From: a virus
Lineage: Duplodnaviria > Caudoviricetes
Virus record (IMG/VR): IMGVR_UViG_3300043427_000994
Length of the DNA stretch: 64,000 bases
Reading direction: 5' to 3' (one strand)
Part shown: positions 1 through 64,000 of the stretch, in pieces
How positions within the stretch are numbered: the stretch's first letter is position 1
Layout: every line of letters starts with the position of its first letter
The notes under the pieces: generated by a model
Told to the model about the DNA's origin: nothing
The model's input: only the letters and a program-made list of their open reading frames with translations
Databases searched by the model: none
Made by a program: the position numbers and the translations under genes

Positions 1-2
1 AT

Positions 3-827
3 TCATCTTGGGGCAAACTCCTGTTGTAATTTAATATTATCAAAGAATTCTTTCTTTGTATTACCATCTTCTTTAAACGCACCTTTAAGCACTGTAGTCT
101 GTGTTAAACTGCTATGTGCCATGATACCACGGTTTTCACAACAACCGTGCGTTGCTTGAATATAAACACCTAGATCTTTGGCTCCTGTAGCCTTTTCGAT
201 CTCCCTAGCAATGTCATTAGCAAGTTCCTCCTGGAGAGTACCACGTCGGGCGCACCACTGTGCGATGCGTGTGTACTTACTGAGTCCGATGAGTTTCTGA
301 GCCGCAATAATACCAATATAAGCAACGCCACTAACGGGTTGGTGATGATGGCTACACATACTGCGAAGCTCACTGCGAACAACCAACATACCTTCGTAGC
401 GGTCCTCCGAATCATTTGGGAAAGCCGTCGCGTCTGGTGATGGTTCATATCTTCCTGCCATTATTTCATTAAAGTACATCTTGGCAAGCCTACGTGCTGT
501 GCCTTTTGAGTTAGGATCGTTCTCACGATCAATTAAGAGTCTATCTAATACAAGTTCAAAGGCTTCTGTGGCTTCGTCGATAAGTTTAGATTTATCTTCT
601 TCACTTACATAGTCTGAGATGTTGTCGCCTGCCCAAAAACGCTTGTTATCACGTTTCATCTTAAAGCGAATAGTATCGCCCAAATACGCTTCTTTGTAAC
701 CTTTATCAGACATCATGTCTGCGGCTTTAACAAATACTTCTTTGCCCAAAGGTTGATATTCGTCTTTTACAAAGTCTTTATCGATCTTATGATTAATTAT
801 TGGGTCTGGTTTAAATTTTTCTGTCAT
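3..827 (-). CDS. folE: GTP cyclohydrolase I (FolE)
   Basis: SMCSHH, GLSKYTR, LQEELA and HGC..RG motifs of type IA GTP cyclohydrolase; RBS GGAGA; TGA stop at 3-5. Confidence 0.95.
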   Translation of the reverse strand: MTEKFKPDPIINHKIDKDFVKDEYQPLGKEVFVKAADMMSDKGYKEAYLGDTIRFKMKRDNKRFWAGDNISDYVSEEDKSKLIDEATEAFELVLDRLLIDRENDPNSKGTARRLAKMYFNEIMAGRYEPSPDATAFPNDSEDRYEGMLVVRSELRSMCSHHHQPVSGVAYIGIIAAQKLIGLSKYTRIAQWCARRGTLQEELANDIAREIEKATGAKDLGVYIQATHGCCENRGIMAHSSLTQTTVLKGAFKEDGNTKKEFFDNIKLQQEFAPR

Positions 828-843
828 TGTAATTCTCCGAGTT

Positions 844-861
844 ATAGACGTGGATGTCTAT
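844..861 (-). promoter_or_regulatory. 5' leader hairpin of folE (AUAGAC-AUCCAC-GUCUAU)
   Basis: perfect 6-bp stem between the -10 box and the RBS. Confidence 0.5.
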
Positions 862-866
862 GTTTT

Positions 867-896
867 ATTATATAGGTTTATTTAGGTTTTTGTCAA
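867..896 (-). promoter_or_regulatory. sigma70-type promoter for folE
   Basis: TTGACA-18 nt-TATAAT on minus strand. Confidence 0.75.
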
Positions 897-1191
897 TAAT
901 TACATTGCCGTTTTCATCGTAGGTATACCAACTATTAAGTTCAGAATCCCAATGGCGATTATCATAAATTCGAAATGCTATTCCGTAACCTAACACACCT
1001 AAAACAAATTCTAATCCAGCATGATCTCCCTTGGTAGCGAATTTAAATTCAACATCCAATAATTGATTGCTGTAATAGGTATGCTCTAATTCCCAAAATT
1101 TGTTTTTAGAAATTTGTCCGTGAAGACAACCGAGGTTACGAAAATAATCCCAACTCCAGGGACTGGCAATTTCTAAACGAAAATTAATCAT
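868..1191 (-). CDS. hypothetical protein
   Basis: 107-aa ORF with overlapping start/stop in operon; no recognised motif. Confidence 0.7.
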   Translation of the reverse strand: MINFRLEIASPWSWDYFRNLGCLHGQISKNKFWELEHTYYSNQLLDVEFKFATKGDHAGLEFVLGVLGYGIAFRIYDNRHWDSELNSWYTYDENGNVIIDKNLNKPI

Positions 1192-1412
1192 GTTCTATAT
1201 AAATTGGTTTGTCCGTTTTCTTGATTTTTACGTATTTCTTCTCTGCGAAGTTGTCTACATTCTTCTTTAACACGGGCAGGAATATCTGGATGCCATTCTG
1301 CCATACCGCAATCGTAGGCTTTGGATCTTTCTTCGTTTATGCCCATTAGAAGAAAGATAGTAAAAATCAGCAAGATTAAAATTATAATCTTTCCGACAAT
1401 AAGATTCGACAT
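1188..1412 (-). CDS. hypothetical membrane-anchored protein
   Basis: N-terminal hydrophobic helix, then C-x-M-x-E-W-H-P..C. Confidence 0.7.
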   Translation of the reverse strand: MSNLIVGKIIILILLIFTIFLLMGINEERSKAYDCGMAEWHPDIPARVKEECRQLRREEIRKNQENGQTNLYRT

Positions 1413-1600
1413 AAGTCAGCGTCCCTTAGTGATTTAAAAATAAAAGTCATTGAATCTTGTTCTGGGTGACTAGTATATCGATTTCCAGGAAGTCCAAATA
1501 CTTCCAAAACCATAGCACAGGTTTCGTTCCACCAAAATCCGTTTTGATTATCCCAAAGAATACAGATCTTATGCTGATCTGTTGCTAGTGCAACTGTCAT
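1382..1600 (-). CDS. hypothetical protein
   Basis: 72-aa ORF in tightly packed operon. Confidence 0.65.
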   Translation of the reverse strand: MTVALATDQHKICILWDNQNGFWWNETCAMVLEVFGLPGNRYTSHPEQDSMTFIFKSLRDADLCRILLSERL

Positions 1601-1766
1601 TCCACATTTCCTGTGCTTGTTTTTTATATTCGTTTAAATCCCACTCGGCTTGCTTGGCTTGATATTGTTCTTCACTTAATCCGTGCCAGCCTATACAATC
1701 TCCAGTGGGGCTACGACCGCAACCACAAGTTCCAATTTTTCCTTCTGGATTAGCTCTTACTTGCAT
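1569..1766 (-). CDS. small CDGSH-like metal/Fe-S-binding protein
   Basis: CGCGRSPTGDCIGWH resembles CDGSH C-x-C-x2-S-x5-C-D-G-S-H with one residue fewer; start moved to internal Met (MQVRAN). Confidence 0.55.
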   Translation of the reverse strand: MQVRANPEGKIGTCGCGRSPTGDCIGWHGLSEEQYQAKQAEWDLNEYKKQAQEMWNDSCTSNRSA

Positions 1767-2133
1767 TTTTATAATTTCCTTTACTTGGTATAACGTGACG
1801 TACCCCGCCACGAGGATCTTCCATGTCTCCCTTTCTGCGGGGAATCATATGGATGTGCGGATACATCACTGTTTGGCCAGCAGCCTCGCCACAGTTTTGC
1901 CCGACGTTAAAAGCGTCCCAACGTTCCGAGAGGACTCCGTCGGCACCAAACTTGTAGGCTGCTCTGTAACATTCCATAATGTTTTCAAAGCGTTCTTGGG
2001 TTGGCACAAAGAGCAAATGTCCCTCCGATACGGGATAGGCGTCTCTAAAAACCCAAAAGTCTTTTGTTCGATATTCAATTTCTGTCCACGGTGCTCGTCG
2101 TTCATTTAGTGCTTTCTCCAGATCATTAATCAT
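1750..2133 (-). CDS. HIT family hydrolase
   Basis: GHLLFVP and NVGQN.GEAAGQTVMYPHIHMIPR (first triad His replaced by Tyr); start at 2133 gives ATGA coupling and GGAGG RBS. Confidence 0.9.
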   Translation of the reverse strand: MINDLEKALNERRAPWTEIEYRTKDFWVFRDAYPVSEGHLLFVPTQERFENIMECYRAAYKFGADGVLSERWDAFNVGQNCGEAAGQTVMYPHIHMIPRRKGDMEDPRGGVRHVIPSKGNYKNASKS

Positions 2134-2708
2134 TTCCAGTATTCCTCCCAAGGATATACTAACCAGCAATCTTCTTCGGCTTTGTTGACTTCCCAAGCAT
2201 AATAATCTATGTCTGCTTGACTAGATAGATTATTTGTCAGTACAGCGAATCGAACATTTTGATGCCAAATGTCTTGATCCCAGGAAGGATCATTGGGCAT
2301 ACATCCACTACGCCAATCTTCTTTAATCCAATTAATTGTAGCACCTGTATCATTAATATCGTCTATGATCAAGATATTTTTATAACTGTCGCCTTTTTCT
2401 AAAAGATCAGCCGCCGCTTCGAATATGCCTTCGATATCGTTTTCATCTTCAACAAATCGTTCAGATTGATATCCAAAGGCATCTTCGGCCATGCCTAAAT
2501 CACTAACGGTTTGACCACCATCTCTGAGACTGACTTCTAACGGACGCATAGGAACGCCTAAAAACTGACTGATCATTACAGCAGGAATAGCACCACCTCT
2601 GGTGATGCCGACAACATAATCAGGACGCCATCCGCTGGTAATAACACTTCTTGCTATTTCTAAACAAGCACCTTCAACATCCGACCAACTGTAATAGATT
2701 TTTTTCAT
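2130..2708 (-). CDS. type I phosphoribosyltransferase (Gpt/purine PRT-like)
   Basis: VVGITRGG and PRPP-binding ILIIDDINDTGAT motifs, C-terminal YPWE. Confidence 0.9.
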   Translation of the reverse strand: MKKIYYSWSDVEGACLEIARSVITSGWRPDYVVGITRGGAIPAVMISQFLGVPMRPLEVSLRDGGQTVSDLGMAEDAFGYQSERFVEDENDIEGIFEAAADLLEKGDSYKNILIIDDINDTGATINWIKEDWRSGCMPNDPSWDQDIWHQNVRFAVLTNNLSSQADIDYYAWEVNKAEEDCWLVYPWEEYWK

Positions 2709-2941
2709 GATGTTAGTGCTGACGCTAATAATGACATTTCTTCTTTGGTCATGAAAAAATTGTAAACAGCAGTGTCAACAATTTCGCCGTCTTTTAGTGA
2801 TTGTTGTTCAAAATCAACACTAAAAAGACCTTTGGGATTTATTACTTCGTGTTGTTTTAACACAAGTCGAAATCCTTCGTGATTTTTAATTACTGTTTCT
2901 TTATAAGTCTGTCTAACTGATTCATGTAGTTCCATCTTCAT
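2705..2941 (-). CDS. hypothetical protein
   Basis: 78-aa ORF translationally coupled to neighbour. Confidence 0.7.
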   Translation of the reverse strand: MKMELHESVRQTYKETVIKNHEGFRLVLKQHEVINPKGLFSVDFEQQSLKDGEIVDTAVYNFFMTKEEMSLLASALTS

Positions 2942-3332
2942 CTCCTTTAATTGCTTCCCATGTTCTATATTTGGCCAGTGCTTTAATATAGTCGTCGTAC
3001 ATCTTTTTAAGTTTTGGATGTTTCTTTTCTAGTTTAACATCTCTTTCGGGCATATTCAAGACTTTTTCAATAGTTTCCAAACGTTCTTCTAAGTCAACAC
3101 CGTTAATAATCATATTACCTTTGACTTCTAAAGTGGGCGGATTACCTTGTTTAATTGTCATTGCCTCGTTTGGATTGGTCCAGGTTACATTCGTTCCTGT
3201 TGAAGTATAGATCAAAGGACCAGTAGTAGTTCCCGTGCCAATAGTGTAACTACTGCCACTAGCACCTGTACCGGTTAAGGTTACTGTGCTATTGCTGTTT
3301 GTTAAGTTTCCGATCGTATAAGTATTTGTCAT
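2922..3332 (-). CDS. hypothetical protein with Thr/Gly-rich N-terminus
   Basis: ORF; start moved to MTNTYT to reduce overlap. Confidence 0.65.
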   Translation of the reverse strand: MTNTYTIGNLTNSNSTVTLTGTGASGSSYTIGTGTTTGPLIYTSTGTNVTWTNPNEAMTIKQGNPPTLEVKGNMIINGVDLEERLETIEKVLNMPERDVKLEKKHPKLKKMYDDYIKALAKYRTWEAIKGDEDGTT

Positions 3333-3750
3333 TGTGAATCCAATTATCGTCAACAAGAAATCCCCATTCTCGTCGATGTGGACCAGGCATAAACAGCGTC
3401 CATGCTGTAACGCCTTCCTTTAATTCAATACGATGGTAACTTGTTGGACTACATATACGAAAGTGTCCGGGGCCACGCCATTTTCTTATTTCGCAACTTT
3501 TTGTTCCATCAGCATTAAATTGGGGAATCCATTCGTAGTAACCACCTTTGAGAATAAGGGTGGCATAAGGCCAAGGATGATCGTGAACATCGTCCGGATC
3601 ACCTTTTAAAAATTTATGTAAAAAGATATTGAAAGGAAAACGATTCCTTTCTTTTAAAAACAAATAATAACGTTCTAGATACGGCTCATTATATTGACGA
3701 TCCATGATAATTCGTTTACGTCCGAGTTTATCTAAAAGTTTTAAAATCAT
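3289..3750 (-). CDS. cupin-fold metalloenzyme (HDHPW type; putative oxygenase)
   Basis: LHKF...DVHDHPW...GGYYE...YHRI..WTLF cupin metal motifs. Confidence 0.75.
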   Translation of the reverse strand: MILKLLDKLGRKRIIMDRQYNEPYLERYYLFLKERNRFPFNIFLHKFLKGDPDDVHDHPWPYATLILKGGYYEWIPQFNADGTKSCEIRKWRGPGHFRICSPTSYHRIELKEGVTAWTLFMPGPHRREWGFLVDDNWIHNDKYLYDRKLNKQQ

Positions 3751-4844
3751 ACAAGTCTTTCTAAAAGTGTATCTGCTGAAAAGAAATTATCTGTTAAATC
3801 TTTAGTCTGTTTACGTAGTTGTGGCAAGAACTTGTCATAGTTATCCATGTATTGAATAATCTTAGCACAAAGTTCTGGACGATGTGTTTGATATGTTTCA
3901 AAGGACTCGGTCCAGGTACTTGGATATTTGAAAGTATCGTAATACATTTCTTTATAACTTAGTCGATCCGGCACCATAGGAATAGCATCTACAACAGCAC
4001 CTTCATAACAACTGATGCCTAATGTTTCTTGTAGATTAGCACTGAACACTAGTTTTGCTTCACCTAACAAATTATGGTATTCGTTCTTTGTAAGTTGTTG
4101 ATCCTGACAAACAACAAATTCATATTGTGGTAAGTGTTCTTTTAGATCTCTAAAGATTTCTACTTGTTTTTCTGGAGCAATGCGATGTGGAAACAGAATT
4201 AGATTACGTTTAACCATTCCTTTATATGTGGTTAAAGTATCTTCCATATATTCCATAGGCCACCCTGATCGAACAATCTTTGGAATCTTTCCTTGAAGAG
4301 CATCTTGAATGTCTTCTTCCAACCAAGGGTTTTCTATCATACTATCATTTAACAAATTCTTCATAAACATTTCAATATGAAAATTTGTAGCAAAATAATT
4401 ATAGTTGATAGCATGAAAGAAACTTTTTTCAGCGTGTCTAACCCACGGAGCATCACCGATAAGTCGACCTAAGAAGTCTTGAGGATCATAACTACCAGCA
4501 TGCCAAAGTGCGTGAATTTTTACAGGAATCTGTAATAGTTCACTCATATACTTTAAGTTTATGATACCAGGATGCCAAGCATCAGTAAAGATGAAGTGAT
4601 CATTAGGAGCCACTGATCCACCGCAAAACAGCCGGCCCATCTGTTCAACTTGAGCAGACTTATATATATTGGTGCCGCCAAAATTAAGGAAAGCACCAGG
4701 AGTGGTCGCACTAGGAATATCTGTAGGACCAGATATAATTTGAACATTGTGTCCTCTCTTCCGTAACAGAGTTGGTAGATGTGTCTTCCACTGTGAAGTG
4801 TAGCGTGTTTCTACCGACTCTAGATCTACAAGGTAGATCGTCAT
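3747..4844 (-). CDS. GT-B glycosyltransferase (GT4-like)
   Basis: FPHRIAPEK and E-x7-E (ETLGISCYE) nucleotide-sugar-binding motifs, then AIPMVPD. Confidence 0.8.
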   Translation of the reverse strand: MTIYLVDLESVETRYTSQWKTHLPTLLRKRGHNVQIISGPTDIPSATTPGAFLNFGGTNIYKSAQVEQMGRLFCGGSVAPNDHFIFTDAWHPGIINLKYMSELLQIPVKIHALWHAGSYDPQDFLGRLIGDAPWVRHAEKSFFHAINYNYFATNFHIEMFMKNLLNDSMIENPWLEEDIQDALQGKIPKIVRSGWPMEYMEDTLTTYKGMVKRNLILFPHRIAPEKQVEIFRDLKEHLPQYEFVVCQDQQLTKNEYHNLLGEAKLVFSANLQETLGISCYEGAVVDAIPMVPDRLSYKEMYYDTFKYPSTWTESFETYQTHRPELCAKIIQYMDNYDKFLPQLRKQTKDLTDNFFSADTLLERLV

Positions 4845-5050
4845 TGACGATTATTCCTGTAGTTATTTTGGCCTCTCGGCTTCCACTCTTTGCGTTCAAA
4901 TCTTCTTGGACGCTTACTTGCCTCGTAGGCCTGCCAAATTTTACTTTGGCGGTTATACAAATCTGCCGGATTATACGGCAACATTTCAAACCTGCAGAAA
5001 TCCAACAGGGCGTCGAGATCATCAAAAATCCTAACGACTTCTTGTTTCAT
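4841..5050 (-). CDS. hypothetical protein
   Basis: 69-aa ORF coupled to neighbour, basic C-terminus. Confidence 0.7.
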   Translation of the reverse strand: MKQEVVRIFDDLDALLDFCRFEMLPYNPADLYNRQSKIWQAYEASKRPRRFERKEWKPRGQNNYRNNRQ

Positions 5051-5067
5051 CTTTTTATTTCCTTTAA

Positions 5068-5463
5068 TTAATATTTGATGAACGAACCATTTTCTCCATC
5101 TTCGGAGACCTCAATCCAAACCTCACGGCCAGGATACTTCTTGCTAATGATGTCATATAAATCGTCTGACATCATTTCGCAACTCTTGTAGTCAAGGCTC
5201 AAAACGGAACCTTGACCATTATACAGCGACTCGAGCCATCGTTTGAACTGGATGAACTCGATGTCCCTGTCATTGTGTTGCACATTGATCCACACCCTGA
5301 AATGAAAGATGTGGCGATGAGGATAACCAAGAAACGATACATCATATTCATCTCCTGTTTTTAATTTTGGATCTTCTAGGGCCGCAGGATATTTGTGAAT
5401 TCCTTCTTTGCGGAAAGTAACCCAGATCATTTTGTTAGGGCGAACATCTTGTTTAATGATCAT
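5068..5463 (-). CDS. dpdL: QueD-like T-fold protein (DpdL-like, putative CDG decarboxylase)
   Basis: LGYPHRHIF (LxxxHRHxF), DRDIEF and SCEM motifs; DpdL assignment recalled from literature, not searched. Confidence 0.6.
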   Translation of the reverse strand: MIIKQDVRPNKMIWVTFRKEGIHKYPAALEDPKLKTGDEYDVSFLGYPHRHIFHFRVWINVQHNDRDIEFIQFKRWLESLYNGQGSVLSLDYKSCEMMSDDLYDIISKKYPGREVWIEVSEDGENGSFIKY

Positions 5464-5978
5464 TTAATAATTTTATCGTTGATATATTGTGACCAGTCTG
5501 TGAACTTACTACGATCCATTAGTGTGTGTAGACTGTGGGACCACACACCGGGATTAGTTGCCTTAAAATCTTTGTCATCGATTTTAAGCATTGTATTATA
5601 ATTCCAAAGTTTTATGTAAGGAATTGGAACACGAATCTGCGGAATAAAGTTATTGTATTCGCAGTAACCGCTTTCATGAAATTCTTCAACTTGATTAATT
5701 GGAATATCTAAACTACAAAGAATTCCTTCTTCTAACAAAGGAAAAATCATATTTTCCCAAGATTTGTGTTCTTCATAATTTTGCGGGTTAAAACTGTGAT
5801 TAGCGCCAAAGAAAATATGTTTACAAAGTTCGTTGGCGTAGTGCTGTTTAATTTCAGTATATGATTGTACACCAGTTACAAACAGTGTTTTCAAACCATA
5901 GGCGGGCGTGTGTTCTATCTCTTCTCCAACGAAGAAAATAATTTTATCTTGAGAACCGTCTTGATAATCTCTTATCAT
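5460..5978 (-). CDS. hypothetical protein within modification cluster
   Basis: ORF with EIEHTP, FFGANHSF, KIDD..F...NPGVW; start moved to MIRDYQ to avoid overlap. Confidence 0.7.
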   Translation of the reverse strand: MIRDYQDGSQDKIIFFVGEEIEHTPAYGLKTLFVTGVQSYTEIKQHYANELCKHIFFGANHSFNPQNYEEHKSWENMIFPLLEEGILCSLDIPINQVEEFHESGYCEYNNFIPQIRVPIPYIKLWNYNTMLKIDDKDFKATNPGVWSHSLHTLMDRSKFTDWSQYINDKIIK

Positions 5979-5979
5979 T

Positions 5980-6228
5980 TTAGTACTTGGTTTTTGATTT
6001 TGTACAAAGGAAGGTGCTACCTGATTCTTTTCCAACCATCGTCCACAACCGATAATCGGCCGATAGAATACATTCGTTATAGGTTGAAAAACTATCGTCG
6101 CTCATTTTCATTAAATTTCCAGTTTCTCGAAATTCTAAGGCTACAACATATTTAGGTTTAGACCATGCTTGATATGAAACAAACAGAGCACATAGCAAAA
6201 TTGTTACTAATAGGATTCGAGTTTTCAT
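5980..6228 (-). CDS. hypothetical exported/membrane protein
   Basis: signal-peptide-like N-terminus. Confidence 0.6.
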   Translation of the reverse strand: MKTRILLVTILLCALFVSYQAWSKPKYVVALEFRETGNLMKMSDDSFSTYNECILSADYRLWTMVGKESGSTFLCTKSKTKY

Positions 6229-7787
6229 TCCATGCCTTCTTCAAGTTTATCTAAATTTTGAGCCTCTTCATCGGTAAATTCTTCACCGTGTTCTAATTGT
6301 ACAGTCTCTTCTTCTGTTTCGTCAAAGAATTTGGCAAAGTTAGTGCTGGCATTGATTGTTTTCTTACCAGTAGCACCGCGAGTTCCAATAATACTAATCC
6401 AAAATTTACTGTATTCAGTTATTATGGCTTCTGCTTCTGCTCTATCGCTGGTAGCAAAAATAGCCTCAACTATGTCTTTGAAAAACAGTCTATCAAATTT
6501 TTCTTGAACCAACATAGCAGGAACAATTCCAGCATCATATTGTCGATTGGCTTCTTGAACAGCATTAATATGCATCCAAACATTATGTCCCATTTGAATA
6601 GCATAACTAAAACTATCCCAACTGGTTTTACCAATTTTTCCAATCTTGTTCATATCGGTTGGACCATATATACAGACATCAGATACTTTTAATTCTGCGC
6701 TGATTGGACTATCTTCAAAACCTTTGAATCGTCCATCTTGAACACCAACTGCTCCAAACGGACGATTGTCTTGATAATATTTTTTATCATCTATACTAGG
6801 AACCATTCGATACACCCACTTGGTGCGATCTTCAATTTCTGTTTGAATATAAATTTGTCCATTGGCAGTTGCTAGGAATGGACTAGCACAGTCAAAACTA
6901 ATAGTAAAATTAGGATTATGATATTTTCTAACAGCACGTTGGATGTCAGTGAGTAACGTAGCCCACTCTAATTTACTAGTACCAAGAAAGTGCATCCAGT
7001 CATGTACACCAGGTTCTAACAGTCCATCAAATCTTAACGCTACTAATCTACGCAATACCAAATGAACATCACACATATTCTGACCACCCATAGCCCAGCC
7101 ATTAAAATGACGTCCGGGATATTGTTTTGGATCGCAGTATTTTTTCATACGATCATACCAATCATCTGCCTCGGCATGATTCTCGCCTTGTAGAACATTA
7201 AGAAACTTACAAGAACCAGTTCTATTGTTAATAAACCAATCGTTGTTAATGTAAGTACCTTGAACGGCTTCCATATAACTGTTAATACCAGTGGCTTCTC
7301 TGCCACGAGGACTACGGCAGACCCAGGCAGGAATATCAAGAATCATGCCATAATCCATGTAAGCGTCCATCCACTTAAGAACCTGCTCACGTTTCTTTTG
7401 TGCTTTAGGACAGTTAGGATTTTTCCAATCTCCTTCCCAAACACCTTTACCAATTTGGAAACCGCCCGAATCGCCTAACAGCCAACTGTCAGCACGATTA
7501 CGATTACGTACCATATCTTCTTTAGGAGAAAATTTATTAGTATCTAAATCTGCGTGTCCAGCAGAGTATAGGCTCCAATGATATTGAAACTGTCCCTGTT
7601 GCGGATTTAACCAATTAAGACTTTCTACACCGTTGGTGAAGTTACTAGGTACTCTAGCAGGATCCACATACAGTCCTTTGACAGGATCTGGAAAACGTTG
7701 TTTTCCTACATAGGTAGCATAAAACCCGCTAAGTGCCGGTAAAAAGATAGCGTAGTCGTTCTGTGCGGCTGTTAAATTTTTATTCAT
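6225..7787 (-). CDS. dpdA: tRNA-guanine transglycosylase-like protein (DpdA family, putative 7-deazaguanine DNA transglycosylase)
   Basis: TGT motifs DSGGFQ, MILD, VLQG, GWAMGG, HFLG, SFD and HN; folE and T-fold neighbours. Confidence 0.75.
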   Translation of the reverse strand: MNKNLTAAQNDYAIFLPALSGFYATYVGKQRFPDPVKGLYVDPARVPSNFTNGVESLNWLNPQQGQFQYHWSLYSAGHADLDTNKFSPKEDMVRNRNRADSWLLGDSGGFQIGKGVWEGDWKNPNCPKAQKKREQVLKWMDAYMDYGMILDIPAWVCRSPRGREATGINSYMEAVQGTYINNDWFINNRTGSCKFLNVLQGENHAEADDWYDRMKKYCDPKQYPGRHFNGWAMGGQNMCDVHLVLRRLVALRFDGLLEPGVHDWMHFLGTSKLEWATLLTDIQRAVRKYHNPNFTISFDCASPFLATANGQIYIQTEIEDRTKWVYRMVPSIDDKKYYQDNRPFGAVGVQDGRFKGFEDSPISAELKVSDVCIYGPTDMNKIGKIGKTSWDSFSYAIQMGHNVWMHINAVQEANRQYDAGIVPAMLVQEKFDRLFFKDIVEAIFATSDRAEAEAIITEYSKFWISIIGTRGATGKKTINASTNFAKFFDETEEETVQLEHGEEFTDEEAQNLDKLEEGME

Positions 7788-8028
7788 TCAATTTTATCCA
7801 AATCTCGTAGTACGGATCATAGACCCATCCCTCTGGCGGCTCGCAAGGATCGAACATCCAAGGATGAGTCTGAGGTGTTTTTTCTTGAGGTGTAGGTGCC
7901 CATCTTTTAAGATAATCTTTTCTTATTTGATCCTGTCGTGTTTCTGGATATTGATGCGCCATAACCCCTTCTACAAGATCATCATAGTTTGTTTCACCAA
8001 AAAAGATTTTTTTAAGAAGTTCTTTCAT
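7780..8028 (-). CDS. hypothetical protein
   Basis: 82-aa ORF ending PPEGWVYDPYYEIW. Confidence 0.7.
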   Translation of the reverse strand: MKELLKKIFFGETNYDDLVEGVMAHQYPETRQDQIRKDYLKRWAPTPQEKTPQTHPWMFDPCEPPEGWVYDPYYEIWIKLNE

Positions 8029-8041
8029 TTGGAAATCCCTA

Positions 8042-8410
8042 TCATTTAACTAAGTGCTGTGCTAATACCATACAACTTATCCATACCCACAACGTGTTAA
8101 ATCCTACTAGTGTAGGTAACAATTTTTTGTTACTGGCCCATATCAGTGTTAGAGAAGTTGCCAGTGTAAAAAAATACAACCACCAAAGACTAATACCAAA
8201 AATTAAACCTGGAACGATAATAACTGCCTTTGCTAACCAACTGGCAAATTCTACTTTATTATAATCAGTCCAATACTCTTTGGTAAACCACATTCCATAA
8301 CAGTTTTTAATAGCAGGCCATGTGCTGTGGGCATAACTAACTCCAACTAGTACCGCCCAGGCTAGTGTAGCATATAAAACTTGTTCGATCGTCAATCTAT
8401 TCTCCCCCAT
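8042..8410 (-). CDS. small multi-pass membrane protein
   Basis: 3-4 hydrophobic helices; true start may be TTG at 8395. Confidence 0.7.
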   Translation of the reverse strand: MGENRLTIEQVLYATLAWAVLVGVSYAHSTWPAIKNCYGMWFTKEYWTDYNKVEFASWLAKAVIIVPGLIFGISLWWLYFFTLATSLTLIWASNKKLLPTLVGFNTLWVWISCMVLAQHLVK

Positions 8411-8595
8411 TTAATTTTTAACCAAATTCTTTCATGTATATAATAATCGATGCTTAAAAGAATATGTAATGCTGTGGCAAATCCGGTGGCATTTCCTATG
8501 TCACCGGTAAACATATAAGTCCAAAGAATAGTAAACAGCCAGGCAGTAAGCCTGTATGTTACCATTCTTGTTATAGTTCTTTTTTTAGTTTCCAT
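8392..8595 (-). CDS. DUF2061-like membrane protein
   Basis: RT..R..TYR N-terminus and YYIHERIW C-terminal motif. Confidence 0.7.
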   Translation of the reverse strand: METKKRTITRMVTYRLTAWLFTILWTYMFTGDIGNATGFATALHILLSIDYYIHERIWLKIKWGRID

Positions 8596-9329
8596 TACTT
8601 GCTTTGTGCTGGTAAAATGTAATCATAAACAGCAACACCGCTATCAACAGTGATCTGCATAGCACCTGCGTCTGCGATCTTCATAGTAATTTCGCCGTCG
8701 AGTCCTAAGATGCTCTGTACTTGACTAACTGGCCAAGCCCATGTATGTTTTAGTTTACCGCCAACATCGTGTTGGAATACAAATGAACCTGCGTGTGTGC
8801 TGGCGTCACCAAAGAAAAATACTAGGTTGTTATCTTCTGTACGAACTTGGAATACAGTTTCTTCGCTGTGTGCGGCACTTTGTAGTTTAAGTCTTTGAAT
8901 AGCGGCCACTGTTGGTTTAAATTCAACTTCCCATGAAGCACCTTTAAACTTCACTGACTTTAGTTTTTCGCTGATAATTTCACTGCTCATAAAGCGATAA
9001 TCGTTTTGAAAATCGCCAGCGGCATTTACAAAATGTAAACCAGTTGGCACAGTACTGCCATTGCGCTCGGCCTTGACTACATCAACCTTGGCATTTTCTT
9101 TATACTCTGGATTCTTCAAGTGAAGATTCAACTTGTCTAAATTAGGCATACCAAACGTGCCATCAAATTCTGCTACAGCCTTGTGTGCTTGGGCAGTAAC
9201 AATTACAGAGCGATCTTCCGCCATAGATTCGATCTGTGTTGAATTTGCGTCACCGGTAATTTTAACCAACGGCAAGAAGCCTAGGCTATGTGTATGTGCT
9301 ACGATATCTGTTAGAATGTCTTTAATCAT
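8595..9329 (-). CDS. DNA sliding clamp (T4 gp45-like)
   Basis: 244 aa alpha/beta protein immediately downstream of DNA polymerase; clamp loader elsewhere in window; assignment by size, context and recalled similarity. Confidence 0.65.
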   Translation of the reverse strand: MIKDILTDIVAHTHSLGFLPLVKITGDANSTQIESMAEDRSVIVTAQAHKAVAEFDGTFGMPNLDKLNLHLKNPEYKENAKVDVVKAERNGSTVPTGLHFVNAAGDFQNDYRFMSSEIISEKLKSVKFKGASWEVEFKPTVAAIQRLKLQSAAHSEETVFQVRTEDNNLVFFFGDASTHAGSFVFQHDVGGKLKHTWAWPVSQVQSILGLDGEITMKIADAGAMQITVDSGVAVYDYILPAQSK

Positions 9330-9349
9330 TATAGTTCTCCTTAAGATTG

Positions 9350-9378
9350 ATTATATTTAGGTTTTTGGTCAAAGTCAA
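9350..9378 (-). promoter_or_regulatory. sigma70-type promoter
   Basis: TTGACT-17 nt-TATAAT followed by AAGGAG RBS. Confidence 0.85.
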
Positions 9379-9382
9379 CCTA

Positions 9383-12052
9383 TTAAAACTCGAATAACTT
9401 ATTAAAAGTATTCTTTTCTTCAGTTGATTTAATATCCCAACCTAGAACACCTATTAAGTTTTCTAATTTATTGTCGATAATGGTATTTTCCATTTCGGCA
9501 TCATCAAATGGCAATTCCATAAACCATTTGGGTAAACGCAGTTCGTCTACAGGATAAGCCACTGAAGTATAACCTAAAGGATTATTTTTAAGTTTACATA
9601 CAATGACTTTTTGCCCATCGACAATCTGCATTGAATATTTGTCACCGTTCATGCGTCGAAGTGTATTCCAATTAATGCTGGCACGTACATGACCTGGCAT
9701 GTTAGTCTTACCAGCCTTTTCTTCTTTACCTTGATACTCGGTAATATTGTTGGCACGTTTGGGACTACCTTTCTCCCAACCTGGCCGAGATTTAAATTCG
9801 GTTCTAAACGCAGTAATAAAGTCTAAGACCTGCTGTTCTGTTGCGCCTGTTAGAACAAGTTCAAGAATGTCGCTTAGAAAGTCTTGAATAAATGCCGGAG
9901 TATCAGATCTTTTTAGATCAAGACCCATGGCTTTGATTTTTCCAGGCTTTCCGTCTATGTCGGCTCGCTTGCCTTCTTTGTCATAGACTAGCACAGCATA
10001 TCGCTTTTTAGTAATAAACAAGCCTTTAGATCCAACAATCTCACGACCTGCTTTAATAACTTCACCACGACTTGGCGGACAATGAAACGCCTGTTCCATA
10101 AACTTTATAAAGGTACCATTTACTTCATCAGCAATTTGATCATACAATGCGGTAATGTTTTCTTTAGTCCAAGGAATAGCACCAGACTCAATATCTTTTT
10201 TCAGTGTATTGTACGCTGAAAAATAACAAGAGTCAGTATCACCGTAGATTACTGCTTTACCTACGTGGTTGTATTCACCTGTGATGATTTCATTTACCTT
10301 GCCAGCCATATGTTTAGCAATTTGGCGCCCAACAAGTGTTGTTGACTGACCAATACGCTTGTCGAAAAAACGACAGCCAGGATTAAGAATAGCACCATAC
10401 AAACTGTTGAGATTAATCTTTTTAACCAACTGTCTTTTATCCCAGTATTCTTCTTCAATTTTGTTTCCACTGGTAATACACTCCTTTAGTTTGGCCTGCA
10501 TCTCTTTACGTTCAGCATACCAACGCTTTAACAAGCCGGGAATAATACCTTCTTTTTCATAAGTGAAAATAGTACCATTGGCTGAAATCATCCAAGGTTG
10601 ATTACTGTCAAAAATTAGTTTATAGACTTCGGCAGCACTGTGTACAGTATTTTCACCATCTTCCCAGTCAATGGTAATTTCTGTGTCACGACGCTGAGCC
10701 ATTACTGCTTCATATTCTTCAGAACCAAACTTACCTTCCCAACTTGCGGCAAATGATTTCTTTTTTAGATTCATTTGTTCATGGATGTATGCTTGTGTGT
10801 ATACTGGTCGTAGTTGTCCAATGATTGTCTCTGGACCCATGTTCAGCGCACGAATAGCACTTGGATACAGTGAGTTAATGTCTAGAGAACCAATCCAGTC
10901 TTGAATACCTTCTTTGGGATAGGCAACATACGCACCAGCGGCCTGAGTATCTTCGCTGTCGTCTCGTTTAGGACGATTAGGAACTTGGAAGCCTCTACGA
11001 TGTGCTTCATTAATAATAGCCTGTTCTGTAACAGCCACAGCACCCATTGTAGTCTGTAACAATACAGTATTTTCGTGTGCGATTTTATTAGCAAGATCAA
11101 TAAACTTTAGTTTATCGTCTAATTTGTTTAACAACGCAACGTCTTGTCTATTATATTCAATAAACTTTTTAAAGTCTTTGTTATATAATTGGTCTAAGGT
11201 GCCTTCGTAGACAGTTTTAGTTTCGCCAATCTCTGTTTCACCGATAGCATCTAATCGATATGTATGACGTTCTTCATAGGTAAACTTACGATAAAGTTCA
11301 AGACTGTCTAAGTGAACTCGACCGATTAGGTCATAAGTTTGAGCAGTCTTGCCGTACTTTTCATATTCTCTCTTTTTAGGAAATTGCCCCCAAAGACAAA
11401 AACGTTTAGTATCTTCTTTACTCAATACCTGTGTTATACGGTTTACAGTATAAGGAATATCATAACCTTCTGAGTTCCAACCACTTAAAATATCTGCGTC
11501 ATCGATAAGTTCAAGAAACGTTTCTAGCATATCGGACTCGTTGTCAAATATGTAAGTGTTTGGAAATTCTTTAACTGCTTCAGTGGCCTGCGCAGTGGTC
11601 ATGGTCTTAGGAGCCAATGCTAGAGTAATAAGTCTATCTAACCATTTCAGATGTACTGAAATAGCAGTGATTGGCATAAACGCATCTTCAGGTGTGGAGT
11701 AACCTCTTTCCGGATCAAAGTCTACCTCAATGTCGAAGAAGCAGATGTTTAATTTAGGTGCGTCTTGATTAAGATAGTTTTCACTGAGATGAACAAAGAT
11801 AGGATTAATATCTGATTCGTAAAGTTCTTTGCCATTGTTAATAGCCAACTCTTTACGAAAGTCTTTACTGTTCTTACAGACTACTCGAGTAAGTGGATCT
11901 CCAAATATACTTTGAAATTTACCACGGGGATCTGGATAGTAAAATGTATAGCGTACAGGATGTTCTTTATATACCCGTTCGCCTTGGTCGTTTCTTTCAA
12001 CGACTTTGATGATATCATTCTCTCTATCAAAGAGAGCGTCTACATAACTCAT
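9383..12052 (-). CDS. family B DNA polymerase with 3'-5' exonuclease
   Basis: FDIE, WNSEGYD, YN.QD exonuclease motifs; SLDINSLYPS, K..LNSLYG, YGDTDS, KKRY; start MSYVDA after GGAGA RBS. Confidence 0.98.
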   Translation of the reverse strand: MSYVDALFDRENDIIKVVERNDQGERVYKEHPVRYTFYYPDPRGKFQSIFGDPLTRVVCKNSKDFRKELAINNGKELYESDINPIFVHLSENYLNQDAPKLNICFFDIEVDFDPERGYSTPEDAFMPITAISVHLKWLDRLITLALAPKTMTTAQATEAVKEFPNTYIFDNESDMLETFLELIDDADILSGWNSEGYDIPYTVNRITQVLSKEDTKRFCLWGQFPKKREYEKYGKTAQTYDLIGRVHLDSLELYRKFTYEERHTYRLDAIGETEIGETKTVYEGTLDQLYNKDFKKFIEYNRQDVALLNKLDDKLKFIDLANKIAHENTVLLQTTMGAVAVTEQAIINEAHRRGFQVPNRPKRDDSEDTQAAGAYVAYPKEGIQDWIGSLDINSLYPSAIRALNMGPETIIGQLRPVYTQAYIHEQMNLKKKSFAASWEGKFGSEEYEAVMAQRRDTEITIDWEDGENTVHSAAEVYKLIFDSNQPWMISANGTIFTYEKEGIIPGLLKRWYAERKEMQAKLKECITSGNKIEEEYWDKRQLVKKINLNSLYGAILNPGCRFFDKRIGQSTTLVGRQIAKHMAGKVNEIITGEYNHVGKAVIYGDTDSCYFSAYNTLKKDIESGAIPWTKENITALYDQIADEVNGTFIKFMEQAFHCPPSRGEVIKAGREIVGSKGLFITKKRYAVLVYDKEGKRADIDGKPGKIKAMGLDLKRSDTPAFIQDFLSDILELVLTGATEQQVLDFITAFRTEFKSRPGWEKGSPKRANNITEYQGKEEKAGKTNMPGHVRASINWNTLRRMNGDKYSMQIVDGQKVIVCKLKNNPLGYTSVAYPVDELRLPKWFMELPFDDAEMENTIIDNKLENLIGVLGWDIKSTEEKNTFNKLFEF

Positions 12053-12124
12053 TTTTCTCCTTATGCGATTTACGGCTCGCAAACACCAAACGTGCGGCTT
12101 ATGGCCCGCAAACCTTACTGTATA

Positions 12125-12418
12125 TTAATTAATTAGCATTCTAACTAGTCCCAGTGAGTCAATAGTGACTAGCAAGAGATAGTTAGCCAGCATGCCAAAA
12201 CTTCTACGAGTCCATGCAGCCCAGCCGTACATAGCACAACCAGCGATCCAAATAGGATACAAAACCAACAAAGGTGGCGTAGGGACTGTAAGGGCCATTG
12301 TGATGCTACAGCCAATACTAACAGCCCAAGCAAGAAGCTCGACACAAAAACGGAAAGGATTACTACGCCAATCATCTTTTATCCATTCGATGGTTGGTCG
12401 AAATACAGAGTCAATCAT
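12125..12418 (-). CDS. small 3-TM membrane protein
   Basis: three hydrophobic helices with Pro-containing loop. Confidence 0.75.
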   Translation of the reverse strand: MIDSVFRPTIEWIKDDWRSNPFRFCVELLAWAVSIGCSITMALTVPTPPLLVLYPIWIAGCAMYGWAAWTRRSFGMLANYLLLVTIDSLGLVRMLIN

Positions 12419-12675
12419 TTATCCTTTCCAACAGTAACAATGATAGTCTCTAAATCATCAAACTCTGAATATACATCATTCCAGTTACCCTTGTGAGCAA
12501 TTTTAATTGCTTTGGTAATTAAAGAGGGTTTAACATTCAGTTCTTCAGCAACTGCTTTTACTGTTTCTTTTAAACCTTCATTGAGGCTTTCAATTTCGTA
12601 TTGAATTTGAACACCTTCGTTAATTAGTCTTTCTAATTTGGCTTTTTCTTCTGGTCCGTAAGTTCTGTCGCTCAT
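12415..12675 (-). CDS. dsDNA-binding protein (T4 DsbA/GapR-like)
   Basis: short helical coiled-coil with LKETVKAVAEELNVKP..I.KAIK pattern; upstream of polymerase. Confidence 0.6.
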   Translation of the reverse strand: MSDRTYGPEEKAKLERLINEGVQIQYEIESLNEGLKETVKAVAEELNVKPSLITKAIKIAHKGNWNDVYSEFDDLETIIVTVGKDK

Positions 12676-12699
12676 GCGATTCTCCTAATAATATAATTG

Positions 12700-12728
12700 A
12701 TTATATATGTATGCTCAACAGAAGTCAA
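12700..12728 (-). promoter_or_regulatory. sigma70-type promoter for replication operon
   Basis: TTGACT-17 nt-TATAAT followed by AGGAG RBS. Confidence 0.85.
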
Positions 12729-12748
12729 TGATTATTTTTTCAAAAGAT

Positions 12749-12776
12749 AAAAAAAGGCCCCAAAGGGCCTTTTTAT
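12749..12776. terminator. bidirectional rho-independent terminator
   Basis: AAAAAGGCCC-CAAA-GGGCCTTTTT hairpin with A/T tracts on both sides. Confidence 0.9.
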
Positions 12777-12787
12777 TTTGACACAAA

Positions 12788-15196
12788 TTATGCGGCAGGT
12801 GTAGAAATAGTATTGCCACCAGGTTCCGCTGCCGGCGCCGCCGCAGTTTTCATACTGGCTAGTTTATCTGCTTTCTTTAGAACGTTGTTTAATCTAGTCT
12901 TAATGTCATCTGGTAAAGTTTGAACTGCTTTTTCATCTTTAGCATATTTCTGTATGATTTCTAGATTTTTCAATAATTCTGCTTTGTCCGCTGGATCCAT
13001 TTGGGCTTCGGGACTCTTTAACCAATTATATAGAGCAGCCACACCGCCTGCTATTCCGAGGGTAATAAAAGCACCTCGTTTTGTAACTTTGCCTAGAACT
13101 TTTTTACCAAATCCTTTAAGTCTTTCCCAAGCAGAAGGCTTACCAGGTTCTGGTGCTGGTGTAGGTCCTGGTCCTGGTGTAGGTCCTGGTCCTGGTACTG
13201 GTAGACCCTTTCTCATCTTCTCAATGTCAAACGAAGAAAGTTTTTCTGAAGGGTTAGCACGATTAAAATATTGATCAGGTACACCAGGAACTTTTTCCCA
13301 AGTTTTGCCACCTACTCTAATAACTCCAGGCAACGGTGGTCCTGGATCAAGTGGGCCAGCCTCACTTAAAATTTCATTTTCGGATAACAATGTTAGTTGA
13401 AGTATAGATATTTGTTCACTGGGAGTAAAATCATTAATGTTTTCAAGTACAAGTTTTTTAAGGTCTTTAATAGATAGCTCGTCAATACTTTCGGCAATCT
13501 TATATTTGCCCATGATTCTTTCTACAACAGTTAATGCCTGTACCAATTGATTCTTGGCCAAAATTGCTTTTCCGTTTTCTAATGCTTTGATTAACTCTGG
13601 AGTAATTTTGCCAGTTTCGGGCATACCAGCCATCTTCTCAAATTGTTTAATTGCGTCTGCGGTCTCAGTTCCCATCTTACCGTCTGCGCCAAATCTAGGT
13701 AATTTAAAACCTAAACCTAGTAATAACTCTTGAACTTTTTTAACATCACCGCCGCCTGTAGTTGTTGTAGGATCTGTTTTAGTATCTGTCTTATTATCTG
13801 TTTTAGTATCTGTCTTATTATCTGTCTTAGCATCTGTATCTGTTTTAGTATCAGAACTAAATTGTGCTGGGAGATTAAGGGCACGATTTGCCAATTGTAA
13901 AATTTCAGGATCATCTGGGAAATCTGTTTTCAATCCAGCGGCATAGGTCTGTAATTCTTTGTATTCTGCAGCAGTTAATTCTTCACTTAGTGTTGTACCT
14001 TCAGCAATACGTTGTATACGAGCTATTAATTCGCTCATACTTTCAGGAACAACTTTTGATTGTCCAGATGTAGTGCCTGGTGCTGGAGATGTAACTTTAG
14101 GTTGATTAGCCTTGGCTAGTAATTCTTTTACTCTGGCCAATCTTTCTTCTTTGGATTTAGCAGTTCCGTCTTTGTTGTAATCTGCTGGAAACTTTTTCTC
14201 AGGTTCAGGCTTAGTTAAACTGTAGTCAACTTTGCCTTTTGTAGGATCTTGATTTCCTGGTTTAGCAGGGTTTAAAGTAGTAGTATCGGTTTTAGACAAC
14301 GCATCGGCTTTGGCCTTCTCGTCGGCTTTGTTTTTTTCTTCCACTGCTTTGATTGCGGCTACAATTTCTGCTTTAACTGCTTCAATTTCTTTTTGTGTTT
14401 CAGGATCTTGTTTTAGTTGATCAGACATGCTGTCAAATTTTAAAACTATAGAATTAATTTCGTCAATAATTTTTTTAAGTTCGGCATTGCTATTTTGCGC
14501 ACCACCAAATCCTTTGCCACTAGTTGTGCCGTCTGGATTGATAGTTACTCTTTCTTCAACGTCTTGATCAATAATTTCGTCTTGGAATTCGTTGATCAAT
14601 GATTCAAAAATACTTGATTCAGTTTTAAATTTAAATTTATCTGGGTTTAAACCAAAAAATGTTCCACTGCCTGAAGCGGCACTGTCGGAGCCACTAGGAC
14701 CAGCAGTTTTCATTTTTTCTACAGCGGCTTTTAATTGTGCTCCTAGATCTTTAAGTTTAGGAAGATTTTCTGTTTTAAATTTTTCGTACTTTTGCTTAGT
14801 TACAACACCTTGGCTTCTAGTTCTAAGATCTTGGTCGTATTGGCCTTTTTCGTCGCCTCTAAAAGCTCGTCCTAGTGCTGTAGAAGTTTTAGCATTATCG
14901 GGGATTAAGCCTAGGTCTGCTAGGGCACGATCGGATCTTTCGCTACCAGTGGCTCCTATGCTGATTCGTCCAGGACCACCCATTCCTTGATTTACGCTCT
15001 GTTTTCCAACAAAGCCTCCACTAATAGGATCATATAACCCAGGAAGTTTGTGTTTCCATGCTAGATCGTTAAGTATTTCAGCACGAGCTTGCTCATCATT
15101 TTCTTTGCCTTTTACAGCCGCTTCAACATCGTCTAATGATATTGCTTCAGCAAGTACTACTTCGTCTAGTTTGTTTAAAATTGCTCTTATATCCAT
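12788..15196 (-). CDS. large putative internal virion protein with peptidoglycan-binding domain
   Basis: PG_binding_1-like VKKVQELL..LG...GADGKMG.ET..AIKQFE; low-complexity linkers; many (I/L)xE sites; late promoter upstream. Confidence 0.7.
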   Translation of the reverse strand: MDIRAILNKLDEVVLAEAISLDDVEAAVKGKENDEQARAEILNDLAWKHKLPGLYDPISGGFVGKQSVNQGMGGPGRISIGATGSERSDRALADLGLIPDNAKTSTALGRAFRGDEKGQYDQDLRTRSQGVVTKQKYEKFKTENLPKLKDLGAQLKAAVEKMKTAGPSGSDSAASGSGTFFGLNPDKFKFKTESSIFESLINEFQDEIIDQDVEERVTINPDGTTSGKGFGGAQNSNAELKKIIDEINSIVLKFDSMSDQLKQDPETQKEIEAVKAEIVAAIKAVEEKNKADEKAKADALSKTDTTTLNPAKPGNQDPTKGKVDYSLTKPEPEKKFPADYNKDGTAKSKEERLARVKELLAKANQPKVTSPAPGTTSGQSKVVPESMSELIARIQRIAEGTTLSEELTAAEYKELQTYAAGLKTDFPDDPEILQLANRALNLPAQFSSDTKTDTDAKTDNKTDTKTDNKTDTKTDPTTTTGGGDVKKVQELLLGLGFKLPRFGADGKMGTETADAIKQFEKMAGMPETGKITPELIKALENGKAILAKNQLVQALTVVERIMGKYKIAESIDELSIKDLKKLVLENINDFTPSEQISILQLTLLSENEILSEAGPLDPGPPLPGVIRVGGKTWEKVPGVPDQYFNRANPSEKLSSFDIEKMRKGLPVPGPGPTPGPGPTPAPEPGKPSAWERLKGFGKKVLGKVTKRGAFITLGIAGGVAALYNWLKSPEAQMDPADKAELLKNLEIIQKYAKDEKAVQTLPDDIKTRLNNVLKKADKLASMKTAAAPAAEPGGNTISTPAA
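13157..13192. repeat. 2x18-bp tandem repeat encoding PGPGPT linker
   Basis: TGGTGTAGGTCCTGGTCC duplicated. Confidence 0.85.
13773..13852. repeat. 24-bp tandem duplication plus degenerate 12-mers (TDTK/TDNK linker)
   Basis: TCTGTTTTAGTATCTGTCTTATTA x2 followed by related units. Confidence 0.9.
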
Positions 15197-15221
15197 TTTG
15201 AATCCCCAAATTCTTATCTAG

Positions 15222-15228
15222 TATTTAT
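15222..15228 (-). promoter_or_regulatory. T4-like late promoter core (ATAAATA)
   Basis: GATAAATAC ~25 nt upstream of the 15196 start; same core recurs before other late genes. Confidence 0.65.
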
Positions 15229-15230
15229 CA

Positions 15231-15362
15231 GTGCTCACTTTAACTAACAAGGGTAGCGAATCCAGTTAGTAGCCCAGCAGCCGGACACATAACCCCAAAC
15301 GGTCCTAGGGTATGTTCCTTCCTTCATAAAATAGACCGCCTAGACCGCAGCCTAGACGAGCC
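15231..15362 (-). ncRNA. candidate structured non-coding RNA
   Basis: GC-rich intergenic island in AT-rich genome with stems CCCUAG/UUGGGG, GUCCGG/CUGGGC, ACUAAC/GUUAGU and repeated GCGGUCUA; no family recognised. Confidence 0.45.
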
Positions 15363-15393
15363 AAACATTCTATGAAAGTATCTAATATTTCTT

Positions 15394-16314
15394 TCATCTT
15401 AGACCTGCGATGCGAAGCATTTGTTGTAATAAACGATTATCTTTTTCGTGGTACTCGATACTTTCACGTTTTGTACGGCCAGTGCTTGGATCCCACTTTC
15501 CCGCGCCTGGATACTGTGCTCCAGTCATGTTCCAATTTGGGTTCTTAGCTCTCCAAGCATACTCATCTTGAGATGCTGTAGTAATATTAGTAGTTCCACC
15601 TGTTCCAGTTTTTACTTGTCCCGGAACTGTGCTTAATCCAGTGTCAGTGTTAACGCCTGGTTCAGCCTGTGTTGGCTGTCCGTCGGCTGCGGTAGCAGAC
15701 TGGGCATAACCACCTTGACTTTGTTGTGCTGGTGCGTATCCGCTTGCGCCACCTGCTGGTGCTGGAGCAGGTTCAGGTTCGGGAGTTGGTTGTGGAGTCT
15801 CTGCAGGTGGATTTGGTTTGTCTGCTTGCGGCTGAGGAGTGCCAAACGCTGGACTACTACTTTGAGCAGTTACTCCTAACGCATTTTTTTCTGGAGGAGG
15901 AGTAACTGCTGGAGTTGGCGCTGGCGTTGCCGGTGTTGCTTGTTGAGCCTGAGCAGGATTGGTTATTGTAGTAGCAGTTCCTGCTGTCTGAGAACCTTTT
16001 GCAGCATCAACGGCAGGTCCAAATTGTTGTTCAGCGGCTCGTGTCTGTGGTCCCATAATACCGTCTGCTTTAATTTTAGCACCAGCCTTGATTAATTCTT
16101 GCTGTCTTGCTAGTACCTGAGGATCTTTTTTAGCAGCCGGTTTAGCAGCCGGCTTAGCCGCTGTTGTTGGCTGTGGGGTTTTCATAGCAATAGCCTGTTG
16201 AGCCATTGCAGCCGGATCCATACCTGCGCCTTGCGGCCCTGGAGTTGTAACATTTCCTGGTTTTCCAATGTTACCTGTCTGATATTCTTGTATAAGTAAA
16301 TCTCTAATTTTCAT
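15394..16314 (-). CDS. putative internal virion protein, Pro/Ala/Gln-rich, with PG-binding-like segment
   Basis: leader MKIRDLLIQE; QQELIKAG..IKADGIMGPQT; C-terminal MLRIAGL. Confidence 0.65.
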   Translation of the reverse strand: MKIRDLLIQEYQTGNIGKPGNVTTPGPQGAGMDPAAMAQQAIAMKTPQPTTAAKPAAKPAAKKDPQVLARQQELIKAGAKIKADGIMGPQTRAAEQQFGPAVDAAKGSQTAGTATTITNPAQAQQATPATPAPTPAVTPPPEKNALGVTAQSSSPAFGTPQPQADKPNPPAETPQPTPEPEPAPAPAGGASGYAPAQQSQGGYAQSATAADGQPTQAEPGVNTDTGLSTVPGQVKTGTGGTTNITTASQDEYAWRAKNPNWNMTGAQYPGAGKWDPSTGRTKRESIEYHEKDNRLLQQMLRIAGLR

Positions 16315-16467
16315 TTAATGTTCTCCGTATGGATTTTTTGGTCTGTCAGTACCGTCGTCTTCTGGAAAAACTTCGTATTTTTCTTCCTTCGCTGGTTGAC
16401 TTATATCTTTCTTTAATTCTTCTTGAGCACGTTTAATGTAATCTGCTAGTGTTTTATCTAAGATCAT
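16315..16467 (-). CDS. 50-aa hypothetical protein (not in supplied track)
   Basis: manual translation MILDKTLADYIKRAQEELKK...PEDDGTDRPKNPYGEH; ATGA overlap with dps stop; fills the gap exactly. Confidence 0.7.
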   Translation of the reverse strand: MILDKTLADYIKRAQEELKKDISQPAKEEKYEVFPEDDGTDRPKNPYGEH

Positions 16468-16898
16468 TTTAATGTAGCCCTTAACATCCAACTGTGCTTG
16501 CGATGTGCGTCTTGACGACCTGCTAAAAAATCAGCAAGACCATGTTCTCCATTACGTTCAGCAATGTCAAACACTAGTTTAAAAATATTAGCCATCCTAT
16601 CAGAGTCTTCTAATAAGATTTCTGTCATTGATCTAGCATCTGGAATTTCAGTTTCGTCATCAATTTTTGATAACATTGAAAATCTTTCAAAACTGCCAGG
16701 AGTATAACTGCCTGCTTTGCGAATGTTTTCAGCAAAGTCATCAATACTACCATAGACTTCTTCGTAGATTCCGCCAAACAGTTCGTGATACTGTTGAAAG
16801 TTTTCGCCTTCTACGTTCCAATGAAAGTACTGTGCTTTTAGATAAAAACTAAATTCACTGGCAAAAGAAATTTTAAGTGCTTTGATTAATTCATCCAT
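16464..16898 (-). CDS. dps: Dps / ferritin-like DNA protection protein
   Basis: FHWNVEG..F...HELF...YEE...IDDFAE.IR and KH.WML ferroxidase motifs. Confidence 0.92.
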   Translation of the reverse strand: MDELIKALKISFASEFSFYLKAQYFHWNVEGENFQQYHELFGGIYEEVYGSIDDFAENIRKAGSYTPGSFERFSMLSKIDDETEIPDARSMTEILLEDSDRMANIFKLVFDIAERNGEHGLADFLAGRQDAHRKHSWMLRATLK

Positions 16899-16899
16899 T

Positions 16900-17130
16900 T
16901 TAACAAACCTGTAATATTCCGTAAATTCCTGTGACTAACATAGACTTTAATGCTATATCGTCTGCTTCACTATCTAATTTATCTGTTCTAATTAAATCTT
17001 CTAATAATTCTTTGGCTTCTGCTTGACCAATCTGACCATTTTGTAATGCTTCGGCGATCTGTAATGCTACTTGAGCACGTTCTGCGGCCCAACCTTTTCC
17101 TGAATTAACACAATTTAAAAGTTCTTGCAT
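16900..17130 (-). CDS. hypothetical protein
   Basis: 76-aa helical ORF in operon. Confidence 0.7.
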   Translation of the reverse strand: MQELLNCVNSGKGWAAERAQVALQIAEALQNGQIGQAEAKELLEDLIRTDKLDSEADDIALKSMLVTGIYGILQVC

Positions 17131-17522
17131 TAGAATCTCCCTAGCACTGCTTCACTGGCACGTTTAGCCTGTGTCTGCATAATTTTCTTTTTAATGTTAC
17201 AATATGTTTCTGTACCTTGGCTGTCTTTGCTACGTTTTACAAAATCACTAACAGTATCCTGTAAAGGTTTAACTAATTTTAAAACATCTTGTTGTCTAAA
17301 ACCTTTGCTTTCGCTGTACAACTGGAACCAAAGAATATCAGTTTCAATTTTTTCTGCTTGTGGAAGATGTGGCTTAGAACAATCTAAAGTTTCAACACTG
17401 TGTCTAACATCAATTATTTTAGCACTTTGATTGTCGTCCCAGAAACTAGGAATTATGCTTTTTATATTAGCACAGCCTGATAACGAAACAACAATAGCAG
17501 TTGACAATAAAATTTTTTTCAT
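17130..17522 (-). CDS. lipoprotein
   Basis: MKK + hydrophobic core + LSGC lipobox. Confidence 0.8.
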   Translation of the reverse strand: MKKILLSTAIVVSLSGCANIKSIIPSFWDDNQSAKIIDVRHSVETLDCSKPHLPQAEKIETDILWFQLYSESKGFRQQDVLKLVKPLQDTVSDFVKRSKDSQGTETYCNIKKKIMQTQAKRASEAVLGRF

Positions 17523-18704
17523 TTAAAAATCTTGACTTTTTGATTGTTTTAATTCTTGTGCGGCTTTGTTAATAGCCCCCCACTTCCCGCCCATTGGACC
17601 TGGAAAACCAGGATTAGGACCTTGAACTCCTAATTGTTTTGCAACCTGCTCTGGAGACATACCCTTGGCTAGTAATGGTCTTGCTTTGGCAAGCGTTTCA
17701 ATATATTCTGGTGTAGCACCGCCCTCACTTAGTGAATTTGACACACTTTCTTTTGGTACGCAGTTATTAACTCTTACACCACCTTTGACTTTGGTCTTAG
17801 GATTACCTATTTTCTTTCCAGACCAGCACTTAGGATCTAAACGTGTTTTAGTTGCCTTGGCTTCTGCTAGAAAATTTTGCTCTGCTTCTTGTAGGTAATC
17901 TAAGAAAGATTTCTTACCTTCTGTAGCAGGAGCATTAACCTGAGCCATTGCTCTATTGTAAGTTGCTTCTTTATCTTTATTGCCCATAGCATATAAATCT
18001 TTACCACTTGGCGCATTATTTGGATCTTGGGTAGTCATACGTTTAGATGTTATACCTTTAGCGTTTTTATTCATGCCTACAGTAGTGGTGCCCATGTTAT
18101 ACTCTGCGTCAGTTTCTAAAGGTTTACCAGTTTTATCGTATGTTTGAGAAGTGTTCAGTGGTCCAGCCATGTATCTTACAGTGATGTTTCCTGTAACTAG
18201 GTCATGTTCTTGACTTAGTCCACTAAAACTAGGGCTTCGATACATGATTGGTTTGTTATTTTTGTCAAATTTAAACAAGCCTTGACCGCTAGTGTGTTCT
18301 TTAGAACCGTCGGGATTAAGTTTAATTGATACACCGTCTCCCATGTCATTGGCGCCGGGCTGTAGTTGTACATTGGGCAATACAGGTGCTGTAGGAACTT
18401 GGAGATTAGGTTTAAAACCTGGATCTCCGGGTTTACCTTGTTCGCCTAAATCGTTGTCTTCTTTTTTACTAGAATTATCCGCAGTCTTAACGCCATACAT
18501 CTTAGCCACTGCTTTTTCATCGTATGGCCTAAAGTCGCTGAGTTTATCTCTAGTAGCACTACCGGCCGCAACAATTTTATCAGCAACTGTTTTTAATGTA
18601 TTGTTTTCATGGACAATAGACACGAAACGGCGCATATCATTTGCGCCTTCCACTTTGCGACTAGATGCTTTGTCTAGTGCTTGTAAGATTCGTTTCATGT
18701 CCAT
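17523..18704 (-). CDS. putative internal virion protein
   Basis: modular; contains CWSG.K....K.KGGVRVNNCVP module flanked by LAE/KES/LSE sites. Confidence 0.6.
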   Translation of the reverse strand: MDMKRILQALDKASSRKVEGANDMRRFVSIVHENNTLKTVADKIVAAGSATRDKLSDFRPYDEKAVAKMYGVKTADNSSKKEDNDLGEQGKPGDPGFKPNLQVPTAPVLPNVQLQPGANDMGDGVSIKLNPDGSKEHTSGQGLFKFDKNNKPIMYRSPSFSGLSQEHDLVTGNITVRYMAGPLNTSQTYDKTGKPLETDAEYNMGTTTVGMNKNAKGITSKRMTTQDPNNAPSGKDLYAMGNKDKEATYNRAMAQVNAPATEGKKSFLDYLQEAEQNFLAEAKATKTRLDPKCWSGKKIGNPKTKVKGGVRVNNCVPKESVSNSLSEGGATPEYIETLAKARPLLAKGMSPEQVAKQLGVQGPNPGFPGPMGGKWGAINKAAQELKQSKSQDF

Positions 18705-18708
18705 GGTG

Positions 18709-20331
18709 TTATCCGTTCAAACGTGTTAGGAATTGTTTCATACGAATCAACTCGGCAGATTCGGCAATCATGCTTTCTGACATTGAGCATTCTTTCATAC
18801 CATGTACTGGGCAAGATTCACCTTTTGGTGACTCGTTGCACTTACCTGAAGATTCTTTAACTTTTTCGTCTTTCTTAGCAAAAGGATTTTCTTTCTTATC
18901 AGCAATAGCCTTTTTCATTGTTTCTTTCTTGTCGCCGTCTTTGTCCATATCTAAGAAGTCTGGCTTACCTTTGCCTGCTTTCTTTTCAGCAACAACTTTT
19001 CTAACAATACTCTTAACTAGGTCTTGGTCTTCTTTAAATGCTGGATTTGTAGGACCAGGAGTTTTTTCACTCCACTCTTTACCTTTGTTTGGACCAGAAG
19101 TTACTTTAGGATACTTGCCAGTCTTTGGATCTTTCTTAGGAGCGGCTGTAGCACCATCTGGTGGACTCATCTCGTTTGTTGGCTCTGGTGAATTTAACTC
19201 GATTTCGCTTTTATATTTTCCGGCTTTAGCTCTTTTTGCGTAGACATCCTCATCGGGTTTTTCACCGGCTGTGTCCTTCTTCATTAAATTACTGACACCC
19301 TTTCCTATTTTTCTTCCTAATTTTGAAATAGGATCAGTTGGTTCAGGCATCTTAAATCCGCCAGCAGTTCCTAAAGATTCGTCAGTTTTCTTTTTCTTTT
19401 CTGGAAGACCTTTGTGTTTTGTACTGGCAAAGTCTTCAGCATCTTTCTTGCTCATGCCTTTAGCGGCTTTGGCAACTTCTTTGCTGGCTGGCTTTTCGCC
19501 TTTCTTGGCCGCATGTACCATACCCATAAATTTTTGTTGTGCTTTGCTCACAGCCTTTTCAACTACCTGAGTAAGAGCTTCCTTAATCATTTCGTCTTTT
19601 TGTTTTTTGCTCTTGGCTGCTTTTTCTGCTTTGGCAATCTTTTCTGCGGCTTCGTCAATCTCATCCTTAACACGGATGCTGGCCACAGTCCAACCTGGAT
19701 TATCACGCTTCATACGATCACGTACTTCACCTTGACTTTCGCCTTCGTCGGCAACAGTGGTAACGCCACGAGTTTTGTTATCTTTTTCAAGTTTGACAAA
19801 GTATTGTTTACGTTCTGATTTTTCTACTTTGCCTTTTTTCTTATCGCTGGCTCGAACACCGCTGGCTTCTATTTTGGCTTCGTCTAAATCTTCTTCTTTT
19901 TTGTCTTCGGCTTTTTTGCCTTTAACGTTTTTCTTAACAGCACCTTCTAATAGTGCCTGAAGTTTTTGTTCGTATGTTGTCATAGATTCATCTACCTTTT
20001 TATCATTTAATTCTTCTTCATCGTCCATGTCCGAGATTGTATCTGTTTTCACTACTTCATCATCTGCTTCATCGGTGATATCTTCAATACTTGATGCGGT
20101 AGTTCCACCGCCAAATTTCATTTGATATTCCATATAGTGATAAACAGAATCGAGATAATCAGCAGATTTAGTAATCTTAGCCTGTACCCATCCTTCAAGG
20201 TCTTGGTTTTCGTCAATCATCTGAAATAACTTCATAGAGTACTTTGCGGCTCTATAAAGCTCAGATTTTGCCATTTGACCTTCATGATCATCTACGGGTC
20301 TTGGCACTATTGGTTTAATCTCGTCATGCAT
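18709..20331 (-). CDS. putative internal virion/scaffold-like protein, Lys/Glu-rich
   Basis: EGQMAKSEL..LEGWVQAKIT module, KAVSKAQQKFMG module, DFLDMDKDGDKKE Ca-loop-like motif, many xxE sites. Confidence 0.6.
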   Translation of the reverse strand: MHDEIKPIVPRPVDDHEGQMAKSELYRAAKYSMKLFQMIDENQDLEGWVQAKITKSADYLDSVYHYMEYQMKFGGGTTASSIEDITDEADDEVVKTDTISDMDDEEELNDKKVDESMTTYEQKLQALLEGAVKKNVKGKKAEDKKEEDLDEAKIEASGVRASDKKKGKVEKSERKQYFVKLEKDNKTRGVTTVADEGESQGEVRDRMKRDNPGWTVASIRVKDEIDEAAEKIAKAEKAAKSKKQKDEMIKEALTQVVEKAVSKAQQKFMGMVHAAKKGEKPASKEVAKAAKGMSKKDAEDFASTKHKGLPEKKKKTDESLGTAGGFKMPEPTDPISKLGRKIGKGVSNLMKKDTAGEKPDEDVYAKRAKAGKYKSEIELNSPEPTNEMSPPDGATAAPKKDPKTGKYPKVTSGPNKGKEWSEKTPGPTNPAFKEDQDLVKSIVRKVVAEKKAGKGKPDFLDMDKDGDKKETMKKAIADKKENPFAKKDEKVKESSGKCNESPKGESCPVHGMKECSMSESMIAESAELIRMKQFLTRLNG

Positions 20332-20352
20332 GGTTAAAATCTCCTGATACTG

Positions 20353-20359
20353 TATTTAT
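20353..20359 (-). promoter_or_regulatory. T4-like late promoter core
   Basis: GATAAATAC followed by AGGAG RBS and start at 20331. Confidence 0.65.
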
Positions 20360-21780
20360 CGTTTAATGCTTCCGCCGGTCAGTAGATTTGCTCCTTTAAC
20401 ATCTAGAGCATTTTTAGCAGTACCGTCTTTATTTTTAAAGGTTTTTCCAGGTTTGTTTTTATATACCGCACCTACTCCTACACTGGCAGCACTAGTAGCG
20501 CCAGCAGTGGCAGTTTCGTCAAACTTTTCAATACCGCGGCTCTGTACCCCACCTTTTTTACGTTTAGCAGCCAATTCTTCTAAACCGTGACGTACTTGTT
20601 CTAAGTTCTGTTCTAAACCCATAAACATTCCGCCTTTGGCTAATTTAGTAATCTGTAACCACATGCCTAAATCATCGCTTTCGGCCATCTGTGCTAGTTC
20701 TTGTAACTGCTTACGTGTTTGTAAAATACGTCCTTTTAGTGTCATAGGATTGGCTTTTTCGTGTCCATGTATCATAGGATCCATAGGATCGTCTGTGGCA
20801 GCAATAGGTGTTTCTTTAACAGATTGTTGAGATTTTTTATCTTTAGGATAAGCAGTATCTCCGTATTTAACTTTATCATTAACTGGACTTTGTCCCTTAA
20901 ATGCCGCTTTAATTTTTTCTAACGTTCCTGAACTATTGTCTTGTTGTTCGTGGGTAAGTTGATCAGCAACAGTTTCTTGCATTTGTCCCATTTGTACGGC
21001 TTGAGCAGCCAATCTAGGAGGAATACCCTGTTTAACTAATTCTGCTTGAACTTGTTGTTCGCTCATACCTTTGTCAAGTAAGGCTTTAGCACGTTTTGCC
21101 AGAGCCATCATATCTATTGCGCCACCTTCTGCTAGAGGATCTAATTGTCTTCCGCTGGCATATTTTTCCCAGTGTAAATGAGGCCCTGTACTAAATCCAG
21201 TACTACCAACATCACCGACACGCTCTCCTTTTTTAACTTCGTCGCCAGGTTTAACTGCTATTCTAGACAAATGCATAAATTTATGTTTTATTCCAGCAGT
21301 TGTAACTAGTTCAACTGTATTACCTGCCGAGCCCAACATTCCGGCAAATGTTATTTTGCCATCGTTAGTGGCAACTACAGGAGTACCTGTAGGTGCGGCA
21401 ATGTCAACTCCAGGATGGGGTATCCTATTACCTTTCGGACCAGTAACAATTCTACCATAGGGGCCGCTAATTCTGCCCTTAGTTGGCATTATTTCGCTGG
21501 AACTAGATGCTGTATCTTTACTAGTAGCGTCTTTGCTAGTAGTGTCTTTGCTAGTAGTGGTAGCATCTTTACCGGGACTATCTTTACTAGGTTCTTTATC
21601 TCCAAGTGAGATTCCGCTGGTATCTGCTGTATATTTTTTAATAGCGGCTCGAGTAAATGGTCCCATAAAACCGTCTGCTCCGGTAGGACCTAAATTATAG
21701 CCTTTAGATATTAAAAATTTCTGTATTTTTTGAGTTGCTAAATTAAATAAACCTTCATTAATTATATCTAGTACTTTCAT
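20356..21780 (-). CDS. peptidoglycan-binding + M23 metallopeptidase protein
   Basis: N-terminal PG-binding (IQKFLISKGY.LGP.GADG.MGP.T); HPGVD, HFMH and STGPHLHWE M23 motifs; leader MKVLDIINE. Confidence 0.85.
   Translation of the reverse strand: MKVLDIINEGLFNLATQKIQKFLISKGYNLGPTGADGFMGPFTRAAIKKYTADTSGISLGDKEPSKDSPGKDATTTSKDTTSKDATSKDTASSSSEIMPTKGRISGPYGRIVTGPKGNRIPHPGVDIAAPTGTPVVATNDGKITFAGMLGSAGNTVELVTTAGIKHKFMHLSRIAVKPGDEVKKGERVGDVGSTGFSTGPHLHWEKYASGRQLDPLAEGGAIDMMALAKRAKALLDKGMSEQQVQAELVKQGIPPRLAAQAVQMGQMQETVADQLTHEQQDNSSGTLEKIKAAFKGQSPVNDKVKYGDTAYPKDKKSQQSVKETPIAATDDPMDPMIHGHEKANPMTLKGRILQTRKQLQELAQMAESDDLGMWLQITKLAKGGMFMGLEQNLEQVRHGLEELAAKRKKGGVQSRGIEKFDETATAGATSAASVGVGAVYKNKPGKTFKNKDGTAKNALDVKGANLLTGGSIKR
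21507..21570. repeat. degenerate 15-bp repeats (SKDTT/SKDAT linker)
   Basis: GTCTTTGCTAGTAGY units. Confidence 0.7.
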
Positions 21781-23471
21781 TTCTTTTTTCCTTGACGCAT
21801 GTTAATCTGCCAGTGTGCTAGTTGTTTCTTACGTGGACTAGCACTGTCACTGCTACGTATCTTCTTTAACTGTGCTATACTCATACCTTTACTAATGCCG
21901 TGACGCTTACTATCTCCCTTATCTTGAGGATTTTTTCCATCAGCAAAGTTTTCATCTACATTATATGTTGGATCAACTTTTTGACGTCTCATACCCTTAG
22001 GCTGTTTAGGATCAACAGGATCTATATCTGTAGTGGTAAGTCCAGTTTTCATCAAAGCATCGATGTATTTGTGTTCTTCTTCCTCGCTGCCAAACGAGAT
22101 AATTGTGCTCGGAGGTCCTTTTCCAAAATCGTGTTTACCTAACCCTTTAAGATTGCTAATGTGCATTCCTAATTTGTACCAGTCATAGACATCACTGACA
22201 TCTACTTTTACAGTACCTTTTGGCATTGTAGGTTTAAATTCTGGACCATACGGAGGATCATTTACATGACGATCTTCTTCTTTTTTCTTTCCTTGACAAT
22301 GAGCACGTTGACTAAATCCTTTAGGATTGTTACAGTCAATACTACGTTTATATTTGTCACTCCATCCTTCATTAAATTGATCAGGGTGTTTTCTTCCCCA
22401 CCAACGTAATAATACACCTGCTAGAGCATTTGCTTCATTTTCATCTGGACTACCAGTTTCACCATTAAGTTCACGTGCTTCGTTTTGTTTGCGGTGTACT
22501 AGTTCGTGCGCCAGTGTACGCATGATGTCCATTTGATGACGATCTTTAACGGTAACAACAATGTTCTGTGTTTCTGGATCAAAATAACCTAACGCACTAG
22601 TCCCACTATCGGAAACTAGTTTAATACGTGGAGCCTGCTCTATTTCTAATAGTTTGATTGCCCATAGAGCAAATTCTTTAATACGTTGTTTTTTATCAGA
22701 AGTCCATGCTTCGTTGATTTGTTCTCCAACACCACCACCGTCGCCACTACCACCTTCTCCAGATGATGCTCCAATAGCACTGCTGTACCCAGTATTCACT
22801 CCGTACAGTCCATAAGGACCGGGCCCCCATGCCGCACCATATACACGTTTAGATTTACGCTTTTTCTTTTTACGTTCTTCTAATGCCGATACATCACCGT
22901 TTCCTGTAATGTGATAGGCATCAAATGTTACATCGGGATATTCTTGTTCTAATTCTTTGAATACACGCAGGTTAGTCATGGAATCGTCGTAAAGACTTAC
23001 TTGATTAAATTTTCCAGTATCTAAATAACGTCTTACCCATACTGCTTTCTTTTCAGCAGGACCCCCCTTGCCAGGCAAATTGCCTGCTCGGTGTACATGA
23101 ATCTTGCTCATGTCTATGCCGTGATCGGCAAATGTCTGTAGGAAAGTTTCTTTATCGTCAAAGTCTGCTCGGGCAGTTAACATGATAACCTTGCCGCGAG
23201 TATGATCTAATATTGTTTTTAATTCGTCAAGCATAGGACCAATTGGCTCACTTTCTTGACGAAACTTTTCAGCATTGCGGAACTCGCCAAAATCGTAGTC
23301 TTCGCCGTCTTGAAGTTCGTAGTTATTAAATTCTTGGTTAGTTAGAGAGCGCACAACTTCGCCATCTTTAACAACATTAATTTTAGCAGTCGTGTGGAAC
23401 AGTGTATCGTCTATATCAAATATAGTTAAGATACCTTTTGGCCTATCTTTGACAAAATCACTTGCTCTCAT
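21777..23471 (-). CDS. multidomain protein: HAD phosphatase + zincin HExxH domain + small modules
   Basis: FDIDDTLF, LTAR, K, YDDS HAD motifs I-IV; LAHELVH..Q...ENEAN; domains separated by INE/FNE/VDE. Confidence 0.8.
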   Translation of the reverse strand: MRASDFVKDRPKGILTIFDIDDTLFHTTAKINVVKDGEVVRSLTNQEFNNYELQDGEDYDFGEFRNAEKFRQESEPIGPMLDELKTILDHTRGKVIMLTARADFDDKETFLQTFADHGIDMSKIHVHRAGNLPGKGGPAEKKAVWVRRYLDTGKFNQVSLYDDSMTNLRVFKELEQEYPDVTFDAYHITGNGDVSALEERKKKKRKSKRVYGAAWGPGPYGLYGVNTGYSSAIGASSGEGGSGDGGGVGEQINEAWTSDKKQRIKEFALWAIKLLEIEQAPRIKLVSDSGTSALGYFDPETQNIVVTVKDRHQMDIMRTLAHELVHRKQNEARELNGETGSPDENEANALAGVLLRWWGRKHPDQFNEGWSDKYKRSIDCNNPKGFSQRAHCQGKKKEEDRHVNDPPYGPEFKPTMPKGTVKVDVSDVYDWYKLGMHISNLKGLGKHDFGKGPPSTIISFGSEEEEHKYIDALMKTGLTTTDIDPVDPKQPKGMRRQKVDPTYNVDENFADGKNPQDKGDSKRHGISKGMSIAQLKKIRSSDSASPRKKQLAHWQINMRQGKKK

Positions 23472-23673
23472 TTTTTCCTACCGGTGGTTCACCTGTTAAG
23501 TACGGTTTACTAAACCATAATTGGAACCACTCATCTGTTCCAGGTTTAATGTTATGCTTCTTTTCTAATTCTCTTTTTTCTGTGCCTGTAATACTTATGT
23601 TACTGCCGCCGTAAGGCTGGTAACCTTTAAATTCTGAAATGCCTGCTAAACGTTTAAGATCTTCTATGTTCAT
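23458..23673 (-). CDS. small putative internal virion protein
   Basis: MNIEDLKRLAGISE leader; IKPGTDEWFQLWF. Confidence 0.65.
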   Translation of the reverse strand: MNIEDLKRLAGISEFKGYQPYGGSNISITGTEKRELEKKHNIKPGTDEWFQLWFSKPYLTGEPPVGKNESK

Positions 23674-24790
23674 TATCTTTATTTCTATGCTGTCTATATG
23701 GGTTTATAAAATCTTCTTCCCATGTACCTTCTTTAACTGCCCAGGCAAAATCTATAATGCGCCCTAGGCCGCCACCTATTTCACCAAACAAATCATCAAG
23801 ATGTAACACTTCGTCAAATGTAGCACCAGTACCTTCCATTATTAAACTAACAATCCAGTCGTTATCGCTGTTATCAATGGCTTCGTCGTATTTGGACCAA
23901 AGTTTGGGATTCTCTACAATGCGTTCGCCTAATCTACCTAACTTTTTAACTAAAGAAAATTCACGATCCATGGGCTCGGCGTCTTCCGTCAAACCATATT
24001 TTTTCATTAGAGCATATATTGGGCTACCTGGCGCAGGATTTTTTCCTGACTTTAAAAAAGCATTGATCATTCCCAATTCATGTTTCTTACGCTCAGCATC
24101 TTCTCCAATGTCGTCATTGGATTTTTTCTGTTTGACTTCGCCCTTCTTTTCAGAACGTTTGGCTTCTTTTTCTGCTTTTGCTCTGTCTCTTTCTTGTTGT
24201 TTTCTTAATTTTTCTTCTTCGGCCTGCATGTAAGGTAACATATATTCTCGAACAAGATCAAAATAAGGACGACCAGCAACTGTAGTATCTGCGGGTACAC
24301 CGGAAAATTTTTCAAAGTCTTGAGGATTGTTTTCTTTAACTGCTTTGCGAACTAGACTTGCTTCACTCTTACGATCTGCTTTTTCCCATTCTATTCCGGC
24401 AAATTTATAATAACCGTGAGGACCTTCAATGCCATTTTGTTTTTGTATCATTGGTACGTAAATGTTTTTATCCTCAGGATCTGTAACTATACGTAAAATT
24501 GTGTTTTCACTGTGTTCCTTAAAAACCATAACAGCCAATGTAAACCAACTCTGTTCCGCAACTAAATGTCCTTCTATTTCAGGATACACAGTTTTCATTG
24601 CTTCAATTTTAATTTCAAAAGGTAATGGATCTTTAGGACCTTCGGTACTTTGGTTAGTGCCAATATACCAATGGGGAAACTTAGAAGCAACTATCCAAGC
24701 ATCTCGATGACCATAGTGAGGAGGATTAAACCTACCAAACATAATAGCAACATCATTGTTTTTATTTTCAAATAATTGTCTTAATCTCAT
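23654..24790 (-). CDS. HxGH (cytidyltransferase/NMNAT-like) nucleotidyltransferase
   Basis: MFGRFNPPHYGH, DPLPF..K, SEASLVR motifs; leader MRLRQLFE. Confidence 0.85.
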   Translation of the reverse strand: MRLRQLFENKNNDVAIMFGRFNPPHYGHRDAWIVASKFPHWYIGTNQSTEGPKDPLPFEIKIEAMKTVYPEIEGHLVAEQSWFTLAVMVFKEHSENTILRIVTDPEDKNIYVPMIQKQNGIEGPHGYYKFAGIEWEKADRKSEASLVRKAVKENNPQDFEKFSGVPADTTVAGRPYFDLVREYMLPYMQAEEEKLRKQQERDRAKAEKEAKRSEKKGEVKQKKSNDDIGEDAERKKHELGMINAFLKSGKNPAPGSPIYALMKKYGLTEDAEPMDREFSLVKKLGRLGERIVENPKLWSKYDEAIDNSDNDWIVSLIMEGTGATFDEVLHLDDLFGEIGGGLGRIIDFAWAVKEGTWEEDFINPYRQHRNKDNEHRRS

Positions 24791-24791
24791 A

Positions 24792-25937
24792 TTATTCCCC
24801 AGGGGTCCATCGTTTTCTAGGTACTAGTTTTACATTACCAAATCTTTTATCACTGCCAGCATAGCGAACGCGACCTTCTCCTTCGGTGTCCCAAATATCC
24901 CCTTGTTCTCCTTCAATCTGATCGATAATATCATCTTTCATATCTTGTATCATTTTCACCAGTGTAAATATTGCGCTAAGGGAGCCGTTGTATTGGGTGT
25001 TAAGAGTTTGTATTTTTTGTTGTTTAGGTTCACTGACTTTGCTAGTAGTGAGCCAATTAAAAAACATCTGTTCACTAATATTATCTAATTGTTTGGCTTT
25101 AGCAGTTTGATTTACAAACTTATATAAGATTTCTTTTAAATCACTAAGTCCTGCTTGCGGTTGTAGGAAGCCGTCAATTTGTTTGCCATGTTGTTTTAGA
25201 TATTTTTCTACATCTGTAACAGCATTGGTATCTACTGATATTGGTTTCTTATTGTATATTGGACCTAATACAATCAAGTTGCCTGTTTTATTAAATTCTT
25301 CAAAACTATCTTTAGGTTTTTGTTCTGAGTCTGGCGCACCAAAGCGATCAAACTCAGCATGTCCAACAACCATAACTTCTGCTTTGGCAATTTTCTTTCC
25401 TAATTCACTGTTCTTACGAACATGATAGCAGGTTTTTGATTTTGGATTAGGACAAAAAGTATAAACACCTTCTGAATCTAATTGTGGCGGATCTAAAAAT
25501 AATCCGTCAGCATAAACGAATCCTACAAAATCTTTCGGTGTGGCTTGATCAAACAGCGGATATAAACTAGAAAACTTTTCAGCAAATTGATCTCTCTGAG
25601 CTTTTTCTTCAGGAGTTTTAGGATTTCCACTTTGATTAGAAATAAAATCTTTAACTTCTTCTGGGCTAGTACTTTTAGCACCTCGAGCCCAACCATTGTG
25701 TCCTGCTAAGATAAGAGGACCACCTTTGGTTTCACGTCCCCAATAAATTTGAGGATTACCGTCCCACTTCATGCGAATACTTTCAGCACCTTGTTGGGTA
25801 GCAAAGTCTTTGATGTGCGATAATGCTTCCATGGTGCCCTCGCTACCATAAAAGAATACTAGATCTTCTAGGTGATTAAATGTCCGACCTAATTGTTTAG
25901 TGGCGGTTGATTCTCTAAATAGTTCTCTAAGCCTCAT
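24792..25937 (-). CDS. ligase-like covalent nucleotidyltransferase (HLED/KWDG family)
   Basis: HLEDL, KWDG (motif I KxDG), ADGLF, EGEGRV (motif IV-like), VKLV (motif V-like); leader MRLRELFRE. Confidence 0.65.
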   Translation of the reverse strand: MRLRELFRESTATKQLGRTFNHLEDLVFFYGSEGTMEALSHIKDFATQQGAESIRMKWDGNPQIYWGRETKGGPLILAGHNGWARGAKSTSPEEVKDFISNQSGNPKTPEEKAQRDQFAEKFSSLYPLFDQATPKDFVGFVYADGLFLDPPQLDSEGVYTFCPNPKSKTCYHVRKNSELGKKIAKAEVMVVGHAEFDRFGAPDSEQKPKDSFEEFNKTGNLIVLGPIYNKKPISVDTNAVTDVEKYLKQHGKQIDGFLQPQAGLSDLKEILYKFVNQTAKAKQLDNISEQMFFNWLTTSKVSEPKQQKIQTLNTQYNGSLSAIFTLVKMIQDMKDDIIDQIEGEQGDIWDTEGEGRVRYAGSDKRFGNVKLVPRKRWTPGE

Positions 25938-26776
25938 TACGTATTCCTTGATTGCTTAGGATTTTTACGATCTTTCCACCGTTTGTCAGTAGAACACCAG
26001 TAACGTCCGTGATTGCCTTCAATGAGGCCTCTCATGTATGAAAACCAATCCACTGTGTTTAATTGGTTAACATCTTCTTTTTTAATAGTATCAACTTTCC
26101 AATTTGGGTCTTCTTCTGCTCTAGCCAACAATGCCTCTGATTCGTCTTGCGGTAAAGCAGTAAGTACACTTTCTACACTGCTTAGGTCTTCAGCATTGCT
26201 ATTGTCACCGATAAGAAGTTTTGCAATTTCGTCAAGATCGTCTGTGACAAAATCTCCCTTTTTACCTTCTGCGTTTCTGCTAAACAATCCCTGCCACGCA
26301 GACCACATGTAACCTTTGCTTTTAGCCAATAGGGCTAGAATTAATTGTTTATGAACTCCCTTGTATGGACTGTCGTTGGGAATACGATGTGTATGAAACT
26401 TAGAAATTTTTTCAGCATTAGGAGTTACCATAATATCAACTTGGTGGAATTCGTCGCCTACTGGCACTCGAACGTGAACATTAATTCCACTCTGTGTTGT
26501 ATCTAATCCTTTTCCGGAAATGTAATCTTTTAATGCTCGACGACCTTCTTTGGCATCTTTGGCTTTAAAATATTCTAATACAGATTTTTCATCTACAATG
26601 ACATCCATGTCTCCACTTTGTTTACCTGGAGTTGGAGTGGCAGCACTGCCTACAGGAATAATAGTAATACCTGTTCCTTCTAAAGCACCATTAACAACAT
26701 TGGTAATTTTAGGAACATTTTTATGATCAAAAGGTGTTACATCTGGAAAGGCATTACCGCCTTCTACTAAAATCAT
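25937..26776 (-). CDS. DNA polymerase beta-superfamily nucleotidyltransferase
   Basis: VGSA...SGDMDV and QVDIM (GS, DxD, third Asp). Confidence 0.8.
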   Translation of the reverse strand: MILVEGGNAFPDVTPFDHKNVPKITNVVNGALEGTGITIIPVGSAATPTPGKQSGDMDVIVDEKSVLEYFKAKDAKEGRRALKDYISGKGLDTTQSGINVHVRVPVGDEFHQVDIMVTPNAEKISKFHTHRIPNDSPYKGVHKQLILALLAKSKGYMWSAWQGLFSRNAEGKKGDFVTDDLDEIAKLLIGDNSNAEDLSSVESVLTALPQDESEALLARAEEDPNWKVDTIKKEDVNQLNTVDWFSYMRGLIEGNHGRYWCSTDKRWKDRKNPKQSRNT

Positions 26777-27117
26777 TTATCACTCCTATCGTAGGTGCCT
26801 TTTTCTATTCTTTCTTTTTCATTATGAAACATCTTTTCGGCTAATTCTTTGATTTCAGCATCAGAAAAAATATCTTTAGGATTTTTTCTAATTTTAAATT
26901 TTTTACAGTATGAATCAATTCCTTTTTTAATACAACCGTGAAAGTGATCTTGTTGACAACCTTGTCCACTTTTTAATTTATGTTTCATATCCGATATAGC
27001 AGGATATAGAATTTTTCTATAAAACAAAGGATCGTTATTCATAAAGAACTGTAAGTCGTCAACTACATTAACGTCTTTAAGTTCATCAATTTTATCTGAA
27101 ATTTCTTTTAATAGCAT
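26773..27117 (-). CDS. hypothetical protein
   Basis: start moved to MLLKEIS, adjacent to upstream stop. Confidence 0.65.
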   Translation of the reverse strand: MLLKEISDKIDELKDVNVVDDLQFFMNNDPLFYRKILYPAISDMKHKLKSGQGCQQDHFHGCIKKGIDSYCKKFKIRKNPKDIFSDAEIKELAEKMFHNEKERIEKGTYDRSDK

Positions 27118-27118
27118 T

Positions 27119-27475
27119 TTACCATTTCCTACATGACCAGTATCTTGCTTTAGTGCGTGGACCCGGATTGTCACAATTATGACGAGCACGGAAACTGCGT
27201 CTACGAGCAGGATTAGATTTTTTGATTTTCATATTTGGGTCGCCAAAATTTACTTTGACGATGTTACCCCGAGGATTACGAACATAGACTTTGAACTTTT
27301 TAACATCGCCCTGCATGGGTTTTCCAAGAGGTACTTTTCGTCCGCGATACTCTGCTTCTTCCAATGTTTCTTCTACATTGCCGTAAAGCAGATAAAAATC
27401 ATCACCGTGGTAGGTTTCTTCTAGCCAATTTGTTACGGCACTTAGAGATTCAAATAGTTCTTTAAAGGTTTTCAT
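27119..27475 (-). CDS. small basic putative internal virion protein
   Basis: leader MKTFKELFE; AEY.GRKV..GKP...KKFKVYV...V.FG...ARRRSFRARH.C...ARYWSC. Confidence 0.7.
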   Translation of the reverse strand: MKTFKELFESLSAVTNWLEETYHGDDFYLLYGNVEETLEEAEYRGRKVPLGKPMQGDVKKFKVYVRNPRGNIVKVNFGDPNMKIKKSNPARRRSFRARHNCDNPGPRTKARYWSCRKW

Positions 27476-27498
27476 AGCGTAAACACTCGTTTATAGAG

Positions 27499-27505
27499 TA
27501 TTTAT
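27499..27505 (-). promoter_or_regulatory. T4-like late promoter core heading the internal-protein array
   Basis: CATAAATAC ~24 nt upstream of the 27475 start. Confidence 0.65.
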
Positions 27506-27522
27506 GCTATTTTACACGACTG

Positions 27523-28173
27523 TTAAATTTCACTGTGGGTCACTAATTCTTCAACTTTTACTACTTTATTGCCTAAATAAAGGCGGCAAATGCTGAGAGT
27601 TTTAGCATCTGCTACATAAATGTACCCACCGTATCTATAAGTACTTGCGTTTATTTTTATCTTAGACATCTTTTCAGCCCACTCTCTAAATACTGATTCG
27701 TCATTGAGCGGCTTTAAAGTAACCTTGTATTTGTGGGTATAGTCTTTTCTAATTATTATCTTAGGTCTACTAAGCAGTAATTCTTTAGTGGTTACGTTTT
27801 CTGGTTTAGAAATTTCTCGCAGTGTAATATTGTTAATGGAAGAAATTTTATCTACAATTTCTTCATTGTTAACATATACTCCTAGTATTGAACCTTCTAC
27901 TCTCAGCGTATAATCATCTACTGTAGTTAGTAATTCAATTATTTTACCAGCAACTATAACGTCACCAACAACAGCATATTTTTTGCTCCAAGTAAAGCCA
28001 ACCCTAATCTTTCCTTCCATATCTGAGTCAAACTTATTACTCAACTCAGTCAAGGATCGTTGGGTATCGACTAGTTTTTTTCCTCTAAAAAAGGTTGCTA
28101 CAGGCGTCAGTATTGACACCTTGTACGCATACCTATCAAAGAATAATTTATTAGTTTTCTTCAAGAATGGCAT
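27523..28173 (-). CDS. hypothetical protein
   Basis: 216-aa ORF downstream of clpA. Confidence 0.75.
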   Translation of the reverse strand: MPFLKKTNKLFFDRYAYKVSILTPVATFFRGKKLVDTQRSLTELSNKFDSDMEGKIRVGFTWSKKYAVVGDVIVAGKIIELLTTVDDYTLRVEGSILGVYVNNEEIVDKISSINNITLREISKPENVTTKELLLSRPKIIIRKDYTHKYKVTLKPLNDESVFREWAEKMSKIKINASTYRYGGYIYVADAKTLSICRLYLGNKVVKVEELVTHSEI

Positions 28174-30388
28174 TTTCTTGTGCTTTTACAATTATTTCGT
28201 TATCAGCAACATCGATTGACACCTTGCCGCCATCCTTAAGTCCGCCAAACAACATTAGTTTAGACAGTGGACGTTTAATGTCTTTATCAATAACACGTTG
28301 TAAAGGACGAGCACCCATCTTGGGATCAAAACCTTTTTCAACAAGGTAGTCAATGGCTTCATTACTAAGTGTAATCTTAATGCCTTTGTCTTTGACCTGT
28401 GTTTTTAACTCAACTAAGAACTTACCAACAATTTTAATCATTGTTTCTTTGCTGAGTTTACCAAAGGTAATTATGCCGTCTAAACGATTGCGGAACTCTG
28501 GAGCAAAGAATTTCTTAAGTTCTTTATCTTCGTACCCGCTGTCTTGTGGACCAAAACCAATTGCGTTTCTATCTGCCTCGGCAGCACCCAAGTTTGTAGT
28601 CATAATCAACACAACATTACGAGCATCTGCTTCTTTACCGTTGCTACCAGTAACCTTACCGTTGTCCATTAATTGTAGAAGGATAGTAGAAACATCGGGA
28701 TGTGACTTTTCGACTTCGTCTAGTAATAATACACAATGTGGATGTTCTTGTAGTTTAGTAATCAGTAGGCCAGCATTTTCTTCAAAGCCAACATAACCTG
28801 GAGGCGATCCAATTAACTTACTAACACTGTGTTTCTCTTGATATTCACTCATATCAAAGCGGATCATAGGAATGCCTAATTGTTTAGCCAACTGTTTGGC
28901 AGTTTCTGTTTTACCTGTACCAGTTGGGCCCATGAATACAAAACTACCTACGGGTTTGTTTTCACTCTTTAATCCTGCTTGTGCTACAAGAATCTTATCG
29001 ACAATTTCTGTAATTGCTTCATCTTGTCCGTAAACCTCTCCTTTGAGATTCTTTTCAAGATTAACAAGATTTGAACTTTCTTTTTCTTTGATAGTGTCCT
29101 CTGGAAGATTTACCATCTTACTAAGTTCAAATTGAATACCAGGTACATCAACAATTTTATCTTCTTTAGAATTAATATTAAATCGCGAGCAAGCAACATC
29201 AATAAGGTCAATTGCTTTATCGGGTAATTTTTTATCTGTCATATAACGCACAGACAATTTAACTGCGGCCTCAATGGCTTCGTCGGTGATAGTAGCACCG
29301 TGATGTTTTTCGTAATATTTTTTAACACCTTTGAGAATATCTACAGCCATTTCTGGAGTAGGCTCATCAACAGTAACACGTTGGAATCGGCGCATTAGGG
29401 CACGATCCTTTTCGAAGTACTTGCGATATTCTTCCCATGTTGTACTGGCAACTACTTTAATATTGCCCTTGCTTAGAGCAGGCTTCATCATGTTAGCAAG
29501 GTCGTTGCTATTTTGACTGCCACCAGCACCCGCACCGTTGATCATGTGTGCTTCGTCAATAAACAATACAGTCTTGCCTCTGCTTTGTAAGGCTTTAAGA
29601 ACAAGTTTAAATCTTTCTTCAAAGTCTCCGCGATACTTACTACCAGCCAACATACTGCTGATATCAAGATTAAAAACAGTATATTCTTTTAAGAAATTTG
29701 GAACATGGTCGTGAATAATGTTATAGGCCAAACCTTCTGCGATGGCAGTTTTACCAACTCCGGGATCGCCTACAAGCAGAATGTTGTTTTTATTTCTACG
29801 TCCTAGTCCTAGCGCAATTTGCTCTAATTCTTCAACTCGTCCAATTACTGGATCAATCTTATGCTTCTTGACCTGTTCATTAAGGTTGGTAGTAAATGAT
29901 TTTAAAGCCTTTTCACTTTGAGCATCAGTGACCTGTTCTTCTTCCTCGTCGATCTCGCTGTTGACAAAGTCAGCAAACTTTTCACGATCAACACCACCTT
30001 TGGTAATATAGTAAACAGCAAAACTGCGCTTTTCACTCAAGGCACTTAGGAATACGTCTACAAGTTCGATACTTTGACGGCCACTGAACAATACCTGTGT
30101 AAACGCACGATTAAGTACACGCTCAACTGTTTGTGTTTTTTTAGGTTTAAATCCTTTTGGAATAGGATCAACTTTAATTTCGTCTAGTTTATTTTTGAGA
30201 TAGTGTTCTAAATTTGTTTTGATATAGTCACAGTCTGCTCCATAGTTAGATAGCAGATCAAAAAACTTTTCTTCGCAAAGCATAGCGAATACGAGATGTT
30301 CTAAAGTTACATACTCGTGACCCAGTTTCTTACAATCTGAAACTGCTTTTTCAAAAACTATTTGTAATTGATCACTTGGTTCTACCAT
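28151..30388 (-). CDS. clpA: ATP-dependent Clp protease ATPase subunit ClpA
   Basis: N-domain, two AAA+ modules (GDPGVGKT/FIDEAH; GPTGTGKT/LLDEVEK), IGF ClpP-docking loop, no ClpB middle domain. Confidence 0.95.
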   Translation of the reverse strand: MVEPSDQLQIVFEKAVSDCKKLGHEYVTLEHLVFAMLCEEKFFDLLSNYGADCDYIKTNLEHYLKNKLDEIKVDPIPKGFKPKKTQTVERVLNRAFTQVLFSGRQSIELVDVFLSALSEKRSFAVYYITKGGVDREKFADFVNSEIDEEEEQVTDAQSEKALKSFTTNLNEQVKKHKIDPVIGRVEELEQIALGLGRRNKNNILLVGDPGVGKTAIAEGLAYNIIHDHVPNFLKEYTVFNLDISSMLAGSKYRGDFEERFKLVLKALQSRGKTVLFIDEAHMINGAGAGGSQNSNDLANMMKPALSKGNIKVVASTTWEEYRKYFEKDRALMRRFQRVTVDEPTPEMAVDILKGVKKYYEKHHGATITDEAIEAAVKLSVRYMTDKKLPDKAIDLIDVACSRFNINSKEDKIVDVPGIQFELSKMVNLPEDTIKEKESSNLVNLEKNLKGEVYGQDEAITEIVDKILVAQAGLKSENKPVGSFVFMGPTGTGKTETAKQLAKQLGIPMIRFDMSEYQEKHSVSKLIGSPPGYVGFEENAGLLITKLQEHPHCVLLLDEVEKSHPDVSTILLQLMDNGKVTGSNGKEADARNVVLIMTTNLGAAEADRNAIGFGPQDSGYEDKELKKFFAPEFRNRLDGIITFGKLSKETMIKIVGKFLVELKTQVKDKGIKITLSNEAIDYLVEKGFDPKMGARPLQRVIDKDIKRPLSKLMLFGGLKDGGKVSIDVADNEIIVKAQENAILEEN

Positions 30389-30878
30389 TTAATTTCCTTT
30401 GTTTTTTAACAGCAAGATCTAATTTTAATTTGCTTACTTTTTTAGTAAACGTAATTCCGTCTAAATGATCTATCTCATGTTGGACACACTTCGCATCGTA
30501 TCCTGATAGTGTCATTATACACTCTTTATTGTCTGTGTCAAGATATTTTACAGTCACTGAGTTTGGTCTGTTTACTTTAATAAAAAGATTTGGAAAACTA
30601 AGACAGCCCTCTTCGTCAACCGTTTCTATTTCAGCATTAACTACTTCTGGGTTAAACATAGCAAATGCCGCTTGACCTTTTGGTTTAATTACAATAACTC
30701 GACGATTAAATCCCACTTGATTAGCACTAATGCCTATGCCAAACTCGTCTTCCATTATGGCAGTCATTACTCTTTCAATTTCTTTAGGATCTAAGTCGCA
30801 GTTAAAATCAAACGGTTCTAATTTTGTGTAAAGTATTGGATCTGGATCTATTCTAAGTTGAAACTCACTAATTAGCAT
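30372..30878 (-). CDS. def: peptide deformylase
   Basis: [13 protein letters not shown] and QHEIDHLDG motifs. Confidence 0.97.
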
Positions 30879-31683
30879 ACCGTTTAGATAATTCCTCTAC
30901 AATTAATTTGTCTTCGGTGAAAATATTCTTTGGAATTGATACTTTGATCTGTAAAAATAAATGACCACGACGTACATCATTAAATCCGGGTAACCCGTAT
31001 CCGTCGCATTTAATCATTTGATCTGGTTGAATTCCTGCCGGTATGTTAACATCCAATTGACGATTATCGATAGTGTTGACTCTTATAGTTTTTCCTAATA
31101 CTGCGTCAAAGGCGGTAATTTTATATTCCATATATAAATCTTTACCGTTTCTTGTAAAAATATGATGCGGAATTTCTATAATTTGAGCTATAAGGTCGCC
31201 CCTAGGGATCCCAGGTATACTATCGTCTCCCATACCTCTAAATTTTATAGTGTCTCCAGTTACTACTCCGGGGGGAATGTTTAGATTAATAGTTTCGTCT
31301 CGACCACTCATTAATCTAATGTTCCCAACTACTTCTTTACCTTTAAAAATTTCTTCTAGAGTCATCTCTACACGAATGTTTATACTACGATTTCTATTGT
31401 TTCGTGCTTGCCTAAATCCATTAAATGGACCGCCACTGAACATAGCGCCAAATATGTCATCCATGTTTCCAGTATGGAACGCAAACTGTGGTTGTGGATT
31501 ATCGTACTGAGAACGTTTTTGGTCGTCTCCAAGTACAGCATAAGCCTCTTGAATTTTTTGGAAATAGGAATTATCACCACCTCGGTCTGGATGATGTTTC
31601 ATTGCTAATTTTCTATAGGCTTTCTTAATGTCATCCTGGGACGCATTTCGAGGTACACCTAAAATTTGATAATAATCTGTCAT
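30868..31683 (-). CDS. dnaJ: DnaJ/CbpA-like co-chaperone (no Zn finger)
   Basis: J-domain [23 protein letters not shown] linker, C-terminal substrate domain. Confidence 0.93.
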
Positions 31684-31692
31684 ATTGGTAAA

Positions 31693-31724
31693 AAAAGGTA
31701 TAGTAAAATTATACTATACCTTTT
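31693..31724 (-). terminator. terminator of lysis operon
   Basis: perfect 13-bp inverted repeat AAAAGGTATAGTA/TACTATACCTTTT, 6-nt loop, U-tract. Confidence 0.8.
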
Positions 31725-31736
31725 AATTTATGTCAA
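31708..31736 (-). promoter_or_regulatory. sigma70-type promoter for dnaJ-def-clpA
   Basis: TTGACA-17 nt-TATAAT; -10 box lies in the terminator loop. Confidence 0.85.
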
Positions 31737-31742
31737 GTCCAA

Positions 31743-31985
31743 TTATTTTTTGGCTGGTTCAGACTTTTTCTTATCATCCTTTTTAGCAGGAGCCTTGTCT
31801 GGAACTTTGGTTCCTTCGTGCTTTTTATGGATTTTAACTGTCTTACAAACTTCTTTGTCCTTACCAGTCTTAGCGTCTTTCTGCGTTACACAGACTTTTT
31901 TAGTTTCTGGTTTGTCTCCGTCGGCAGCATAAGTTGGGTATGATACTGCTAGAGCTAGACCTGCTGCAAAAATTAAATGTTTCAT
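31743..31985 (-). CDS. small secreted basic protein
   Basis: signal peptide ending YA-AD; two Cys; Lys-rich. Confidence 0.75.
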   Translation of the reverse strand: MKHLIFAAGLALAVSYPTYAADGDKPETKKVCVTQKDAKTGKDKEVCKTVKIHKKHEGTKVPDKAPAKKDDKKKSEPAKK

Positions 31986-31996
31986 AATCTTTTCCT

Positions 31997-32503
31997 TTAT
32001 AGTTCTGGTTGTTCTGGTTGTACCGGCATTGGTTTACCTGAACTTGAAAACGCTGTAGGCGCAGGTGAACCAAAACTTGGTGTTGGTGCTGGTTTAGCAG
32101 CCGGAGCACTAAAACTTGGTGCTGGTGTTGGAGCACTAAAACTTGGTGCTGGGCTTGGCGCACTAAAACTTGGAGTTGGAGTTGCCGAAGGTAAATTTAA
32201 ACCACCGTTGTTGGCTCCAGCCATCTTTTCTTGTGTACGTCCGTAAGCGGCAATACCAAGTATAGCACCCATAGCAATATGGAATAATCCAGCGCCTTGT
32301 AGGGTAATAGGAACCCATTGTGCTTTAACTTCTCCACCACCGTGAACTTGTACAATACTCCATAGAATTGGAAATACAACAAAGTCTGCCATACAGACTA
32401 CCATGTACATCCAACCCATCATTGGACGCCATTTATTATTCATCCAATCTTCTTTTTTCTTTTCGCTGTCACTCATTTTTGCGTATTCTTCTGCTGTTGC
32501 CAT
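31997..32503 (-). CDS. putative holin (GTA 3TM-holin-like) with Pro-rich tail
   Basis: WRPMMGW...LGIAAYGRT.EK pattern; position in lysis cassette. Confidence 0.65.
   Translation of the reverse strand: MATAEEYAKMSDSEKKKEDWMNNKWRPMMGWMYMVVCMADFVVFPILWSIVQVHGGGEVKAQWVPITLQGAGLFHIAMGAILGIAAYGRTQEKMAGANNGGLNLPSATPTPSFSAPSPAPSFSAPTPAPSFSAPAAKPAPTPSFGSPAPTAFSSSGKPMPVQPEQPEL
32103..32183. repeat. 3x27-bp tandem repeat (PAPSFSAPx)
   Basis: GGAGCACTAAAACTTGGTGCTGG-like units at 32103, 32130 and 32157. Confidence 0.9.
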
Positions 32504-32535
32504 TCTTTGCGCTCCTTTCGGCTAAAATAATACTA

Positions 32536-32796
32536 CTATTTAACTGCTTTGTTATAAATTTCTTTCTGCTGTTTATGCCACTCGATAAAAGCATCGATTT
32601 TAACACGGCATTCGTAGTAAGTTCCATAGTTTTGAACTACAGTGTCTAACAGTTTGCTTAGTTCTGGTGATTTTTCTGCTTCTTTAAGATCCGGACAGCT
32701 CTGCGCTATATCGGCAGGTATATCTGGAAACTTAGGAGCAGTAGTTAAACATCCTGTTAAGAATATTATAGGAACTAACAATAACAATTTTTTCAT
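32536..32796 (-). CDS. o-spanin (outer-membrane lipoprotein)
   Basis: LTGC lipobox, Pro-rich segment, directly after i-spanin. Confidence 0.75.
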   Translation of the reverse strand: MKKLLLLVPIIFLTGCLTTAPKFPDIPADIAQSCPDLKEAEKSPELSKLLDTVVQNYGTYYECRVKIDAFIEWHKQQKEIYNKAVK

Positions 32797-33263
32797 TTGT
32801 TAGGCTCCATTTTTTTATTTTTTGCGGCATTATTAAGAATATCTATCGCCTCCGGTGCGACTTTGCACTCTTGATTAATAATTTTTTCTACTTCTTTTAT
32901 CTTATCTTGATATACAATAACGTTTTCTTTAACTGTTTTAACTCTGTCACGATATTGAATAACAATTTTTTCATTAACTACCTTGGCTTGCTCTTCAGCA
33001 ATCCTTGCTTTTTCTTCTGCTACTCTAAGTTTCTCTCTCCAACTGGCTTCTGTATCATATCCGCCTCTGAAATAAACACCAGCAACTAGTAACGCTATAC
33101 TGATTATTTGAATTAAGAGGTGATATGGAGCCAATGCTGGAAACCATCTTACAATTCGATGTAGCAAAAAGAATGAAAGTAAAGACCCAACGATACCCAT
33201 GAGCAGTATAACATTGACTGCCCACAGAAGAAAACTGTCAGGTATAAAACTTAACATCCACAT
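32793..33263 (-). CDS. i-spanin (Rz-like)
   Basis: N-terminal TM helices, coiled coil, C-terminal Cys; follows endolysin. Confidence 0.7.
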   Translation of the reverse strand: MWMLSFIPDSFLLWAVNVILLMGIVGSLLSFFLLHRIVRWFPALAPYHLLIQIISIALLVAGVYFRGGYDTEASWREKLRVAEEKARIAEEQAKVVNEKIVIQYRDRVKTVKENVIVYQDKIKEVEKIINQECKVAPEAIDILNNAAKNKKMEPNK

Positions 33264-33265
33264 TA

Positions 33266-33895
33266 TTAATGTGCTCCAAGAACATGTAGTGCGTGATTAT
33301 AATGTTTGATGCGATCCTCTAGGCCAATAGTACCGCCGTTAATACGTTTAGTCAATGTTAGGATGTCGCCCTTGTCTGCCCATTGATTTAGGTTATTAGT
33401 TTCCCAGAACCAGCAGGCACTTTGTACAGCGCCTTCAAATGTTTCTAGATATTCCGATGCTTCCTCGACCGAGATTTCAAGACTAGCGGCAAACCAACTA
33501 TAATTTTCTTTGCCGGTAAGTTGGATAAGACCTCTACCGCAGTAACGGAATCCGTCACCGGAATCTTCTGGTCCGTTACCCATGCGATTGCCATAAATTC
33601 TGTTAGCGATTTTTGCTGGTTGTTTTTCATATGCTCTTGCTTCGTCTAATGTTTTAAAATATTTTGGAAACACTTTAAGTAGACTTTCTGCTTTATAGTT
33701 TAAATTTTCTTTTAGAAATTTAAATCCACCACTCTCGTGGGCACATTGTGCAATAAAAGCCGCTAGTCTATGTGGAGTATTAATCTCATACTCGGGACAA
33801 ATTTCACAGATTGCGTCATACCACTGATCAATATAAGGATTACCTTTTATTAATTCTGTTAGATCCGATTTAGTAAAGTTAAATGTAAAACTCAT
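33266..33895 (-). CDS. glycoside hydrolase family 19 endolysin
   Basis: AAFIAQCAHESGGF..LKENLNY, YCGRGLIQLTG, TKRINGG..GL.DR; start MSFTFN after GGAG. Confidence 0.92.
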   Translation of the reverse strand: MSFTFNFTKSDLTELIKGNPYIDQWYDAICEICPEYEINTPHRLAAFIAQCAHESGGFKFLKENLNYKAESLLKVFPKYFKTLDEARAYEKQPAKIANRIYGNRMGNGPEDSGDGFRYCGRGLIQLTGKENYSWFAASLEISVEEASEYLETFEGAVQSACWFWETNNLNQWADKGDILTLTKRINGGTIGLEDRIKHYNHALHVLGAH

Positions 33896-34637
33896 TAATT
33901 TTCTCCAAAATAATCGCATGTCCTTTATTTTCGAACATGAATTTGTTACCAAGTTTGGTAATATTAAAGTTTCCTATGTACTTGGTTAGGAACATAACGT
34001 CAGCCATATCTTTCATGCCAACGGCTATGCGATCTTCTACACTTTCTAATATTGCTCTAGTTTCGCCCGATTTAATATATCTAAATTTCAATGGCTGAGC
34101 ATAGATTTTCTTAAACTCAATAATATCATCGCTCATTTTGATACTTTCCATCATAGTGTTACTAAAGAAATTTTCATAGTTATTCATTTGTTTTTCTTCC
34201 ATACGAGAAACATACTCGTTGGGATTTCTGGGAATAACTTCTTCCAATTGTTCTTTAACAGCATCAAGACTATCAAAACTCTTATGATATCTAAATTTAA
34301 AATCATCAATACCTGTGAGCTTAGAGATTCCATACAACATTTCAGAAATTTGTTCTGAAACTTTACTTGTTCTTTGTAATTCAACAAATACACGATATTT
34401 ACCATCTTCCAATTCACCTGGGCTCATATCCGCATCTAAAACAAAGTTATAACCTTTTTCTACAAAACTTACTAAATCCTCAGCAGGAGCACGGCTTTCT
34501 ACCGTAAAACTCAAAACGACAACATCAGCATCGTCTCCCATTTTAGATTTAAAATTATCTACTTCAAAAATTTTATTAACCAAGTGAATAAGATCACCGG
34601 CTTTTAAACTGTCTTCATTAAGCGGCTGGTGCTGCAT
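33879..34637 (-). CDS. hypothetical protein (possible virion protein)
   Basis: 252-aa ORF with PLNE leader, in late operon. Confidence 0.7.
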   Translation of the reverse strand: MQHQPLNEDSLKAGDLIHLVNKIFEVDNFKSKMGDDADVVVLSFTVESRAPAEDLVSFVEKGYNFVLDADMSPGELEDGKYRVFVELQRTSKVSEQISEMLYGISKLTGIDDFKFRYHKSFDSLDAVKEQLEEVIPRNPNEYVSRMEEKQMNNYENFFSNTMMESIKMSDDIIEFKKIYAQPLKFRYIKSGETRAILESVEDRIAVGMKDMADVMFLTKYIGNFNITKLGNKFMFENKGHAIILEKINEFYI

Positions 34638-35172
34638 TAGGTGCTCCTTCGGCTGGTGGTGCTCCTGCTCCTGCGGCTATTGCTTCGCCTGCTGGTGGAG
34701 GTTGTAATTCTGGGGCTCGTTGGTCGTTGGCTGGCTCAATCTCAGCATCGAGTTGATTCTTGTACCCTCTAAAAATATCAAACATTAATTTTTTAGGCAT
34801 CATAACTTCAACAACCCAAATTGGGTGCTCGTCTAGTTTTCCTAATTTAGTACCTGGACGAATATCGTCGGGCTCTTTAATTTGACGAGGTTTAACAAGT
34901 ATGTCTCGTTGATACTTTACTCTACAGCCATACTCTAATAATCTTTTTCCTGCTTGGGGATTGGGCATCTTTTCTTTAGGCCACATAAAACTAACGGTAA
35001 CCCAGTGACGATCCATTCTAGGTCCGTCTACTAGTTCCCCATCACGCCAGTTTTCAAAAACATACATATCGAGCTCATCAAACACACGCTCAAAGTCTTT
35101 GAGCACAGCAAGGCTTGAGTTGCTGTTATAGATAGTGTCAATGTTCTCAATAATTTCTAAAATATCACGCAT
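34618..35172 (-). CDS. hypothetical protein
   Basis: start moved to MRDILE, downstream of late promoter core. Confidence 0.7.
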   Translation of the reverse strand: MRDILEIIENIDTIYNSNSSLAVLKDFERVFDELDMYVFENWRDGELVDGPRMDRHWVTVSFMWPKEKMPNPQAGKRLLEYGCRVKYQRDILVKPRQIKEPDDIRPGTKLGKLDEHPIWVVEVMMPKKLMFDIFRGYKNQLDAEIEPANDQRAPELQPPPAGEAIAAGAGAPPAEGAPNAAPAA

Positions 35173-35195
35173 TTGTAAGTCATCCTTTGACGAAG

Positions 35196-35202
35196 TATTT
35201 AT
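35196..35202 (-). promoter_or_regulatory. T4-like late promoter core
   Basis: GATAAATAC heading the operon that ends in lysis genes. Confidence 0.6.
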
Positions 35203-35259
35203 CTTGATCATTTTTATATCTTATCAGTTCTGTTTTTTTGTAGATTGTTAAATATTTTG

Positions 35260-35325
35260 GTAGGACCTCTCGCAGTTTGTCCTACACAGTGTAGACAAGC
35301 GACGTCCTACGCTCATAAGGAGAGC
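35260..35325 (+). promoter_or_regulatory. structured 5' leader of phoH
   Basis: GTAGGAC (35260) complementary to two GTCCTAC copies (35279, 35304); GCTC/GAGC stem encloses the AAGGAG RBS. Confidence 0.45.
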
Positions 35326-35330
35326 AGTTA

Positions 35331-36065
35331 ATGACGACAAAACGAGCCAAAAAGCGTTTTCATAACGAAAATGTTATTGAGTTTACACAGTTCAATCACA
35401 CAGTCCCACAAAACCTTCCACAGAAAAAACAGCGAGTACACGTAGTCCCTCGCAACAGAAACCAAGAAGAATATTTACTTAAATTAATTGATCCAGCGAA
35501 AAACATAGTTTTCGCTCTGGGTCCCGCTGGCACGGGCAAAACATTAATAGCGTGTCAAGTCGGTATTAAACTTTTCAAAGAAAAGTTGGTAGATAAGATC
35601 GTGGTAACTCGCCCAGCAGTTTCTGTAGATGAAGAGCACGGATTTCTTCCAGGTACCCTAGAGCAAAAAATGGCTCCATGGACTAGACCAATATTTGATG
35701 TCTTATCCGAGTACTATTACGCCAGGGATATTGAGAATATGATTCGTGAGGGTGTAATTGAAATTAGTCCGTTAGCATTTATGAGAGGTCGAACATTTAA
35801 GAACGCATACATTATTGCTGATGAAATGCAAAATGCTACGCAGAATCAAATGAAAATGCTACTAACGCGACTAGGTGAAGGCTCTAAAATGGTCGTAACA
35901 GGAGATTTAAGGCAAGCCGATAGATTGGAGGATAACGGCTTGATCGACTTCTGCCAGAGACTACAAGACAAAAATTTAGAACATTTAGATCTTGTTCAGT
36001 TCGGTATGAAAGACATCGAACGTCACGAGGCAGTGAAGGAGGTATTATCGATATACGGTGATTAG
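35331..36065 (+). CDS. phoH: PhoH family ATPase
   Basis: GPAGTGKT, TRPAV, GFLPG, AFMRGRT, ADEMQN, TRLG, GD..Q.D. Confidence 0.96.
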   Translation: MTTKRAKKRFHNENVIEFTQFNHTVPQNLPQKKQRVHVVPRNRNQEEYLLKLIDPAKNIVFALGPAGTGKTLIACQVGIKLFKEKLVDKIVVTRPAVSVDEEHGFLPGTLEQKMAPWTRPIFDVLSEYYYARDIENMIREGVIEISPLAFMRGRTFKNAYIIADEMQNATQNQMKMLLTRLGEGSKMVVTGDLRQADRLEDNGLIDFCQRLQDKNLEHLDLVQFGMKDIERHEAVKEVLSIYGD

Positions 36066-36601
36066 TTTTGAGGAAGGCTTAGCCCTTCCTCAACTTTGGT
36101 GACTTGGACCCCAGATTGTTTGAGGAATCTGATTCCCGCATCATCTCTATAGTCTTTACCATAGTAAACACGATTAATCCCAGACTGATAGATAAGTTTG
36201 GCGCAATCGAGGCAAGGGCTATGAGTAACAAAAAGATCGGCACCAACGCCAGACTCAGTACTACGAGCCAATTTTGCGATAGCATTTGTTTCGGCATGTA
36301 ACACCTCCGGTTTAGTTTTTAAACGATACCTTTTAGTAAATCCTTGGTCGGTATCACTCCATTCAGTAAAAGGCCACTGCTCTTCAATTTCGTCTGGATT
36401 TAACCAACCTCCTGCTCCTCGATCCATATACTCTCGATCTTCACAGTTGTTTTCCCAACCGGCCGGCATACCATTGTAACCCATTGACACGACTCTATCG
36501 TCTTTTACAATCACAGCGCCAACTTGTAATCGTTGGGCGTGACTCATTTTTGCCACTCGACTAGCAAAGTCGTTGTATAATTGTATAAACTTTTGTTTCA
36601 T
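36062..36601 (-). CDS. dCMP deaminase
   Basis: VGAVIV, GYNG.P.G, HAE.NA and SPCLDCA Zn-deaminase motifs. Confidence 0.93.
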   Translation of the reverse strand: MKQKFIQLYNDFASRVAKMSHAQRLQVGAVIVKDDRVVSMGYNGMPAGWENNCEDREYMDRGAGGWLNPDEIEEQWPFTEWSDTDQGFTKRYRLKTKPEVLHAETNAIAKLARSTESGVGADLFVTHSPCLDCAKLIYQSGINRVYYGKDYRDDAGIRFLKQSGVQVTKVEEGLSLPQN

Positions 36602-36921
36602 TCTTCTAGCATGGCTCTTTTGTTAGGTACATCTTTCCATGATTCGGCACTGACCATTGCTTGTTTTTTAACGGTAATAACTGGCCAATTCTTACTCAAC
36701 CGAGCGTTGAGGTCAATCCACTCTTGTAAATTTGGATAATCATCATCGTCCGCTACAATAGCATTTACTGGACAGGCATCGACACAGACATGACAGTCAA
36801 TACATTCGTCGGGATTAATTGCTAAGAAATTTGGACCTTCATGGAACGCATCAACTGGACATACCTCTACACAGTCAGTATGCTTACATCTAATACAATT
36901 TTCTGTGACAACGTAGGTCAT
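36598..36921 (-). CDS. fdxA: FdxA-type (7Fe/8Fe) ferredoxin
   Basis: CIRCKHTDCVEVCPVD.F.EG.N.L.INPDECIDC..C...CP. Confidence 0.93.
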   Translation of the reverse strand: MTYVVTENCIRCKHTDCVEVCPVDAFHEGPNFLAINPDECIDCHVCVDACPVNAIVADDDDYPNLQEWIDLNARLSKNWPVITVKKQAMVSAESWKDVPNKRAMLEE

Positions 36922-37844
36922 TATTGTAATCTTGACAATCTAATCAATGTAGCGGCTAAGTTAATTTCGGCATCTGCTACAGAAATGTGATCAACTAAAC
37001 CTTGTTTAATGATAAGAACAGCATTGTCTTGTAATTCTTCTGTGCCACCAAATAAATTAATATTGTCATACATCCAACGATAGATATCTTCCATTTCCTC
37101 TGGGCGAGCTTGGCTACACAATAATTTACGTGCCTCTCCTATTTTTCCCTTCTTGAACAGTTCTACCATCTCAATTCTATAATCAGTACTAGCATCGTTG
37201 ACTTCTGGAGCATGAAGTTTTCCATCTAAACTGTTCATTTGAATGTTATTAATACACTTACGCAGATCTGGATATGTACCTTTGACATAGGTATCTAAAG
37301 TATCTAAGTCAAATTCAACATTTTCCTCTACAAGAATAGTTGCCACACGGGCAGTAAACTCTGTTAGATCAGTTTTTTCAATATGTACCTGTTGGCAACG
37401 ACTGTGTAGTGCTGGAATAATTCTATTAGGATAGTTACAAGTAAGAATAAATCTTACGCTGTGACTGTATTCTTCCATAAGATTACGCAGTGCTGGCTGT
37501 ACTGACTGCGGATTCAAATAATCAGCCTCATCTAAGATAACAACTTTAAATTCGCCAAACGGCATAGTTTGACAAAATCCTGTTAGTTTATCGTTAAGCC
37601 ATTCAATCTTACGACCTTCTTTACTAGCGTTGGCTAATAAAACGTCAGTATCTTGAACATCTAACTCGTTAACTAAAATTTTTGCCAGAGTAGTTTTACC
37701 AACACCTGCGTTACCACTGAACAGTAGATGTGGAATACTACCGTCTTTGACCCACTGGTCAATTTGACTTTTTTGACGTTCGTCTTTAAACACATAACCA
37801 TCCAGTGTGCTAGGACGATACTTTTCTACCCATAATTCTTTCAT
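36921..37844 (-). CDS. clamp loader AAA+ subunit (RFC/T4 gp44-like)
   Basis: WVEKYRP, GNAGVGKT, LDEAD, LHSRC. Confidence 0.95.
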   Translation of the reverse strand: MKELWVEKYRPSTLDGYVFKDERQKSQIDQWVKDGSIPHLLFSGNAGVGKTTLAKILVNELDVQDTDVLLANASKEGRKIEWLNDKLTGFCQTMPFGEFKVVILDEADYLNPQSVQPALRNLMEEYSHSVRFILTCNYPNRIIPALHSRCQQVHIEKTDLTEFTARVATILVEENVEFDLDTLDTYVKGTYPDLRKCINNIQMNSLDGKLHAPEVNDASTDYRIEMVELFKKGKIGEARKLLCSQARPEEMEDIYRWMYDNINLFGGTEELQDNAVLIIKQGLVDHISVADAEINLAATLIRLSRLQ

Positions 37845-37993
37845 TGTTTGCCCTTAAAGAGATTTTTAATAGATTTAAATAAATTTAGATACCTAAAGTG
37901 GTAATCAGTTAGCATTGGAGTAACATGCGGACAACGTCCCTGTCTCCAATCGCAATTTGGTTTTATTTCTTCTTTACAGATTTCGCATTTCAT
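37841..37993 (-). CDS. 50-aa Cys-rich putative Zn-binding protein (not in supplied track)
   Basis: manual translation MKCEICKEEIKPNCDWRQGRCPH...; ATGA overlaps at both ends. Confidence 0.7.
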   Translation of the reverse strand: MKCEICKEEIKPNCDWRQGRCPHVTPMLTDYHFRYLNLFKSIKNLFKGKQ

Positions 37994-38403
37994 TTTTTAG
38001 CCTCTGCGTCTACTACACGCTGTCTTAATTCGGTTGTTGAGAAACTGTGTTTACGTTGATTAAAATAATAGTCCATAGCAATATCATGTCCAGTAAATTC
38101 TTTGCCTGCGTATTCTTCACCTAATATTCTAACATTAATAGGAAAAGAAAGCAAGATGTCTCGAAGTTCTCGTTCTGTTGAATACGGAACAATTTGATCT
38201 ACAAATTTACAGGCCTTTAATTGAGCCCATCGTTCAAATACACCCTGAACTGGTTTATTTTTAGTATTTGGTCTGTCAATAGTAGGGTCAGTTTGCAACC
38301 CAACTATTAAAAAATCACATTGCGTTTTTGCTTCTTCAAGCATCATAACATGTCCGGCATGAAACAAATCAAATGTCGAACAAGTAAAACCAACTTTCAT
38401 CAA
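37990..38403 (-). CDS. glycerol-3-phosphate cytidylyltransferase-like (TagD family)
   Basis: FDLFHAGH, LIVGL..D, R.H..STT motifs. Confidence 0.88.
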   Translation of the reverse strand: MMKVGFTCSTFDLFHAGHVMMLEEAKTQCDFLIVGLQTDPTIDRPNTKNKPVQGVFERWAQLKACKFVDQIVPYSTERELRDILLSFPINVRILGEEYAGKEFTGHDIAMDYYFNQRKHSFSTTELRQRVVDAEAKK

Positions 38404-38729
38404 TGATTCCTTTTACCGTCGAATACACAGTTAAACACTAAATCGGACTCTCCAGTATTCCAAACTTTGTGAAACAATCCGTCTGGAATTAATACAATGT
38501 CCCCACCTTCGACTTCATATAAGTCGTCACCGACTTGAATACTGCCACGACCATACATAAAAAAATAAACTTCTTCTTGGCCTTGGTGATAGTGTCCGTT
38601 TGTATTTTGTCCTACATGTAAAATAGTTTGACTCAATACAAGATTTTTAAGTGTCTTATTATCTCGTAGCGTATAAACAGCATTAGCCTTAATGATGTCT
38701 CCGCCGATATTATTGGTGTTTACTTTCAT
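38400..38729 (-). CDS. cupin-2 domain protein
   Basis: GHYH..QEEVY.F..G.G...GDIV.IP.G.FH.V.N. Confidence 0.88.
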   Translation of the reverse strand: MKVNTNNIGGDIIKANAVYTLRDNKTLKNLVLSQTILHVGQNTNGHYHQGQEEVYFFMYGRGSIQVGDDLYEVEGGDIVLIPDGLFHKVWNTGESDLVFNCVFDGKRNH

Positions 38730-38735
38730 CTTTAC

Positions 38736-38764
38736 ATTATAAAGATAAAAAAAGGGTCTGTCAA
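38736..38764 (-). promoter_or_regulatory. sigma70-type promoter, predicted leaderless transcript
   Basis: TTGACA-17 nt-TATAAT with only 6 nt before ATG at 38729; -35 box in terminator loop. Confidence 0.8.
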
Positions 38765-38773
38765 GACCCTTTG
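38745..38773 (-). terminator. rho-independent terminator
   Basis: AAAGGGTCT-TGAC-AGACCCTTT followed by U-tract. Confidence 0.85.
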
Positions 38774-38776
38774 GTG

Positions 38777-39142
38777 TTATTTAACAAACGGTTTTAAATC
38801 GGGCGGTGTCCACCCTACAGGTTTGAGAACCTTACCATCTTCACGTTTACGAACTTTACCTGTATCTTTGTCAATTTTGGCAAAGTTAGTACGCATAACT
38901 TCTTTCCAAGCACCTTCTGCGTCGGCACCCATACTATGAACAGCACCTATAGTAACAACCAAAATATCAATCAACGCATCTAATGTTTCTACTTTATCGT
39001 TGTTTGTAATAGCATCAATGAGTTCATTACATTCCTCATTGATTAGTTTTACGTATAGTTCAAACTGTGCGGAGTTAACATCATCTACGGACTGATCACA
39101 TGCCCGCATGAACTTTTCTTGATCTCTAAACGGATTGGTCAT
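38777..39142 (-). CDS. MazG-like/all-alpha NTP pyrophosphohydrolase
   Basis: EECNEL...DALIDI acidic motif and REDGKVLKP. Confidence 0.85.
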   Translation of the reverse strand: MTNPFRDQEKFMRACDQSVDDVNSAQFELYVKLINEECNELIDAITNNDKVETLDALIDILVVTIGAVHSMGADAEGAWKEVMRTNFAKIDKDTGKVRKREDGKVLKPVGWTPPDLKPFVK

Positions 39143-39480
39143 AGCAGTCCAATCTGAGCGTCTTTGGGCTGTTCAGGATCCCAGAGCATCACACAATCTG
39201 TGTCAATAAGACGGATTGTCTTTTTCTCTCCAGAATCTTCTTCAATTTCGATACCTCTACTCCAGCGACCATGTTCTACTAAGACCCAGTCTCCAACGCC
39301 GTATACTTCGTTGTGATTTGGACCTACAGCATATACCCGAGCCCAACGAGGATGTATACCATGATCCTTGCCATCGTCGCTCATAAGAAAAATTCCACTT
39401 TTGGTTTGTTGTTCACCAAAGTTCATATCACTTACCAATACTTTATCTCGTAATGGTTTGATTTTACCTCGAACAGCCAT
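39139..39480 (-). CDS. groES: GroES-like co-chaperonin
   Basis: IKPLRDKVLV, TKSGIFL mobile loop, VYAVGP, VGD.VL. Confidence 0.85.
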   Translation of the reverse strand: MAVRGKIKPLRDKVLVSDMNFGEQQTKSGIFLMSDDGKDHGIHPRWARVYAVGPNHNEVYGVGDWVLVEHGRWSRGIEIEEDSGEKKTIRLIDTDCVMLWDPEQPKDAQIGLL

Positions 39481-39489
39481 TAGCTCTCC

Positions 39490-39705
39490 TTATTTTTTAT
39501 TTTCAGATTGCTCGTAAAAGTCTTTAAGAATATCTTCTCTTTTACGAACGATTTTACCACCTGCTCCTAATTGGTCACCGCGAGCATTTACACGAGCGTT
39601 TCCGACAGCAGGTGTAAGTTCGTTGCGTTGACGAAGCAGATCCATGTCAATGGTTTTACCATTGGCAGTTCTATATACTTTTTTTGGTGTTGGTTTTTGT
39701 GGCAT
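39490..39705 (-). CDS. hypothetical protein
   Basis: AVGNARVNARGD.LG.GG motif; RBS GGAGG; ATAAGTA late-like core upstream (39730-39736). Confidence 0.75.
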   Translation of the reverse strand: MPQKPTPKKVYRTANGKTIDMDLLRQRNELTPAVGNARVNARGDQLGAGGKIVRKREDILKDFYEQSENKK

Positions 39706-39732
39706 TTTAGTACCTCCTAATTATATATGTAC

Positions 39733-40233
39733 TTATCTCAAAAATTCTCGCCAGTCTAGATTATATTTTATGCTGTCTATTCGATGTACTCCTATTAAGA
39801 AAAGTACATAACTGGCCACACTAGATCCTCTGCCCACACCCCAAATAACTTGATTTTTCTTACAAGTGTCAACAAAGTATTTTAACCAGCGTAACAGATC
39901 TAGCATATTTCTATCTCTAAATTCTTGGAGTTCTTCAATAAGTCGCTGGTAGTTTTCTTTTGGACAAACATTGACTAAAAAGCCTTCTATGTCCATATTT
40001 TGATACTCGTCGGGCATGAACCAAGTTTTCTGTAAAGACTGATCAAAGTCTTCAATAGAGATGTCTAACTCTTGGTAAATTTTAAGTGGAGTGTTAGATA
40101 CGGAATTGTATTTTTGAATATGACTGTCGTCATCGACTAAAATATTTTGAAGAATATCCGATTTACCTTTGTAAATAATTTCTACAATTTCATCGGAAGA
40201 GTATACAGGAATACCAAATTTATCTAGTCTCAT
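39733..40233 (-). CDS. stand-alone DnaE (Pol III alpha)-like fragment
   Basis: WGVGRGSSVASYVLFLIGVHRIDSIKYNL...FL matches DnaE GxGRGSxxxS..Y.LGI..IDP....L.FERF; stops before the DxD catalytic motif. Confidence 0.75.
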   Translation of the reverse strand: MRLDKFGIPVYSSDEIVEIIYKGKSDILQNILVDDDSHIQKYNSVSNTPLKIYQELDISIEDFDQSLQKTWFMPDEYQNMDIEGFLVNVCPKENYQRLIEELQEFRDRNMLDLLRWLKYFVDTCKKNQVIWGVGRGSSVASYVLFLIGVHRIDSIKYNLDWREFLR

Positions 40234-40239
40234 AGGACT

Positions 40240-40268
40240 ATTTTAATTGACATTAATTAAATTGTCAA
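40240..40268 (-). promoter_or_regulatory. sigma70-type promoter, predicted leaderless transcript
   Basis: TTGACA-17 nt-TAAAAT, 6 nt before ATG at 40233; TTGACA-N10-TGTCAA dyad. Confidence 0.7.
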
Positions 40269-40476
40269 GATCTGTATCGCGTTTTTGACTAATTTCTTCC
40301 CACATTTTAGATCGACGTACTGCCAATTCTTCTTTATATGACTCTAACATTACCAGCACTTGGTGTTGAAGTGCTGGATTTCTAGCCGCTTGGAAATATT
40401 TTCTTGAAAGTTCTTGTATCTTAGTTTCAAGTTCAGAGTCTTTGAGACTCTTAGTATTTTCCATTAATGGATGCAT
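40243..40476 (-). CDS. hypothetical protein
   Basis: 77-aa helical ORF. Confidence 0.7.
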   Translation of the reverse strand: MHPLMENTKSLKDSELETKIQELSRKYFQAARNPALQHQVLVMLESYKEELAVRRSKMWEEISQKRDTDLDNLINVN

Positions 40477-40477
40477 A

Positions 40478-41095
40478 TTAACTCGCTACTAGAGTAAATT
40501 GTCCAAGGTATCGTGCGTAAATGTTAACACCGCCGTCGAATGTCCAAAACTCAAAAATTTTAGCATCTGTAGAGTCTACACTAAGAATGGTTTCAATGTC
40601 CATTCCGTCTCTTGGCCATGCTTCGTCGTATAAGAAATTTAAACCAGATGGATAGACAAATTCAAAGTATTGAGTAGATCCTAATTGAGAAGTAATTTGA
40701 ACTCTCAAAGGACCATATCTACCGGCCTCTGGCCAGTTATCAAATCTCAATACCTGAGGATTTGAAGAACTAGTTCCTGTTTTGTTTAGTGCAAAACTTT
40801 GATAAGGACCGTTAGAAAAATCAATTGGCTGACCTTCTGGATCATTATTGTTTACGCCAGTTAAATCAAAAGAATCATACGACACATTTCCTAAATTAAC
40901 ATTAGAAATAGTATTGCCGTTTAAATTTCCGCCTTCTGTGCGGCTAAGAGTTGTTCCTTGTAGGCTTTCAATGTCTGTTTTAGCCTGGGCTAAACTATCT
41001 TTAATAGAAGCAAAGTTATCACGAAAACCCTGGCTTTCGTTATCAATTCCTGCTACGGGGAATTGAGCATCAATTTCTGTTACGCGATATGGCAT
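40478..41095 (-). CDS. putative tail/baseplate structural protein
   Basis: ID..FPVAG.DN.SQGFRDNF..IK N-terminus; late promoter upstream; structural context. Confidence 0.55.
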   Translation of the reverse strand: MPYRVTEIDAQFPVAGIDNESQGFRDNFASIKDSLAQAKTDIESLQGTTLSRTEGGNLNGNTISNVNLGNVSYDSFDLTGVNNNDPEGQPIDFSNGPYQSFALNKTGTSSSNPQVLRFDNWPEAGRYGPLRVQITSQLGSTQYFEFVYPSGLNFLYDEAWPRDGMDIETILSVDSTDAKIFEFWTFDGGVNIYARYLGQFTLVAS

Positions 41096-41118
41096 TTGTT
41101 AGGTATCCTTATATCCGA

Positions 41119-41125
41119 TATTTAT
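41119..41125 (-). promoter_or_regulatory. T4-like late promoter core
   Basis: GATAAATAT upstream of the 41095 start. Confidence 0.55.
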
Positions 41126-44100
41126 CATATGTTATACTTGAAATCCACAAATTTTAGATATTTTTCTTGGACTTCGTTTAAGTCTGAATCTATGATAAAT
41201 CTATCAATTTCAAAATCTAATTGTCTAAAATCAAAATTACTGTTGGTAATATTTTCTAAAATAAATGTTCCTTCTCCCGGCAAGCAGTAACAAATAGGAA
41301 TGGCTTTAACAAATCCAGTGGCCGCTGTGCGGTTATCCTGAGGAGTAACCATCCATAACGGTAAAAAGTCATTTTCGGTAATTCCTACTTCGCTGATATT
41401 TTTTCTAATATTTTTAATGCTACTTGGGTAAACATATTCTAAATCGTCACCGCTGATTTTAATATTTCGGCTGTCAATAGTTACTGGAGTACGTATTGGG
41501 TCAAATCTATCATAGGCCTGTTCATTCATTTTGTCGTTAACAAATGAATTTTCATAGGTAACTGCGCCGTTAGATACAGTGCCTAATTTTCCAGTTACTG
41601 GATCTCTTTTTGTTTGATTAATTTTTACAGGACTATTAGTATCATTAGATAATTTGATTCTATTAGACACACTGCCCTTGGCAGTTTCGTAACCATCCAT
41701 GACTTCAAGATAAATCACTTCGTAGAGTATTTCATTGGATCCTTGTTGTTTTGCTATGGCTTTTTTAGTTCCGCCTATTTTAAATCGTTTCCTCTTAGCA
41801 TTCTTTGAGATGGCCCCAATATAATTTGCCATTTCTTTACTTTCTATACCTGCGTAGATTAACATTTTTAAATCAGTTTGAATACCGTATTCAGGGTCAC
41901 CGAGTCGATATATCTTGTCTGGAGTAAAAATAGTAGTATCGTTGATAAAGTTATAAAAGAGATCTCGTTTTTCTTTCTTTGGTAAAGGTTTAGTATAGAT
42001 ATTACTGTATAGTGTTAGATCGTTGGCTCCTACTCTTAATAAAAATTCTCTGTTCACTGAGCTAAATCTAAACTGGTCTTGTGCGTTAATGGTAAATTTA
42101 TAAACTCGATCAAAGGTGGTAGTATTGCCGTCAAAGGTAGTAACGCCGTCACTATAATCAAATAAGGTAAATCCTGAGATCGAATTTGATCTAAACTGAT
42201 TAATTTTCCCAATAATATTTCCAGTTTCGGATAATGTTAATCCTGATGGAAGATTACCGTCAACTAAAGAATATCTTAAAATAGCATTAGGTACAGTAGT
42301 TCTTGCTTCTACTTTTAAAATACTTGGGTAACTTGGTCTAATATCACCTAGGTCAGCATCTGTTAAGAAATTAATAACACTGTCAACTTCACCAAGAATT
42401 GCTATGTCAAAAGTTTTAGCACTGCGTTGAGTTGAAAACTCTTCAGACACTGGCTGAAAATAAGACTTACGTATTTCGTACCCGTCAATAATATTTGTAA
42501 TTAAATTTTCTTTGAGTTTTAATTCTGCGTAGTCACCACCTAGAATATCTTCACTGATGTAACCGTCTATAGTATATACTGTGGGTCCAATACGAATTGT
42601 GTCACCTATTAAAAATGAAGGGTCTTCTGAAGGTAACGGAAGTATTCTTAGAAAATTTTGTCCCACAGGAGCATCTGCGGCAACAACAATAATAATTTCT
42701 ATCTCAGTTAGATCTTCTTTGTCGTACTTGATAGCATCTATGGTAAATTTAAAATTCTTAGTAATTGCTGGTTGATATGGAATAAAACCAAAAATTTCTC
42801 CAGTATTCGTATCTAAAAATAAACCATCTGGTAAACGACTAGCAGTTAAATCTGGATTAATTGTTCTAAGACTGTAAGTAACAGGACCAATAGCCGGATT
42901 AGGATCAAATGTATCTAATGAAATAGTAATGTAGTTATTTGCTCTACGTAGACCTAGGTTAGAAGCACTTAACCATATAGGAGCTCTTAGATATGTTGCG
43001 TCGCCAGTAAATGCGGAATTACCTATTTGTACTATGGTATTATCAGATCTTAAAAAGTCATCTCCAACTACAAATATTCTAAATCTTCTTTTTGACACAG
43101 TTTCGCCGTCAGTGACACTGACAATAAATTCATAATTGCGATTTAGTTTACGGGGAGTAACTACATTTAGATAATTAGGATCGGATATATTTGGTCTTGT
43201 TCCGAAGTCGTATGGGTAAGCATCAAATAAGTTTGTGTCATAAAATCCTTCTCGAGCCGTTAAATCTAAATTTAAAATAGGATCTACAATACCATAAATT
43301 CTTCCGTTGGTGTCTAAGGTTAGTCCTGGAGGTAAATCGCCGTCACCATCTGCGATAAAGTATTCTAAAATTTGTCCAGAAGATAGATCGTTATCAATAG
43401 CCTGTAATTGAAAATCTACAAGACTGTTGTCCAACACAAAAGTTAAAGGTTGATTTTTTAATGTAACAGTACCTATGGATGATTTTAACGGAGTATCGGC
43501 ACCCGGTCTTCTATACACTATTTCGGTGCGTAATCGTTGGTTATAAGTTTCTTCAGAGTCTCCAGGATTAACTTCTGGTTGTAACAGTTCAGCCCCGTTG
43601 ATATTAAAAGTTCCATCGCTACAAATAATGTCTACACGATTGCCGTATAAAAAATTATGGGGTATTTCTGTAATCGCAGTACAGATATTACTTGTTCTTT
43701 TTACTTGAACAATATTAGATATTCTAGCAGTATAAGGACCTACTGGCAGTTGACCAGAAGGCTGTGTAAATGTTTCGTAATATTCTAAATTAGGCGGAGT
43801 AATACCGGTGGCTGTTTTTATCACTAGATATTCTTTATTATTATATCTAATTACAGCACCTGGATTAAATGTTTGCGTTGGTGAGTAATCTCTAACAGAT
43901 ATACTAGGATCTTGACCTGGTGTAACCCACTGTGGTGAATCAGGACCTGCTACAGTAATAGCAAAGGTTCGATCGCTGACTTCGTTATCTTTTTTAGCCC
44001 GTATTACAAACGTACTTTTAACACTTCTAGAAACTTCAAAAGTGGATCCTACGATCAACCATTTTTCTTGAACAGTGTTATAAACTAATCTCAACCCGCC

Positions 44101-44280
44101 GGGCAATTTTCCTGAAATTATAGAAAAAGTAACACCCGTAAGATCGGCCAGCGGATCAATAGGTAAATCTATATCAAGAGATGTTCTTTCAGGAAATTCT
44201 AAGGTAGTTTTAGTTACACCGTTTTCTTGATAGGTGTAGATGAATTCGTAACCGGACGGTTGATTCCATATATTAAGCAT
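41125..44280 (-). CDS. baseplate-like structural protein with putative Ig (He_PIG-like) repeats
   Basis: repeated G.LP.GL.L...G.I.G units; 1051 aa. Confidence 0.7.
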   Translation of the reverse strand: MLNIWNQPSGYEFIYTYQENGVTKTTLEFPERTSLDIDLPIDPLADLTGVTFSIISGKLPGGLRLVYNTVQEKWLIVGSTFEVSRSVKSTFVIRAKKDNEVSDRTFAITVAGPDSPQWVTPGQDPSISVRDYSPTQTFNPGAVIRYNNKEYLVIKTATGITPPNLEYYETFTQPSGQLPVGPYTARISNIVQVKRTSNICTAITEIPHNFLYGNRVDIICSDGTFNINGAELLQPEVNPGDSEETYNQRLRTEIVYRRPGADTPLKSSIGTVTLKNQPLTFVLDNSLVDFQLQAIDNDLSSGQILEYFIADGDGDLPPGLTLDTNGRIYGIVDPILNLDLTAREGFYDTNLFDAYPYDFGTRPNISDPNYLNVVTPRKLNRNYEFIVSVTDGETVSKRRFRIFVVGDDFLRSDNTIVQIGNSAFTGDATYLRAPIWLSASNLGLRRANNYITISLDTFDPNPAIGPVTYSLRTINPDLTASRLPDGLFLDTNTGEIFGFIPYQPAITKNFKFTIDAIKYDKEDLTEIEIIIVVAADAPVGQNFLRILPLPSEDPSFLIGDTIRIGPTVYTIDGYISEDILGGDYAELKLKENLITNIIDGYEIRKSYFQPVSEEFSTQRSAKTFDIAILGEVDSVINFLTDADLGDIRPSYPSILKVEARTTVPNAILRYSLVDGNLPSGLTLSETGNIIGKINQFRSNSISGFTLFDYSDGVTTFDGNTTTFDRVYKFTINAQDQFRFSSVNREFLLRVGANDLTLYSNIYTKPLPKKEKRDLFYNFINDTTIFTPDKIYRLGDPEYGIQTDLKMLIYAGIESKEMANYIGAISKNAKRKRFKIGGTKKAIAKQQGSNEILYEVIYLEVMDGYETAKGSVSNRIKLSNDTNSPVKINQTKRDPVTGKLGTVSNGAVTYENSFVNDKMNEQAYDRFDPIRTPVTIDSRNIKISGDDLEYVYPSSIKNIRKNISEVGITENDFLPLWMVTPQDNRTAATGFVKAIPICYCLPGEGTFILENITNSNFDFRQLDFEIDRFIIDSDLNEVQEKYLKFVDFKYNI

Positions 44281-44299
44281 TGTTTAATCCCCGATACTG

Positions 44300-44306
44300 T
44301 ATTTAT
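44300..44306 (-). promoter_or_regulatory. T4-like late promoter core
   Basis: GATAAATAC upstream of the 44280 start. Confidence 0.6.
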
Positions 44307-44327
44307 CGGCATCGGGCGATTAAAAAA

Positions 44328-45512
44328 TTACCAAGTAGTTTCGTTAAATGCTACTCGTACCCAGATATCAGGCTGAGGATCTGGACTAGCATCAGTCCAT
44401 GTAGCAACACAACGATATATGTACTCGTTAGTAATAATTACCGCTCCTTCTTCGTCGCCGTCTTGTCCTATTGATGAGGTAGGAGCAGAACCAGTACTTA
44501 CAAACAGTTGATTATTTAGGTTAATAGTACCATTGACTGTAACACCACCACCGTCAGCAACTAACGGAGTTACGTCGTATGATTCGCTTAGAGAATTATA
44601 AACTTTGACGTTAAATCCTGGCTTATCTGATAATGTGCTCTGAGAATATGCTTCGACTTTAACTAAGTTTTCAGTGATAGTTCCGTTGTTTACTTTAAAT
44701 TCAATTCCTGAACCCGAAAAGGCAAAATCAAGAGCCTTAGTGTCAATGACTAGACCAATACCTCGAGCGCCTGTGGTCAACTCGTCGTTGACATTAACTG
44801 TCATTGGAGAGCCAACTAAAGTGTTGACTGTGGCAACTCCGGCTACTGTGACATTTTTAAATGTCGATTCGCCGTTAGTTACGTCGATGCCATTTGAAAA
44901 ATTCGTATTTGGGGTTACGGTTAAGTCGCCTGATGTTGTAGTGATAGAAGCAGTAGTTATATCACCAGTAAAACTTGATCCAGTAATAGCGCCAGTGACT
45001 GCTAAACTAGTCAGTGTTCCTAACGAAGTAATAGCAGTCTGTGCCGCACCTGTAACAGTAGCCGCAGTGCCGCTGACGTTTCCTGTTACGTTGCCAGTTA
45101 ATGGACCACTAAATGAAGTAGCAGTTACAGTACCTGTGATATTAATATCACCTGTTCCTGTGATATCATTAGTGTTAAGATCTAAATCACCACCTAACTG
45201 CGGAGTTGTATCTTCAACTACGTTTAATAAACCACCGTCTAATACAACGGATGCATTAATTCTGTTAGCACCGTCTTGTGTTTCACCATACGTAAAGGTG
45301 ATATTTGAATTGGTACTATTACCAGCAACCAAGGCTGCGCCTATCGCATCTACTGCGTTTTCATCGGTATAAGCAGTAACAGGAATTCCTCCAGGTGTAG
45401 TACCATTGCCAACAAACACTTGATTTAGTGTTGCGTCAAAAATAATTTCTCCTGGTAAAAAGGTAATTGCTAGTCTTTCTGCGGTAGTTCCTCTACGGAT
45501 CTGTAATGCCAT
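44328..45512 (-). CDS. tail fibre/spike-like protein
   Basis: MALQIRRGT.AE..GE...D....GNG N-terminus typical of fibre proteins; beta-rich Thr/Gly repeats. Confidence 0.7.
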   Translation of the reverse strand: MALQIRRGTTAERLAITFLPGEIIFDATLNQVFVGNGTTPGGIPVTAYTDENAVDAIGAALVAGNSTNSNITFTYGETQDGANRINASVVLDGGLLNVVEDTTPQLGGDLDLNTNDITGTGDINITGTVTATSFSGPLTGNVTGNVSGTAATVTGAAQTAITSLGTLTSLAVTGAITGSSFTGDITTASITTTSGDLTVTPNTNFSNGIDVTNGESTFKNVTVAGVATVNTLVGSPMTVNVNDELTTGARGIGLVIDTKALDFAFSGSGIEFKVNNGTITENLVKVEAYSQSTLSDKPGFNVKVYNSLSESYDVTPLVADGGGVTVNGTINLNNQLFVSTGSAPTSSIGQDGDEEGAVIITNEYIYRCVATWTDASPDPQPDIWVRVAFNETTW

Positions 45513-45524
45513 TCTATTATCTCC

Positions 45525-46100
45525 TTATATGGGTGGAAGTTGTCCAGCGTCAATACTCACTGGGCTAGGGTTTGTAAAAGTCCCCATATCTGTGCCTATT
45601 TCAAATAACAAGTAAGAAATAGGGTCAGTAAACGTTGGACGCATTGCCCCATAATCAAATGTATTTACCTGTCTATTCAAAACACTGACATTCACTGGTT
45701 GGCTACCAAGTAATTCGTTAGGTCCTGTAACAGTACCTATAAGATTGCCCTCGACATTTCCAATTAATGTTCCAATATTGACTATATCTTGCTCATTAAA
45801 ATCCACTGAACTTTCTGGGTAAAAATCTAAAGAAATAGATTGATCAGGATTAACTACTAACCTAATTGGATCTACATCTTGAATACTTCTAAATCTAAAA
45901 ACATCGTTAACTTTATTAATAAACAGGCCCTGCCCTGCTCCAATGTTCTGTCCTGATGTTGGCGCTAGGCCGTTGTTAAAAAGGAATTCAACGCTGTCTT
46001 TGACTTTACGGAACGCTTCTCGAAGGTCATCCCCAGTACCGTCATTGACTACGTTGCCTAAATTAATTTCTTCTATATTTGAACCATCATAAATTGGCAT
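45525..46100 (-). CDS. baseplate protein with T4 gp9/gp10-like N-terminus
   Basis: INLGN..NDGTGDDLREAFRKV. Confidence 0.7.
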   Translation of the reverse strand: MPIYDGSNIEEINLGNVVNDGTGDDLREAFRKVKDSVEFLFNNGLAPTSGQNIGAGQGLFINKVNDVFRFRSIQDVDPIRLVVNPDQSISLDFYPESSVDFNEQDIVNIGTLIGNVEGNLIGTVTGPNELLGSQPVNVSVLNRQVNTFDYGAMRPTFTDPISYLLFEIGTDMGTFTNPSPVSIDAGQLPPI

Positions 46101-46112
46101 AATATTTTTCCT

Positions 46113-49100
46113 TTAGAATCTTCCTACAACAACTTCAATAACGCCTTCATTGAAATCATCTTTATCTTGTACTGCTTTTCCAACGATTGTACCTGACTCA
46201 GGTGAGTTATTAACTGTAGCATATCCTTGTTTAGCACTGGTCACTAGTATATCACCTTTGCTGACTTTTCCTACAACCTTACAAGGTACGCGACCTGTTA
46301 AGCCTAGCGCAACTACATTTTCACCTGTTAAGTTAGCGTTCATCAAATGCGCTGGATTAGTAGATACTACACCTGCTACTCTAGTATCACCTTTAGTGCT
46401 AGTTACAGTAACTTCGTTAGCGCCACCAAATACTAACACAGTTCCTGGTTCGTACTGCGCATCTGCTTGATAGTTTTCTGCTAAGTCAGCATAACGAGCA
46501 CTGGTAGCAGTACCGTTATAGATACCACTGTTGTCAATCCATGATACATCTGAACCGCCTCTGCGGAAACGTACAACTTCGGTAGAATCATTACCAACGT
46601 TAACGTACCAACGATTGCTGTGATATTCAAGTTTACCAGTGCCAGCGGCCGCATCGCCGGTCCAAGTAGTAGTGTTCTGTCTAATACTAGAACTAGCGTT
46701 CATAGTTAACTGACTAGTAAAAGTCAAAGAACCTATTGATGATCCACTTAAGAATGTTGCTACCTGTTGACCCGATGCTGTACGATAGAAGTTATCACCC
46801 TTCTTAGTCATTACACCAGTAACTGCGGCAGCAGTAGATGTATCATCAGAAGAATTAAAATATGTAGCATTGCTGTATCTAGCGTTGGTATCACCGTTGC
46901 TGTCACGCAATACAATTCTATCACCAGTTGCGGATGTTGTGGCAGCAATAGTTGCCGAGTTGGCCTGACTAGTAATTGTAGCCGCATTTCCTGAAATACT
47001 ACCTTGAATAGTATTTGTAACAGTTAAGTCTAAAGTACTAATTCGACCACTTACGCCAACACCGCCAGTAACTACTAGCGTACCACTTGTAGTATTTGTT
47101 GAAGCGGCATTCTGTGTAAACGTTACAGCGTTATTAGCAGTTAATGTTGTAAATGCTCCACTACCTCTAGTAGTACCACCGATGTTTATGTTGTTAATAG
47201 TACCAGTTGACGCAGGTGCTATAGTTACAGAACCTGTGCCAGTTGGACTTAATGTAACATTAGCATTAGCAGGACTAAATGTAGCGGCCGCTGCCGATGT
47301 AATAGCATTGACACTTAGAGTACCTGTGGTAGTTATTGTTGAAGTTGAATCAGTATTACCTGATGCTTGTAAGAATTTAACACCACCAGGAGTAAACATA
47401 TCTAAGGTAGTACCAGTTGTGTCTAAAGTTTTATAACCGTCAACCTCTAACTGTGCCACGTCAACAACACCTGATCCGTCTGATTTGATTAAACTGCTGG
47501 CTTGACCTGTTGTAGAAATGTTTATAGTGCTGTATGTATTAGGAGTTATCGCAGTCATTATTAATGCGCGACCTTCACCGCCTACAGAGCCTGGCGCAAA
47601 ACTAGCATTTTTAATACCATCACCGTCAGTGACTACCTGTCCAGGAGTAATTTCGTATGGAGTTCTTGATGATCCGCTTCTATTACCTAAAACTGATCCA
47701 GTGCCTATCTGTTGAATGTTATCTAACCTAACACCGTCAGCAATGGCTGTTATACTAGTAGTACTCACAGTTTGGCTGGTACTTACAGTATAAGTTCCTG
47801 CTCCGCCTGATCCAGTACCAAACGCAATAATTCTAGTACCGCCAATGACACTGGTACCTGATATTATCTGTCCAATAGCAATAGTACCAATGCTTGGAGC
47901 ACTGGCAGTTAATGTAGTACCGCTGATACTACCTGAAAATACTGTGCTAGATGTTGTTTGTAATCTTACAAAACCATCTATGGCTGTAAACTGTGTCCAA
48001 TCAAATGCTGATAAACCTTTATTTGCCTGTGTTATGCCACTGGCACTTGAGCGTACTGTGGCATCGCTCATAGCCAATTTACTTTGTTCTATACCAGCAC
48101 TGGCATTTACATCAATGTTAAGTATGGCTCCAGGTTTAATATTCAACGCTAAGTTCTTACCACTTAGGCTTGTTTGTATGTCGCCTGTGGTAATTGTTTC
48201 AGCGTTGACCCATTTAGTTCCATTATAGACTAATAAGTTATTAAGAGTTCTTGCTGGACTAGTTGAAGTGTCTACACGTAGATTAGATAACTCTTGAACA
48301 TCAACATAAGATCTAGTAGCCGCATCGCTGTCTGTTGTAGGATCTTGTAAGTTAGCAATTCTGAAACCGCCCATGTTTAATGGATCTGGACCAGTAAACG
48401 CTAGAATACCTGATCGATCCATGTACCCTGGACCAATTAATTGACTAGAGTCAAGTACCACATTGGTTCTATCCATGCCAAGACGTCTGTCAATATAACC
48501 CTGAACAGCCGCCTCAGTTGGTAGCGCATCGTTGGCACCGTCAGTAAATCTGTCATCGTTTGAGAATTCACTGACTGTAACACCGCGCTTAAATCCTAAG
48601 CCGTCTAAGTTTGATAACGCAATACTTGCCGCAAATGTTACACGACCAGTACCTTGGTCAACTGTAAAGAATCGACCTACACGGAAAATACCGTCTTGGT
48701 CTGTGGTTACATAGAAACAGCGTCCTCTTGTACGTTCTTGAACTTCACGTGCTTGGTTAGGCTCTTTAGGAGCACCATAGATCTTAGCAGGATAGTTTGT
48801 ACTGTTGTATCCACCAGTACCGATATCTAAGAAGTCATGACCAGTAACACGACATGTTGAAATTCTAACAATAATTTCTACAGGTTCTGTAGATGCTAAA
48901 CCAGCACGTAATGTTGGAGGCTCAGCAATGTCTAAGTTAGTTAAAGGATCAACTGGAGTGTTAATACCACTTGGCGTAGTTCCTGATAGACTTTTTTCAG
49001 TTACATCTGCTAATCTAATAATAGCATAACCGGCTAACAATCCTAAGTCTTGATAACTTAAGATTCTATGTACCTTTCCGTCCCAGGCCATGATCATTTC

Positions 49101-52100
49101 GCCTGAGTTTAGTCTGTCCTCTACTGATACCTCATTAACTCGAGCAACTGCCAGTGAAGTATCACCGATGCTGTATCCTAATGTTTTTGCCGGGTCAGTT
49201 GGATCAACATTACTAGTATACTCTCCTTCGACTAATAATTTAATATAATCGTAGGTTGTATCAAATCCTAGAACAGATTCGTCAAGCGCCAAATCTTCAT
49301 TTAATGGACCTTTATTACCGTAGGCCAATACTCGATAAACAATAGCATCAGTAGCGTTTGGATCTCCCACAAATGTTAATGCTGTACTTGGGCGAACTGG
49401 ATTAGTATCATCAATTTCGTAGTATTTGAAGTTTTGATTACCACGTATAACAATTGGTTGATCATCGATTAAGTCTACTGCTAAACCGTTGGCAGCAGTG
49501 TCGTTGTTTCCGCCTGTGTTAATATTAAGTCTTAGAATGTTTCCTCTACCCCAAATAGTTGGTGTACCACCGGTTACCCAGTTACCAGGATTTGTTGGGT
49601 ATTCTAATGTCACGGAAGTAGTAGTTGATGCTGTGGCTCTATAAGTTCCGTTAAAAGCTCCCACAGTTGAACCAATCACTGTATAGACATCTAATCTTGG
49701 AGTATATGGTACTGCGGTAAATGAATATGTTACATAATATTTTCCGCCTGTTGGTCCTGTTTTTACAGGAGTACCTGTGATACTACTAGGTAAAGTGCTG
49801 GATACATCAGTAACAGATGCTACTTCATAACGAGCAATACCGTTTCCAATAACAGTATCAACAGCAATACTAAATCCACCTCCGGTGCCACCAATGTTAG
49901 AAGCACTAACACTGATAGAATCTGTATCTTTGTATCTAAATCCTCCGCTAACTAGGGCAACTGTAGTAACAGCGCCGCCGGAAACAACAATGTTAACTAA
50001 TGCGCCAGTGCCTGTTCCGCCTGTAACAGGAACGTTAATATAGGTACCATTGGTATATCCACTGCCGCCAATTAATGTTGATTGATCTAATTCAGTAATA
50101 ACTCCCGAACCGTGATTAATTTCAACTTCGGACACGTTGTAAGGAGCATAATCATGTTGATAAAAATAAACTGCTAGATCGTCTTTGTTGTTGTCTGTAG
50201 AATATAAATCTTTTTTGTAAACACGAGCCACTTGGATCATATTATCAGATAAGAAAGCCTTGTCTGGAACTTCCAACGGATCTGAACCTTCCGAAATAAT
50301 ACCAAACTCGCCGTGTGCGTTAGAACCGTTCAATGAACGAATCTGTCCACCGTTGTTGGCATAGTAAGCAGTCCAGCAGTAGTAACTGAAAACAGAAACA
50401 GTTTCAATTAAACCGATGTTTGTAGCAATCAATCCATAACCAAGGTCATTGATCTGCGTAAAGTCATTTGAACACATACTGGTGTTACCGGCACTTAATA
50501 ACATAATTGAACTGATATATTCAATCTTAGTAGTTCCGCCACCGAATGATCCTGGATCGCTTGGGTAACGGAATGTCATAGTATTAACAGTTGATGCCAC
50601 GCACTCTACTGAATCACTGTTATAGTCAGTGTTTAGATTACCATAAATCCTATATCGAGTCTTAGTTAGAGGATTCGGAGTATGCGGAGTAATACTTAAT
50701 ACGACATCCCATGAACCGTCACCAACTCCTGAGTCTGCTTTACTGACAAAACCTGTGACACTAAATTCTAAAGGATTAGTAATAGGTGTTGTGTCAGATA
50801 ATGTTAGTCTATAGACTGGATAAACAATAGGTTTGGCTCCAGCCAATACGCTGTCGTAATCAACATTAGGATCTTGTATAACTTCTACAATAAGATCCAT
50901 TAAGTTACCTAATTGAACAATTTGACTAGTTCCATCTAAATCAGCATCAAATGTTTGTGTAATTGGATTAGTTACACTGTTTGCTTCTTGGAAATTAATT
51001 AATGGTGCTTCTTGTCTAAGAACCTGCTGAGCAACATATTTGGCATAGTTAATAGCATCAACGGTTTCCTGTAACTGTTCGTTAATAACAACTCTTGAAC
51101 TTACCGAGCCAACAAAATATCTCTGAGCCGCACGTATGGTCAAGTATGTTCCACCGTAGAGCAAATCAGATGATACGTTTGATACAATAAATCCAACGTC
51201 ACGACGACAAATTTCTTCGTTATAGACAAAATCGTTTCCGTAGTTGTCGTTAATAAATGTTGTAACCTGTGTACCTAACGAAGTTTTATCTGTTTCTAAA
51301 GTGTTTCTTAATGTTACCAAAGTAGAGCTTACCCAAGTAGTACTTGGCTCAATGGTACTAGGAATAGATCCAAGACCATCATCAATGATATCTATAATTT
51401 CTTGTATTCTTGTTCCAGCAAATGCTGACGCACTAACAGAGCCCGCGGCACCTCTAATTTGTGGTACAATAACTTGTAATGGACTTATAGTTGAATCAAT
51501 GGCAATCTGTTCAACTAGTGATTTTAAATATCCATAGGTTGCTAATGTAGCGGCCTTTTCGCTAAGAGCAACTTGTAATGTTGCGCCTACATAATAAGCA
51601 ACACCGGCAATTAATGTCTGTAAATTACCTTCATATGTTAAATCATATTGCAAGGCATCCAAAATATAATCAATATCTCGACGACATAGTTCTGGATCAT
51701 ATGAAAGACCAGGATAGTTATTTGTGATATACTGTATTAATTCTGCTTTGATAAATGATCTATTTTGTTCAATTAAATTACGAGCATTTTGATATCCTAA
51801 AGAATAACCAGTTGGACTAGGAATAACATAAGTTGGAACTTCGTCTTCACCATAGGTAATAATATCTATGATAGTATTCATGTTATTAGTCACAGACGAT
51901 AATGCTGTAGTATTGCTACTTACTAATGCTGTAACTAGTGTCTTGAGATAATTAAAGGCATCAATAGTAGCGGCCTTTTGACGTCCAACTGCGACGCTGG
52001 CATTACCTCGATAATATGATCTTCCAGCAACTATAGAAGCAAAGTTACTGCCAAACATTAGATCGTAGCCTAGAGCTTCAACGGTATAACGAATATCTCG

Positions 52101-55100
52101 TTGACACTTGGCTTCGTCATATTCAAAACTTACATATTTGTTATTAAGATAAGCAATAGTTTCAGCCTGTATAAATTCTCTGTTGGCTGTTAATAATGCT
52201 CTAGCATCTCTGGCTACAGTTGGAGGATTACCCAACACATCAAACATTTCATCAAACAACTCGTCAATTCTTGGCTGTGCCGCAAGACCGTCGGTATATT
52301 GTGTATCAATAAATTGTAATACAGCCTGTTGATATCTCACTGATGGAGACTCATTTTTGACCACCGATTTAATTACAGTTTTGATATAATCAATGGCCGC
52401 TAGTGTATTTTCAAGTTGAGAATCAATGACAATCTTAGAACTAGCACTGGCATTAAAATAAGATATTGCCGCCTGTACAGTTTTTAAATTTCCGCCATAA
52501 TAGATATCATGGGCGATCGCTTCTGCGATATACCCTGTGTCTCTAGCGCAGGTATTTTGATTGTAACTGTATCGTTGATCTAAATATAGAATAGTGTTTG
52601 CTTTAAGACTTTCTTTTCTTGACAATAATAAATTTCTACTGTCTAATATACTGCTGTCAACACCGCTGAATCCTGGATATTGGAATGCCGGTGCGGCAGT
52701 TCTACCACCTAAAATGATTGTATTAATAGAACTCATTAAGGTAGCAATTCTTGAAGCCTCGGTAGGACTTCCCGGATTGTCCAAATCAAATACCTGTGTT
52801 ACTACGCCAGCGCCTTCTCCTTGCTTAGGAAATTCGATTTCAGTATTAGTAACCACTGCCTGGGCAACCTGACTAGCATAACCTAACGCGGCAGTAGTTT
52901 GTAAAGTTTGTCCAGGAATTAAAAGGTTTCCATTGCCGTCATAGTATTGTAATCCTGCTTCAACGGTAGCACTGTTACCACCATAAAGGATATCATAGAT
53001 TACAGAATAGACAATATATTCTGTGTCTCGGCGACATTTATCTTCGTCATAGATAAAATCTGGATATAGATCTGAGATAAACGCAATGGTTTCTTCTTTG
53101 ATAAATTCTAAGTTATCTAACAATAGGTCTTTTGAATTTACTTTAGTAGTTGCTGTACCAGCCGGAATACCCCAAGTGATCTCATCGCTTGATTCTATGC
53201 CATTATCGATAATATCTAAAATTTCATCAAAACTATTTTCTGCTCTAGTTCTGGCAACGCTGTTGGCTACTAAAATTTCACTGATTAAACTCTTAGTATA
53301 GAGTAAAGCATCGATGGTCTGTGTTTTCTGATCTGGCAGTGTATCATATTGTGTGCCGCGATAATATGCTTGCCCGGCACGTATAGCATTAAAATTTGTA
53401 CCTAATGTTAAGTCGTAACTTAAAGCATCAACTATTAATCCAACGTCTCTAGCGCAGGTAGTTCTATTAAATTCAAATTGAGGACTTAGCTCGGTGTTAA
53501 TATAACCAATAACCTCTGCTTTGATAAATTCAATGTTTCTACGAATTAACTGTCTTGAGCCCCCGTAGCCATTGCCATCATCGGTATATGCGTCAATTTT
53601 AAAAGTTCTACCGTCGACTACAAACGAACAAGGCACTGTTGGAGCACGTTCGGAACCAGTTACTAATAAAACAGTGTCTGTAACTTTCTGATTTACTCTC
53701 ATTGGAATGTTACCAGCAAAGCCGTCAACAAACTGTCCGCCAGCAAATCTTTGTTTGTTTAGTGATCCAGAAAATGAACCAGACTGCTGAATGTAAGCAG
53801 ACTTGGTTAAAATTTGACCTTCGGGATCAAGAACCATCATAAATCCGCCGTGACCTTGACAGGTTATTTGACGAATAATAATAGCATCATTACATAAGAA
53901 TACGTCGATGTCTCTGTTGTTTTTTGGTTCGCTTAGTGGATCGCTAGGATCTGTTAGATAATGATATCCGTACTCTGTGCTGGCTAACGTTAAACCATCA
54001 AATGTTTTATCTCTACGGAACCATACGTCAACCCACGGACTGCGACTTGGACGATCTGCTGGTCGAATAATACATCTACGTAATTCGTCACCAACAATGG
54101 CAACGTTGGCTGGTATTCGGATTGGATAATCTTCTTCGTAGATACCTGATTCTACAATAATACTGATCTGTATTTTTTTAACTGCTTGATCAAATTCTAA
54201 GTTTTCGCCTTCAACAAACTCACCTTCGACGTCATATAAATCAAAATAGTCTTCACCAATAACTGAGGTACCATCTGCTCCGTAGTACTGATAAACAAAT
54301 CCTCGAGCACCACTGATACGTCCAACTACAATTTTTCCTGAGACAATATCTGGTTTTGGTAGTTGGCCTTGGTCAACTCGATTTCCACCAAAGTTAGTAA
54401 AAAATACTCTAGTAGTGCCACTGACACCGGACTCAATTCTAGTTACTTCTGAAAATGCCGCACCATCGTTATAAGCAATTAACTGTCTATAAGGACCAGT
54501 TTCCCATGGCGCCGCATTGACTAATTCTTCTGCTTTTTGACAGGCCTTGTTGATACTGCGATACGAGTAAGAACGATCGCGTCCTTCTTTTCCTAACGGT
54601 GTTCTTGATTGATTGTCATCTCCCTGTGTAGTAACAAACAAATTAACTTGACTCGAATACGAAGCATTATCAACATAGTATTTTGTTGCGGCTTGTAAAT
54701 CGTCTGGACCGTTTGGTGTTCCTTGACCTGCTAGTTGTCCAGGATGGTCAGCAAGATTTAATATACCCTGCATATTTCCGCCAGTTTTTAATACAACTTC
54801 ACTGGCACGTGGTACTTGAGTTCCTGTGGCGTTTGCTGGAACATTTAAATGTCCGGACATTGTGTCGCCGTTGACGTTTACATATTTGTTATCAGCATAG
54901 CCTTTGTTAATAGCAAAACTGTCAATGCTATAATTAGAACTATGTCTTGAATTAAAATCGTTTACGGCTGTAATAAATTCTGTGTTGTTAGTTGGAGAAC
55001 GTAGTCCACCAATTAATTGATTCTGGGCACTTAAAGAATATTGTAATTTTGGTAACGGATCGTCTACTAAACGAGATGCTAATGTATCAATTCTAATAGA

Positions 55101-55376
55101 ATTAGCGTCTTGTGTAATAGCAATAGTGCCGCTGGGGCTAGTAAATGCTTTAAACACTAAACTAGTTCCCAGTGAGTTAACCACCGGAACTTTGTTACCT
55201 TGTCCTGTTAACGTATCTGGAGTATCACTAAGGTCGGTAAATTTTAAGAAACCACCTTGACCAAAAACAGCGTAGAGTTCTTGGAAGTTTTCGTTCGTTT
55301 TTCTAAACGCTTCGCGAATACTATCGCCTGTACCATCATTACCGGTTACGCCGATGTCAACTATTTTACGTGCCAT
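46113..55376 (-). CDS. giant (~3087 aa) virion structural/fibre protein
   Basis: gp9/gp10-like [13 protein letters not shown]-terminus; six internal helical repeats; C-terminal [26 protein letters not shown] domain; start at MARKIV. Confidence 0.8.
51114..53556 (-). repeat. six ~130-150-aa protein repeats
   Basis: consensus FI..E...Y......Y....C.RD..YI..A..YD..YG.N.....AG..YY seen six times. Confidence 0.85.
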
Positions 55377-55446
55377 TGAATGCTCCAAAAAAGACTTTCT
55401 AGCATTATTTAGCCGAAAAAAAACATAAGCCTAATGTAAATACAAG

Positions 55447-55734
55447 ATGTTTATTGAAACTAAAATTATATCTACGGAACATAGTCGACCTAGTAAACTT
55501 GGTCGAATGTATAAATTTTTAAGAAAAAAAACAGTGGCGGTATTTCGATGTGATAATTGTAATGAATTATTTTCTAGAGATTTAAAATGTGTATCTAGAA
55601 AGAGATTAAGCAATAATTATTTTCACTGTTGTACTAATTGTGATAGTAAAAGATTTGCTCAAAAGAAAGGCGCAGAACGTAAAATCATATGGGATAAGAC
55701 TGTTTCTAGCCTGGATGATATAAGCAAGTTATAA
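55447..55734 (+). CDS. small Zn-ribbon protein
   Basis: CDNC and CCTNC motifs; GTAAATAC late-like core upstream. Confidence 0.65.
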   Translation: MFIETKIISTEHSRPSKLGRMYKFLRKKTVAVFRCDNCNELFSRDLKCVSRKRLSNNYFHCCTNCDSKRFAQKKGAERKIIWDKTVSSLDDISKL

Positions 55735-55737
55735 ATA
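55730..55737 (+). promoter_or_regulatory. T4 late promoter consensus TATAAATA
   Basis: exact match upstream of the GGAGG RBS at ~55748. Confidence 0.65.
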
Positions 55738-55759
55738 TTTGCTCATGGAGGACACTATA

Positions 55760-55996
55760 ATGTTGTCATTATTAAGAAAACTTTTTGGCGGTAAAGCAGA
55801 AGAAACTAAGGCAGCAGAAGCGCCTTATAAGATTGAAACACCTGCTCCAACACCTGTAGCAGAACAAGCGACTCAGGCAGTAGTTGAGTCGATTGCCCCA
55901 AAGGCAGAACCAGTCAAGAAAAAGCCAGCACCTAAAAAGGCACCGGCTAAAGCAACTGCTAAAAAAGCCCCTGCTAAAAAAGCCCCTAAGAAGTAA
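55760..55996 (+). CDS. small protein with histone-H1-like AKK/APAKK tail
   Basis: MLSLLRKLFG start after GGAGG RBS; KKAPAK repeats. Confidence 0.7.
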   Translation: MLSLLRKLFGGKAEETKAAEAPYKIETPAPTPVAEQATQAVVESIAPKAEPVKKKPAPKKAPAKATAKKAPAKKAPKK

Positions 55997-57020
55997 TAGT
56001 CTTAGCCTGTTCATATAGTGCAAAACTAGCAAGGTTCTTTCCTTTGCTTTCGCACATAATATCGGACTGATCCCAAAAACTCAGTGCCCATTCATTCACT
56101 GCTGTGTTCCAGTAGAAATTTGAGTGTGCTCTGAGTTTTGCTTTTTTGTGCCCGCTCTCTATCAGCGTATTAAGGGAGGGAACGGTGTCTGTGGGATGGT
56201 TAGTAAGATGCTCTTCCCGTGAAACACTATAATGTATAACAGGCCTAACACCACGCCAACTATCAATAATCCTTTTAACACGGTCGTCATTTGCTTCAAT
56301 ATATTCTCCTGAGTGTATCCAATGATGGTGTATGTCTAGCACCAAAGCGAGATCCTTGGCAAGTTCGAGGCTTGCGTCAATTCCCCAACTGATTTCGTCG
56401 TTTTCGATGGTGATGCAGTTTCTTGCTTCGGGGGTAAGTCTCTTGAGGGCACTTTTAATACCGGCTGGACCGGCTCTACCGGCAATGTGGACATTGATCT
56501 TAAAGTCCTGATATCTTTCACCGTACCCCATCCATCTCGCCATATCCGCATGATATTCAAACTCCTCTATACTACGCTGAACAATATCAGGGCTGTCAGA
56601 TGCCAGCACAGTAAATTGACCAGGATGAAAACTGAGACGAACGTTGCGGGCACGAGCAAGATCTCCCACTTGTTTAAAATGTTTTTGGGCGTATGCCTGT
56701 ACATCAGTCTTGCCCCAAAAATAGCGCCAAGTAGACTCAGTATAAACAGGAAGGATATCACTGCTAAGGCGGACCATACGTAAGTGCTCATCTTGTTCTC
56801 CCACTTTGGTTACAAGTTTATTTACAGATTCAATATTTTGGACCATTAGGTCCCACAGTTTTTGTTCTGCTACATCTCGTGTTTGACGATTAAGCCACGC
56901 TACAGTAGTAGAACCAGTATTGTATTGTTTACAATCATCTTTGGGTTTGATACCGTTCACTTGATCAGGTCGGTCAATCCATTTACAGGCAAAGCCAATT
57001 CGTTTAGTCATAGCAGTCAA
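55986..57020 (-). CDS. uvsE: UV-damage endonuclease (UVDE)
   Basis: RIGFAC, RLSS, RLSFHPGQF, INVH, TIEN, LDIHHH, IHYS, AHS, MCESKGK. Confidence 0.95.
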   Translation of the reverse strand: MTAMTKRIGFACKWIDRPDQVNGIKPKDDCKQYNTGSTTVAWLNRQTRDVAEQKLWDLMVQNIESVNKLVTKVGEQDEHLRMVRLSSDILPVYTESTWRYFWGKTDVQAYAQKHFKQVGDLARARNVRLSFHPGQFTVLASDSPDIVQRSIEEFEYHADMARWMGYGERYQDFKINVHIAGRAGPAGIKSALKRLTPEARNCITIENDEISWGIDASLELAKDLALVLDIHHHWIHSGEYIEANDDRVKRIIDSWRGVRPVIHYSVSREEHLTNHPTDTVPSLNTLIESGHKKAKLRAHSNFYWNTAVNEWALSFWDQSDIMCESKGKNLASFALYEQAKTITS

Positions 57021-57039
57021 ATAAAAAGGACATAATGCT

Positions 57040-57068
57040 ATTATAGCATCTATGCCCTAGATTGTCTA
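57040..57068 (-). promoter_or_regulatory. sigma70-type promoter for uvsE
   Basis: TAGACA-17 nt-TATAAT; -10 box centred in the ATGCTA-TAA-TAGCAT hairpin. Confidence 0.75.
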
Positions 57069-57073
57069 CTATT

Positions 57074-57598
57074 TTATCCTTCGTAGACTGCCGAATTTCC
57101 TAAATGTTCAAACACTTCTGCAGATTTGAGCCTTACACCTGAACCTACAGGATAACGTGCTTCAAATGTCTGTCCATTAGGACAGTAGTAAGTATTTCCT
57201 GTTTTGAAAATGTGTAAAATAGTAGCCATTTCTTTGTATACTAATTCTGCAAATTTTTCACAGCCTACACCTTGTACTACTCTAAGATCACAGACACCGC
57301 CTTTGTCTTGTAATCCTAGTTCTGCCATTTTCTCAAACATAGCTCTATGGGGATCGTCTTCTGCTACAACTAGAGTATGATCAAACATGTACTCTGCCCA
57401 TTCTTTGAATGCTTTGAGTCCGCCAAAGTCCATGACCCAATTACGATCATCTAGGGTTTCGGATTCAAAAATTAGTTTGATGCCAATGGAGTAACCATGT
57501 AGCAGTGAGCAATGGCTATGTGTTGAACGCCATTGTCTAAAACAGCATGACAGCCCTCTGTCGTTACCGTAGGTTTTTGTTGATAGATATTTTGCCAT
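57074..57598 (-). CDS. queD: 6-carboxytetrahydropterin synthase-like (QueD), atypical Zn site
   Basis: CxxxHGY, MDFGGLK, DHT, CEKFAE, VFEH T-fold motifs. Confidence 0.8.
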   Translation of the reverse strand: MAKYLSTKTYGNDRGLSCCFRQWRSTHSHCSLLHGYSIGIKLIFESETLDDRNWVMDFGGLKAFKEWAEYMFDHTLVVAEDDPHRAMFEKMAELGLQDKGGVCDLRVVQGVGCEKFAELVYKEMATILHIFKTGNTYYCPNGQTFEARYPVGSGVRLKSAEVFEHLGNSAVYEG

Positions 57599-57684
57599 CT
57601 CTAGTCTCCTTTGTTAAGTAGCAAGTTTGATGACATGCAGAGTATTTAGAGTGGGATGAACGCCATAAAGTCCACTATTGATAT

Positions 57685-57713
57685 AGTATAATTAAAAACA
57701 TTGACAATGTCAA
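57685..57713 (-). promoter_or_regulatory. sigma70-type promoter for queD
   Basis: TTGACA-17 nt-TATACT; -35 box in the palindrome TTGACA-A-TGTCAA. Confidence 0.8.
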
Positions 57714-57735
57714 GTATTTTGAACTACAAAGATAT

Positions 57736-58071
57736 TTATTTTTCTGTTTTTGAGCGAACGTCTTTCTTGAGCTTACGGAACTCAATCAACACATCCATCA
57801 ATTTTTTTTGACTTTCTTTTATATATTTTACTGTGAGAGCAATTTTATGTATGGCCCAATACCACCAAATAATACAGATAAGAGCAAATGCTACGGCAGT
57901 TATTTCTAAAATTAATTCCACAGCAGAATTCCATTTGAAGAAATAACAAATTGATACTATTGCTAGAACAAGTAAGGGTAGAATTCTTGCGGCCCATTCC
58001 CAAGCAGTTACTTCACGGACCGTTTTATTTTCAAATTGTTCTAATTTTTCAAAGTTTTCTTGTTCATTCAT
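57736..58071 (-). CDS. 2-TM membrane protein
   Basis: two hydrophobic helices then coiled coil. Confidence 0.7.
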   Translation of the reverse strand: MNEQENFEKLEQFENKTVREVTAWEWAARILPLLVLAIVSICYFFKWNSAVELILEITAVAFALICIIWWYWAIHKIALTVKYIKESQKKLMDVLIEFRKLKKDVRSKTEK

Positions 58072-59690
58072 TTAGCGCCAATGTATCCAAAAGGTTTCCA
58101 CGTACCTGGAGTTCCAGTCATAGTGCAGACCCAGCCAATATAACTAGTCTCCTGCGGATTGGTATTCCAAACGATGTCACCCTTAGACCATGTACCGCTA
58201 AGTGGTTCTTGATTGCTATTGATAAATTTCTTACCGTTGATTATTACCAACCCATCTACAGAAAAAGATGCTTCAGGTAATGGATTGGTTATGTTAACAG
58301 CCAATTTACCGTATGCGTTAATTACTCTATCGGTTTGATTTTGATTACCTATTTGTATGCGATCATCGGTTATTTCTAGGTCTGTATTATCCTGTCTTAC
58401 AATTTGAAAATTGTCTGCTTCAATGCCCGCACTGGATAATCTTAAATTTCCATGACCGCTGTTAATACTAATCGAATTAGAAAACTCAACTCTATTTTCT
58501 TTTATTTTTAGTGATGGAAAATCTACATCACCTGTTACTGTTAATCCTGTAAGTTCGCCAAGTGTTTTTAAACTAGAATTAACAACAGTTTCTCCTAGGC
58601 CATCGGCAGATAACACTGTCTTTCTATTAATACAATAAGTTTTATTCACTGCTAGATCGATGGCTTCACTTGAGTAAAGTCTATCTGGATTAGGCATCAT
58701 AAACAGTTGTCTATTATTGCCTTCTCCTACCCACATTAATCCTTTGCCAAAGATTGAATTATCTTTACTAGCACGGAACTCAATTGGATGTGTTCTTTCT
58801 ACTCTAGAATCGGAAACTATACTGTCAACTTCTAAAGTACCATAAATTTTTACCACAGCATTTTTGCTATTAGCATTGCCAAATTCTGTAGTTGCTCCCT
58901 TAAGAGTAATTCTTTGTGTGTTGTCAGTTACAATACTAAATGCGTTAACACTGTAAGTTCCAACAAACCCTGTACCGTCTTCGTTGGCTCCTAATACTAC
59001 TTCGGTATTATTATCAACTACACTGATGGCCGCATTAGGTTGCTCGGTGTTTATACCCAAACGCCCAAATGCTCCATTAACAAATACTGTGTCAGAGAGT
59101 GTAACATCTCCTGAAACATTTAATTTTTCTAAAGTGCCAACTGTTTTTAATCTTGAATCTCTTATAGAATTACCTAATCTTGTTTCTTCTACCACGCTAA
59201 CACCATTAATGTAGTAAGAAGAAGAACTCATTAGATCGATGCTTTCAGTTGAAAACAATCTTCTAGGTTCTGCTCTGTAAATAAACTGTCTTGTTAGGTC
59301 GCCTTCATTCCATAATAGTCCTTTACCGTCAAGTTCTTTTGGACTATCGGCAGCAAATGTAATAGACTTGCTGTAAGTTTCTATGCTTTGATCAGTTAAG
59401 ATTTTTTTAACTTGAAGAGAATCGGCTTCTAATTTACCAGTAACTTTTAAATTACTAAACTCACTTTTACCGCTGGCTACCACTCTATTTGTTAAAACAT
59501 CTCCAGAAACTGTTAAATTTCCAGAAACTCGTTCAACAGATAGTATTCCGGTTTGTACTCCGGCATCTGTGATTATTAATTGTTCTCTAGTTGCACTGTC
59601 AGTAATACCAGCAGTTTTTATAGAACCGTTGGTGTTTGCTTTCAATGCTTCAGCAAGATCTTGAAGGATTTTATCGATGTTTGAGCTCAT
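58068..59690 (-). CDS. virion structural protein with ~200-aa internal duplication
   Basis: KGL.W.....RQ.......RL.S.E.IDL.....Y.IN...V.....LG..V..S.LKT.G.L..L.V.GDV occurs twice. Confidence 0.7.
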   Translation of the reverse strand: MSSNIDKILQDLAEALKANTNGSIKTAGITDSATREQLIITDAGVQTGILSVERVSGNLTVSGDVLTNRVVASGKSEFSNLKVTGKLEADSLQVKKILTDQSIETYSKSITFAADSPKELDGKGLLWNEGDLTRQFIYRAEPRRLFSTESIDLMSSSSYYINGVSVVEETRLGNSIRDSRLKTVGTLEKLNVSGDVTLSDTVFVNGAFGRLGINTEQPNAAISVVDNNTEVVLGANEDGTGFVGTYSVNAFSIVTDNTQRITLKGATTEFGNANSKNAVVKIYGTLEVDSIVSDSRVERTHPIEFRASKDNSIFGKGLMWVGEGNNRQLFMMPNPDRLYSSEAIDLAVNKTYCINRKTVLSADGLGETVVNSSLKTLGELTGLTVTGDVDFPSLKIKENRVEFSNSISINSGHGNLRLSSAGIEADNFQIVRQDNTDLEITDDRIQIGNQNQTDRVINAYGKLAVNITNPLPEASFSVDGLVIINGKKFINSNQEPLSGTWSKGDIVWNTNPQETSYIGWVCTMTGTPGTWKPFGYIGAK

Positions 59691-59697
59691 AGTGTAG

Positions 59698-59705
59698 TAT
59701 TTATA
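59698..59705 (-). promoter_or_regulatory. T4 late promoter consensus TATAAATA
   Basis: exact match just upstream of the 59690 start. Confidence 0.65.
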
Positions 59706-59741
59706 AAAAAATTTTGAGTTAAACCTAGATAGTAAAAGGAA

Positions 59742-59748
59742 ATAAATA
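59742..59748 (+). promoter_or_regulatory. late promoter core (divergent partner)
   Basis: AATAAATAT followed by AGGA RBS and start at 59770. Confidence 0.6.
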
Positions 59749-59769
59749 TTGATATAACAGGATTACGAC

Positions 59770-62064
59770 ATGACAGCCTACTACGATTTTTTTAGAAAAA
59801 TAAGATTTTTACCAGGAACTCCAACCACTGCTACTTCTGCTGTGCTGTTAAACAGCAGTATTTCGGGAACTACTTTAACTGTGGGTACGTTACAGTCTGG
59901 TACAATCTCGGTGGGCATGACATTAACAGGTTCGGGTGTTTCTCCGGGGACCTATGTAGTTGCCCATATTTCGGGCAGTGAAAACGGCTCGACATGGGAA
60001 GTAAATCAAACTCAGACAGTTTTATCAACAACCGTAACTGGAACATTAAACGCTATACCCGTTGCTACAACTATTGAAGCAGATACAGTTACAGATACTG
60101 CCACAGTTATTGCTGGTAAAAATATTACATTCAGCGTAAAAGATACTATAGATCCGTCGGGGCTAGATGGTAATTCAGACTTCACCATAGACACTGTGGT
60201 CATCAATGGTCCTGATTATCAAACATATATTCCCCTAGGAACAACTAAACTTAGATTAGAAAAAGATCTAGGATCGGATACCAGCGATATAGAATTTATA
60301 CCAGATCCAGCAAGCTCTATAACAATTAATAGAATTTCAAGTAACGTTCTTGAGATTGGCTCAACTAGTCCGACTATTCCTTTTAGTCAAGAACAAATTC
60401 AAGATCTTGCCGCCGACCTATTGCTAAACGGCACACACGATGAAATTACAGTGACTTATCAAGATGCCGGAGAGTTTCCAAATAGTTTAATACCAGATCA
60501 AACATCTGGGTCAGGTATAGGAGCAATTTTTGATATTTGGGTTATTAACAATCAATATAATGCTAGAGTTACCACTCCTGGAAGCGGATACAACGTAGGC
60601 GAAACTGTTACATTCTTTGGTACAAATTTTCCTAGCGGTACTGCTCCTACAAATAATTTAGTTTTGAGTATTGGCAGTGTAACTGGCAGTAATGGTATAT
60701 CTACAATTAGCGTTATTTCTGGAACACCTGCTCTGGCGGATAATATTGATCTAGTAATAACATCAACACTATCGGATGTAACAGGTCGCGGCGCATCTAC
60801 TTCAGATGCTATCACTATTAGCAATGCTACTGGTTCTAGCAATACATCAACTGGTGCTTTAAAAATTACAGCAGGCGGTCTAGCAGTTTTTGAAAACGCT
60901 AACGTGGGCGGTTATGTAAAAGCCACAACATTTGAAAGTACACAGGCAACTGGTACTGCTCCGTTCACAGTGGCTAGCACTACAGCAGTGGCTAACCTAC
61001 AAGCCGCTACAGCCAGTAAATGGCACACTGCTCGAACAGTTACATTCACAGGTGATGTAACAGGATCATTTAGTATAGATGGTTCAGCAGACGTAACCAG
61101 TGTAGCACTAACAGTTGGCGCAGATAAAGTTGAACTGGGCACAGATACCACAGGCAACTATGTTGCTACAGCCAGTGTAAGTGGTAACGGACTATCGGGT
61201 AGTTCTAGCACAGAAGGTGGAACATTTACAGTCAGTTCAAATGCCACATCAGTTAACACAGGCGAAACGATTGTATTTAGAGACACTAGCGGAAACTTTA
61301 GTGCCGGTACAATCACAGCCAGTTTGACCGGCGCGGCAAGTTTAAACGTCCTACGAGCCGGTGACACTATGACTGGAAGTCTATATACTCGTGGTGCGTT
61401 TGGTATGAGATCTTCGACTATCGCCGGAAATCCGATAATGTACGATGTACAAGATCAAGCCGGAGCAACAGTATTAGAAATTGGTAGAGCAGACAATGTG
61501 GCCGCAACTACCGCTATAGATATTCATACAGGTTCTACTTCAGTAGATTATGACACCCGTCTAGAGTTTACCGGCGGTAATGGAACTACTGGCAACGGTA
61601 CAATGACTATCAGAGCAGCCTCTGTAATATTACAAAGTGCCGGAATATTCAATAGTACCGCAACACTTGGAGCCAGTACAATTGAAGCAGTTAATGTAGT
61701 AGGTAGTGCTTTAACAGGAGCAGTTACCTTAGACGTAAAAACTAATGCTATACATTATTATACAGCCAATGCTGCCGCAAATTGGACACTGAATTTCAGA
61801 GGCAACGCTTCTACTACAATGAATACTTTCTTAAGTACAGGACAGGCTGTAACAGTTGTTCTGTTAGCCACGCAAGGCGGCGCAGCCTTTTATCCAACAG
61901 CATTTACTATTGATGGAACAGCAGTAGGTGTAACAGTAGACTGGTTAGGTGGTTCAGCGCCAACAGGTGGCAACGCTTCTAGTATAGACTCATATTCATT
62001 TACAATTATTAAAACAGCCGCAAGTGTATACACTATATTAGCCAGCCAGGCTAGATTTGCCTAA
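59770..62064 (+). CDS. tail fibre-like protein
   Basis: Thr/Gly/Ser-rich beta repeats; TA.KW.TARTV..TGDVTGS..IDGS fibre motif; C-terminal tail-associated domain. Confidence 0.75.
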   Translation: MTAYYDFFRKIRFLPGTPTTATSAVLLNSSISGTTLTVGTLQSGTISVGMTLTGSGVSPGTYVVAHISGSENGSTWEVNQTQTVLSTTVTGTLNAIPVATTIEADTVTDTATVIAGKNITFSVKDTIDPSGLDGNSDFTIDTVVINGPDYQTYIPLGTTKLRLEKDLGSDTSDIEFIPDPASSITINRISSNVLEIGSTSPTIPFSQEQIQDLAADLLLNGTHDEITVTYQDAGEFPNSLIPDQTSGSGIGAIFDIWVINNQYNARVTTPGSGYNVGETVTFFGTNFPSGTAPTNNLVLSIGSVTGSNGISTISVISGTPALADNIDLVITSTLSDVTGRGASTSDAITISNATGSSNTSTGALKITAGGLAVFENANVGGYVKATTFESTQATGTAPFTVASTTAVANLQAATASKWHTARTVTFTGDVTGSFSIDGSADVTSVALTVGADKVELGTDTTGNYVATASVSGNGLSGSSSTEGGTFTVSSNATSVNTGETIVFRDTSGNFSAGTITASLTGAASLNVLRAGDTMTGSLYTRGAFGMRSSTIAGNPIMYDVQDQAGATVLEIGRADNVAATTAIDIHTGSTSVDYDTRLEFTGGNGTTGNGTMTIRAASVILQSAGIFNSTATLGASTIEAVNVVGSALTGAVTLDVKTNAIHYYTANAAANWTLNFRGNASTTMNTFLSTGQAVTVVLLATQGGAAFYPTAFTIDGTAVGVTVDWLGGSAPTGGNASSIDSYSFTIIKTAASVYTILASQARFA

Positions 62065-62073
62065 GGGATAACA

Positions 62074-64000
62074 ATGCCATTAATTAGTACATTAGGTAAT
62101 TCAGGAAGTCAGTCCTACGGTAATCGAGGCCTAATAACAGGCAGTGCGTTTTATGATTCTGTAAATGATTATCTTCAAGTGCCTGCTGGCACAGCATTTC
62201 AATACGGCACAGGAGACTTTACTATTGAAATGTGGATTTATCCCACAACAAATAATGGTCCTGCTGGCTATGGTGTTACACTATTTGTTCAACGCGGCGG
62301 CGATTATAGAACTCAGCGTTACTTATTTTTATTTTTATGGCCCACAAATCAAATATTTTTACAAGTTCCAGGTAATGATTTCTTTGTTGGTACACAGAAT
62401 ACTGTTACATTAAACGCATGGAATCACGTTGCGCTAGTTAGAAGATCGGGAAGTATGAGAATATTTTTAAATGGGTATGCTAATAACGCTAGAGCGAACA
62501 CAGCAAATTATTCAGACACTTCGTACCCGCCAGGATTTGGAAATCTAGTTTTTAATAACCAATATACATTTCAAGGAAACATTACTAATATTCGTATAGC
62601 AAAAAGTGCCTACTATACTGCAACATTTGAACCATCTAGAACTCCTTTTACACGAACAAGCCAAGGTGCTACTAATGTACAACTATTATTAAATTGCGAA
62701 ACTGCTTCTAGTCTAGCAAGAGATTCTAGTGCTAATAACATTACGGTTACTAATAGTTCAGTTACATTTAGTAATCTGTCACCGTTTAGAGTTCCATACG
62801 TATTACCGCCAACTGTAACTCCTATTTCTGCTACCGTAACTCCTTCTACATTGTCTCCGGGCGAAGGCAGTACTGTTACATTTACTGTGGCTGGAACAAA
62901 CACACCAAACGGAACTTACTACTATACTATAGAACAGGCCACTGGAGAAACAGCAATTGCAGCATCTGATTTTACTCTGGGAGCGTTAAACGGAACCTTT
63001 ACAATGACTGGTAACAGTGGATCATTTAATTTAACCATTGTCAAAGATCTGTTCACAGAAGGCACTGAAACTTTTTATGTATCAGTAAGAACAACCTCAA
63101 TCTCGGGTCAGGTTATCGGGGCCACAGACGAAATCAACATAACTGATGTATCGATAACACCAGCATTTACTGTAACACCAGCATCGATTGGCGAAGGAAG
63201 CGCAGGATCATTTACTGTGGCCAATATTGGACCAAACGGTACATACTTCTGGACTATATTAAACAGCACGTCAGTTAACGCAGACTTTAGTGCTACCAGC
63301 GGTTCATTTACCGTAAGTGGAAGTACAGGAGGTATTGATAATGGTACAGGTACATTCTCAGTAACACCAATTAAAGATCTAAGCACAGAAGGAACTGAAA
63401 CTTTCCAAGTACAAGTTCGTAGTGGTAGTACATCAGGAACAGTGATTATAACAAGCGCCAGTGTGTCAATCACTGATGTATCATTAACACCGTCAGTAAC
63501 ACCTGCCGCAGGTTCTGTGAACGAAGGTGCTTCATTATCGTTTACCGCAGTTAATCTTGGACCAAACGGCACTTACTTCTGGAGTATTAATCACGGCTCA
63601 ACAGCAGCCGCAGACTTCACTGCTGAAAATGGATCGTTTACTATTTCAGGTGGTGGCGCACAGGACAACGGCACTGGATCATTCTCTGTAACTACTGTAA
63701 ATGATTATGCTACAGAAGGTGCTCAAACATTTACAGTCAGCGTAAGAAGCGGTAGTGTTTCAGGCACAGTATTAGCAACCAGTTCAACTGTAACAGTTAA
63801 CGACACTTCAACAACGGTATCAGCCAGCGGCAGTCCAACATCATTTAATGAAGGCGCCAGCACAACCATTACTGCCAGTGCTACTGGATTCCCAAATGGA
63901 ACTTATTTCTGGACTATACTTAACGGAACAACCACTAACGCAGACTTCACAGCCTCTAGTGGATCGTTTACTGTTAGCAACGGCACATCGGGCGCATTTA
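62074..64000 (+). CDS. LamG/ConA-like lectin + ~110-aa Calx-beta/Ig-like repeats, tail adhesin (runs off window end)
   Basis: manual translation MPLISTLG...GDFTIEMWIYP...WNHVALVR.SG.MRIFLNG; repeats at 62863, 63193, 63523 and 63850; no stop before window end. Confidence 0.8.
   Translation, partial: MPLISTLGNSGSQSYGNRGLITGSAFYDSVNDYLQVPAGTAFQYGTGDFTIEMWIYPTTNNGPAGYGVTLFVQRGGDYRTQRYLFLFLWPTNQIFLQVPGNDFFVGTQNTVTLNAWNHVALVRRSGSMRIFLNGYANNARANTANYSDTSYPPGFGNLVFNNQYTFQGNITNIRIAKSAYYTATFEPSRTPFTRTSQGATNVQLLLNCETASSLARDSSANNITVTNSSVTFSNLSPFRVPYVLPPTVTPISATVTPSTLSPGEGSTVTFTVAGTNTPNGTYYYTIEQATGETAIAASDFTLGALNGTFTMTGNSGSFNLTIVKDLFTEGTETFYVSVRTTSISGQVIGATDEINITDVSITPAFTVTPASIGEGSAGSFTVANIGPNGTYFWTILNSTSVNADFSATSGSFTVSGSTGGIDNGTGTFSVTPIKDLSTEGTETFQVQVRSGSTSGTVIITSASVSITDVSLTPSVTPAAGSVNEGASLSFTAVNLGPNGTYFWSINHGSTAAADFTAENGSFTISGGGAQDNGTGSFSVTTVNDYATEGAQTFTVSVRSGSVSGTVLATSSTVTVNDTSTTVSASGSPTSFNEGASTTITASATGFPNGTYFWTILNGTTTNADFTASSGSFTVSNGTSGAF

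Follow-up and report, generated by a model that had tools for sequence, protein, structure and literature searches.

Organization of the locus

The window, the 64,000-nucleotide stretch of viral DNA analysed here, carries at positions 3-7787 a DpdA/DpdL gene cluster of co-oriented minus-strand ORFs, with queD standing apart at 57 kb. Every gene named in the preliminary description of this DNA proved to be real, co-oriented on the minus strand and placed where it had been reported, and its reading of the locus as a 7-deazaguanine cluster was right, the DpdA being a divergent one. The gene order DpdA, 172-aa ORF, DpdL, small ORF, glycosyltransferase (GT) was kept in 40/40 informative loci, that is, related IMG/VR loci extending 5 kb or more past DpdA on its downstream side, indicating that the arrangement is far beyond chance. 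Counts for folE, the accessory genes and the variable ORFs refer to the 33 relatives with enough flank.

FolE, QueD and QueE convert GTP to 7-carboxy-7-deazaguanine (CDG), and the first two are encoded within the window. FolE, GTP cyclohydrolase I (positions 3-827, minus strand; phrog_2197), matched Pfam GTP_cyclohydroI (PF01227, E 5e-39, residues 96-265) and has an N-terminal extension of ~75-95 aa; its gene was present in 30 of the 33 relatives. QueD, CPH4 synthase (57074-57598, minus strand; PF01242, E 8e-12; TIGR03367), has CxxxHGY where CxxxHGH is expected, a variant common to the QueDs of phiST, ACP17, BUCT-ZZ01, BCSR5 and RHph_I1_18. QueE, noted earlier as not encoded in the window, indeed lies outside it but is not absent from the genome: in the 95%-identical relative L090 it adjoins folE, ~0.5 kb past the window's left edge, and it was found in all five large relatives. 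The reported lack of QueC was borne out, with QueC above the cut-off in none of these five, including a 100%-complete 329-kb genome.

The DpdA-like transglycosylase and DpdL

The 520-aa product of the gene at 6225-7787 (minus strand) is a long, divergent DpdA-like transglycosylase of the TGT fold. It contains the catalytic Asp motifs DSGGFQ and FDC, and residues D106, S107, G109, D151, H266 and D299 were invariant in 53 diverse DpdA members, down to 27% identity. Its AF2 model (pLDDT 92) matched TGT structures, the best 50 Foldseek matches all being TGTs and VIA giving a Z of 18.2 to the TGT fold with ~300 residues aligned, and hhalign related it to ACP17 DpdA with a probability of 96%. From its motifs, modelled fold and analogy, this protein is presumed to exchange guanine in DNA for 7-deazaguanine. 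The profile search gave no Pfam match, and the CxCxxC zinc site of TGTs was not found in the sequence; both observations count against the explanation favoured below.

The QueD-like T-fold protein with an LxxxHRHxF signature (5068-5463, minus strand), noted earlier under that description, is on sequence grounds DpdL, the proposed 7-carboxy-7-deazaguanine decarboxylase. Its segment LGYPHRHIF matches the motif defined for DpdL in 2023 (PMC10516641), it is 56% identical to ACP17 DpdL and 34% identical to phiST CGPG_00067, and H23, H49, H51, H63, E69, E96 and E121 are invariant. Decarboxylation of 7-carboxy-7-deazaguanine by DpdL is a published proposal (PMC10516641), and this proposed status of the activity likewise counts against our favoured explanation.

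A GT4-like glycosyltransferase and a 172-aa protein accompany DpdA and DpdL

The gene at 3747-4844 (minus strand) encodes a GT4-like glycosyltransferase of the GT-B fold. Profile searches gave no Pfam match; the assignment comes from the AF2 model (pLDDT 85, GT-B/GT4 fold), an invariant E-x7-E motif (E273 and E281) and the best Foldseek matches in the PDB, which were glycogen synthase, BshA, PglA, MshA and PimA, with no specific likeness to T4 DNA glucosyltransferases among them. Its Swiss-Prot matches were all GT4 enzymes, with the tRNA-queuosine mannosyltransferase at rank 20. The protein is acidic in all lineages (pI ~5.6), which, like the want of likeness to the T4 enzymes, counts against the explanation favoured below.

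GT, DpdL and the 172-aa ORF were each present in all 40 informative loci. Among 50,697 phage records, DpdL is likewise encoded in all 18 that hold a full-length homologue of the GT, namely PA5oct-like phages, ACP17, Phosso, BUDD, X1, BUCT-ZZ01 and BCSR5. Six further lineages of isolated phages, PA5oct included, have the GT within their DpdL clusters. In seven lineages it sits in the DpdL cluster, beside DpdL or DpdA, despite shuffled gene order, and BUCT-ZZ01 has a second GT beside DpdA. More distant GT4 relatives have other neighbours, namely GlmS and a BshB-like deacetylase, so the GT clade is specific to DpdL phages. ThyA-family hydroxymethylases were not found in ACP17, BUDD or BUCT-ZZ01, and the GT therefore cannot serve hydroxymethylpyrimidines there. 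The earlier view that the GT falls outside the described routes was upheld, and the GT does co-occur phylogenetically with dpdA and dpdL.

The ORF at 5460-5978 (minus strand) is real and encodes a conserved 172-aa protein without a known family, which lies beside DpdA in 40/40 relatives. It had no match in Pfam, NCBIfam, PHROGs, the PDB profile search or Atlas, and none of its ~4,700 database relatives is named; ACP17 ASD50402, encoded just upstream of ACP17 DpdA, is 31% identical to it. Between DpdL and GT, 37 of the 40 relatives encode a conserved small basic protein (4841-5050, minus strand; 69 aa, pI 9.7) with no family match.

Recurrent and variable accessory genes

A type I purine phosphoribosyltransferase (PRT; 2130-2708, minus strand), Gpt-like by sequence (PF00156, E 3e-11, 43.5 bits, cut-off 26.3) and weakly matching xanthine PRT NF006613, is a recurrent member of the cluster, being present in 27/33 relatives and having homologues inside the clusters of PA5oct (gp321) and BUCT-ZZ01. 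The preliminary description had also counted a small cupin and a HIT protein as tailoring members of the pathway, an assignment not sustained by their variable presence (15/33 and 13/33 informative loci, respectively). The HIT-family nucleotide hydrolase or transferase (PF01230, E 9e-9, 36 bits, cut-off 21.5) was mechanically called at 1750-2196 (minus strand); the likely true ATG start gives 1750-2133 and 127 aa, as called in L090. The cysteine-dioxygenase-like cupin (3289-3750, minus strand) has an HDHPW motif and matches phrog_4786 "cysteine dioxygenase" (E 1e-37). Its homologues occur in 101 phage records, mostly Mycobacterium, Burkholderia, Gordonia and Xylella phages, with no DpdL-carrying isolate among the records listed, so the co-occurrence with dpdA put forward earlier as a check does not hold for it. 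Judged by this distribution, the cupin is not specific to DpdA phages, and cupin and HIT are lineage-specific extras.

A scheme in which the cupin hydroxylates the base before glycosylation fails the co-occurrence test, since none of the other DpdL-carrying phage isolates examined yielded a cupin homologue and the homologues belong mainly to mycobacteriophages and other unrelated phages. Two small variable minus-strand ORFs, at 2705-2941 (6/33 relatives) and 2922-3356 (8/33), have no enzyme signature; the C-terminus of the latter resembles PA5oct gp319.

Flanking replication genes and promoter-like sequences

Next to the cluster are genes for a sliding-clamp-like protein (8595-9329, minus strand), which shares 33% identity with the annotated sliding clamp of Phosso and 36% with PA5oct gp314, and a family B DNA polymerase (9383-12082, minus strand; PF00136, PF03104). 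The polymerase-then-cluster layout is also found in PA5oct, ACP17 and Phosso. A σ70-like promoter sequence, TTGACA and TATAAT with an 18-nt spacer (867-896, minus strand; 12/12 match), lies in the gap upstream of folE, and another (9350-9378, minus strand; 11/12 match) lies near the clamp and polymerase genes. Promoter-like sites overall were not more numerous than in shuffled sequences, and the site at 867-896 is a consensus match only.

Comparison with known systems

FolE, QueD, QueE, DpdL and DpdA without QueC correspond to the published route to 2'-deoxy-7-deazaguanosine (dDG; PMC10516641), which the preliminary list of canonical routes had missed. With that gap in the list filled, a large share of what had looked odd about the cluster is already explained. 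The GT stands outside any described route. The dDG system of the Cellulophaga phage phiST (DpdA3, DpdL, FolE, QueD, QueE; Cui, Hutinet et al. 2023, PMC10516641) shares with our cluster the pathway without QueC, a DpdL with LxxxHRHxF (34% identity), a CxxxHGY QueD and a TGT-like transglycosylase. In contrast, phiST DpdA3 has 259 aa and is weakly related (hhalign 68%), and phiST lacks the GT4 enzyme, the 172-aa partner and the PRT, having instead a MazG-like pyrophosphatase and an AAA-type protein. Because phiST, which like vibriophage VP1 makes plain dDG, does so without such a GT, the GT is dispensable for dDG itself.

Closer in gene content is the Pseudomonas jumbo phage PA5oct, whose gp316-gp322, all annotated as hypothetical, include a DpdA of the same subfamily (32% identical across its whole length), an adjacent GT (39%) followed by DpdL (55%), the PRT and QueE, with the sliding-clamp-like and DNA polymerase genes upstream. 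Unlike our locus, PA5oct encodes an epimerase-like 172-aa protein (gp320), and the 17.6-kb stretch around its cluster, the only part compared for these genes, yielded no homologue of the 172-aa ORF, cupin or HIT. PA5oct DNA resists cleavage at G-containing restriction sites, from which a G modification was inferred (PMC12191111). The Acidovorax phage ACP17 has the cluster QueD, FolE, ASD50402, DpdA, GT, DpdL, QueE, with a related GT (34%) and DpdL (56%) and, immediately next to DpdA, the 172-aa ORF homologue (31%); its DpdA is related at the profile level (96%). In contrast to our cluster, it belongs to a T4-like phage of 156 kb, its DpdA is shorter (424 aa) and a PRT is absent. E. coli given only the DpdL and DpdA of ACP17 made no dDG, and the authors suggested that other enzymes may be needed (PMC10516641).

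By description rather than by sequence, our cluster also resembles the tubercidin (Tub) and huimycin (Hui) pathways, in which FolE, QueD and QueE lead to CDG or preQ0. Tub includes a PRT acting on CDG before decarboxylation, and in Hui the glycosyltransferase HuiG, for which the GT4-type Pfam domain PF13439 is annotated, attaches a sugar to a ring nitrogen-bearing position, a nitrogen of the 7-deazapurine base, a chemical precedent for a sugar step. These pathways, however, belong to bacterial secondary metabolism, with no transglycosylase or DNA target and a UbiD rather than a T-fold decarboxylase. The T-even glucosyl-hydroxymethylcytosine and metagenomic-phage glycan-modified 5hmC systems likewise use phage GT-B enzymes to decorate a pre-modified DNA base for nuclease evasion, but there T4 beta-GT-like enzymes act on a hydroxymethyl pyrimidine, whereas here the base is a purine analogue and the GT is GT4-like, and several GT-bearing relatives of the present cluster lack ThyA-type hydroxymethylases.

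Proposed pathway and alternatives

Taken together, the cluster probably serves 7-deazaguanine modification of DNA in a large (jumbo-class) environmental phage, as a DpdL-type module lacking QueC. On comparative sequence evidence, the GT4-type GT and the 172-aa protein are fixed parts of the present variant. FolE, QueD and QueE would make CDG from GTP, and DpdL would remove the carboxyl group to give 7-deazaguanine, as proposed for DpdL. The fold, the motifs and the analogy to DpdA3 suggest that the 520-aa protein would then exchange guanine for 7-deazaguanine in phage DNA after replication, and the Gpt-like PRT may most simply return the released guanine to GMP and on to GTP. The GT most likely places a sugar on the deazapurine, either as the free base or in DNA, in which case virions would contain not plain dDG but a sugar-bearing derivative of it. 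Such a glycosylated 7-deazaguanine in virion DNA is plausible, and we propose it tentatively; besides HuiG, the GT4 enzyme that mannosylates queuosine in tRNA provides a precedent. The location of Phosso DpdA, ~170 kb from the DpdL-GT cluster, counts against the overall pathway proposed here.

It is somewhat unlikely that the cluster is instead a plain dDG system as in phiST and VP1, with an unsubstituted base and with the GT4 enzyme and 172-aa protein travelling along while acting elsewhere, for example on a host or phage protein, a by-product or a cofactor. All product measurements so far on DpdL systems have given dDG with complete replacement of G. The GT is acidic, and the structures closest to it belong to enzymes of small-molecule, lipid or glycan substrates. 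Moreover, 7-deazaguanine has no hydroxyl and hence no obvious sugar acceptor group; a sugar would have to be joined through an N- or C-glycosidic bond, which would be unusual chemistry for retaining GT4 enzymes. Such passive travel is difficult to reconcile with the placement of the GT beside DpdL or DpdA in seven lineages, with its restriction to DpdL phages in 18/18 records and its presence in 40/40 relatives, or with the separate GlmS/BshB-like deacetylase context of its distant relatives.

The recurrence of the PRT in the clusters of three lineages and the abutting DNA polymerase gene would also fit a tubercidin-like route at the nucleotide level, in which the PRT joins CDG to PRPP, DpdL decarboxylates the nucleotide, the family B polymerase incorporates 7-deaza-(d)GTP, HIT trims intermediates and DpdA patches the remaining G. 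TubE is indeed a CDG-specific PRT acting before decarboxylation in a FolE, QueD, QueE pathway without QueC (PMC6112128), and DpdA3 phages are reported to show complete replacement (PMC10516641). We regard this route as improbable, given that ACP17, phiST, BUDD and 6/33 relatives lack the PRT, that its likeness to Gpt is weak and its substrate a prediction, and that DpdA is universal, the dDG authors arguing for post-replicative insertion (PMC10516641). A tRNA target for the TGT-fold enzyme in phage or host, or a glycosylated pterin made by the FolE, T-fold and GT genes, is very improbable: TGT is by origin a tRNA enzyme and the pteridine glucosyltransferase 5zes ranked 31st among the structural matches of the GT, but no tRNA genes were found in the 64-kb window, phiST, a relative with the same gene set, carries the base in DNA (PMC10516641), QueE commits the pathway to deazapurines rather than pterins, and the pteridine match is one among hundreds of GT4 matches.

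In sum, the replacement of guanine by 7-deazaguanine in viral DNA is a known pathway, and what is new here is the GT4-type GT and the 172-aa protein accompanying DpdA and DpdL. The constant presence of the extra GT could mean that viral DNA contains a still-undescribed, sugar-bearing form of 7-deazaguanine.

Gene organization of the cluster

Nucleotides 1-12,100 of the window form a tight run of minus-strand genes, listed here in the order of transcription. The run opens with a family B DNA polymerase (9383-12082; PF00136 and PF03104) and a 244-aa sliding-clamp-like protein (8595-9329). Three small ORFs separate the latter from the 520-aa TGT-like protein DpdA (6225-7787), which is followed by an 82-aa lineage-specific ORF, a 172-aa ORF (5460-5978), the 131-aa T-fold protein DpdL (5068-5463), a 69-aa basic ORF, a 365-aa glycosyltransferase (GT; 3747-4844), a cupin (3289-3750), two small ORFs, a Gpt-like phosphoribosyltransferase (PRT; 2130-2708), a HIT protein (1750-2133), four small ORFs and FolE (3-827). 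QueD lies at 57074-57598, directly adjoined by a UvdE-type UV-damage endonuclease (55986-57020; PF03851, E 7e-41). FolE, HIT, PRT, cupin and QueD were recognized by Pfam, PHROGs and NCBIfam; the TGT-like protein, the GT, the T-fold protein and the 172-aa ORF were recognized by none of the three. The HIT domain scored above the Pfam cut-off, and its motif, Y-P-H-I-H-M-I, keeps two of the three histidines of His-x-His-x-His. Sigma-70 sites, which are consensus matches alone, precede the 8595 ORF (11/12) and folE (12/12) within the intergenic gaps.

Several features of the surrounding sequence were also recorded. Between the genes for the DNA polymerase and DpdA, 8595-9329 encodes a protein that is 33% identical to a Phosso protein annotated as a sliding clamp and 36% identical to PA5oct gp314, annotated as a 'structural protein' from virion mass spectrometry; the 244-aa protein is probably a replication clamp, so the PA5oct label may mislead. 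FolE has about 75-95 extra N-terminal residues that fall outside the Pfam and NCBIfam models, in contrast to the 220-aa FolEs of ACP17, BUCT-ZZ01 and phiST. A single ORF of 3,091 aa occupies 46113-55388 on the minus strand. No near-identical DNA to the window was found in the phage collection searched, and FolE had no exact counterpart among public contigs.

DpdL and the 2'-deoxy-7-deazaguanosine pathway

In the Cellulophaga phage phiST all G is replaced by 2'-deoxy-7-deazaguanosine (dDG) (Cui, Hutinet and colleagues, PMC10516641). This phage carries a distant TGT homologue, named DpdA3, and a QueD paralogue in which the CxxxHGH motif has become LxxxHRHxF; the paralogue was named DpdL and proposed to be a 7-carboxy-7-deazaguanine (CDG) decarboxylase (PMC10516641). 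The T-fold protein of the window has the motif LGYPHRHIF, which fits this definition, and is 56% identical to ACP17 DpdL and 34% identical to phiST CGPG_00067. Seven invariant positions (H23, H49, H51, H63, E69, E96 and E121) are common to 10 phage lineages, including phiST. By sequence the protein is DpdL, with CDG decarboxylation as its putative activity. The preliminary description had correctly reported an LxxxHRHxF T-fold protein, but its view of that protein as unexplained does not stand, since it is the DpdL of the published dDG route (PMC10516641).

The genomic context of DpdL is likewise that of the dDG route: FolE, QueD, QueE and a DpdA are present and QueC is absent, the status of QueE and QueC in this phage resting on close relatives. 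A search for queE and queC beyond the window, suggested in the preliminary description, recovered only the former in these relatives. A JGI contig with 95% identity to the window over 15 kb runs past folE and encodes a 284-aa radical-SAM protein matching QueE models and the QueE of PA5oct, followed, as in PA5oct, by a 143-aa gene and a 5'-3' exonuclease. QueE was found in all five large related IMG/VR records, and QueC scored above the cut-off in none of the five, including a 329-kb terminal-repeat genome rated 100% complete. The QueD of the window has the PTPS domain with the motif CxxxHGY instead of CxxxHGH, a variant that every DpdL-type phage compared, phiST among them, has in its QueD (window 57074-57598; L092:5487-5981 and L083:5798-6274 at compared phage loci). 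This distribution suggests that CxxxHGY is a conserved trait of a QueD subfamily, not a defect, and the variant is compatible with function because phiST, a dDG maker, has it too.

A long DpdA clade

Family profiles of DpdA and of the GT found nothing among PDB sequences, so fold searches were needed for both. The AF2 model of the 520-aa protein (pLDDT 92), for which 53 sequences taken from 990 clusters at 50% identity were aligned, shows a TGT-type (beta/alpha)8 barrel: the top 50 Foldseek matches were all tRNA-guanine transglycosylases (E about 6e-6), and VIA-align placed 309 residues on 2ash with Z 18.2 and rmsd 4.3. Residues D106, S107 and G109 (DSGGFQ), D151 (LDIP), H266 and D299 (FDC) are invariant in the 53 members, down to 27% identity, and on motif inspection match the TGT catalytic motifs; the Asp residues are, we presume from these motifs, equivalent to D102, D156 and D280 of the Z. 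mobilis enzyme. In hhalign comparisons, the DSGG and (S/Y)D motifs of the family line up with those of ACP17 DpdA.

The protein lacks a CxCxxC motif anywhere in its 520 residues, and with it the CxCxxC...H zinc subdomain; C372 is the only near-invariant Cys of the family. It had no Pfam match (PF01702), and one of the 53 relatives gave a marginal TGT match at E 0.043. The hhalign probabilities were 96% for ACP17 DpdA, 93% for that of BCSR5 and a weak 68% for phiST DpdA3. No BLAST-level match to named DpdA3 members (phiST CGPG_00065 type) was found, and BLAST-level relatives among isolates were confined to the PA5oct group, Phosso and one vibriophage fragment. The family looks like a separate clade of long DpdAs comprising these 990 clusters, and on its modelled fold the 520-aa protein belongs among the TGT-fold enzymes as a member of a previously unrecognized clade and would act in base exchange on DNA. 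IMG/VR queries with distant members or their alignment returned nothing usable.

Conservation of the cluster

At least 596 relatives of the window DpdA were found in IMG/VR. The best 80 of these, with 69-100% identity and on contigs of up to 329 kb, have one common gene order: clamp-like gene, DpdA, 172-aa ORF, DpdL, small ORF and GT. Where the sequence of a locus extends 5 kb or more beyond DpdA on the downstream side, the 172-aa ORF, DpdL and the GT are all present (40/40 loci); where it extends 9.5 kb or more, FolE (30/33), PRT (27/33), cupin (15/33) and HIT (13/33) recur to differing degrees. The co-occurrence with DpdA that the preliminary description had proposed as a check on three of the genes was borne out for the GT and for the 5460-5978 ORF and failed for the cupin. 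Cupin homologues occur in 101 phage records, mainly from Mycobacterium, Burkholderia, Gordonia and Xylella phages, and no DpdL-carrying isolate was among the records listed. A hydroxylate-then-glycosylate pairing of the cupin with the GT was rejected on co-occurrence.

A glycosyltransferase that travels with DpdL

The AF2 model of the GT (pLDDT 85) has a two-Rossmann GT-B fold closest to GT4 enzymes, with BshA, PglA, MshA, PimA and glycogen synthases as structural matches (TM 0.55-0.67). An E-x7-E motif in the C-terminal domain (E273 and E281) is invariant in 30 sequences, including those of PA5oct and ACP17. There was no match to Pfam (Glycos_transf_1, Glyco_transf_4), NCBIfam or PHROG. A pteridine glucosyltransferase (PDB rank 31) and a tRNA-queuosine mannosyltransferase (Swiss-Prot rank 20) are two of many equivalent matches; they show that GT4 enzymes can handle such acceptors, and nothing more. 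The pI of the GT is uninformative as a clue to DNA binding, because DpdA is equally acidic.

GT matches were found in 23 phage records, 18 of them with a full-length homologue. Together with the group of the window, these 18 make up seven lineages (window, PA5oct-like, ACP17, Phosso, BUDD/X1, BUCT-ZZ01 and BCSR5), and every one of the 18 encodes DpdL. The GT shares a cluster with DpdL and adjoins either DpdL or DpdA, despite a gene order that differs between lineages. DpdL occurs without this GT in phiST and its kin, RHph_I1_18 and Ahp1, whose transglycosylases are short or different; the DpdL phages Bakedbeans, D479 and MA9V-3 gave no GT match. In jumbo phages of Xanthomonas and Erwinia, more distant GT4 relatives occur in a different context, with GlmS and a BshB-like deacetylase and no deazaguanine genes nearby; in the Xanthomonas phage PhiXhv-12 (L100 4669-7903) the three genes form an amino-sugar module.

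In the Synechococcus phage BUCT-ZZ01 a second GT with a weak Glyco_trans_1_4 match lies immediately upstream of DpdA (L096:4388-5731) and the conserved GT lies downstream of DpdL, so that two GTs flank the DpdA-DpdL pair. BUDD (Xanthomonas; L093:3885-5458) and BCSR5 (Burkholderia; L097:9267-11105) have a common gene trio just upstream of the GT, one member belonging to the PAPS-reductase/ATP-pyrophosphatase family and two having no assigned family, which may be a different tailoring set. PA5oct gp320 (L001:11419-11937) is a 172-aa protein encoded between DpdL and PRT. Its match to the NAD-dependent epimerase/dehydratase family is limited to the N-terminal Rossmann part, and it may be related to sugar-nucleotide metabolism.

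The 172-aa protein

The 172-aa ORF had no match in Pfam, NCBIfam, PHROGs, a PDB profile search or the ESM Atlas, and hhalign comparisons with PA5oct gp320, the Phosso 'glycosylase' and phiST CGPG_00066 were negative. A homologue lies immediately upstream of the DpdA of ACP17. Local motifs of the 172-aa and DpdA families look alike, although hhalign gave their similarity a probability of 0.5%, pairing HIFFGANHSF...SLDIP of the former with LLGDSGGFQ...ILDIP of the latter. One reading is that the protein is a degenerate half-domain of TGT type, comparable to the inactive QTRT2 subunit; the likeness could equally be due to chance. Prediction of a complex with DpdA scored 0.00, which counts neither for nor against binding.

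Proposed pathway and the question of a sugar

By homology, FolE converts GTP to H2NTP, QueD converts this to CPH4 and QueE forms CDG; DpdL would then yield 7-deazaguanine, as proposed in the literature, and the TGT-fold DpdA would swap G in DNA for the deazapurine. This core dDG-type model very probably holds for the cluster. The PRT, which recurs within the PA5oct and BUCT-ZZ01 clusters, probably recycles the freed guanine; a less likely rival role would be that of TubE in tubercidin biosynthesis, where CDG is joined to PRPP ahead of decarboxylation (PMC6112128).

Because the GT is fixed in the cluster, a further sugar transfer by this enzyme is suggested. Huimycin provides a precedent: its glycosyltransferase HuiG, which has a Pfam annotation of GT4 type (PF13439), attaches a sugar to one nitrogen of a 7-deazapurine base, presumably that of the 2-amino group. 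Decoration of hydroxymethyl-pyrimidines made by a ThyA-like enzyme, another use to which the GT might be put, was ruled out in ACP17, BUDD and BUCT-ZZ01, which lack ThyA-family genes. In E. coli, the DpdL and DpdA of ACP17 on their own yielded no dDG (PMC10516641), a failure that leaves room for a sugar step. Against such a step, dDG is the sole product ever measured in DpdL systems (PMC10516641), and deazaguanine is without a hydroxyl group. On balance we regard a GT-dependent sugar step on the deazapurine as plausible but somewhat less likely than not. Our fuller proposal, held at about the same strength, is that the virion DNA of the large-phage group of the window, which is widespread, and of PA5oct, ACP17, Phosso, BUDD/X1, BCSR5 and BUCT-ZZ01 bears a sugar-carrying 7-deazaguanine. 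The GT4 enzyme that accompanies long-form DpdA and DpdL would make this base, and the 172-aa protein would be an additional component of the pathway.

Implications

The pathway type itself is already known (2023). Within the literature searched, we found no description of a long, zinc-less, Pfam-invisible DpdA clade, of its invariable association with a GT4 enzyme or of its association with the 172-aa protein. The clade is very large, with hundreds of IMG/VR contigs, and it travels with DpdL, the GT and the 172-aa protein in all informative loci.

7-Deazaguanines in DNA shield phages against restriction enzymes and Cas9, and recently discovered defence nucleases and glycosylases in turn target these modifications. 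Eight 7-deazaguanine DNA bases are known, none of them with a sugar, and a glycosylated purine analogue, if true, would to our knowledge be the first in a genome. A chemically new base in this system is a realistic prospect. Culturable phages also have this GT in their clusters; one of them is the therapy candidate PA5oct, for which a G modification has been reported. The GT and the 172-aa protein are candidate missing components of the pathway, and may explain why DpdL and DpdA alone failed to reconstitute dDG.

Follow-up and report, generated by a model that had tools for sequence, protein, structure and literature searches.

A variable late-type gene block in a giant T4-like phage encodes proteins with T4-like leaders and may supply injected head cargo

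Are the products of a ~15-kb block with late-type promoters, found in an uncultured, T4-like giant freshwater phage, carried in the capsid and delivered with the DNA? The original prediction read this block as an injected arsenal resembling the internal proteins of T4. Within the window, that is, the whole 64-kb stretch of DNA that was analysed, the block comprises 16 genes (g01 to g16), and the products of 10 have an N-terminal leader that typically ends in hydrophobic-x-Glu. Judging from sequence comparisons, we put at about 0.62 the probability that the block is a variable locus, transcribed late, for cargo carried inside the head and injected together with the DNA.

Promoters and gene content of the block

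The genes are arranged in three late-type, terminator-closed operons (g01-g08, g09-g15 and g16), all on the minus strand. The sequence ATAAATA(C) occurs on that strand at 27499, 20353 and 15222, 21-25 nt 5' of start codons. The corresponding late-type promoter motif ATAAATAC lies at 27498..27505 for operon 1, 23 nt 5' of the g01 ATG and in an extended context that is kept in the relative G001; a motif scan placed it at 20352..20359 for operon 2 and at 15221..15228 for g16. Thus, the three sites predicted as late promoters are present and their motif is common to tail genes, although the form found here, (G/C)ATAAATAC, differs from the TATAAATA of T4. The ATAAATA heptamer is depleted both in the window (10 observed vs 26 expected from shuffles) and in a 270-kb relative (34 vs 126), and nearly every copy stands just 5' of a gene, tail-fibre and baseplate-like genes among them. 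Terminator-like hairpins were found on the minus strand 3' of g15 (15336..15359) and, by a hairpin scan, at the end of the block (a strong one, 12751..12774). Past the latter, a sigma70-like promoter at 12728-12700 serves the next gene, which is DsbA-like. Directly upstream of the block are genes for a ClpA/B-like AAA+ protein, a deformylase and a DnaJ-like protein, and 49 of 80 related loci have a Clp-like gene at the edge of the block. Among 20 relatives, the conserved flanks enclose a locus of 6.3 to 16.7 kb, which gains new leader-bearing genes.

Operon 1 starts with g01 (118 aa; 27119..27475), a small basic protein (pI 10; phrog_7595) with the leader MKTFKELFE/S and a C-terminal Cys motif; slashes mark candidate cleavage positions. 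The g02 product (114 aa; 26773..27117; family unassigned) starts MLLKE/, and its orthologues MLLRELDE or MRIRELLE. A Pol X-like (Pol-beta superfamily) nucleotidyltransferase is encoded by g03 (279 aa; 25937..26776), with the short leader MILVE/GGN; homologues without a leader begin M-GGKVF, and homologue comparison showed G43, D56xD58 and D114 to be invariant. Its AF2 model (pLDDT 85.5 overall, residues 1-6 below 50) has a Pol X-like fold, with Pol lambda and Pol beta as the best Foldseek matches (E about 1e-7). The g04 product (381 aa; 24792..25937; Pfam DUF6267) is a ligase-like covalent nucleotidyltransferase with the leader MRLRELFRE/STATKQ and with K57xDG, E354-G355 and K370 invariant among homologues. 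Its model (pLDDT 94.9, leader disordered) has a ligase-like fold, and in a structural search each of the best 19 matches was an RNA or a DNA ligase (Z 5-6.9). Domains like those of g03 and g04 are fused in some phages. An HxGH (cytidylyltransferase-like) nucleotidyltransferase follows in g05 (378 aa; 23654..24790), and the LFE of its leader, MRLRQLFE/N, is kept in 35 of 36 orthologues. The g06 product (71 aa; 23458..23673) starts MNIEDLKRLAGISE/ and has an RLAGI motif like that at the C-terminus of the scaffolding protein. The multi-module g07 (564 aa; 21777..23471) begins MRASDFVKD and runs from a HAD phosphatase-like domain (DxDxT) through QINE/, an HExxH peptidase-like domain (DUF6782), QFNE/ and a 30-aa Cys mini-domain to a C-terminal region, while g08 (474 aa; 20356..21780) combines the leader MKVLDIINE/, a PG-binding domain, an M23 peptidase (Pfam), PLAE/GG and a C-terminal module.

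In operon 2, g09 (540 aa; 18709..20331) encodes a Lys-rich DUF3008 protein with conserved internal VDE/S and LLE/G, and a search of its N-terminus for a leader found none. The long leader of g10 (393 aa; 17523..18704; family unassigned), MDMKRILQALD...IVHE33/N, is kept in 11/11 orthologues. The g11 product (130 aa; 17130..17522), a predicted lipoprotein with a signal peptide and LSGC lipobox and no leader, is probably not head cargo. Leaders are also absent from the acidic g12 (76 aa; 16900..17130), from g14 (16315..16467), a small ORF of 50-58 aa with an uncertain start, and from the ferritin/Dps-like g13 (144 aa; 16464..16898; PF00210, E 1e-19), in the last case because the ferritin fold begins already at residue 5. 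The Pro/Ala-rich g15 product (306 aa; 15394..16314) has the leader MKIRDLLIQE/Y, a weak PG-binding match and a C-terminus (..MLRIAGLR) resembling that of the scaffold. Finally, g16 (802 aa; 12788..15196) has the leader MDIRAILNKLDEVVLAE17/A, kept in 7/7 orthologues, a PG_binding_1 domain and a hydrophobic segment near the C-terminus. All nine N-termini quoted in the original prediction were recovered on the minus strand, at g01-g06, g08, g15 and g16. Its count of more than ten head-packaged proteins was overstated, since about ten have a leader, five or six of the 16 (g09, g11, g12, g13 and g14 among them) have none and g11 is the lipoprotein.

Leaders and cleavage-type sites at module junctions

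T4-like leaders had been proposed; they are present on about ten block proteins and are conserved and modular. The typical pattern, M-[KRD]-x-[RF]-x-[LI]-[FLI]-x-E, is akin to the T4 substrate N-termini in NC_000866, namely MKTYQEFIAE/A of IPII/IPIII, MAKINELLRE/S of gp24, MLKEQLIAE/A of gp22 and MELITELFDE/D of Alt, and the leaders of g01, g04 and g05 are their counterparts in the window. Seven leaders resemble the T4 internal-protein tag and three are longer, of the MDIR/MNIE type; lengths range from 5 residues (g03) to 33. Several stray from the T4 rules, including g03 with its 5 residues, g07 with its terminal Asp, and the many with Arg in place of an aromatic residue at position 4. In AF2 models the leaders are disordered (pLDDT below 50 for g04 residues 1-11 and g03 residues 1-6), with the cores at 85-95.

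A strict leader pattern, drawn up like the others after viewing the data, matched 5/16 block genes vs 1/50 genes in the rest of the window (Fisher p=0.0025). Counted by gene family across 80 related loci, leaders were found in 8/57 families in the block vs 2/97 outside (p=0.006). An outlier beyond the block is a 184-aa protein starting MRDILEIIE/N (34618..35202, minus strand; ORF match 34618-35172), with ATAAATAC 23 nt upstream. Hydrophobic-x-Glu itself is a weak motif: a random 12-residue window contains it in 16.5% of cases, and folded domains also hold conserved copies, for example at g05 residues 77-79.

Among orthologues the leader is kept, and the linker behind it varies in length; the leader Leu is retained as a residue, its codon drifting among five synonymous codons. 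The homologues of g04 and g05 in cyanophage S-RSM4 have no leader, their first residue being the domain start, and those in Melnitz have MKKFSEIIE-type leaders (MKKFSEIIE itself in the g05 homologue). For DUF6267, sampled as 71 cluster representatives at 50% identity, 56/71 have hydrophobic-x-E in the 12 residues preceding the domain, a motif present in 16.5% of control windows (p about 1e-30). In nine of the 71 the protein begins at the domain itself, and 16/21 fusion junctions contain the motif.

Internal INE/FNE/LAE sites between domains were also borne out: QINE254 and QFNE368 in g07, PLAE217 in g08 and LINE203 in g16 are conserved in orthologues. The G001 orthologue of g08 consists of the leader and C-terminal module only, and the M23 insertion of g08 ends at PLAE/GG, where G001 has its leader INE/G. 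Behind QFNE/ of g07, two different mini-modules are swapped between the window and G001, such that insertions and swaps fall at LAE/G and FNE/G. Of the 35 distinct contexts in which the Cys mini-domain occurs, 34 have it behind hydrophobic-x-E, for example a 39-aa cyanophage ORF (MKTFKQFQE/GWS..) adjoining a terminase gene. Conserved sites cluster at domain boundaries and are not spread throughout. These observations suggest that the leader is a modular, cleavable propeptide, and polyprotein processing, as predicted for some products, fits the coincidence of module junctions with sites at which cleavage may occur.

Relatives and known systems

On the G001 contig, an orthologous block is accompanied by genes for a Gp23 capsid protein and an S77 protease (E 8e-27), and the contigs of two further relatives carry both head genes as well; this protease evidence comes from relatives with g04 65-73% identical, the head genes of the phage itself lying outside the 64 kb. 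In the G001 head module, the scaffold starts MLDALKSLFE/ and a small gene at the position of T4 gp67 starts MILRELFYF. The G001 capsid protein has YLSE/S about 41 residues before GVQPM, its 66% identical PA5oct counterpart has FLVE/N, and T4 has LTE/A about 45 residues before the GVQPM position; the L-x-E in these sequences is located as the T4 cut site is. Three leader proteins of PA5oct, a cultured relative, are flagged as virion proteins by ESI-MS/MS, EST35_0150 (MKINDIITE), 0238 (MKIKDILVE) and 0380 (MRLNEINLIE), and 0271 and 0422 have no such flag; 3/5 against 93/461 genome-wide is a weak excess (binomial p about 0.06). The proposed T4-like arsenal thus gains from the leaders, protease lineage, late promoter, junction sites and PA5oct virion matches, and loses in the number of genes.

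Mullaney and Black (1996) is reportedly the paper for the T4 capsid-targeting sequence (CTS) and its gp21 processing. T4 IPI, IPII, IPIII and Alt have a CTS and are processed by the prohead protease gp21 (PMC9026906, PMC3012670), and the internal-protein genes are poorly conserved among T4 relatives (PMC9026906). The block shares with T4 closely similar propeptides of about 10-19 residues with an (L/I)-x-E end; among the matching stretches are the ELFxE core of Alt and the MKT[YF].E[FL] of IPII/III. Variable gene content and late expression are also common to both, as are the head-assembly genes of the lineage (an S77 protease, a scaffold of gp22 type and a capsid protein of gp23 type), and the T4 cargo contains one large enzyme, Alt. 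However, the mature parts have no sequence relation to T4 internal proteins, and far more cargo genes lie here within one 15-kb block. Unlike the small basic internal proteins of T4, their products are mostly enzymes (Pol X-like, ligase-like, HxGH, HAD, M23), large and acidic or neutral, together with multi-module precursors that contain internal sites. Leader length (5 to 33) and promoter core also differ, and the block is known from sequence alone. In the phiKZ-like giants phiKZ, 201phi2-1 and SPN3US, ejection or inner-body proteins are cleaved at S/A-x-E by gp175/gp245 (PMC5694885, PMC10052503, PMC9026906). A protease related to that of T4 processes dozens of proteins inside their heads, cleaving after Glu; the propeptides have redundant sites, and a virion RNA polymerase enters with the DNA. 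Nevertheless, theirs is a separate lineage with non-homologous proteins and a small rather than hydrophobic P3, and an inner body is not implied here. The Dar system of P1 (DarA, DarB, Hdf, Ulx, DdrA/B) consists of anti-restriction proteins packaged in the head; this set is loaded at head assembly and ejected, as is proposed for the block, and in P1 protects the incoming DNA, but its proteins are unrelated to those of the block. African swine fever virus carries repair enzymes in its virion (Pol X, ligase, AP endonuclease), and bacterial LigD joins ligase, polymerase and phosphoesterase. The block similarly combines a minimal polymerase of Pol X type with a ligase-type, ATP-dependent enzyme and a phosphatase for end healing, a likeness at the level of fold, with homology evidence up to the superfamily and DNA or RNA as the possible substrate.

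Alternative explanations and proposed cargo

The proteins could be ordinary late cytoplasmic enzymes, active in DNA repair or finishing before packaging or in lysis-related wall work, with an N-terminus whose role lies in expression or folding (codon or mRNA effects, a helix at the N-terminus) instead of capsid targeting. In T4-like cyanophages and in Melnitz, genes for replication and recombination do surround the g04 and g05 homologues, non-structural genes too can have late promoters, and leader codons are A/T-rich (AGA, TTA, GAA). We regard this as unlikely, given that the leader Leu persists across its synonymous codons, that hydrophobic-x-E recurs at internal junctions, where translation initiation is irrelevant, and that head-module proteins bear the same leader; moreover, the domain needs no leader, because leaderless homologues exist. 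A tag for another nearby machine, either unfolding or degradation (DnaJ, peptide deformylase, ClpA/B-like) or a RiPP-type modifying enzyme, would agree with the genes directly upstream and the frequent Clp-like flank. It is very improbable, since like leaders occur in T4, the PA5oct head module, Melnitz and small cyanophage ORFs (leaders alone compared there), the leaders are degenerate with no single fixed peptide, and domain and profile searches of the block genes found no radical-SAM or other maturase.

It is also conceivable that the proteins enter the prohead core via the leader as assembly-only scaffold accessories, and that they are broken down or leave the prohead before the genome is packaged, none being injected. 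T4 gp67 and gp68 are cut down to peptides. The T4 scaffold gp22, with its similar N-terminus, is degraded by gp21 (T4 record note), scaffold-like terminal motifs occur in g06, g09 and g15, and proteins dense in hydrophobic-x-E sites would be shredded. This outcome is nonetheless quite unlikely: g03, g04, g05 and g08 are folded enzymes with intact catalytic motifs and no evident assembly role, conserved sites concentrate at domain boundaries, and T4 Alt and internal proteins with such propeptides are retained and injected (PMC9026906, PMC3012670).

In the favoured reading, as head-internal cargo, the leader-bearing products of the block are probably packaged, cleaved and injected. The T4-type late promoter variant (G/C)ATAAATAC would fire the three operons while virion parts are made. 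About ten products would bind the prohead scaffolding core through an N-terminal propeptide of 5-33 residues, as the CTS does in T4, and a gp21-type (S77) prohead protease would cut after hydrophobic-x-Glu, removing the leader and parting the modules of the multi-domain precursors g07 and g08. The mature proteins would stay packaged alongside the DNA and exit via the tail at infection. Such cargo may include enzymes for nucleic-acid end repair (the Pol X-like g03, ligase-like g04, HxGH nucleotidyltransferase g05 and HAD phosphatase g07), cell-wall-directed proteins (the M23 peptidase g08 and the PG-binding g15 and g16), and small basic proteins or peptides such as g01 and the Cys mini-domain.

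The leader peptide in the putative late block and its T4 counterparts

We identified a T4-like putative propeptide of 9-10 residues at the N-termini of g01, g04, g05, g08 and g15 within the block g01-g16 (12788-27475, minus strand; genes numbered in order of transcription), and in orthologues of g02 and g07. The leader is longer in g06, g10 and g16 and has five residues in g03. The N-termini of g09 and g11-g14 are without a leader, and thus the candidates number about ten proteins, not all 16. The original prediction of more than ten head-packaged proteins was therefore too high, while every N-terminus that it quoted was found in the window.

The leaders (a slash marks the predicted cut after Glu) read MKTFKELFE/S in g01, MRLRELFRE/S in g04, MRLRQLFE/N in g05, MKVLDIINE/G in g08 and MKIRDLLIQE/Y in g15. 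The T4 records give MKTYQEFIAE/A for IPII and IPIII, MAKINELLRE/S for gp24, MLKEQLIAE/A for gp22 and MELITELFDE/D for Alt. T4 propeptides are 10-19 residues long, with residues 4 and 7 acting mainly in targeting and residues 8 and 10 in processing (PMC9026906), and the same authors suggested that this capsid-targeting sequence (CTS) is an evolutionary device to load varied proteins (PMC9026906). Neither Pfam nor PHROG placed any of the block proteins in an IPI, IPII, IPIII or Alt family. The block proteins thus have their targeting logic in common with the T4 internal proteins and Alt, but their mature parts are not of those families.

A strict leader pattern, which was defined after inspection of the data, was found in 5/16 block genes compared with 1/50 elsewhere in the window (p=0.0025). 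The sole match outside the block (34618-35172, MRDILEIIE) has ATAAATAC 23 nt upstream. At the level of gene families across 80 loci, the pattern was present in 8/57 block families and 2/97 outside (p=0.006). In G001, a related uncultured contig of 270 kb that carries an orthologous block, only three of 255 genes match and two of these lie inside the block. A rigid PSSM built from the g04 and g05 leaders proved too narrow, owing to register shifts, and missed MKTFKELFE. Orthologues keep the leader, and the linker that follows it varies in length and sequence. The Leu positions of the leader use up to five synonymous codons, indicating selection on the peptide and not on the RNA, and contradicting a nucleotide-level motif as the source of the shared N-termini. 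A signal peptide was also rejected as an explanation, being present in g11 only. Two further leader genes lie far from the block in G001, at 26542-27108 (MKSFNEYLTE/S, with ATAAATAC 17 nt upstream) and 35126-35482 (MRAKEFIDE/S), and thus the putative cargo set extends beyond the block.

The head genes of this lineage carry similar sequences. The G001 scaffold begins MLDALKSLFE, and MILRELFYF, a leader also found on some g04 orthologues, opens the 79-aa product of the gene at the gp67 position. In the capsid proteins, GVQPM is conserved and an L-x-E stands some 41 residues ahead of it (YLSE/S in G001 and FLVE/N in the cultured phage PA5oct); T4 has LTE/A, its maturation site, about 45 residues before GVQPM. 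The retention of these leaders and of the capsid L-x-E argues that the prohead protease of the lineage has kept its preference for hydrophobic-x-Glu.

Modularity of leaders, junctions and mini-domain

The leader behaves as a module that can be transferred and does not depend on how the cargo is folded. Cyanophage S-RSM4 has a g04 homologue (DUF6267) with a cytidylyltransferase beside it, and both begin right at the conserved domain. The same two enzymes and their neighbours in Methylophilales phage Melnitz begin MKKFSEIIE, MKKFSELTSELIE, MQGFKTFLSE and MKNFKNHIAE. An exhaustive HMMER search for DUF6267 gave 417 clusters at 50% identity, and among the best 150 of these, 80 representatives had a Met start and the domain motif. 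Nine of the 80 have no residues ahead of the domain. The other 71 have six or more, and in 56 of them (79%) hydrophobic-x-Glu falls among the 12 residues that precede the domain, compared with 16.5% in control windows of the same proteins (binomial p ~1e-30). Where DUF6267 is fused behind other domains, including some g03-like domains, hydrophobic-x-Glu occurs at 16/21 junctions. Within the g03 family, some members start M-GGKVF, and others have an additional 4-13 residues ending in L-L-E, L-F-E or I-M-E before GGNVF. AF2 models of g04 (pLDDT 94.9) and g03 (pLDDT 85.5) fall below 50 at residues 1-11 and 1-6, respectively, so that the leaders appear as disordered.

Similar sites lie inside some of the proteins. 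The order in g08 is leader, peptidoglycan (PG)-binding domain, M23 peptidase, PLAE/GG and a C-terminal module, and its G001 orthologue consists of the leader MRLIDIINE/G and the C-terminal module only; BLAST of g08 orthologues even aligned the leader to the internal junction. Homology between g07 and its G001 orthologue runs up through QINE/AW, and different mini-modules follow QFNE/, the one in the window being about 30 residues long (WSDKYKRSIDCNNPKGFSQRAHC). The changes of module at PLAE/GG and QFNE/ fit the proposal that some block proteins are polyproteins, which would be cut at these sites.

Hydrophobic-x-Glu precedes this mini-module in 34 of 35 distinct sequence contexts. In some relatives it stands between the g04 leader and domain, bounded by ITE/ and VNE/. 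In cyanophage SynMITS9220M01 it occurs alone as a 39-aa ORF (MKTFKQFQE/GWS..) adjoining the terminase gene, and in P-TIM68 it lies within a protein encoded next to the major capsid gene. This mobile, basic mini-domain, with the consensus WSxKYK[KR]SI[DN]CxNPKGFSQ[RK]AHCxG[KR]KK and 2,740 matches in short proteins, is located at 22270-22370 in the window (g07 residues 368-400) and also at L129:2486-2605 and L128:1982-3103. T4-like cyanophages commonly carry it, and a CTS-like KTFKEF[LM] stretch often comes after it; it may be a DNA-binding head peptide.

Phage lineage, putative late transcription and surroundings of the block

The window has a GC content of ~38% and no tRNA genes, and nearly all of its genes are on the minus strand. 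It carries a 7-deazaguanine cluster as well as genes for a family-B DNA polymerase, a T4 DsbA-like protein and proteins of tail-fibre and baseplate-like type. A Megablast search with the block gave no match among 50,697 phage records, and tblastn with g10 and g03 gave none among cultured phages. Uncultured viral contigs with a g04 orthologue (65-73% identity) number more than 226, and a contig of 381,653 bp is recorded as encoding the g04 protein of the window itself. The public DNA runs containing the stretch are freshwater and lake metagenomes, and no RNA run was among those listed. Three of five large related contigs encode a Peptidase S77 (the family of the T4 prohead protease gp21; E ~1e-27) and a Gp23-type major capsid protein, and G001 carries block and head module on one contig. 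The capsid proteins of related contigs share 66-70% identity with their counterparts in cultured jumbo phages, among them Sinorhizobium Phosso, Vibrio 2.275.O, Pseudomonas PA5oct and Serratia BF. Judged from these head genes of relatives (its own lie outside the 64-kb window), the source phage is probably a distant T4-like giant phage.

As originally noted, ATAAATA occurs at three sites in the block, each heading one putative transcription unit on the minus strand. The first unit has ATAAATAC at 27498-27505 followed by g01 to g08; the second has it at 20352-20359, followed by g09 to g15 and a hairpin terminator (15359-15336); and the third has it at 15221-15228, followed by g16 and a strong terminator (12774-12751). 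These three sites and their flanks are kept in G001. ATAAATA is strongly depleted, with 10 copies in the window against 26 expected and 34 in G001 against 126 expected, and a start codon lies 17-28 nt downstream of almost every copy. Genes preceded by it include tail-fibre, minor-tail and baseplate matches as well as giant, probably structural genes. T4's exact TATAAATA was rejected as the promoter, as its two copies are below chance expectation. ATAAATA(C), the working motif, appears to be a variant late-type promoter, and we infer that it acts via T4-like late transcription factors. The gene directly after the block terminator (12415-12675, minus strand) has a weak Pfam match to T4 DsbA, an accessory protein of late transcription, and its promoter (12700-12728) is near-consensus sigma70-type (11/12).

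In 20 relatives, the stretch bounded by the conserved Clp-like and DsbA-like genes is 6.3-16.7 kb long and contains 5-14 of the window families. The gaps are filled in relatives by other leader genes, with N-termini such as MKIKELFE, MRAYEFITE, MRAHEFITE and MKIYELLE; T4 internal-protein genes are likewise poorly conserved among T4 relatives (PMC9026906).

Some further features were noted. The scaffolds of G001 and PA5oct (one of them at L089:7919-9010) end in ..RRLAG[LI]K, the C-terminus of g15 is ..MLRIAGLR (15394-15411) and the N-terminus of g06 is MNIEDLKRLAGI (23632-23673). Within the 19.7 kaa of the window, [RKQ][LIM]AG[LIV] is found only in g15 and g06, at a terminus in both, and an RLAG-type terminus may be a second, scaffold-mimicking incorporation motif. 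C-terminal RLAG[IL] as a general second tag was rejected, with three C-terminal matches among 2,908 related-locus ORFs and no enrichment. The genes at 32536-33263 and 33266-33952 (both minus strand) encode a lipoprotein of 86 aa (MKKLLLLVPIIFLTGC), a membrane protein of 156 aa that overlaps it and, adjoining these, a weak glycoside-hydrolase-19-like protein. They look like a spanin pair with an endolysin, and g11 is a second, separate lipoprotein. The ORF at 46113-55388 (minus strand) encodes 3,091 aa (3,835 aa in G001, with ATAAATAC upstream there), and has an N-terminal GTGDD-type motif in common with a neighbouring 191-aa protein; the product is probably a virion component, either a giant fibre or a baseplate protein.

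Putative cargo and its delivery

On conserved residues (G43, the GS motif S54-G55, D56xD58 and D114) and its structural model, g03 is classed as a Pol X-like nucleotidyltransferase with a Pol-beta superfamily core of palm-thumb fold; the best Foldseek matches were Pol lambda and Pol beta (E ~1e-7, probability 1.0, TM ~0.45-0.5 over ~205 columns). In g04, K57, D59, G60, G355 and K370 are invariant among 59 diverse sequences and E354 is nearly so (at least 90%), corresponding to motifs I (the KxDG lysine), IV (EG) and V (K) on a nucleotidyltransferase fold. The top 19 VIA-align wide matches of g04 were all RNA or DNA ligases, with modest Z scores of 5-6.9; a Foldseek search of the PDB with the g04 model yielded nothing significant, and so the ligase likeness comes from VIA-align wide only. 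Sequence and model together fit the ATP-dependent ligase/capping-enzyme superfamily. The Pol X-type and ligase-type domains are fused in single proteins of several uncultured phages (P0125, P0173, P0184, P0221, P0227 and P0272), which argues that the two enzymes work together. The g05 protein has the HxGH motif of cytidylyltransferase/NMNAT-type enzymes, and g07 combines HAD phosphatase-like and HExxH domains; phmmer with g03, g05 and g07 against PDB sequences gave nothing meaningful. PG-binding domains are found in g08 (with its M23 peptidase), g15 and g16, and g01 is very basic. The leaderless genes encode a Lys-rich DUF3008 protein (g09), a lipoprotein (g11), a ferritin/Dps-like protein (g13, PF00210), and g12 and g14. 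A literature search turned up nothing on DUF6267; on CTS-like leaders it gave the T4 reviews, with no paper for cyanophages or for this jumbo-phage clade.

We considered several explanations for the leader-bearing proteins. A proteostasis module directly upstream of the block (28151-31683, minus strand) encodes a DnaJ-like protein (271 aa), a peptide deformylase (168 aa) and a ClpA/ClpB-like double AAA+ ATPase (745 aa, ~82% identical among relatives); it could conceivably be linked to the unfolding or refolding of packaged cargo, and the leader might itself be a tag for this neighbouring chaperone/Clp module. The proteins might also have a late cytoplasmic role, or act in assembly only. Indirect proteomic support for packaging comes from PA5oct. 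Its GenBank record annotates five proteins with this kind of leader, and three carry an ESI-MS/MS virion flag: EST35_0150 (MKINDIITE, at the gp67 position of the head module), EST35_0238 (MKIKDILVE) and EST35_0380 (MRLNEINLIE); EST35_0271 and EST35_0422 are unflagged. According to the PA5oct paper, which does not discuss N-terminal processing, 93 of 461 proteins were detected in virions by ESI-MS/MS, and compared with this background the 3/5 is weak (p ~0.06) and favourable in direction.

We favour, with a probability of about 0.6 and by analogy with T4, the reading of the block as a locus whose products carry CTS-type leaders, are processed by the protease, packed in the head and delivered with the DNA. 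The prohead protease would remove the leaders after hydrophobic-x-Glu, and the cargo would be packed in the head and injected. On this reading, the mechanism known from T4 recurs here in a new, greatly enlarged version, with enzymatic cargo, multi-module precursors and one late block, compared with the three internal proteins and Alt of T4. A more tentative and rather doubtful extension is that the capsid is preloaded with a full nucleic-acid end-repair kit (Pol X-like, ligase-like, HAD phosphatase and HxGH nucleotidyltransferase), freed by the prohead protease from leader-tagged and polyprotein precursors alongside cell-wall enzymes, as a virion-borne counter-defence. Many divergent clusters have the same enzymes with the same tags, and such a counter-defence would therefore be common among environmental T4-like phages. 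Seconds after injection, with phage genes still unexpressed, the kit could heal and seal the incoming genome or host tRNAs, countering nicking, restriction or anticodon nucleases.

If head packaging is the true role of the block, its natural leaders and cleavable linkers could be used to load foreign proteins into phage heads. DUF6267, its HxGH partner and the mini Pol X occur in many T4-like phages of marine and fresh waters, and packaging would show when and where they act. The injected set of a T4-like phage would be readable from its genome by late promoter, leader and hydrophobic-x-Glu junctions, and the injected set of this abundant freshwater lineage would be far larger and more enzymatic than that of T4.

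Follow-up and report, generated by a model that had tools for sequence, protein, structure and literature searches.

The stretch of DNA analysed here, referred to as the window (64,000 nt), carries five genes on the minus strand at 21777-26776, with neighbours that abut or overlap by 1-20 nt, in the layout given by the preliminary description. With two small genes upstream, they form an operon flanked by chaperone genes and DNA-polymerase genes. The carrier of this late operon is a giant T4-related water phage. Phage ClpA/deformylase genes neighbour the operon, and an M23 peptidoglycan peptidase is encoded in the same gene block as the leader-bearing enzymes. From upstream to downstream, the features are as follows.

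27498-27505, minus strand: late-promoter-like element ATAAATAC, the core of ATAGCATAAATACTCTA, 23 nt upstream of the operon's first gene
27119-27475, minus strand: g118, 118 aa, leader MKTFKELFE/S, phrog_7595, basic Cys-containing C-terminal module
26773-27117, minus strand: g138, 114 aa counted from an internal ATG, MLLKE/ISD
25937-26776, minus strand: 279-aa minimal PolX-like nucleotidyltransferase, palm and thumb with a variable C-terminal tail
24792-25937, minus strand: 381-aa DUF6267 protein, leader MRLRE/LFRE, PF19782 at 1e-14
23654-24790, minus strand: 378-aa HIGH-motif nucleotidyltransferase, leader MRLRQLFE/N
24146-24790, minus strand: its NadM/NMNAT-like domain (residues 1-215), then a Lys/Glu-rich linker and a C-terminal domain
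23458-23673, minus strand: g71, conserved 71-aa protein, N-terminus MNIEDLKRLAGISE/F
22872-23471, minus strand: HAD phosphatase domain, residues 1-200 of a 564-aa protein, with all four HAD motifs
21777-22871, minus strand: rest of the 564-aa protein, with a Gly-rich linker, zincin, short Cys module and two further modules
about 22377-22724, minus strand: zincin-like HExxH domain of the 564-aa HAD protein
residues 366-399 of the 564-aa HAD protein: short Cys module

The 71-aa reading frame between the enzyme genes is real, being kept in 44 of 86 loci, and g138, conserved directly upstream of the PolX-like gene, is present in 51 of 86; the Atlas neighbours of g138 are unnamed phage clusters only.

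The 279-aa protein contains the motifs GS...SGDMDV (D56, D58) and QVD (D114), and G43, S44, D56, D58 and D114 are invariant in its family. Its AF2 model (pLDDT 85.6) resembles Pol beta/lambda and ASFV PolX, with Foldseek matching Pol lambda at 3.6e-8 and VIA aligning the Pol beta palm-thumb at Z 11.8 over 172 aa and ASFV PolX at Z 10.8 (161 of 176 aa aligned). In contrast, RNA TUTases cover about 98 aa of the model, the RNA-specific nucleotidyltransferases corresponding to the palm alone. Pfam and PHROG searches with the protein gave no match, including to the Pfam PolX palm and thumb models. The Pol-beta nucleotidyltransferase fold proposed earlier is thus upheld by the invariant residues and structural matches, and is specifically PolX-like. 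An identity as an RNA-end nucleotidyltransferase of the RlaP type is disfavoured by the template-binding PolX thumb and by the lack of a match to RlaP PF10127. Atlas neighbours of the model include minimal viral PolX proteins and DUF6267 fusions, and some of its structural neighbours are fused to PD-(D/E)xK nucleases.

The DUF6267 protein has invariant KxDG, EG and K motifs. Over 60 diverse members of the family, H22, K57, D59, G60, G67, K334, G355 and K370 are invariant, with E24, D25, W58, R68, D144 and E354 nearly so. Its AF2 model (pLDDT 95.2) adopts a fold like that of covalent nucleotidyltransferases (ligases); residues 237-341 form a helical insert, and an OB domain is lacking. Among the best 20 VIA matches 19 are RNA or DNA ligases (NgrRnl Z 7.1, REL1 6.6, T4 Rnl2 6.5, best DNA ligase 5.9), a modest agreement, at Z 5-7.1, against the VIA comfort line of 8. 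No sequence method succeeded in tying the family to ligases, with PF09414 and PF09511 unmatched and hhalign against T4 Rnl2 empty. The invariant K57, D59 and G60 and the modelled fold support the earlier assignment as a KxDG ligase-like protein, and we propose that DUF6267 belongs to the lysine-nucleotidyl ligase superfamily as a branch not recognised before, RNA-ligase-like in its architecture.

The HxGH protein (GRFNPPHYGH) matches phrog_3041 'cytidyltransferase' at 7e-15, phrog_395 at 1e-10 and TIGR00125 at 3.7e-5, in agreement with its previous description as an HxGH nucleotidyltransferase. Compared with structures, its family profile (A4) appears closest to NadM-type NMNAT (2qjt at 2.8e-9, 1f9a at 1.6e-8), with PPAT structures nearly equal at about 1e-7, a caveat on its proposed part in repair. 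Its Atlas neighbours are phage-only CTP_transf_like clusters, and relatives are fused to PAP2, Zeta-toxin/AAA_33 kinases and NTP_transf_2.

In the HAD domain, 10 homologues (alignment A3) keep the DxDxT motif (D19, D21, T23), T99, K142 and D162/D163 with little or no variation, a complete motif set that bears out the phosphatase claim. Family matches are weak (phrog_415 'polynucleotide kinase' at 1.3e-4; DUF2608/Acid_phosphat_B), and the Atlas neighbours comprise Acid_phosphat_B, DUF2608, HAD_SAK_1, T5 dNMPase and HAD_PNKP clusters. The same protein carries a zincin domain that the earlier reading had missed, with a conserved RTLAHELVH.KQ...ENEA and matches to DUF6782 (1e-3), M78 (0.04) and Hvo_1808 (3e-8). 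It is a mosaic, whose modules shuffle independently among relatives.

Gene fusions and gene order point to which of these enzymes belong together. Among 150 DUF6267 cluster representatives (50% identity), PolX-DUF6267 fusions number 35 and HxGH-DUF6267 fusions at least 15, 6 of the latter holding all three domains in the window's gene order. One polypeptide (P0355/L005) reads HxGH-HAD-PolX-DUF6267. Across 80 related viral loci, DUF6267 has PolX as its immediate upstream neighbour in 44 of 74 testable cases and HxGH as its immediate downstream one in 58 of 73. The DUF6267-HxGH pair is kept in cyanophage S-RSM4 and phage Melnitz, and in Kyanoviridae it lies, leaderless, within a DNA-replication module of primase, helicase and polymerase genes. 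A Cu/Zn SOD domain is joined to DUF6267 in some proteins. Judged by these sequence comparisons, PolX, DUF6267 and HxGH are a true evolutionary unit. The functional link of all four enzymes put forward earlier therefore stands for these three, whereas for the HAD protein it is weak, the four-domain fusion being a single case. HAD lies within 8 kb in just 10 of 47 loci, and on sequence grounds it is the weakest member of the set. Its closest relatives are fused to a peptidase, GH19/LysM (lysozyme-like), a deaminase or Nudix, with no trio fusions among them, so that a polynucleotide 3'-phosphatase role is a candidate one.

Most operon proteins begin with leaders of about 8-12 residues (MRLRELF.E and similar) that end in a T4 gp21-type (L/I)xE site. 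Of the 16 genes at 12.8-27.5 kb, 6-8 have the motif, as against 0 of the 60 others in the window; the pattern was picked after inspection, which inflates its p-value. Leaders are kept in orthologues as peptide, not as DNA; they are found on at least 40 of 86 DUF6267 representatives, 39 of these with (L/I/V)xE, and are absent from 16. The statement that most of the enzymes have head-type leaders stands for DUF6267 and HxGH, whose leaders resemble T4 capsid-targeting sequences, but not for the HAD protein, whose leader is degenerate and lacks the (L/I)xE site, or for PolX, whose N-terminus (MILVE-GGN) is part of a conserved core. Late expression, also claimed before, is supported by the upstream promoter-like element and its conserved position. 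All 6 window matches to this element are on the coding strand and 5 of the 6 precede a start codon, among them those of tail-fibre-like genes, by 7-30 nt; their number is not enriched (6 against 4.7 expected), the signal being one of position and strand. In related loci the g118 orthologue is likewise preceded by the extended motif, in 6 of 6 distinct cases. Peptidase_S77 (gp21) is present in 3 of 5 partial relative genomes. Since the leaders resemble the T4 capsid-targeting sequence (rules and sequence from PMC9026906 and PMC8442874) and share its (L/I)xE end, most operon proteins probably enter the prohead and travel with the genome on injection. The cyanophage orthologues are leaderless, which means that the module does not inherently entail packaging.

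Taken jointly, we read the trio as a virion-delivered kit for template-directed nick or gap repair of duplex nucleic acid, to which we give a probability of roughly 0.45; activities, substrate, cofactor link and packaging are all parts that we infer. The three are often fused into one protein in related phages, which makes the filling and sealing of broken nucleic acid their probable joint task. Here, the PolX-like polymerase would extend the 3'-OH of a gap or nick, DUF6267 would seal the nick, and the NadM/NMNAT-like enzyme would supply or recycle a nucleotide cofactor, one option being NAD+ rebuilt from NMN and ATP, although its role in repair is speculative. The HAD phosphatase-zincin protein, with its weak membership of the set, could clean 3'-phosphate ends. 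The likeliest substrate would be the phage's own DNA, possibly via a short ribonucleotide patch. We lean to duplex DNA because the thumb is common to PolX and RNA-specific nucleotidyltransferases align on the palm alone, because the Kyanoviridae pair sits among replication genes, because of the PD-(D/E)xK and Cu/Zn SOD fusions, and because the operon lacks a polynucleotide kinase. Against DNA count the top structural matches of DUF6267 and its missing OB domain, which point to RNA rather than DNA ligases, and the canonical ATP-dependent DNA ligase already encoded by relatives.

These last points would suit tRNA repair, in which HAD would clear anticodon-nuclease 3'-phosphates, the Pol-beta-fold enzyme would restore nucleotides as RlaP does, adding 1-2 NMPs to damaged RNA (PMC12776372), DUF6267 would be the RNA ligase, and the NMNAT-like enzyme would support NAD+ steps or counter NAD+ depletion. 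The best DUF6267 fold matches are indeed RNA ligases (NgrRnl, REL1, Rnl2, Trl1), the HAD feature neighbours include HAD_SAK_1 clusters ('Swiss-army-knife' RNA repair HAD), and none of 5 partial relative genomes yielded an Rnl2-type ligase, which leaves no obvious redundancy, the DNA ligase of relatives being a separate one. Sets of RNA ligase, HAD and Pol-beta nucleotidyltransferase have moreover been described from jumbo phages (Iyer et al., 2021; PMC7824862). However, anticodon-nuclease products carry 5'-OH ends and the operon has no kinase; a stand-alone AAA_33 kinase is found elsewhere in relatives' genomes. The nucleotidyltransferase has a PolX thumb, absent from RNA-end enzymes, and lacks the PF10127 match, the window has no tRNA genes, and the Kyanoviridae pair lies in a replication module. 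The T4 Pnk/Rnl1 analogy drawn earlier is thus not favoured, and tRNA repair by the operon enzymes is possible but unlikely; the anti-defence role suggested along with it would be a putative one. More doubtful still is a nucleotide and cofactor chemistry set, where the NMNAT-like enzyme would rebuild NAD+ against NADase defences, HAD would be a dNMP/NMN nucleotidase, and the KxDG and Pol-beta-fold proteins would nucleotidylate small molecules or proteins. The HxGH profile nearest NMNAT, the fusions of HxGH relatives, and the likeness of HAD relatives to T5 dNMPase clusters, together with their dCMP deaminase and Nudix fusions, are consistent with it, but the commonest DUF6267 fusion partner is the PolX-like palm-thumb, and polynucleotide ends are the substrate of all its known relatives (3' ends) and of all known relatives of the ligase-like fold (5' ends).

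Repair may also be the right activity with the enzymes acting inside the cell, not as virion cargo, the shared N-terminus then being some other signal, such as a translation or assembly tag or a ClpA/deformylase-linked degron. Leaderless orthologues in cyanophages and in the 16 representatives, the placement of the operon between chaperone and DNA-polymerase genes, and a sigma70-like early consensus promoter upstream that could read through all fit this alternative, which we hold to be a serious one at somewhat less than even odds. The leader, however, fits the T4 capsid-targeting sequence in length, hydrophobic spacing and (L/I)xE end, the block holds the M23 peptidase and a zincin, typical ejected cargo, and a late-type promoter is common to the operon and tail-fibre-like genes.

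The trio read as a nick or gap repair kit has several partial counterparts. ASFV likewise pairs a minimal palm-plus-thumb PolX (174 aa) with a DNA ligase, and eukaryotic Pol beta/Lig3/PNKP single-strand-break repair follows the same logic of clean, fill and seal; in the phage a HAD-type phosphatase joins the pair. Unlike in these systems, DUF6267 lacks an OB or DNA-binding domain and detectable DNA-ligase sequence similarity, an NMNAT-like enzyme is an apparently obligate third partner, and no AP endonuclease or lyase domain was seen in the phage set. Bacterial LigD combines polymerase, 3'-phosphoesterase and ligase in one polypeptide. The activities predicted here are likewise fused or operonic, and a common theme may be that ribonucleotides are added and the resulting 3'-ribo nick is sealed, but the fold families are unrelated throughout (AEP primase-polymerase and PolX; LigD PE and HAD; OB-containing ligase and DUF6267). 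T4 Pnk with Rnl1/Rnl2 and the jumbo-phage sets of RNA ligase, HAD and RlaP show the same combination of enzyme classes in large phages, with an RNA-ligase-like architecture as here; the present set differs in having no kinase domain, a PolX-like enzyme rather than RlaP and a ligase that is neither Rnl1 nor Rnl2, and adds the NMNAT-like partner and capsid-targeting-like leaders. The view that no characterised system has this composition consequently needs qualifying for the ligase, HAD and Pol-beta nucleotidyltransferase combination (PMC7824862), while the DUF6267 ligase family and the PolX/NMNAT combination were absent from the literature searched, in which no paper on the PolX/DUF6267/NMNAT-like trio was found.

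The top structural match of DUF6267, the Rnl5-type Naegleria NgrRnl (PDB 5cot; Z 7.1, 185 residues), is a nick-sealing RNA ligase with a stand-alone nucleotidyltransferase domain that, like DUF6267, has no OB fold. At about 10% identity the likeness is one of fold rather than of matched residues, and DUF6267 differs in a helical insert of 105 residues that separates motifs IIIa and IV and in its conserved N-terminal HxED element. For the leaders, the closest parallel is T4 IPI-IPIII and Alt, capsid-targeted cargo that is processed by gp21 and injected, with a similar short N-terminal leader ending in (L/I)xE (MKTYQEFIAE in T4; MKTFKELFE, MRLRQLFE and MKVLDIINE here). Whereas packaging here is putative and the cargo would be large enzymes (polymerase, ligase, nucleotidyltransferase, phosphatase, peptidases), late expression and a gp21-type protease in the lineage are common to both, as is a hyperplastic and shuffled gene block.

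The window derives from a large T4-related phage. A 381,653-bp contig encodes a DUF6267 protein identical to that of the window, a 270-kb relative is 71% complete as estimated by CheckV, and the family-B DNA polymerase shares 44-52% identity with the jumbo phages Phosso, Atu_ph07 and PBECO4. All genes between 12.8 and 34.6 kb lie on the minus strand, and the five ORFs that the preliminary description placed at 21777-26776 are exactly those present. These ORFs abut or share a few bases, and the operon they form is continuous with two small genes upstream. The window holds no tRNA genes, and a PADLOC run on it matched nothing meaningful.

Features of the operon and its surroundings, with the basis of each call where one applies
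27498-27505, minus strand: late-type octamer ATAAATAC before the first operon gene (motif scan)
27119-27475 and 26773-27117, minus strand: two small genes opening the operon (ORF calls)
25937-26776, minus strand: 279-aa PolX-like ORF (ORF call)
24792-25937, minus strand: 381-aa DUF6267 ORF (ORF call and Pfam)
23654-24790, minus strand: 378-aa HIGH-motif ORF (ORF call and phrog_3041)
23458-23673, minus strand: 71-aa ORF (ORF call)
21777-23471, minus strand: 564-aa HAD protein ORF (ORF call and conserved HAD motifs)
22377-22724, minus strand: zincin-like metallopeptidase domain behind HAD in the 564-aa protein, residues ~250-365 (conserved RTLAHELVH.KQ ... ENEA)
22275-22376, minus strand: basic Cys-containing module (KYKRSIDCNNPKGFSQRAHCQG), residues 366-399 of the 564-aa protein
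20356-21780, minus strand: M23 peptidoglycan peptidase, downstream of the 564-aa gene

The PolX-like, DUF6267 and HxGH proteins form a real three-enzyme functional unit with a probability that we put at about 0.85. Domain HMMs built from our own alignments detected a PolX-like domain fused in 35 of 150 DUF6267 cluster representatives; an HxGH domain is fused in at least 15 of the 150, and six chains contain all three domains arranged PolX-DUF6267-HxGH, just as the genes of the window are. Across 80 related IMG/VR loci, the PolX gene lies directly upstream of DUF6267 in 44 of the 74 that could be tested, and the HxGH gene directly downstream in 58 of 73. One homologue (P0355, from locus L005) is a four-domain single chain, HxGH-HAD-PolX-DUF6267. 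The DUF6267-HxGH gene pair is also kept in distant Kyanoviridae, as in Synechococcus phage S-RSM4 and Methylophilales phage Melnitz, where it sits amid primase, helicase, UvsX and polymerase genes.

Neither Pfam nor NCBIfam matches the 279-aa protein at E <= 0.1, the PolX palm, thumb and fingers models included, nor does PHROG, and a profile search of its alignment against PDB sequences returned noise only. In a 41-sequence alignment, however, G43, S44, D56, D58 and D114 are invariant, corresponding to the palm G-S...D-x-D motif and the third carboxylate. Its AF2 model (pLDDT 85.6) matches Pol lambda (3.6e-8) and Pol beta by Foldseek, and an exhaustive VIA search aligns it with the palm and thumb of Pol beta (Z 11.8, 172 residues) and with ASFV Pol X (Z 10.8 over 161 of 176 residues), with TdT and bacterial PolX also matched, whereas RNA-specific terminal transferases align over the ~98-residue palm only. 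Its atlas neighbours include minimal viral PolX clusters (TM 0.67-0.69) and proteins fused to PD-(D/E)xK domains. Taken together, the invariant motifs, the fold matches to Pol lambda, Pol beta and ASFV Pol X, and the palm-only alignment of the RNA transferases make this protein a minimal PolX-like enzyme of palm and thumb. Like ASFV PolX, it is too short for fingers or an 8-kDa lyase domain. The original assignment as a Pol-beta NTase thus holds and is narrowed to PolX-like by the palm-thumb match of both VIA and Foldseek. RlaP was considered as an identity, as were CCA-adding and poly(A) enzymes, and none is favoured given the PolX palm-thumb fold match; PF10127 (RlaP) itself gave no match at E <= 0.1.

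The 381-aa protein has DUF6267 (1e-14) as its sole significant Pfam match. A word-indexed search recovered 1141 DUF6267 proteins, which fall into 417 clusters at 50% identity and are all viral as far as recorded; no mention of the family was found in the literature searched. Among 60 sequences reaching down to 26% identity, H22, K57, D59, G60, G67, K334, G355 and K370 are invariant, and E24, D25, W58 (at least 90%), R68, D144 and E354 nearly so. Motif I, KxDG, is therefore present with its lysine (K57) invariant, and downstream of it the conserved D144, E354-G355 (within GEGxV, or PEGYVLHK in cyanophages) and K370 are candidate counterparts of ligase motifs III, IV and V. In a VIA-wide search with the AF2 model (pLDDT 95.2), RNA or DNA ligases take 19 of the top 20 places, aligning over 142-190 residues at Z of 5.1-7.1, all below 8: NgrRnl scores 7.1, REL1 6.6, T4 Rnl2 6.5, Trl1 ~6 and DNA ligases 5.0-5.9. 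Foldseek of the model against the PDB gave nothing at E <= 0.001, with ligases recurring among the weak rows; the DUF6267 profile found no ligase among PDB sequences, only noise; and hhalign of the alignment against T4 Rnl2 gave no match (probability 0.1). Given these modest Z scores and the lack of any link by sequence methods, we describe DUF6267 as ligase-like by fold and motifs, not as a proven member of the superfamily, with its catalysis putative.

The DUF6267 model lacks an OB domain with motif VI and ends ~10 residues past the motif V-like strand; its sole extra domain is a 105-residue helical insert at 237-341, between the IIIa-like and IV-like motifs. Judged from the model, this architecture (no OB domain, helical insert) is RNA-ligase-like. 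Capping enzymes rank below the ligases (VIA Z 4.2-4.8), which, together with the missing OB domain and the lack of a methyltransferase, disfavours an mRNA capping and tailing kit made up of the KxDG protein, a phosphatase and a polymerase. DUF6267 was also considered as the replicative DNA ligase of the phage, a role rejected because a canonical PF01068 ligase lies ~50 kb away in four of five partial genomes of relatives. This canonical ATP-dependent enzyme is 445-451 aa long (loci L087-L096, among the partial genomes G001-G005). About 10 kb from it, relatives encode a stand-alone 162-aa AAA_33 kinase, a candidate for the polynucleotide or nucleotide kinase that the operon lacks. A 65-member viral cluster of the ESM Atlas joins DUF6267 to a Cu/Zn superoxide dismutase in one chain. 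If DUF6267 is a ligase, it would add a new branch to an enzyme superfamily already in wide use, and the minimal PolX and NMNAT-like enzyme that come with it would point to an unusual cofactor arrangement.

The HIGH-motif domain of the 378-aa protein occupies residues 1-215 (phrog_3041, 7e-15). A profile of 18 divergent family members gives the consensus PGRFxPxHxGH ... SATxxR, at which the window protein carries GRFNPPHYGH and EASLVR. Against the PDB, this profile matches NadM-type NMNATs best (2qjt, 2.8e-9; 1f9a, 1.6e-8), with PPAT close behind (~1e-7). The most economical idea would be that the NMNAT-like partner regenerates NAD+ for an NAD+-dependent ligase.

The 564-aa protein begins with a HAD domain in which all four motifs are conserved (DxDxT, T99, K142, D162-D163). 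Its sole family match towards Pnk-type enzymes is a weak one (phrog_415, 1.3e-4); there is no kinase domain in the protein, and a profile search against PDB sequences gave noise only. Atlas neighbours are mixed, comprising phage-specific clusters near Acid_phosphat_B, DUF2608, HAD_SAK_1, T5 dNMPase and HAD_PNKP. The remainder of the protein is a mosaic of a Gly-rich linker, the zincin-like HExxH domain, a 33-residue Cys module and two further modules, every one of which is found separately in relatives. The 120 closest longer relatives of the HAD domain are fused to HExxH (37), to GH19 and LysM (~50), to dCMP deaminase, to Nudix or to pterin dehydratase, and never to the trio; the Nudix partner is MutT-like and the dehydratase a pterin-4a dehydratase (homologues P0426-P0512, from other phages). 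A HAD gene occurs within 8 kb in just 10 of 47 loci, and the HAD domain of the four-domain fusion is only 27% identical to that of the window. The HAD domain is a promiscuous module, not a fixed member of the unit, and the sparse proximity, the fusions that bypass the trio and the low identity of the fused HAD therefore leave healing as the weakest element of the "heal and seal" reading. Of the heal-and-seal set set out in the preliminary description, the linkage of PolX, DUF6267 and HxGH is upheld by fusions and synteny, but the inclusion of HAD met a mostly negative test. In locus L003, the zincin domain is a separate gene just upstream of a PolX-DUF6267-HxGH fusion gene. The Cys module is likewise an independently shuffled unit: related versions (...RHNCDNPGPRTKARYWSC and GRYWCSTDKRWK) occur, the C-termini of the 118-aa first operon gene product (27119-27475) and of the PolX-like protein also carry the module, and in the homologue P0263 it stands between the leader and the DUF6267 core.

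Since a polymerase whose thumb binds template is habitually fused to a ligase-fold enzyme, the two would be expected to act on nicks or gaps of duplex nucleic acid, with the PolX-like enzyme filling and DUF6267 sealing them. We consider polynucleotide fill-and-seal the probable activity and, within it, slightly favour DNA over tRNA as the main substrate. DNA is suggested by the PolX kinship of the 279-aa protein, the replication-module setting of the gene pair in Kyanoviridae, the PD-(D/E)xK-fused structural neighbours, the superoxide dismutase fusions and the absence of a kinase. RNA, on the other hand, is suggested by the RNA-ligase-like architecture and best fold matches of DUF6267, by the separate canonical DNA ligase of relatives, and by the published jumbo-phage theme of an RNA ligase with HAD and Pol-beta NTase proteins (PMC7824862). 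The two bodies of evidence would be reconciled by a hybrid reaction, in which a ribonucleotide patch is laid down and the resulting 3'-ribo nick is then sealed. These two steps in succession have been proposed for Rnl5-type ligases and LigD.

The late-type octamer ATAAATAC has six copies in the window, every one on the coding strand and five of them 7-30 nt upstream of a start codon. Two tail-type genes and the opening gene of the operon are among those it precedes, and the octamer is informative by position only. An extended form, ATAGCATAAATACTCTA, is conserved upstream of the orthologous first gene in six of six distinct relatives, and the canonical T4 late promoter TATAAATA has two matches in the window and is not enriched. 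In contrast to ATAAATAC, perfect or near-perfect sigma70-type promoters (TTGACA-17-TATAAT; 31708-31736, 30514-30541 and 12700-12728, minus strand) precede the DnaJ/deformylase/ClpA genes and a small gene before the DNA polymerase.

Several proteins of this region begin with short leaders (MKTFKELFE, MRLRQLFE, MRLRELFRE, MKVLDIINE and MKIRDLLIQE), which are found in 6-8 of the 16 genes at 12.8-27.5 kb against none of 60 elsewhere in the window, by a pattern defined post hoc. The leaders resemble the T4 capsid-targeting sequence (CTS) in their length of ~10 residues and in the gp21 site, (L/I)xE, at their end. The T4 sequence is MKTYQEFIAE (PMC8442874), in which targeting depends on residues 4 and 7, and cleavage by gp21 on residues 8 and 10 (PMC9026906). 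Orthologues keep the leaders as peptides rather than as DNA; recent DNA duplication as their source is rejected, as the codons differ where the peptides agree. Among 86 DUF6267 representatives with the core near the N-terminus, at least 40 bear a leader, 39 of those with (L/I/V)xE, and 16 begin directly at the core, and the leader is thus a detachable module. The earlier claim that most of the enzymes carry head-type leaders stands for the conserved leaders ending in (L/I)xE, but not for the HAD protein, whose N-terminus (MRASDFVKD) has no Glu, or for PolX, whose N-terminus (MILVE-GGN) belongs to the conserved core. A gp21-type protease (Peptidase_S77) is encoded in three of the five partial genomes of relatives. 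On these sequence features, virion delivery of the operon proteins via their leaders is a possibility to which we give slightly less than even odds. Cyanophage orthologues are leaderless, so packaging is not intrinsic to the enzymes.

The logic of cleaning, filling and sealing is shared with ASFV PolX/ligase, eukaryotic Pol beta/Lig3/PNKP, bacterial LigD and T4 Pnk/Rnl. What is new here is the putative ligase family, the minimal PolX and NMNAT-like enzyme with which it is constantly paired, and the CTS-like leaders in giant phages. Further contributions of this window are the testing of HAD as a partner, the chain that joins four domains, the figures on gene adjacency, a late-promoter element conserved in relatives, and the canonical ligase and gp21-type protease of relatives. 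The most elaborate scheme, which we regard as unlikely in its entirety, would make DUF6267 a new family of polynucleotide ligases, obligately teamed with a minimal PolX and an NMNAT. This NMNAT would either charge the ligase or remake NAD+ from the NMN released by an NAD+-dependent DUF6267 enzyme, so that sealing no longer drew on host NAD+. Giant T4-related phages would load the kit into the capsid by its CTS and inject it, mending nicks and gaps of the virion DNA before phage gene expression. As DNA repair machinery carried in the virion, such a kit would be a first among bacteriophages. If the leaders are capsid-targeting signals, giant aquatic phages would bring a polymerase-ligase kit with their DNA, paralleling the repair enzymes borne in the particles of giant eukaryotic viruses, with a bearing on how phage genomes outside cells survive sunlight and oxidative damage, and on natural signals for cargo loading that phage engineering could use.

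A short motif, (D/E)LKRLAGI/L at N-termini and MLRIAGLR or RIKQLSGL at extreme C-termini, occurs at the N-terminus of the 71-aa ORF (23458-23673, minus strand), at the C-terminus of 15394-16314 (minus strand) and in the C-terminal tails of PolX homologues (alignment A1). One possible reading is a second signal for sorting or processing; cleavage at the C-terminus is also known for T4 Alt (PMC9026906). The remaining leader-bearing block (12788-21780, minus strand) encodes an 802-aa protein with an endolysin-like segment, 306-aa and 393-aa proteins, a 540-aa DUF3008 protein and the 474-aa M23 peptidase with a PG-binding domain, and gives the impression of a hyperplastic array whose modular products may be ejected. 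Elsewhere, a 3091-aa ORF (46113-55388, minus strand) contains repeated tail-fibre-type segments (phrog_5342, 5e-67; phrog_4527, 2e-64).

Follow-up and report, generated by a model that had tools for sequence, protein, structure and literature searches.

What is a stand-alone fragment of DnaE, ending just short of the catalytic aspartates, doing in a phage that encodes a family B DNA polymerase (PolB) of its own? The ORF that raises this question lies in a 64,000-nucleotide stretch of DNA from an uncultured phage (the window), and the initial annotation had offered three readings of it: a repurposed domain that senses nucleotides or alarmones, a decoy of the host's Pol III, or one half of a split enzyme. 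The evidence points with good confidence to the last of these, in the form of an N-terminal nucleotide-binding subunit of a two-chain, minimal nucleotidyltransferase of family C (DnaE / Pol III alpha type). The ORF is referred to below as the N-half, and the separately encoded protein that would complete it as the partner.

The ORF and its relation to DnaE

What had been reported of the ORF from its letters held up: 166 amino acids with a clean stop, a GRGS segment (residues 134-137), no continuation, and a PolB gene in the same genome. It is encoded on the minus strand, which had not been stated before (Table 1). The next ORF is an unrelated 71-aa gene, and no frame encodes the catalytic part.

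In a Pfam search the N-half matched PF07733 (DNA_pol3_alpha) with an E-value of 1.5e-10 and a score of 41.5 bits (cut-off 23.9), and no other Pfam domain was found in it. This match covered residues 88-165, which correspond to positions 17-94 of the 260 in the profile. The whole of the N-half was covered by PHROG 11127 (E 1.8e-40), a family of 171 positions labeled 'DNA polymerase'.

Alignment to solved Pol III alpha placed the GRGS segment at R362-G363-S364 of the E. coli enzyme and R424-G425-S426 of the Thermus enzyme. The C-terminus, WREFLR166, aligned with FERFL454 of Thermus and with residue 392/393 of E. coli, and the stop falls about 6 residues short of the position of the DnaE PDxDxD motif; both alignments agree with the earlier statement that the ORF ends before the catalytic aspartates. 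The arginine of FERFL (Thermus R452), presumably a triphosphate contact, aligned with E163 of the N-half, and the adjoining R162 varied between R and Q.

Table 1. Location of the N-half, its parts and neighboring features in the window
Feature	Position	Strand	Details
N-half CDS (N-terminal nucleotide-binding unit)	39733..40233	minus	166 aa, ATG start, TAA stop included
GRGS motif (G134 R135 G136 S137)	39823..39834	minus	codons GGC AGA GGA TCT; within block WGVGRGSSV
Predicted first half of DnaE palm, residues 58-166	39736..40062	minus	model aligned with residues 271-393 of E. coli Pol III alpha
Sigma70-type promoter-like site	40240..40268	minus	TTGACA (40268-40263), 17-nt spacer, TAAAAT (40245-40240)
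Conserved downstream neighbor	39490..39705	minus	71 aa, basic, own AGGAGG, phrog_14844
Family B polymerase (PolB)	9383-12082	minus	PF00136, E 3.7e-35, and exonuclease domain
Clamp-loader ORF	36921-37844		AAA / DNA_pol3_delta2 matches, obtained with an identical copy from a nearly identical contig
ClpA/ClpB-type double AAA+ ATPase	28151-30388	minus	745 aa
M23 peptidase-domain protein	20356-21780	minus	474 aa
PhoH	35331-36065	plus	

Membership in a described family of split polymerases

The N-half belongs to the split minimal Pol III alpha family described in 2021, from comparative genomics and sequence analysis, in the group 2.2 jumbo phages (Iyer, Anantharaman, Krishnan, Burroughs and Aravind 2021, Viruses 13:63, section 3.4.1; PMC7824862), here in an uncultured giant T4-like phage. 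Other members of the family, all PHROG 11127, are EST35_0288 of PA5oct, gp316 of Atu_ph07 and CBB_328. A 'truncated' Pol III alpha of 172 aa was noted in the paper on phage CBB (PMC5259590), and gp316 in the paper on Atu_ph07 (PMC6102473).

The features of the group 2.2 N-terminal unit were found in the N-half: PF07733, PHROG 11127, the predicted structure and GRGS, in a stand-alone protein that ends before the Mg-binding aspartates. Its length and end point are also those of the group. Those of a T4-like group 2 genome were found as well, with a family B polymerase and an RFC-type clamp loader, and the identical N-half protein was present on a contig of 381,653 bp. As in the group 2.2 phages, an N-half, a small conserved gene, a GroES-like gene, a clamp loader and PhoH occur together in a genome with a T4-type PolB. 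This uncultured phage differs from them in being distant at the DNA level (no megablast match), and in that a partner is known in the relatives but absent from its 64-kb window. The promoter and the 71-aa neighbor described below are not mentioned in the 2021 account (PMC7824862).

The catalytic half in relatives

In relatives a separate gene supplies the missing PDxDxD and KxDxL motifs. A faint match to PF17657 in Atu_ph07 (E 0.007) led to gp074, a 191-aa ORF, 182 kb from the N-half gene gp316, whose product starts MKNIPDIDIDF and carries the motifs KFDFLN, IRPAKR and FKKSHS. Searches of PA5oct with PF07733 and PF17657 did not detect the partner. Proteins of the partner family are about 190 aa long, start (M)PDIDIDF (many members begin exactly at MPDIDIDF) and retain KxDxL, IRPAK and FKKxHA. 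Their invariant residues are D3, D5, D7, H34, G37, K66, D68, R135, P136, K138, F164, K165 and H168. In a metagenome protein search the family was larger than the 8,000 candidates that could be scored, and it carries no precomputed Pfam domain.

Both halves were found in the same isolate jumbo phages, including PA5oct, Atu_ph07 and the Rak2-like phages. With tblastn, the N-half was found in 107 phage records and the partner in 96; 13 of the 107 were Bacillus phages, which we take to be matches to full-length DnaE/PolC. Tallies by genus were nearly identical for the N-half and the partner, with, for example, 34/34 in Escherichia phages, 11/11 in Pseudomonas, 8/8 in Salmonella, 8/8 in Erwinia, 4/4 in Xanthomonas and 4/4 in Yersinia. 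The isolate with the best match to the N-half was PA5oct (42% identity; Atu_ph07, 33%), and RsoM2USA, SCTP-2 and Rak2-like phages were other isolates with an N-half. The genes that follow the partner are conserved in five isolates, in the order small reverse gene, structural protein gene, primase gene and DnaB-type helicase gene.

The N-half was looked for in five long IMG/VR genomes with a partner gene and was present in all three of the complete genomes and in one of the two incomplete ones. In the closest of these (364.5 kb, complete), the N-half was 60% identical to that of the window and the partner was about 180 kb away. Spacing between the two genes ranged from 5 to about 180 kb in relatives, often with other genes between them. 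No partner was found on five IMG/VR contigs with an N-half, but at 23-44% completeness these contigs are too partial for the absence to carry weight.

Within the window itself, the partner was not found by a motif scan, by phmmer with the Atu_ph07 partner, or by two profile searches with filters off. The sole weak match, 39 residues without any of the motifs in an out-of-frame ORF at 15636-15869 (E 0.0016), was rejected as spurious. A metagenome scan yielded 54 partner loci, none of them from this phage, and none of the best 120 proteins matching a relative's partner came from the 381,653-bp contig. The absence from the window fits the arrangement in PA5oct, where the partner (EST35_0220) is 43.6 kb upstream of the N-half, a distance that would fall past the end of the window. 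Judging from its relatives, this phage should have the partner gene outside the window.

Two other features of the partner genes were observed. Partners of the clade nearest this phage (the locus L143:6004-6582 and its relatives) had a conserved tail, ICExxSY(E/G)(F/Y)S, that was absent in other clades; it may serve for docking, perhaps to the sliding clamp. Two partner-gene matches on metagenomic or IMG/VR contigs contained in-frame stops, two in L221:101-694 and one in L156:6001-6597, and these may be interrupted or recoded copies.

Predicted structures of the two chains and their complex

The AF2 model of the N-half had a mean pLDDT of 89. Residues 58-166 share the fold and the GS motif of the first half of the DnaE/PolC palm (E. 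coli Pol III alpha 2hnh; Thermus 2hpi and 3e0d; M. tuberculosis DnaE1 5lew). In VIA-align comparisons this segment aligned to C-family polymerases with Z-scores of 8-10 and an rmsd of 2.7-3.5 A over 94-105 residues, which included residues 270/271-393 of E. coli alpha (Z 8.1-8.9, 2.8-3.5 A, 95-100 residues), 304-413 of M. tuberculosis DnaE1 (Z 9.8) and 816-964 of PolC (Z 9.9). Only C-family polymerases were among the matches listed for the N-half. The top nine Foldseek matches were all Pol III alpha, with weak E-values (0.03 and above).

Unlike canonical single-chain DnaE/PolC, the N-half is one tenth of the size and has no PHP domain, catalytic aspartates, thumb, fingers, clamp-binding motif or OB domain. 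Solved DnaE structures have nothing equivalent to residues 1-57, which were modeled as a strand and helices with a pLDDT of about 90. Residues 1, 3, 6-9, 24, 27 and 30-31 were in predicted contacts with the partner, and the segment may act as a clasp peculiar to the phages, standing in for a covalent link between the halves.

The partner of the 364.5-kb relative was modeled with a pLDDT of 90. Its residues 1-190 aligned to approximately 400-784 of E. coli alpha, 461-841 of the Thermus enzyme and 419-854 of DnaE1 (Z 8.7-9.5, 184-188 residues). Above Z 4 only C-family polymerases were matched, and the next unrelated chain had a Z-score of 3.7. Compared with M. tuberculosis DnaE1 at the level of sequence profiles, the partner matched four collinear motifs from residue 413, and the N-half profile ended at 406. 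The break therefore comes after the GS loop and before the DxD strand of the Pol-beta-like palm, with about 6 residues missing.

A complex was predicted from the N-half of the window and, as a stand-in, the partner of the 364.5-kb relative, with alignments that we built. This pair scored 0.91, compared with 0.01 for the highest of three controls; the pass mark is reached by 58 of 80 solved complexes and by 2 of 110 mismatched pairs. Runs agreed in at least 97% of contacts, the partner had a pLDDT of at least 91, and 150 contacts were predicted. The surest of these were between W131/G132 and partner residues 6-8, and between W71/F72 and partner residues 18-20 and 40-41. The pass may reflect memory of solved single-chain DnaE structures, and the prediction supports binding of the two chains rather than showing it.

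A proposed two-chain enzyme and its likely function

The suggestion that the ORF is one half of a split enzyme is supported by the separate gene of the relatives, by the co-occurrence of the two genes and by the predicted joint palm. In the proposed enzyme, the N-half would contribute the first strand-helix element of the Pol-beta-like palm and the GS loop, which would hold the triphosphate of the incoming nucleotide. The partner, encoded by the distant gene, would contribute the three catalytic aspartates and a cut-down fingers region. The chains would assemble non-covalently, with neither an intein nor an intron involved, and the WGVG strand of the N-half would pair with the DIDID strand of the partner to make one active site. 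Such an enzyme would operate beside a normal T4-type PolB replisome, and it would have no PHP domain, thumb bulk, clamp-binding part or OB domain.

We infer that the two chains bind and that their product is a DNA polymerase. Because the PHP domain, thumb bulk, clamp-binding part and OB domain are missing and a PolB replisome is present, its most likely role is not that of main replicase but that of an accessory polymerase of low processivity, used in repair, gap filling or primer extension. No laboratory test of the split enzyme was found in the literature searched.

An alternative is that the chains do assemble, but into a nucleotidyltransferase of the Pol-beta fold with a different activity, for example terminal transfer, primer tailing or synthesis of a nucleotide signal. 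This would fit the compression of about 385 residues of E. coli alpha into the 190 of the partner, the loss of most of the fingers along with the thumb, clamp-binding motif and OB domain, and the presence of a complete PolB in the phage. However, the partner retains the fingers motifs IRPAK and FKKxHAxAY, which belong to the region of DnaE that handles template and dNTP; its gene adjoins primase and helicase genes in five isolate phages; and the pair is interpreted as a polymerase by Iyer et al. (PMC7824862). A function other than that of a polymerase is therefore considered unlikely. The absence of the thumb, clamp-binding and OB parts does make template copying of DNA by the putative complex less certain.

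Promoter and genomic context of the N-half

A consensus scan identified a sigma70-type promoter-like site immediately upstream of the N-half, with 11 of 12 consensus positions matched and a -10 element that ends 6 nt before the ATG. Both elements overlap the upstream 77-aa gene (40243-40476): its TAA stop falls within the -10 element, and the -35 element lies in its Leu-Asp codons. A site of the form cTTGACA-N17-TAAAAT/TAATAT/TAAACT was found at the same place in about 30 relatives whose proteins were 45-100% identical, and the Leu-Asp codons at the -35 position were always CTT GAC. One subclade had the -10 element about 12 nt from the ATG. No Shine-Dalgarno sequence was found upstream of the ATG of the N-half.

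The ORF had been said to have its own promoter and to be leaderless, and the conserved TTGACA-17-TAAAAT site favors this reading, since its -10 element ends so close to the ATG. The site predicts a leaderless or near-leaderless early transcript that would start a block containing the N-half, GroES, MazG and clamp-loader genes, after a run of structural genes. Partner genes of relatives had no such promoter and appear to be operon-coupled, so the two halves are probably transcribed separately.

Such an arrangement could make the split itself a control device. The N-half would be expressed from its own host-sigma70, leaderless-type promoter and the partner from the primase-helicase operon, and their assembly would time or limit a primase-coupled, primer-extending polymerase that hands over to PolB, as DnaE does to PolC in B. 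subtilis. This idea is considered unlikely.

The GroES-like gene and MazG are also present in the window, and the order of these two, PolB, the clamp loader and PhoH is shared with PA5oct and Atu_ph07. The ClpA/ClpB-type ATPase, the M23 protein and PhoH flank the replication block; PhoH and a ClpA-like gene also occur in the corresponding region of PA5oct.

Directly downstream of the N-half, the basic 71-aa gene was homologous to EST35_0289 of PA5oct (E 4e-14) and gp315 of Atu_ph07 (E 3e-7), both of which are directly downstream of the N-halves of their own genomes. Proteins of this family share the motif VDMD.L..NE..AVGN..VNA[RK]GD.LG.GG. From its position and conservation the neighbor may be an accessory factor of the N-half, and under the control-device idea it could be a third subunit of the split polymerase.

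Conservation of the N-half and what it argues against

The separate gene, the conserved promoter of its own, the probable transcription apart from the partner and the first 57 residues, with no counterpart in DnaE, could also be expected of a protein that works alone, as a sensor of nucleotides or alarmones or as a decoy of host Pol III. In an alignment of 41 homologues (40-81% identity to the protein of the window), the invariant residues were W131, G132, G134-V139, S141, L144, H150, S154, Y157, L159 and L165, which fall in the predicted interface and the GS loop. Neither a sensor nor a decoy is supported by this distribution or by the tight co-occurrence of the two genes in isolates and in complete IMG/VR genomes: no complete genome tested had an N-half without a partner. 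Furthermore, a palm cut in half would leave a strand edge and an extensive hydrophobic surface uncovered, where the 150 contacts are predicted, and the N-half has no clamp- or tau-binding part, which a decoy would need. A role for the N-half on its own is thus quite improbable, distinctly more so than a non-polymerase activity of the pair.

The family of the N-half is very large and found only in viruses. At least 7,996 significant homologues, 91-291 aa long, were identified among 8,000 candidates scored in a protein search. Nearly all were 164-172 aa long, and more than 7,900 were stand-alone copies of 160-190 aa. Four longer proteins (>291 aa) were found, which are weak evidence regarding one-piece forms; the two that were inspected had N-terminal extensions and the same end point, and were unfused to a catalytic part.

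The end point was the same throughout. The approximately 90 loci inspected came from IMG/VR, assemblies and phage records, and in every one of them the stop-to-stop ORF ended at the residue aligned with the last residue of the N-half. The 41 aligned homologues ended uniformly in ...EFLR and shared the WGVGRGSSV block, with GRGS invariant. The comparison of dN/dS across relatives that had been proposed as a check indicated purifying selection: dN/dS was 0.057 against the 99%-identical nearest relative (dS 0.087), and the median over 67 pairs with dS <2 was 0.25, an overestimate, as dS was near saturation.

The N-half covers only about one tenth of DnaE and has no catalytic residues, as a decaying remnant of a captured host dnaE might, but at the level of sequence analysis this reading is rejected, and is given almost no weight, on the basis of the dN/dS values of 0.057-0.25 and the identical end point in about 90 copies, along with the thousands of homologues of similar length, the conserved promoter and the confidently predicted fold.

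Covalent rejoining of the halves, by a split intein, RNA splicing or recoding, is just as hard to credit: split inteins in dnaE are a textbook case, but here the N-half runs to the equivalent of DnaE1 residue 406 and the partner resumes at 413 with Met-Pro-Asp, there is no surplus sequence on either side to form an intein, no Cys, Ser or Thr is at the +1 position (residue 2 of the partner is Pro), and every homologue ends at the same residue with a stop, in genes 5 to about 180 kb apart. None of the marks of a split-intein DnaE (an N-intein, a C-intein and a nucleophilic +1 residue) was found in the N-half or the partner. The search for complementary DnaE pieces or inteins that the initial annotation had called for therefore gave a divided answer, with a complementary piece in relatives, none in the 64-kb window, and no room for an intein in either half. 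The alternative that it named as a refutation, in which the rest of dnaE lies elsewhere as a trans-spliced gene, was right about the location, in relatives, but not about the splicing.

Comparison with known two-chain polymerases

The split minimal enzyme proposed here has two parallels of different kinds. Cyanobacteria such as Synechocystis and Nostoc encode DnaE-n and DnaE-c in two distant genes, with intein halves at the break, and the products are ligated to full-length DnaE. The phage pair would likewise be a family-C polymerase derived from two distant genes, but it has no intein, is miniaturized, and is broken inside the predicted active site, with the GS loop on one chain and the DxD strand on the other.

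Some T4-like Aeromonas phages have a two-gene PolB, gp43A and gp43B, in which the chains are non-covalent and form the main replicase. These phages provide a precedent for a two-chain DNA polymerase in the T4-like group; theirs is a family B main replicase, whereas the enzyme proposed here would be an extra one, of family C.

Implications

The locus can now be annotated as half of a split enzyme and not as a decoy, a sensor or a pseudogene. A second, smaller result is the well-conserved promoter, with its predicted leaderless or near-leaderless early transcript. If the two chains do build a working family-C active site, no smaller enzyme of that class would be known, and the pair would be a natural example of an active site shared by two polypeptides. 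Why giant phages of the T4 type retain a second, bacterial-type polymerase in addition to PolB would then need explaining.
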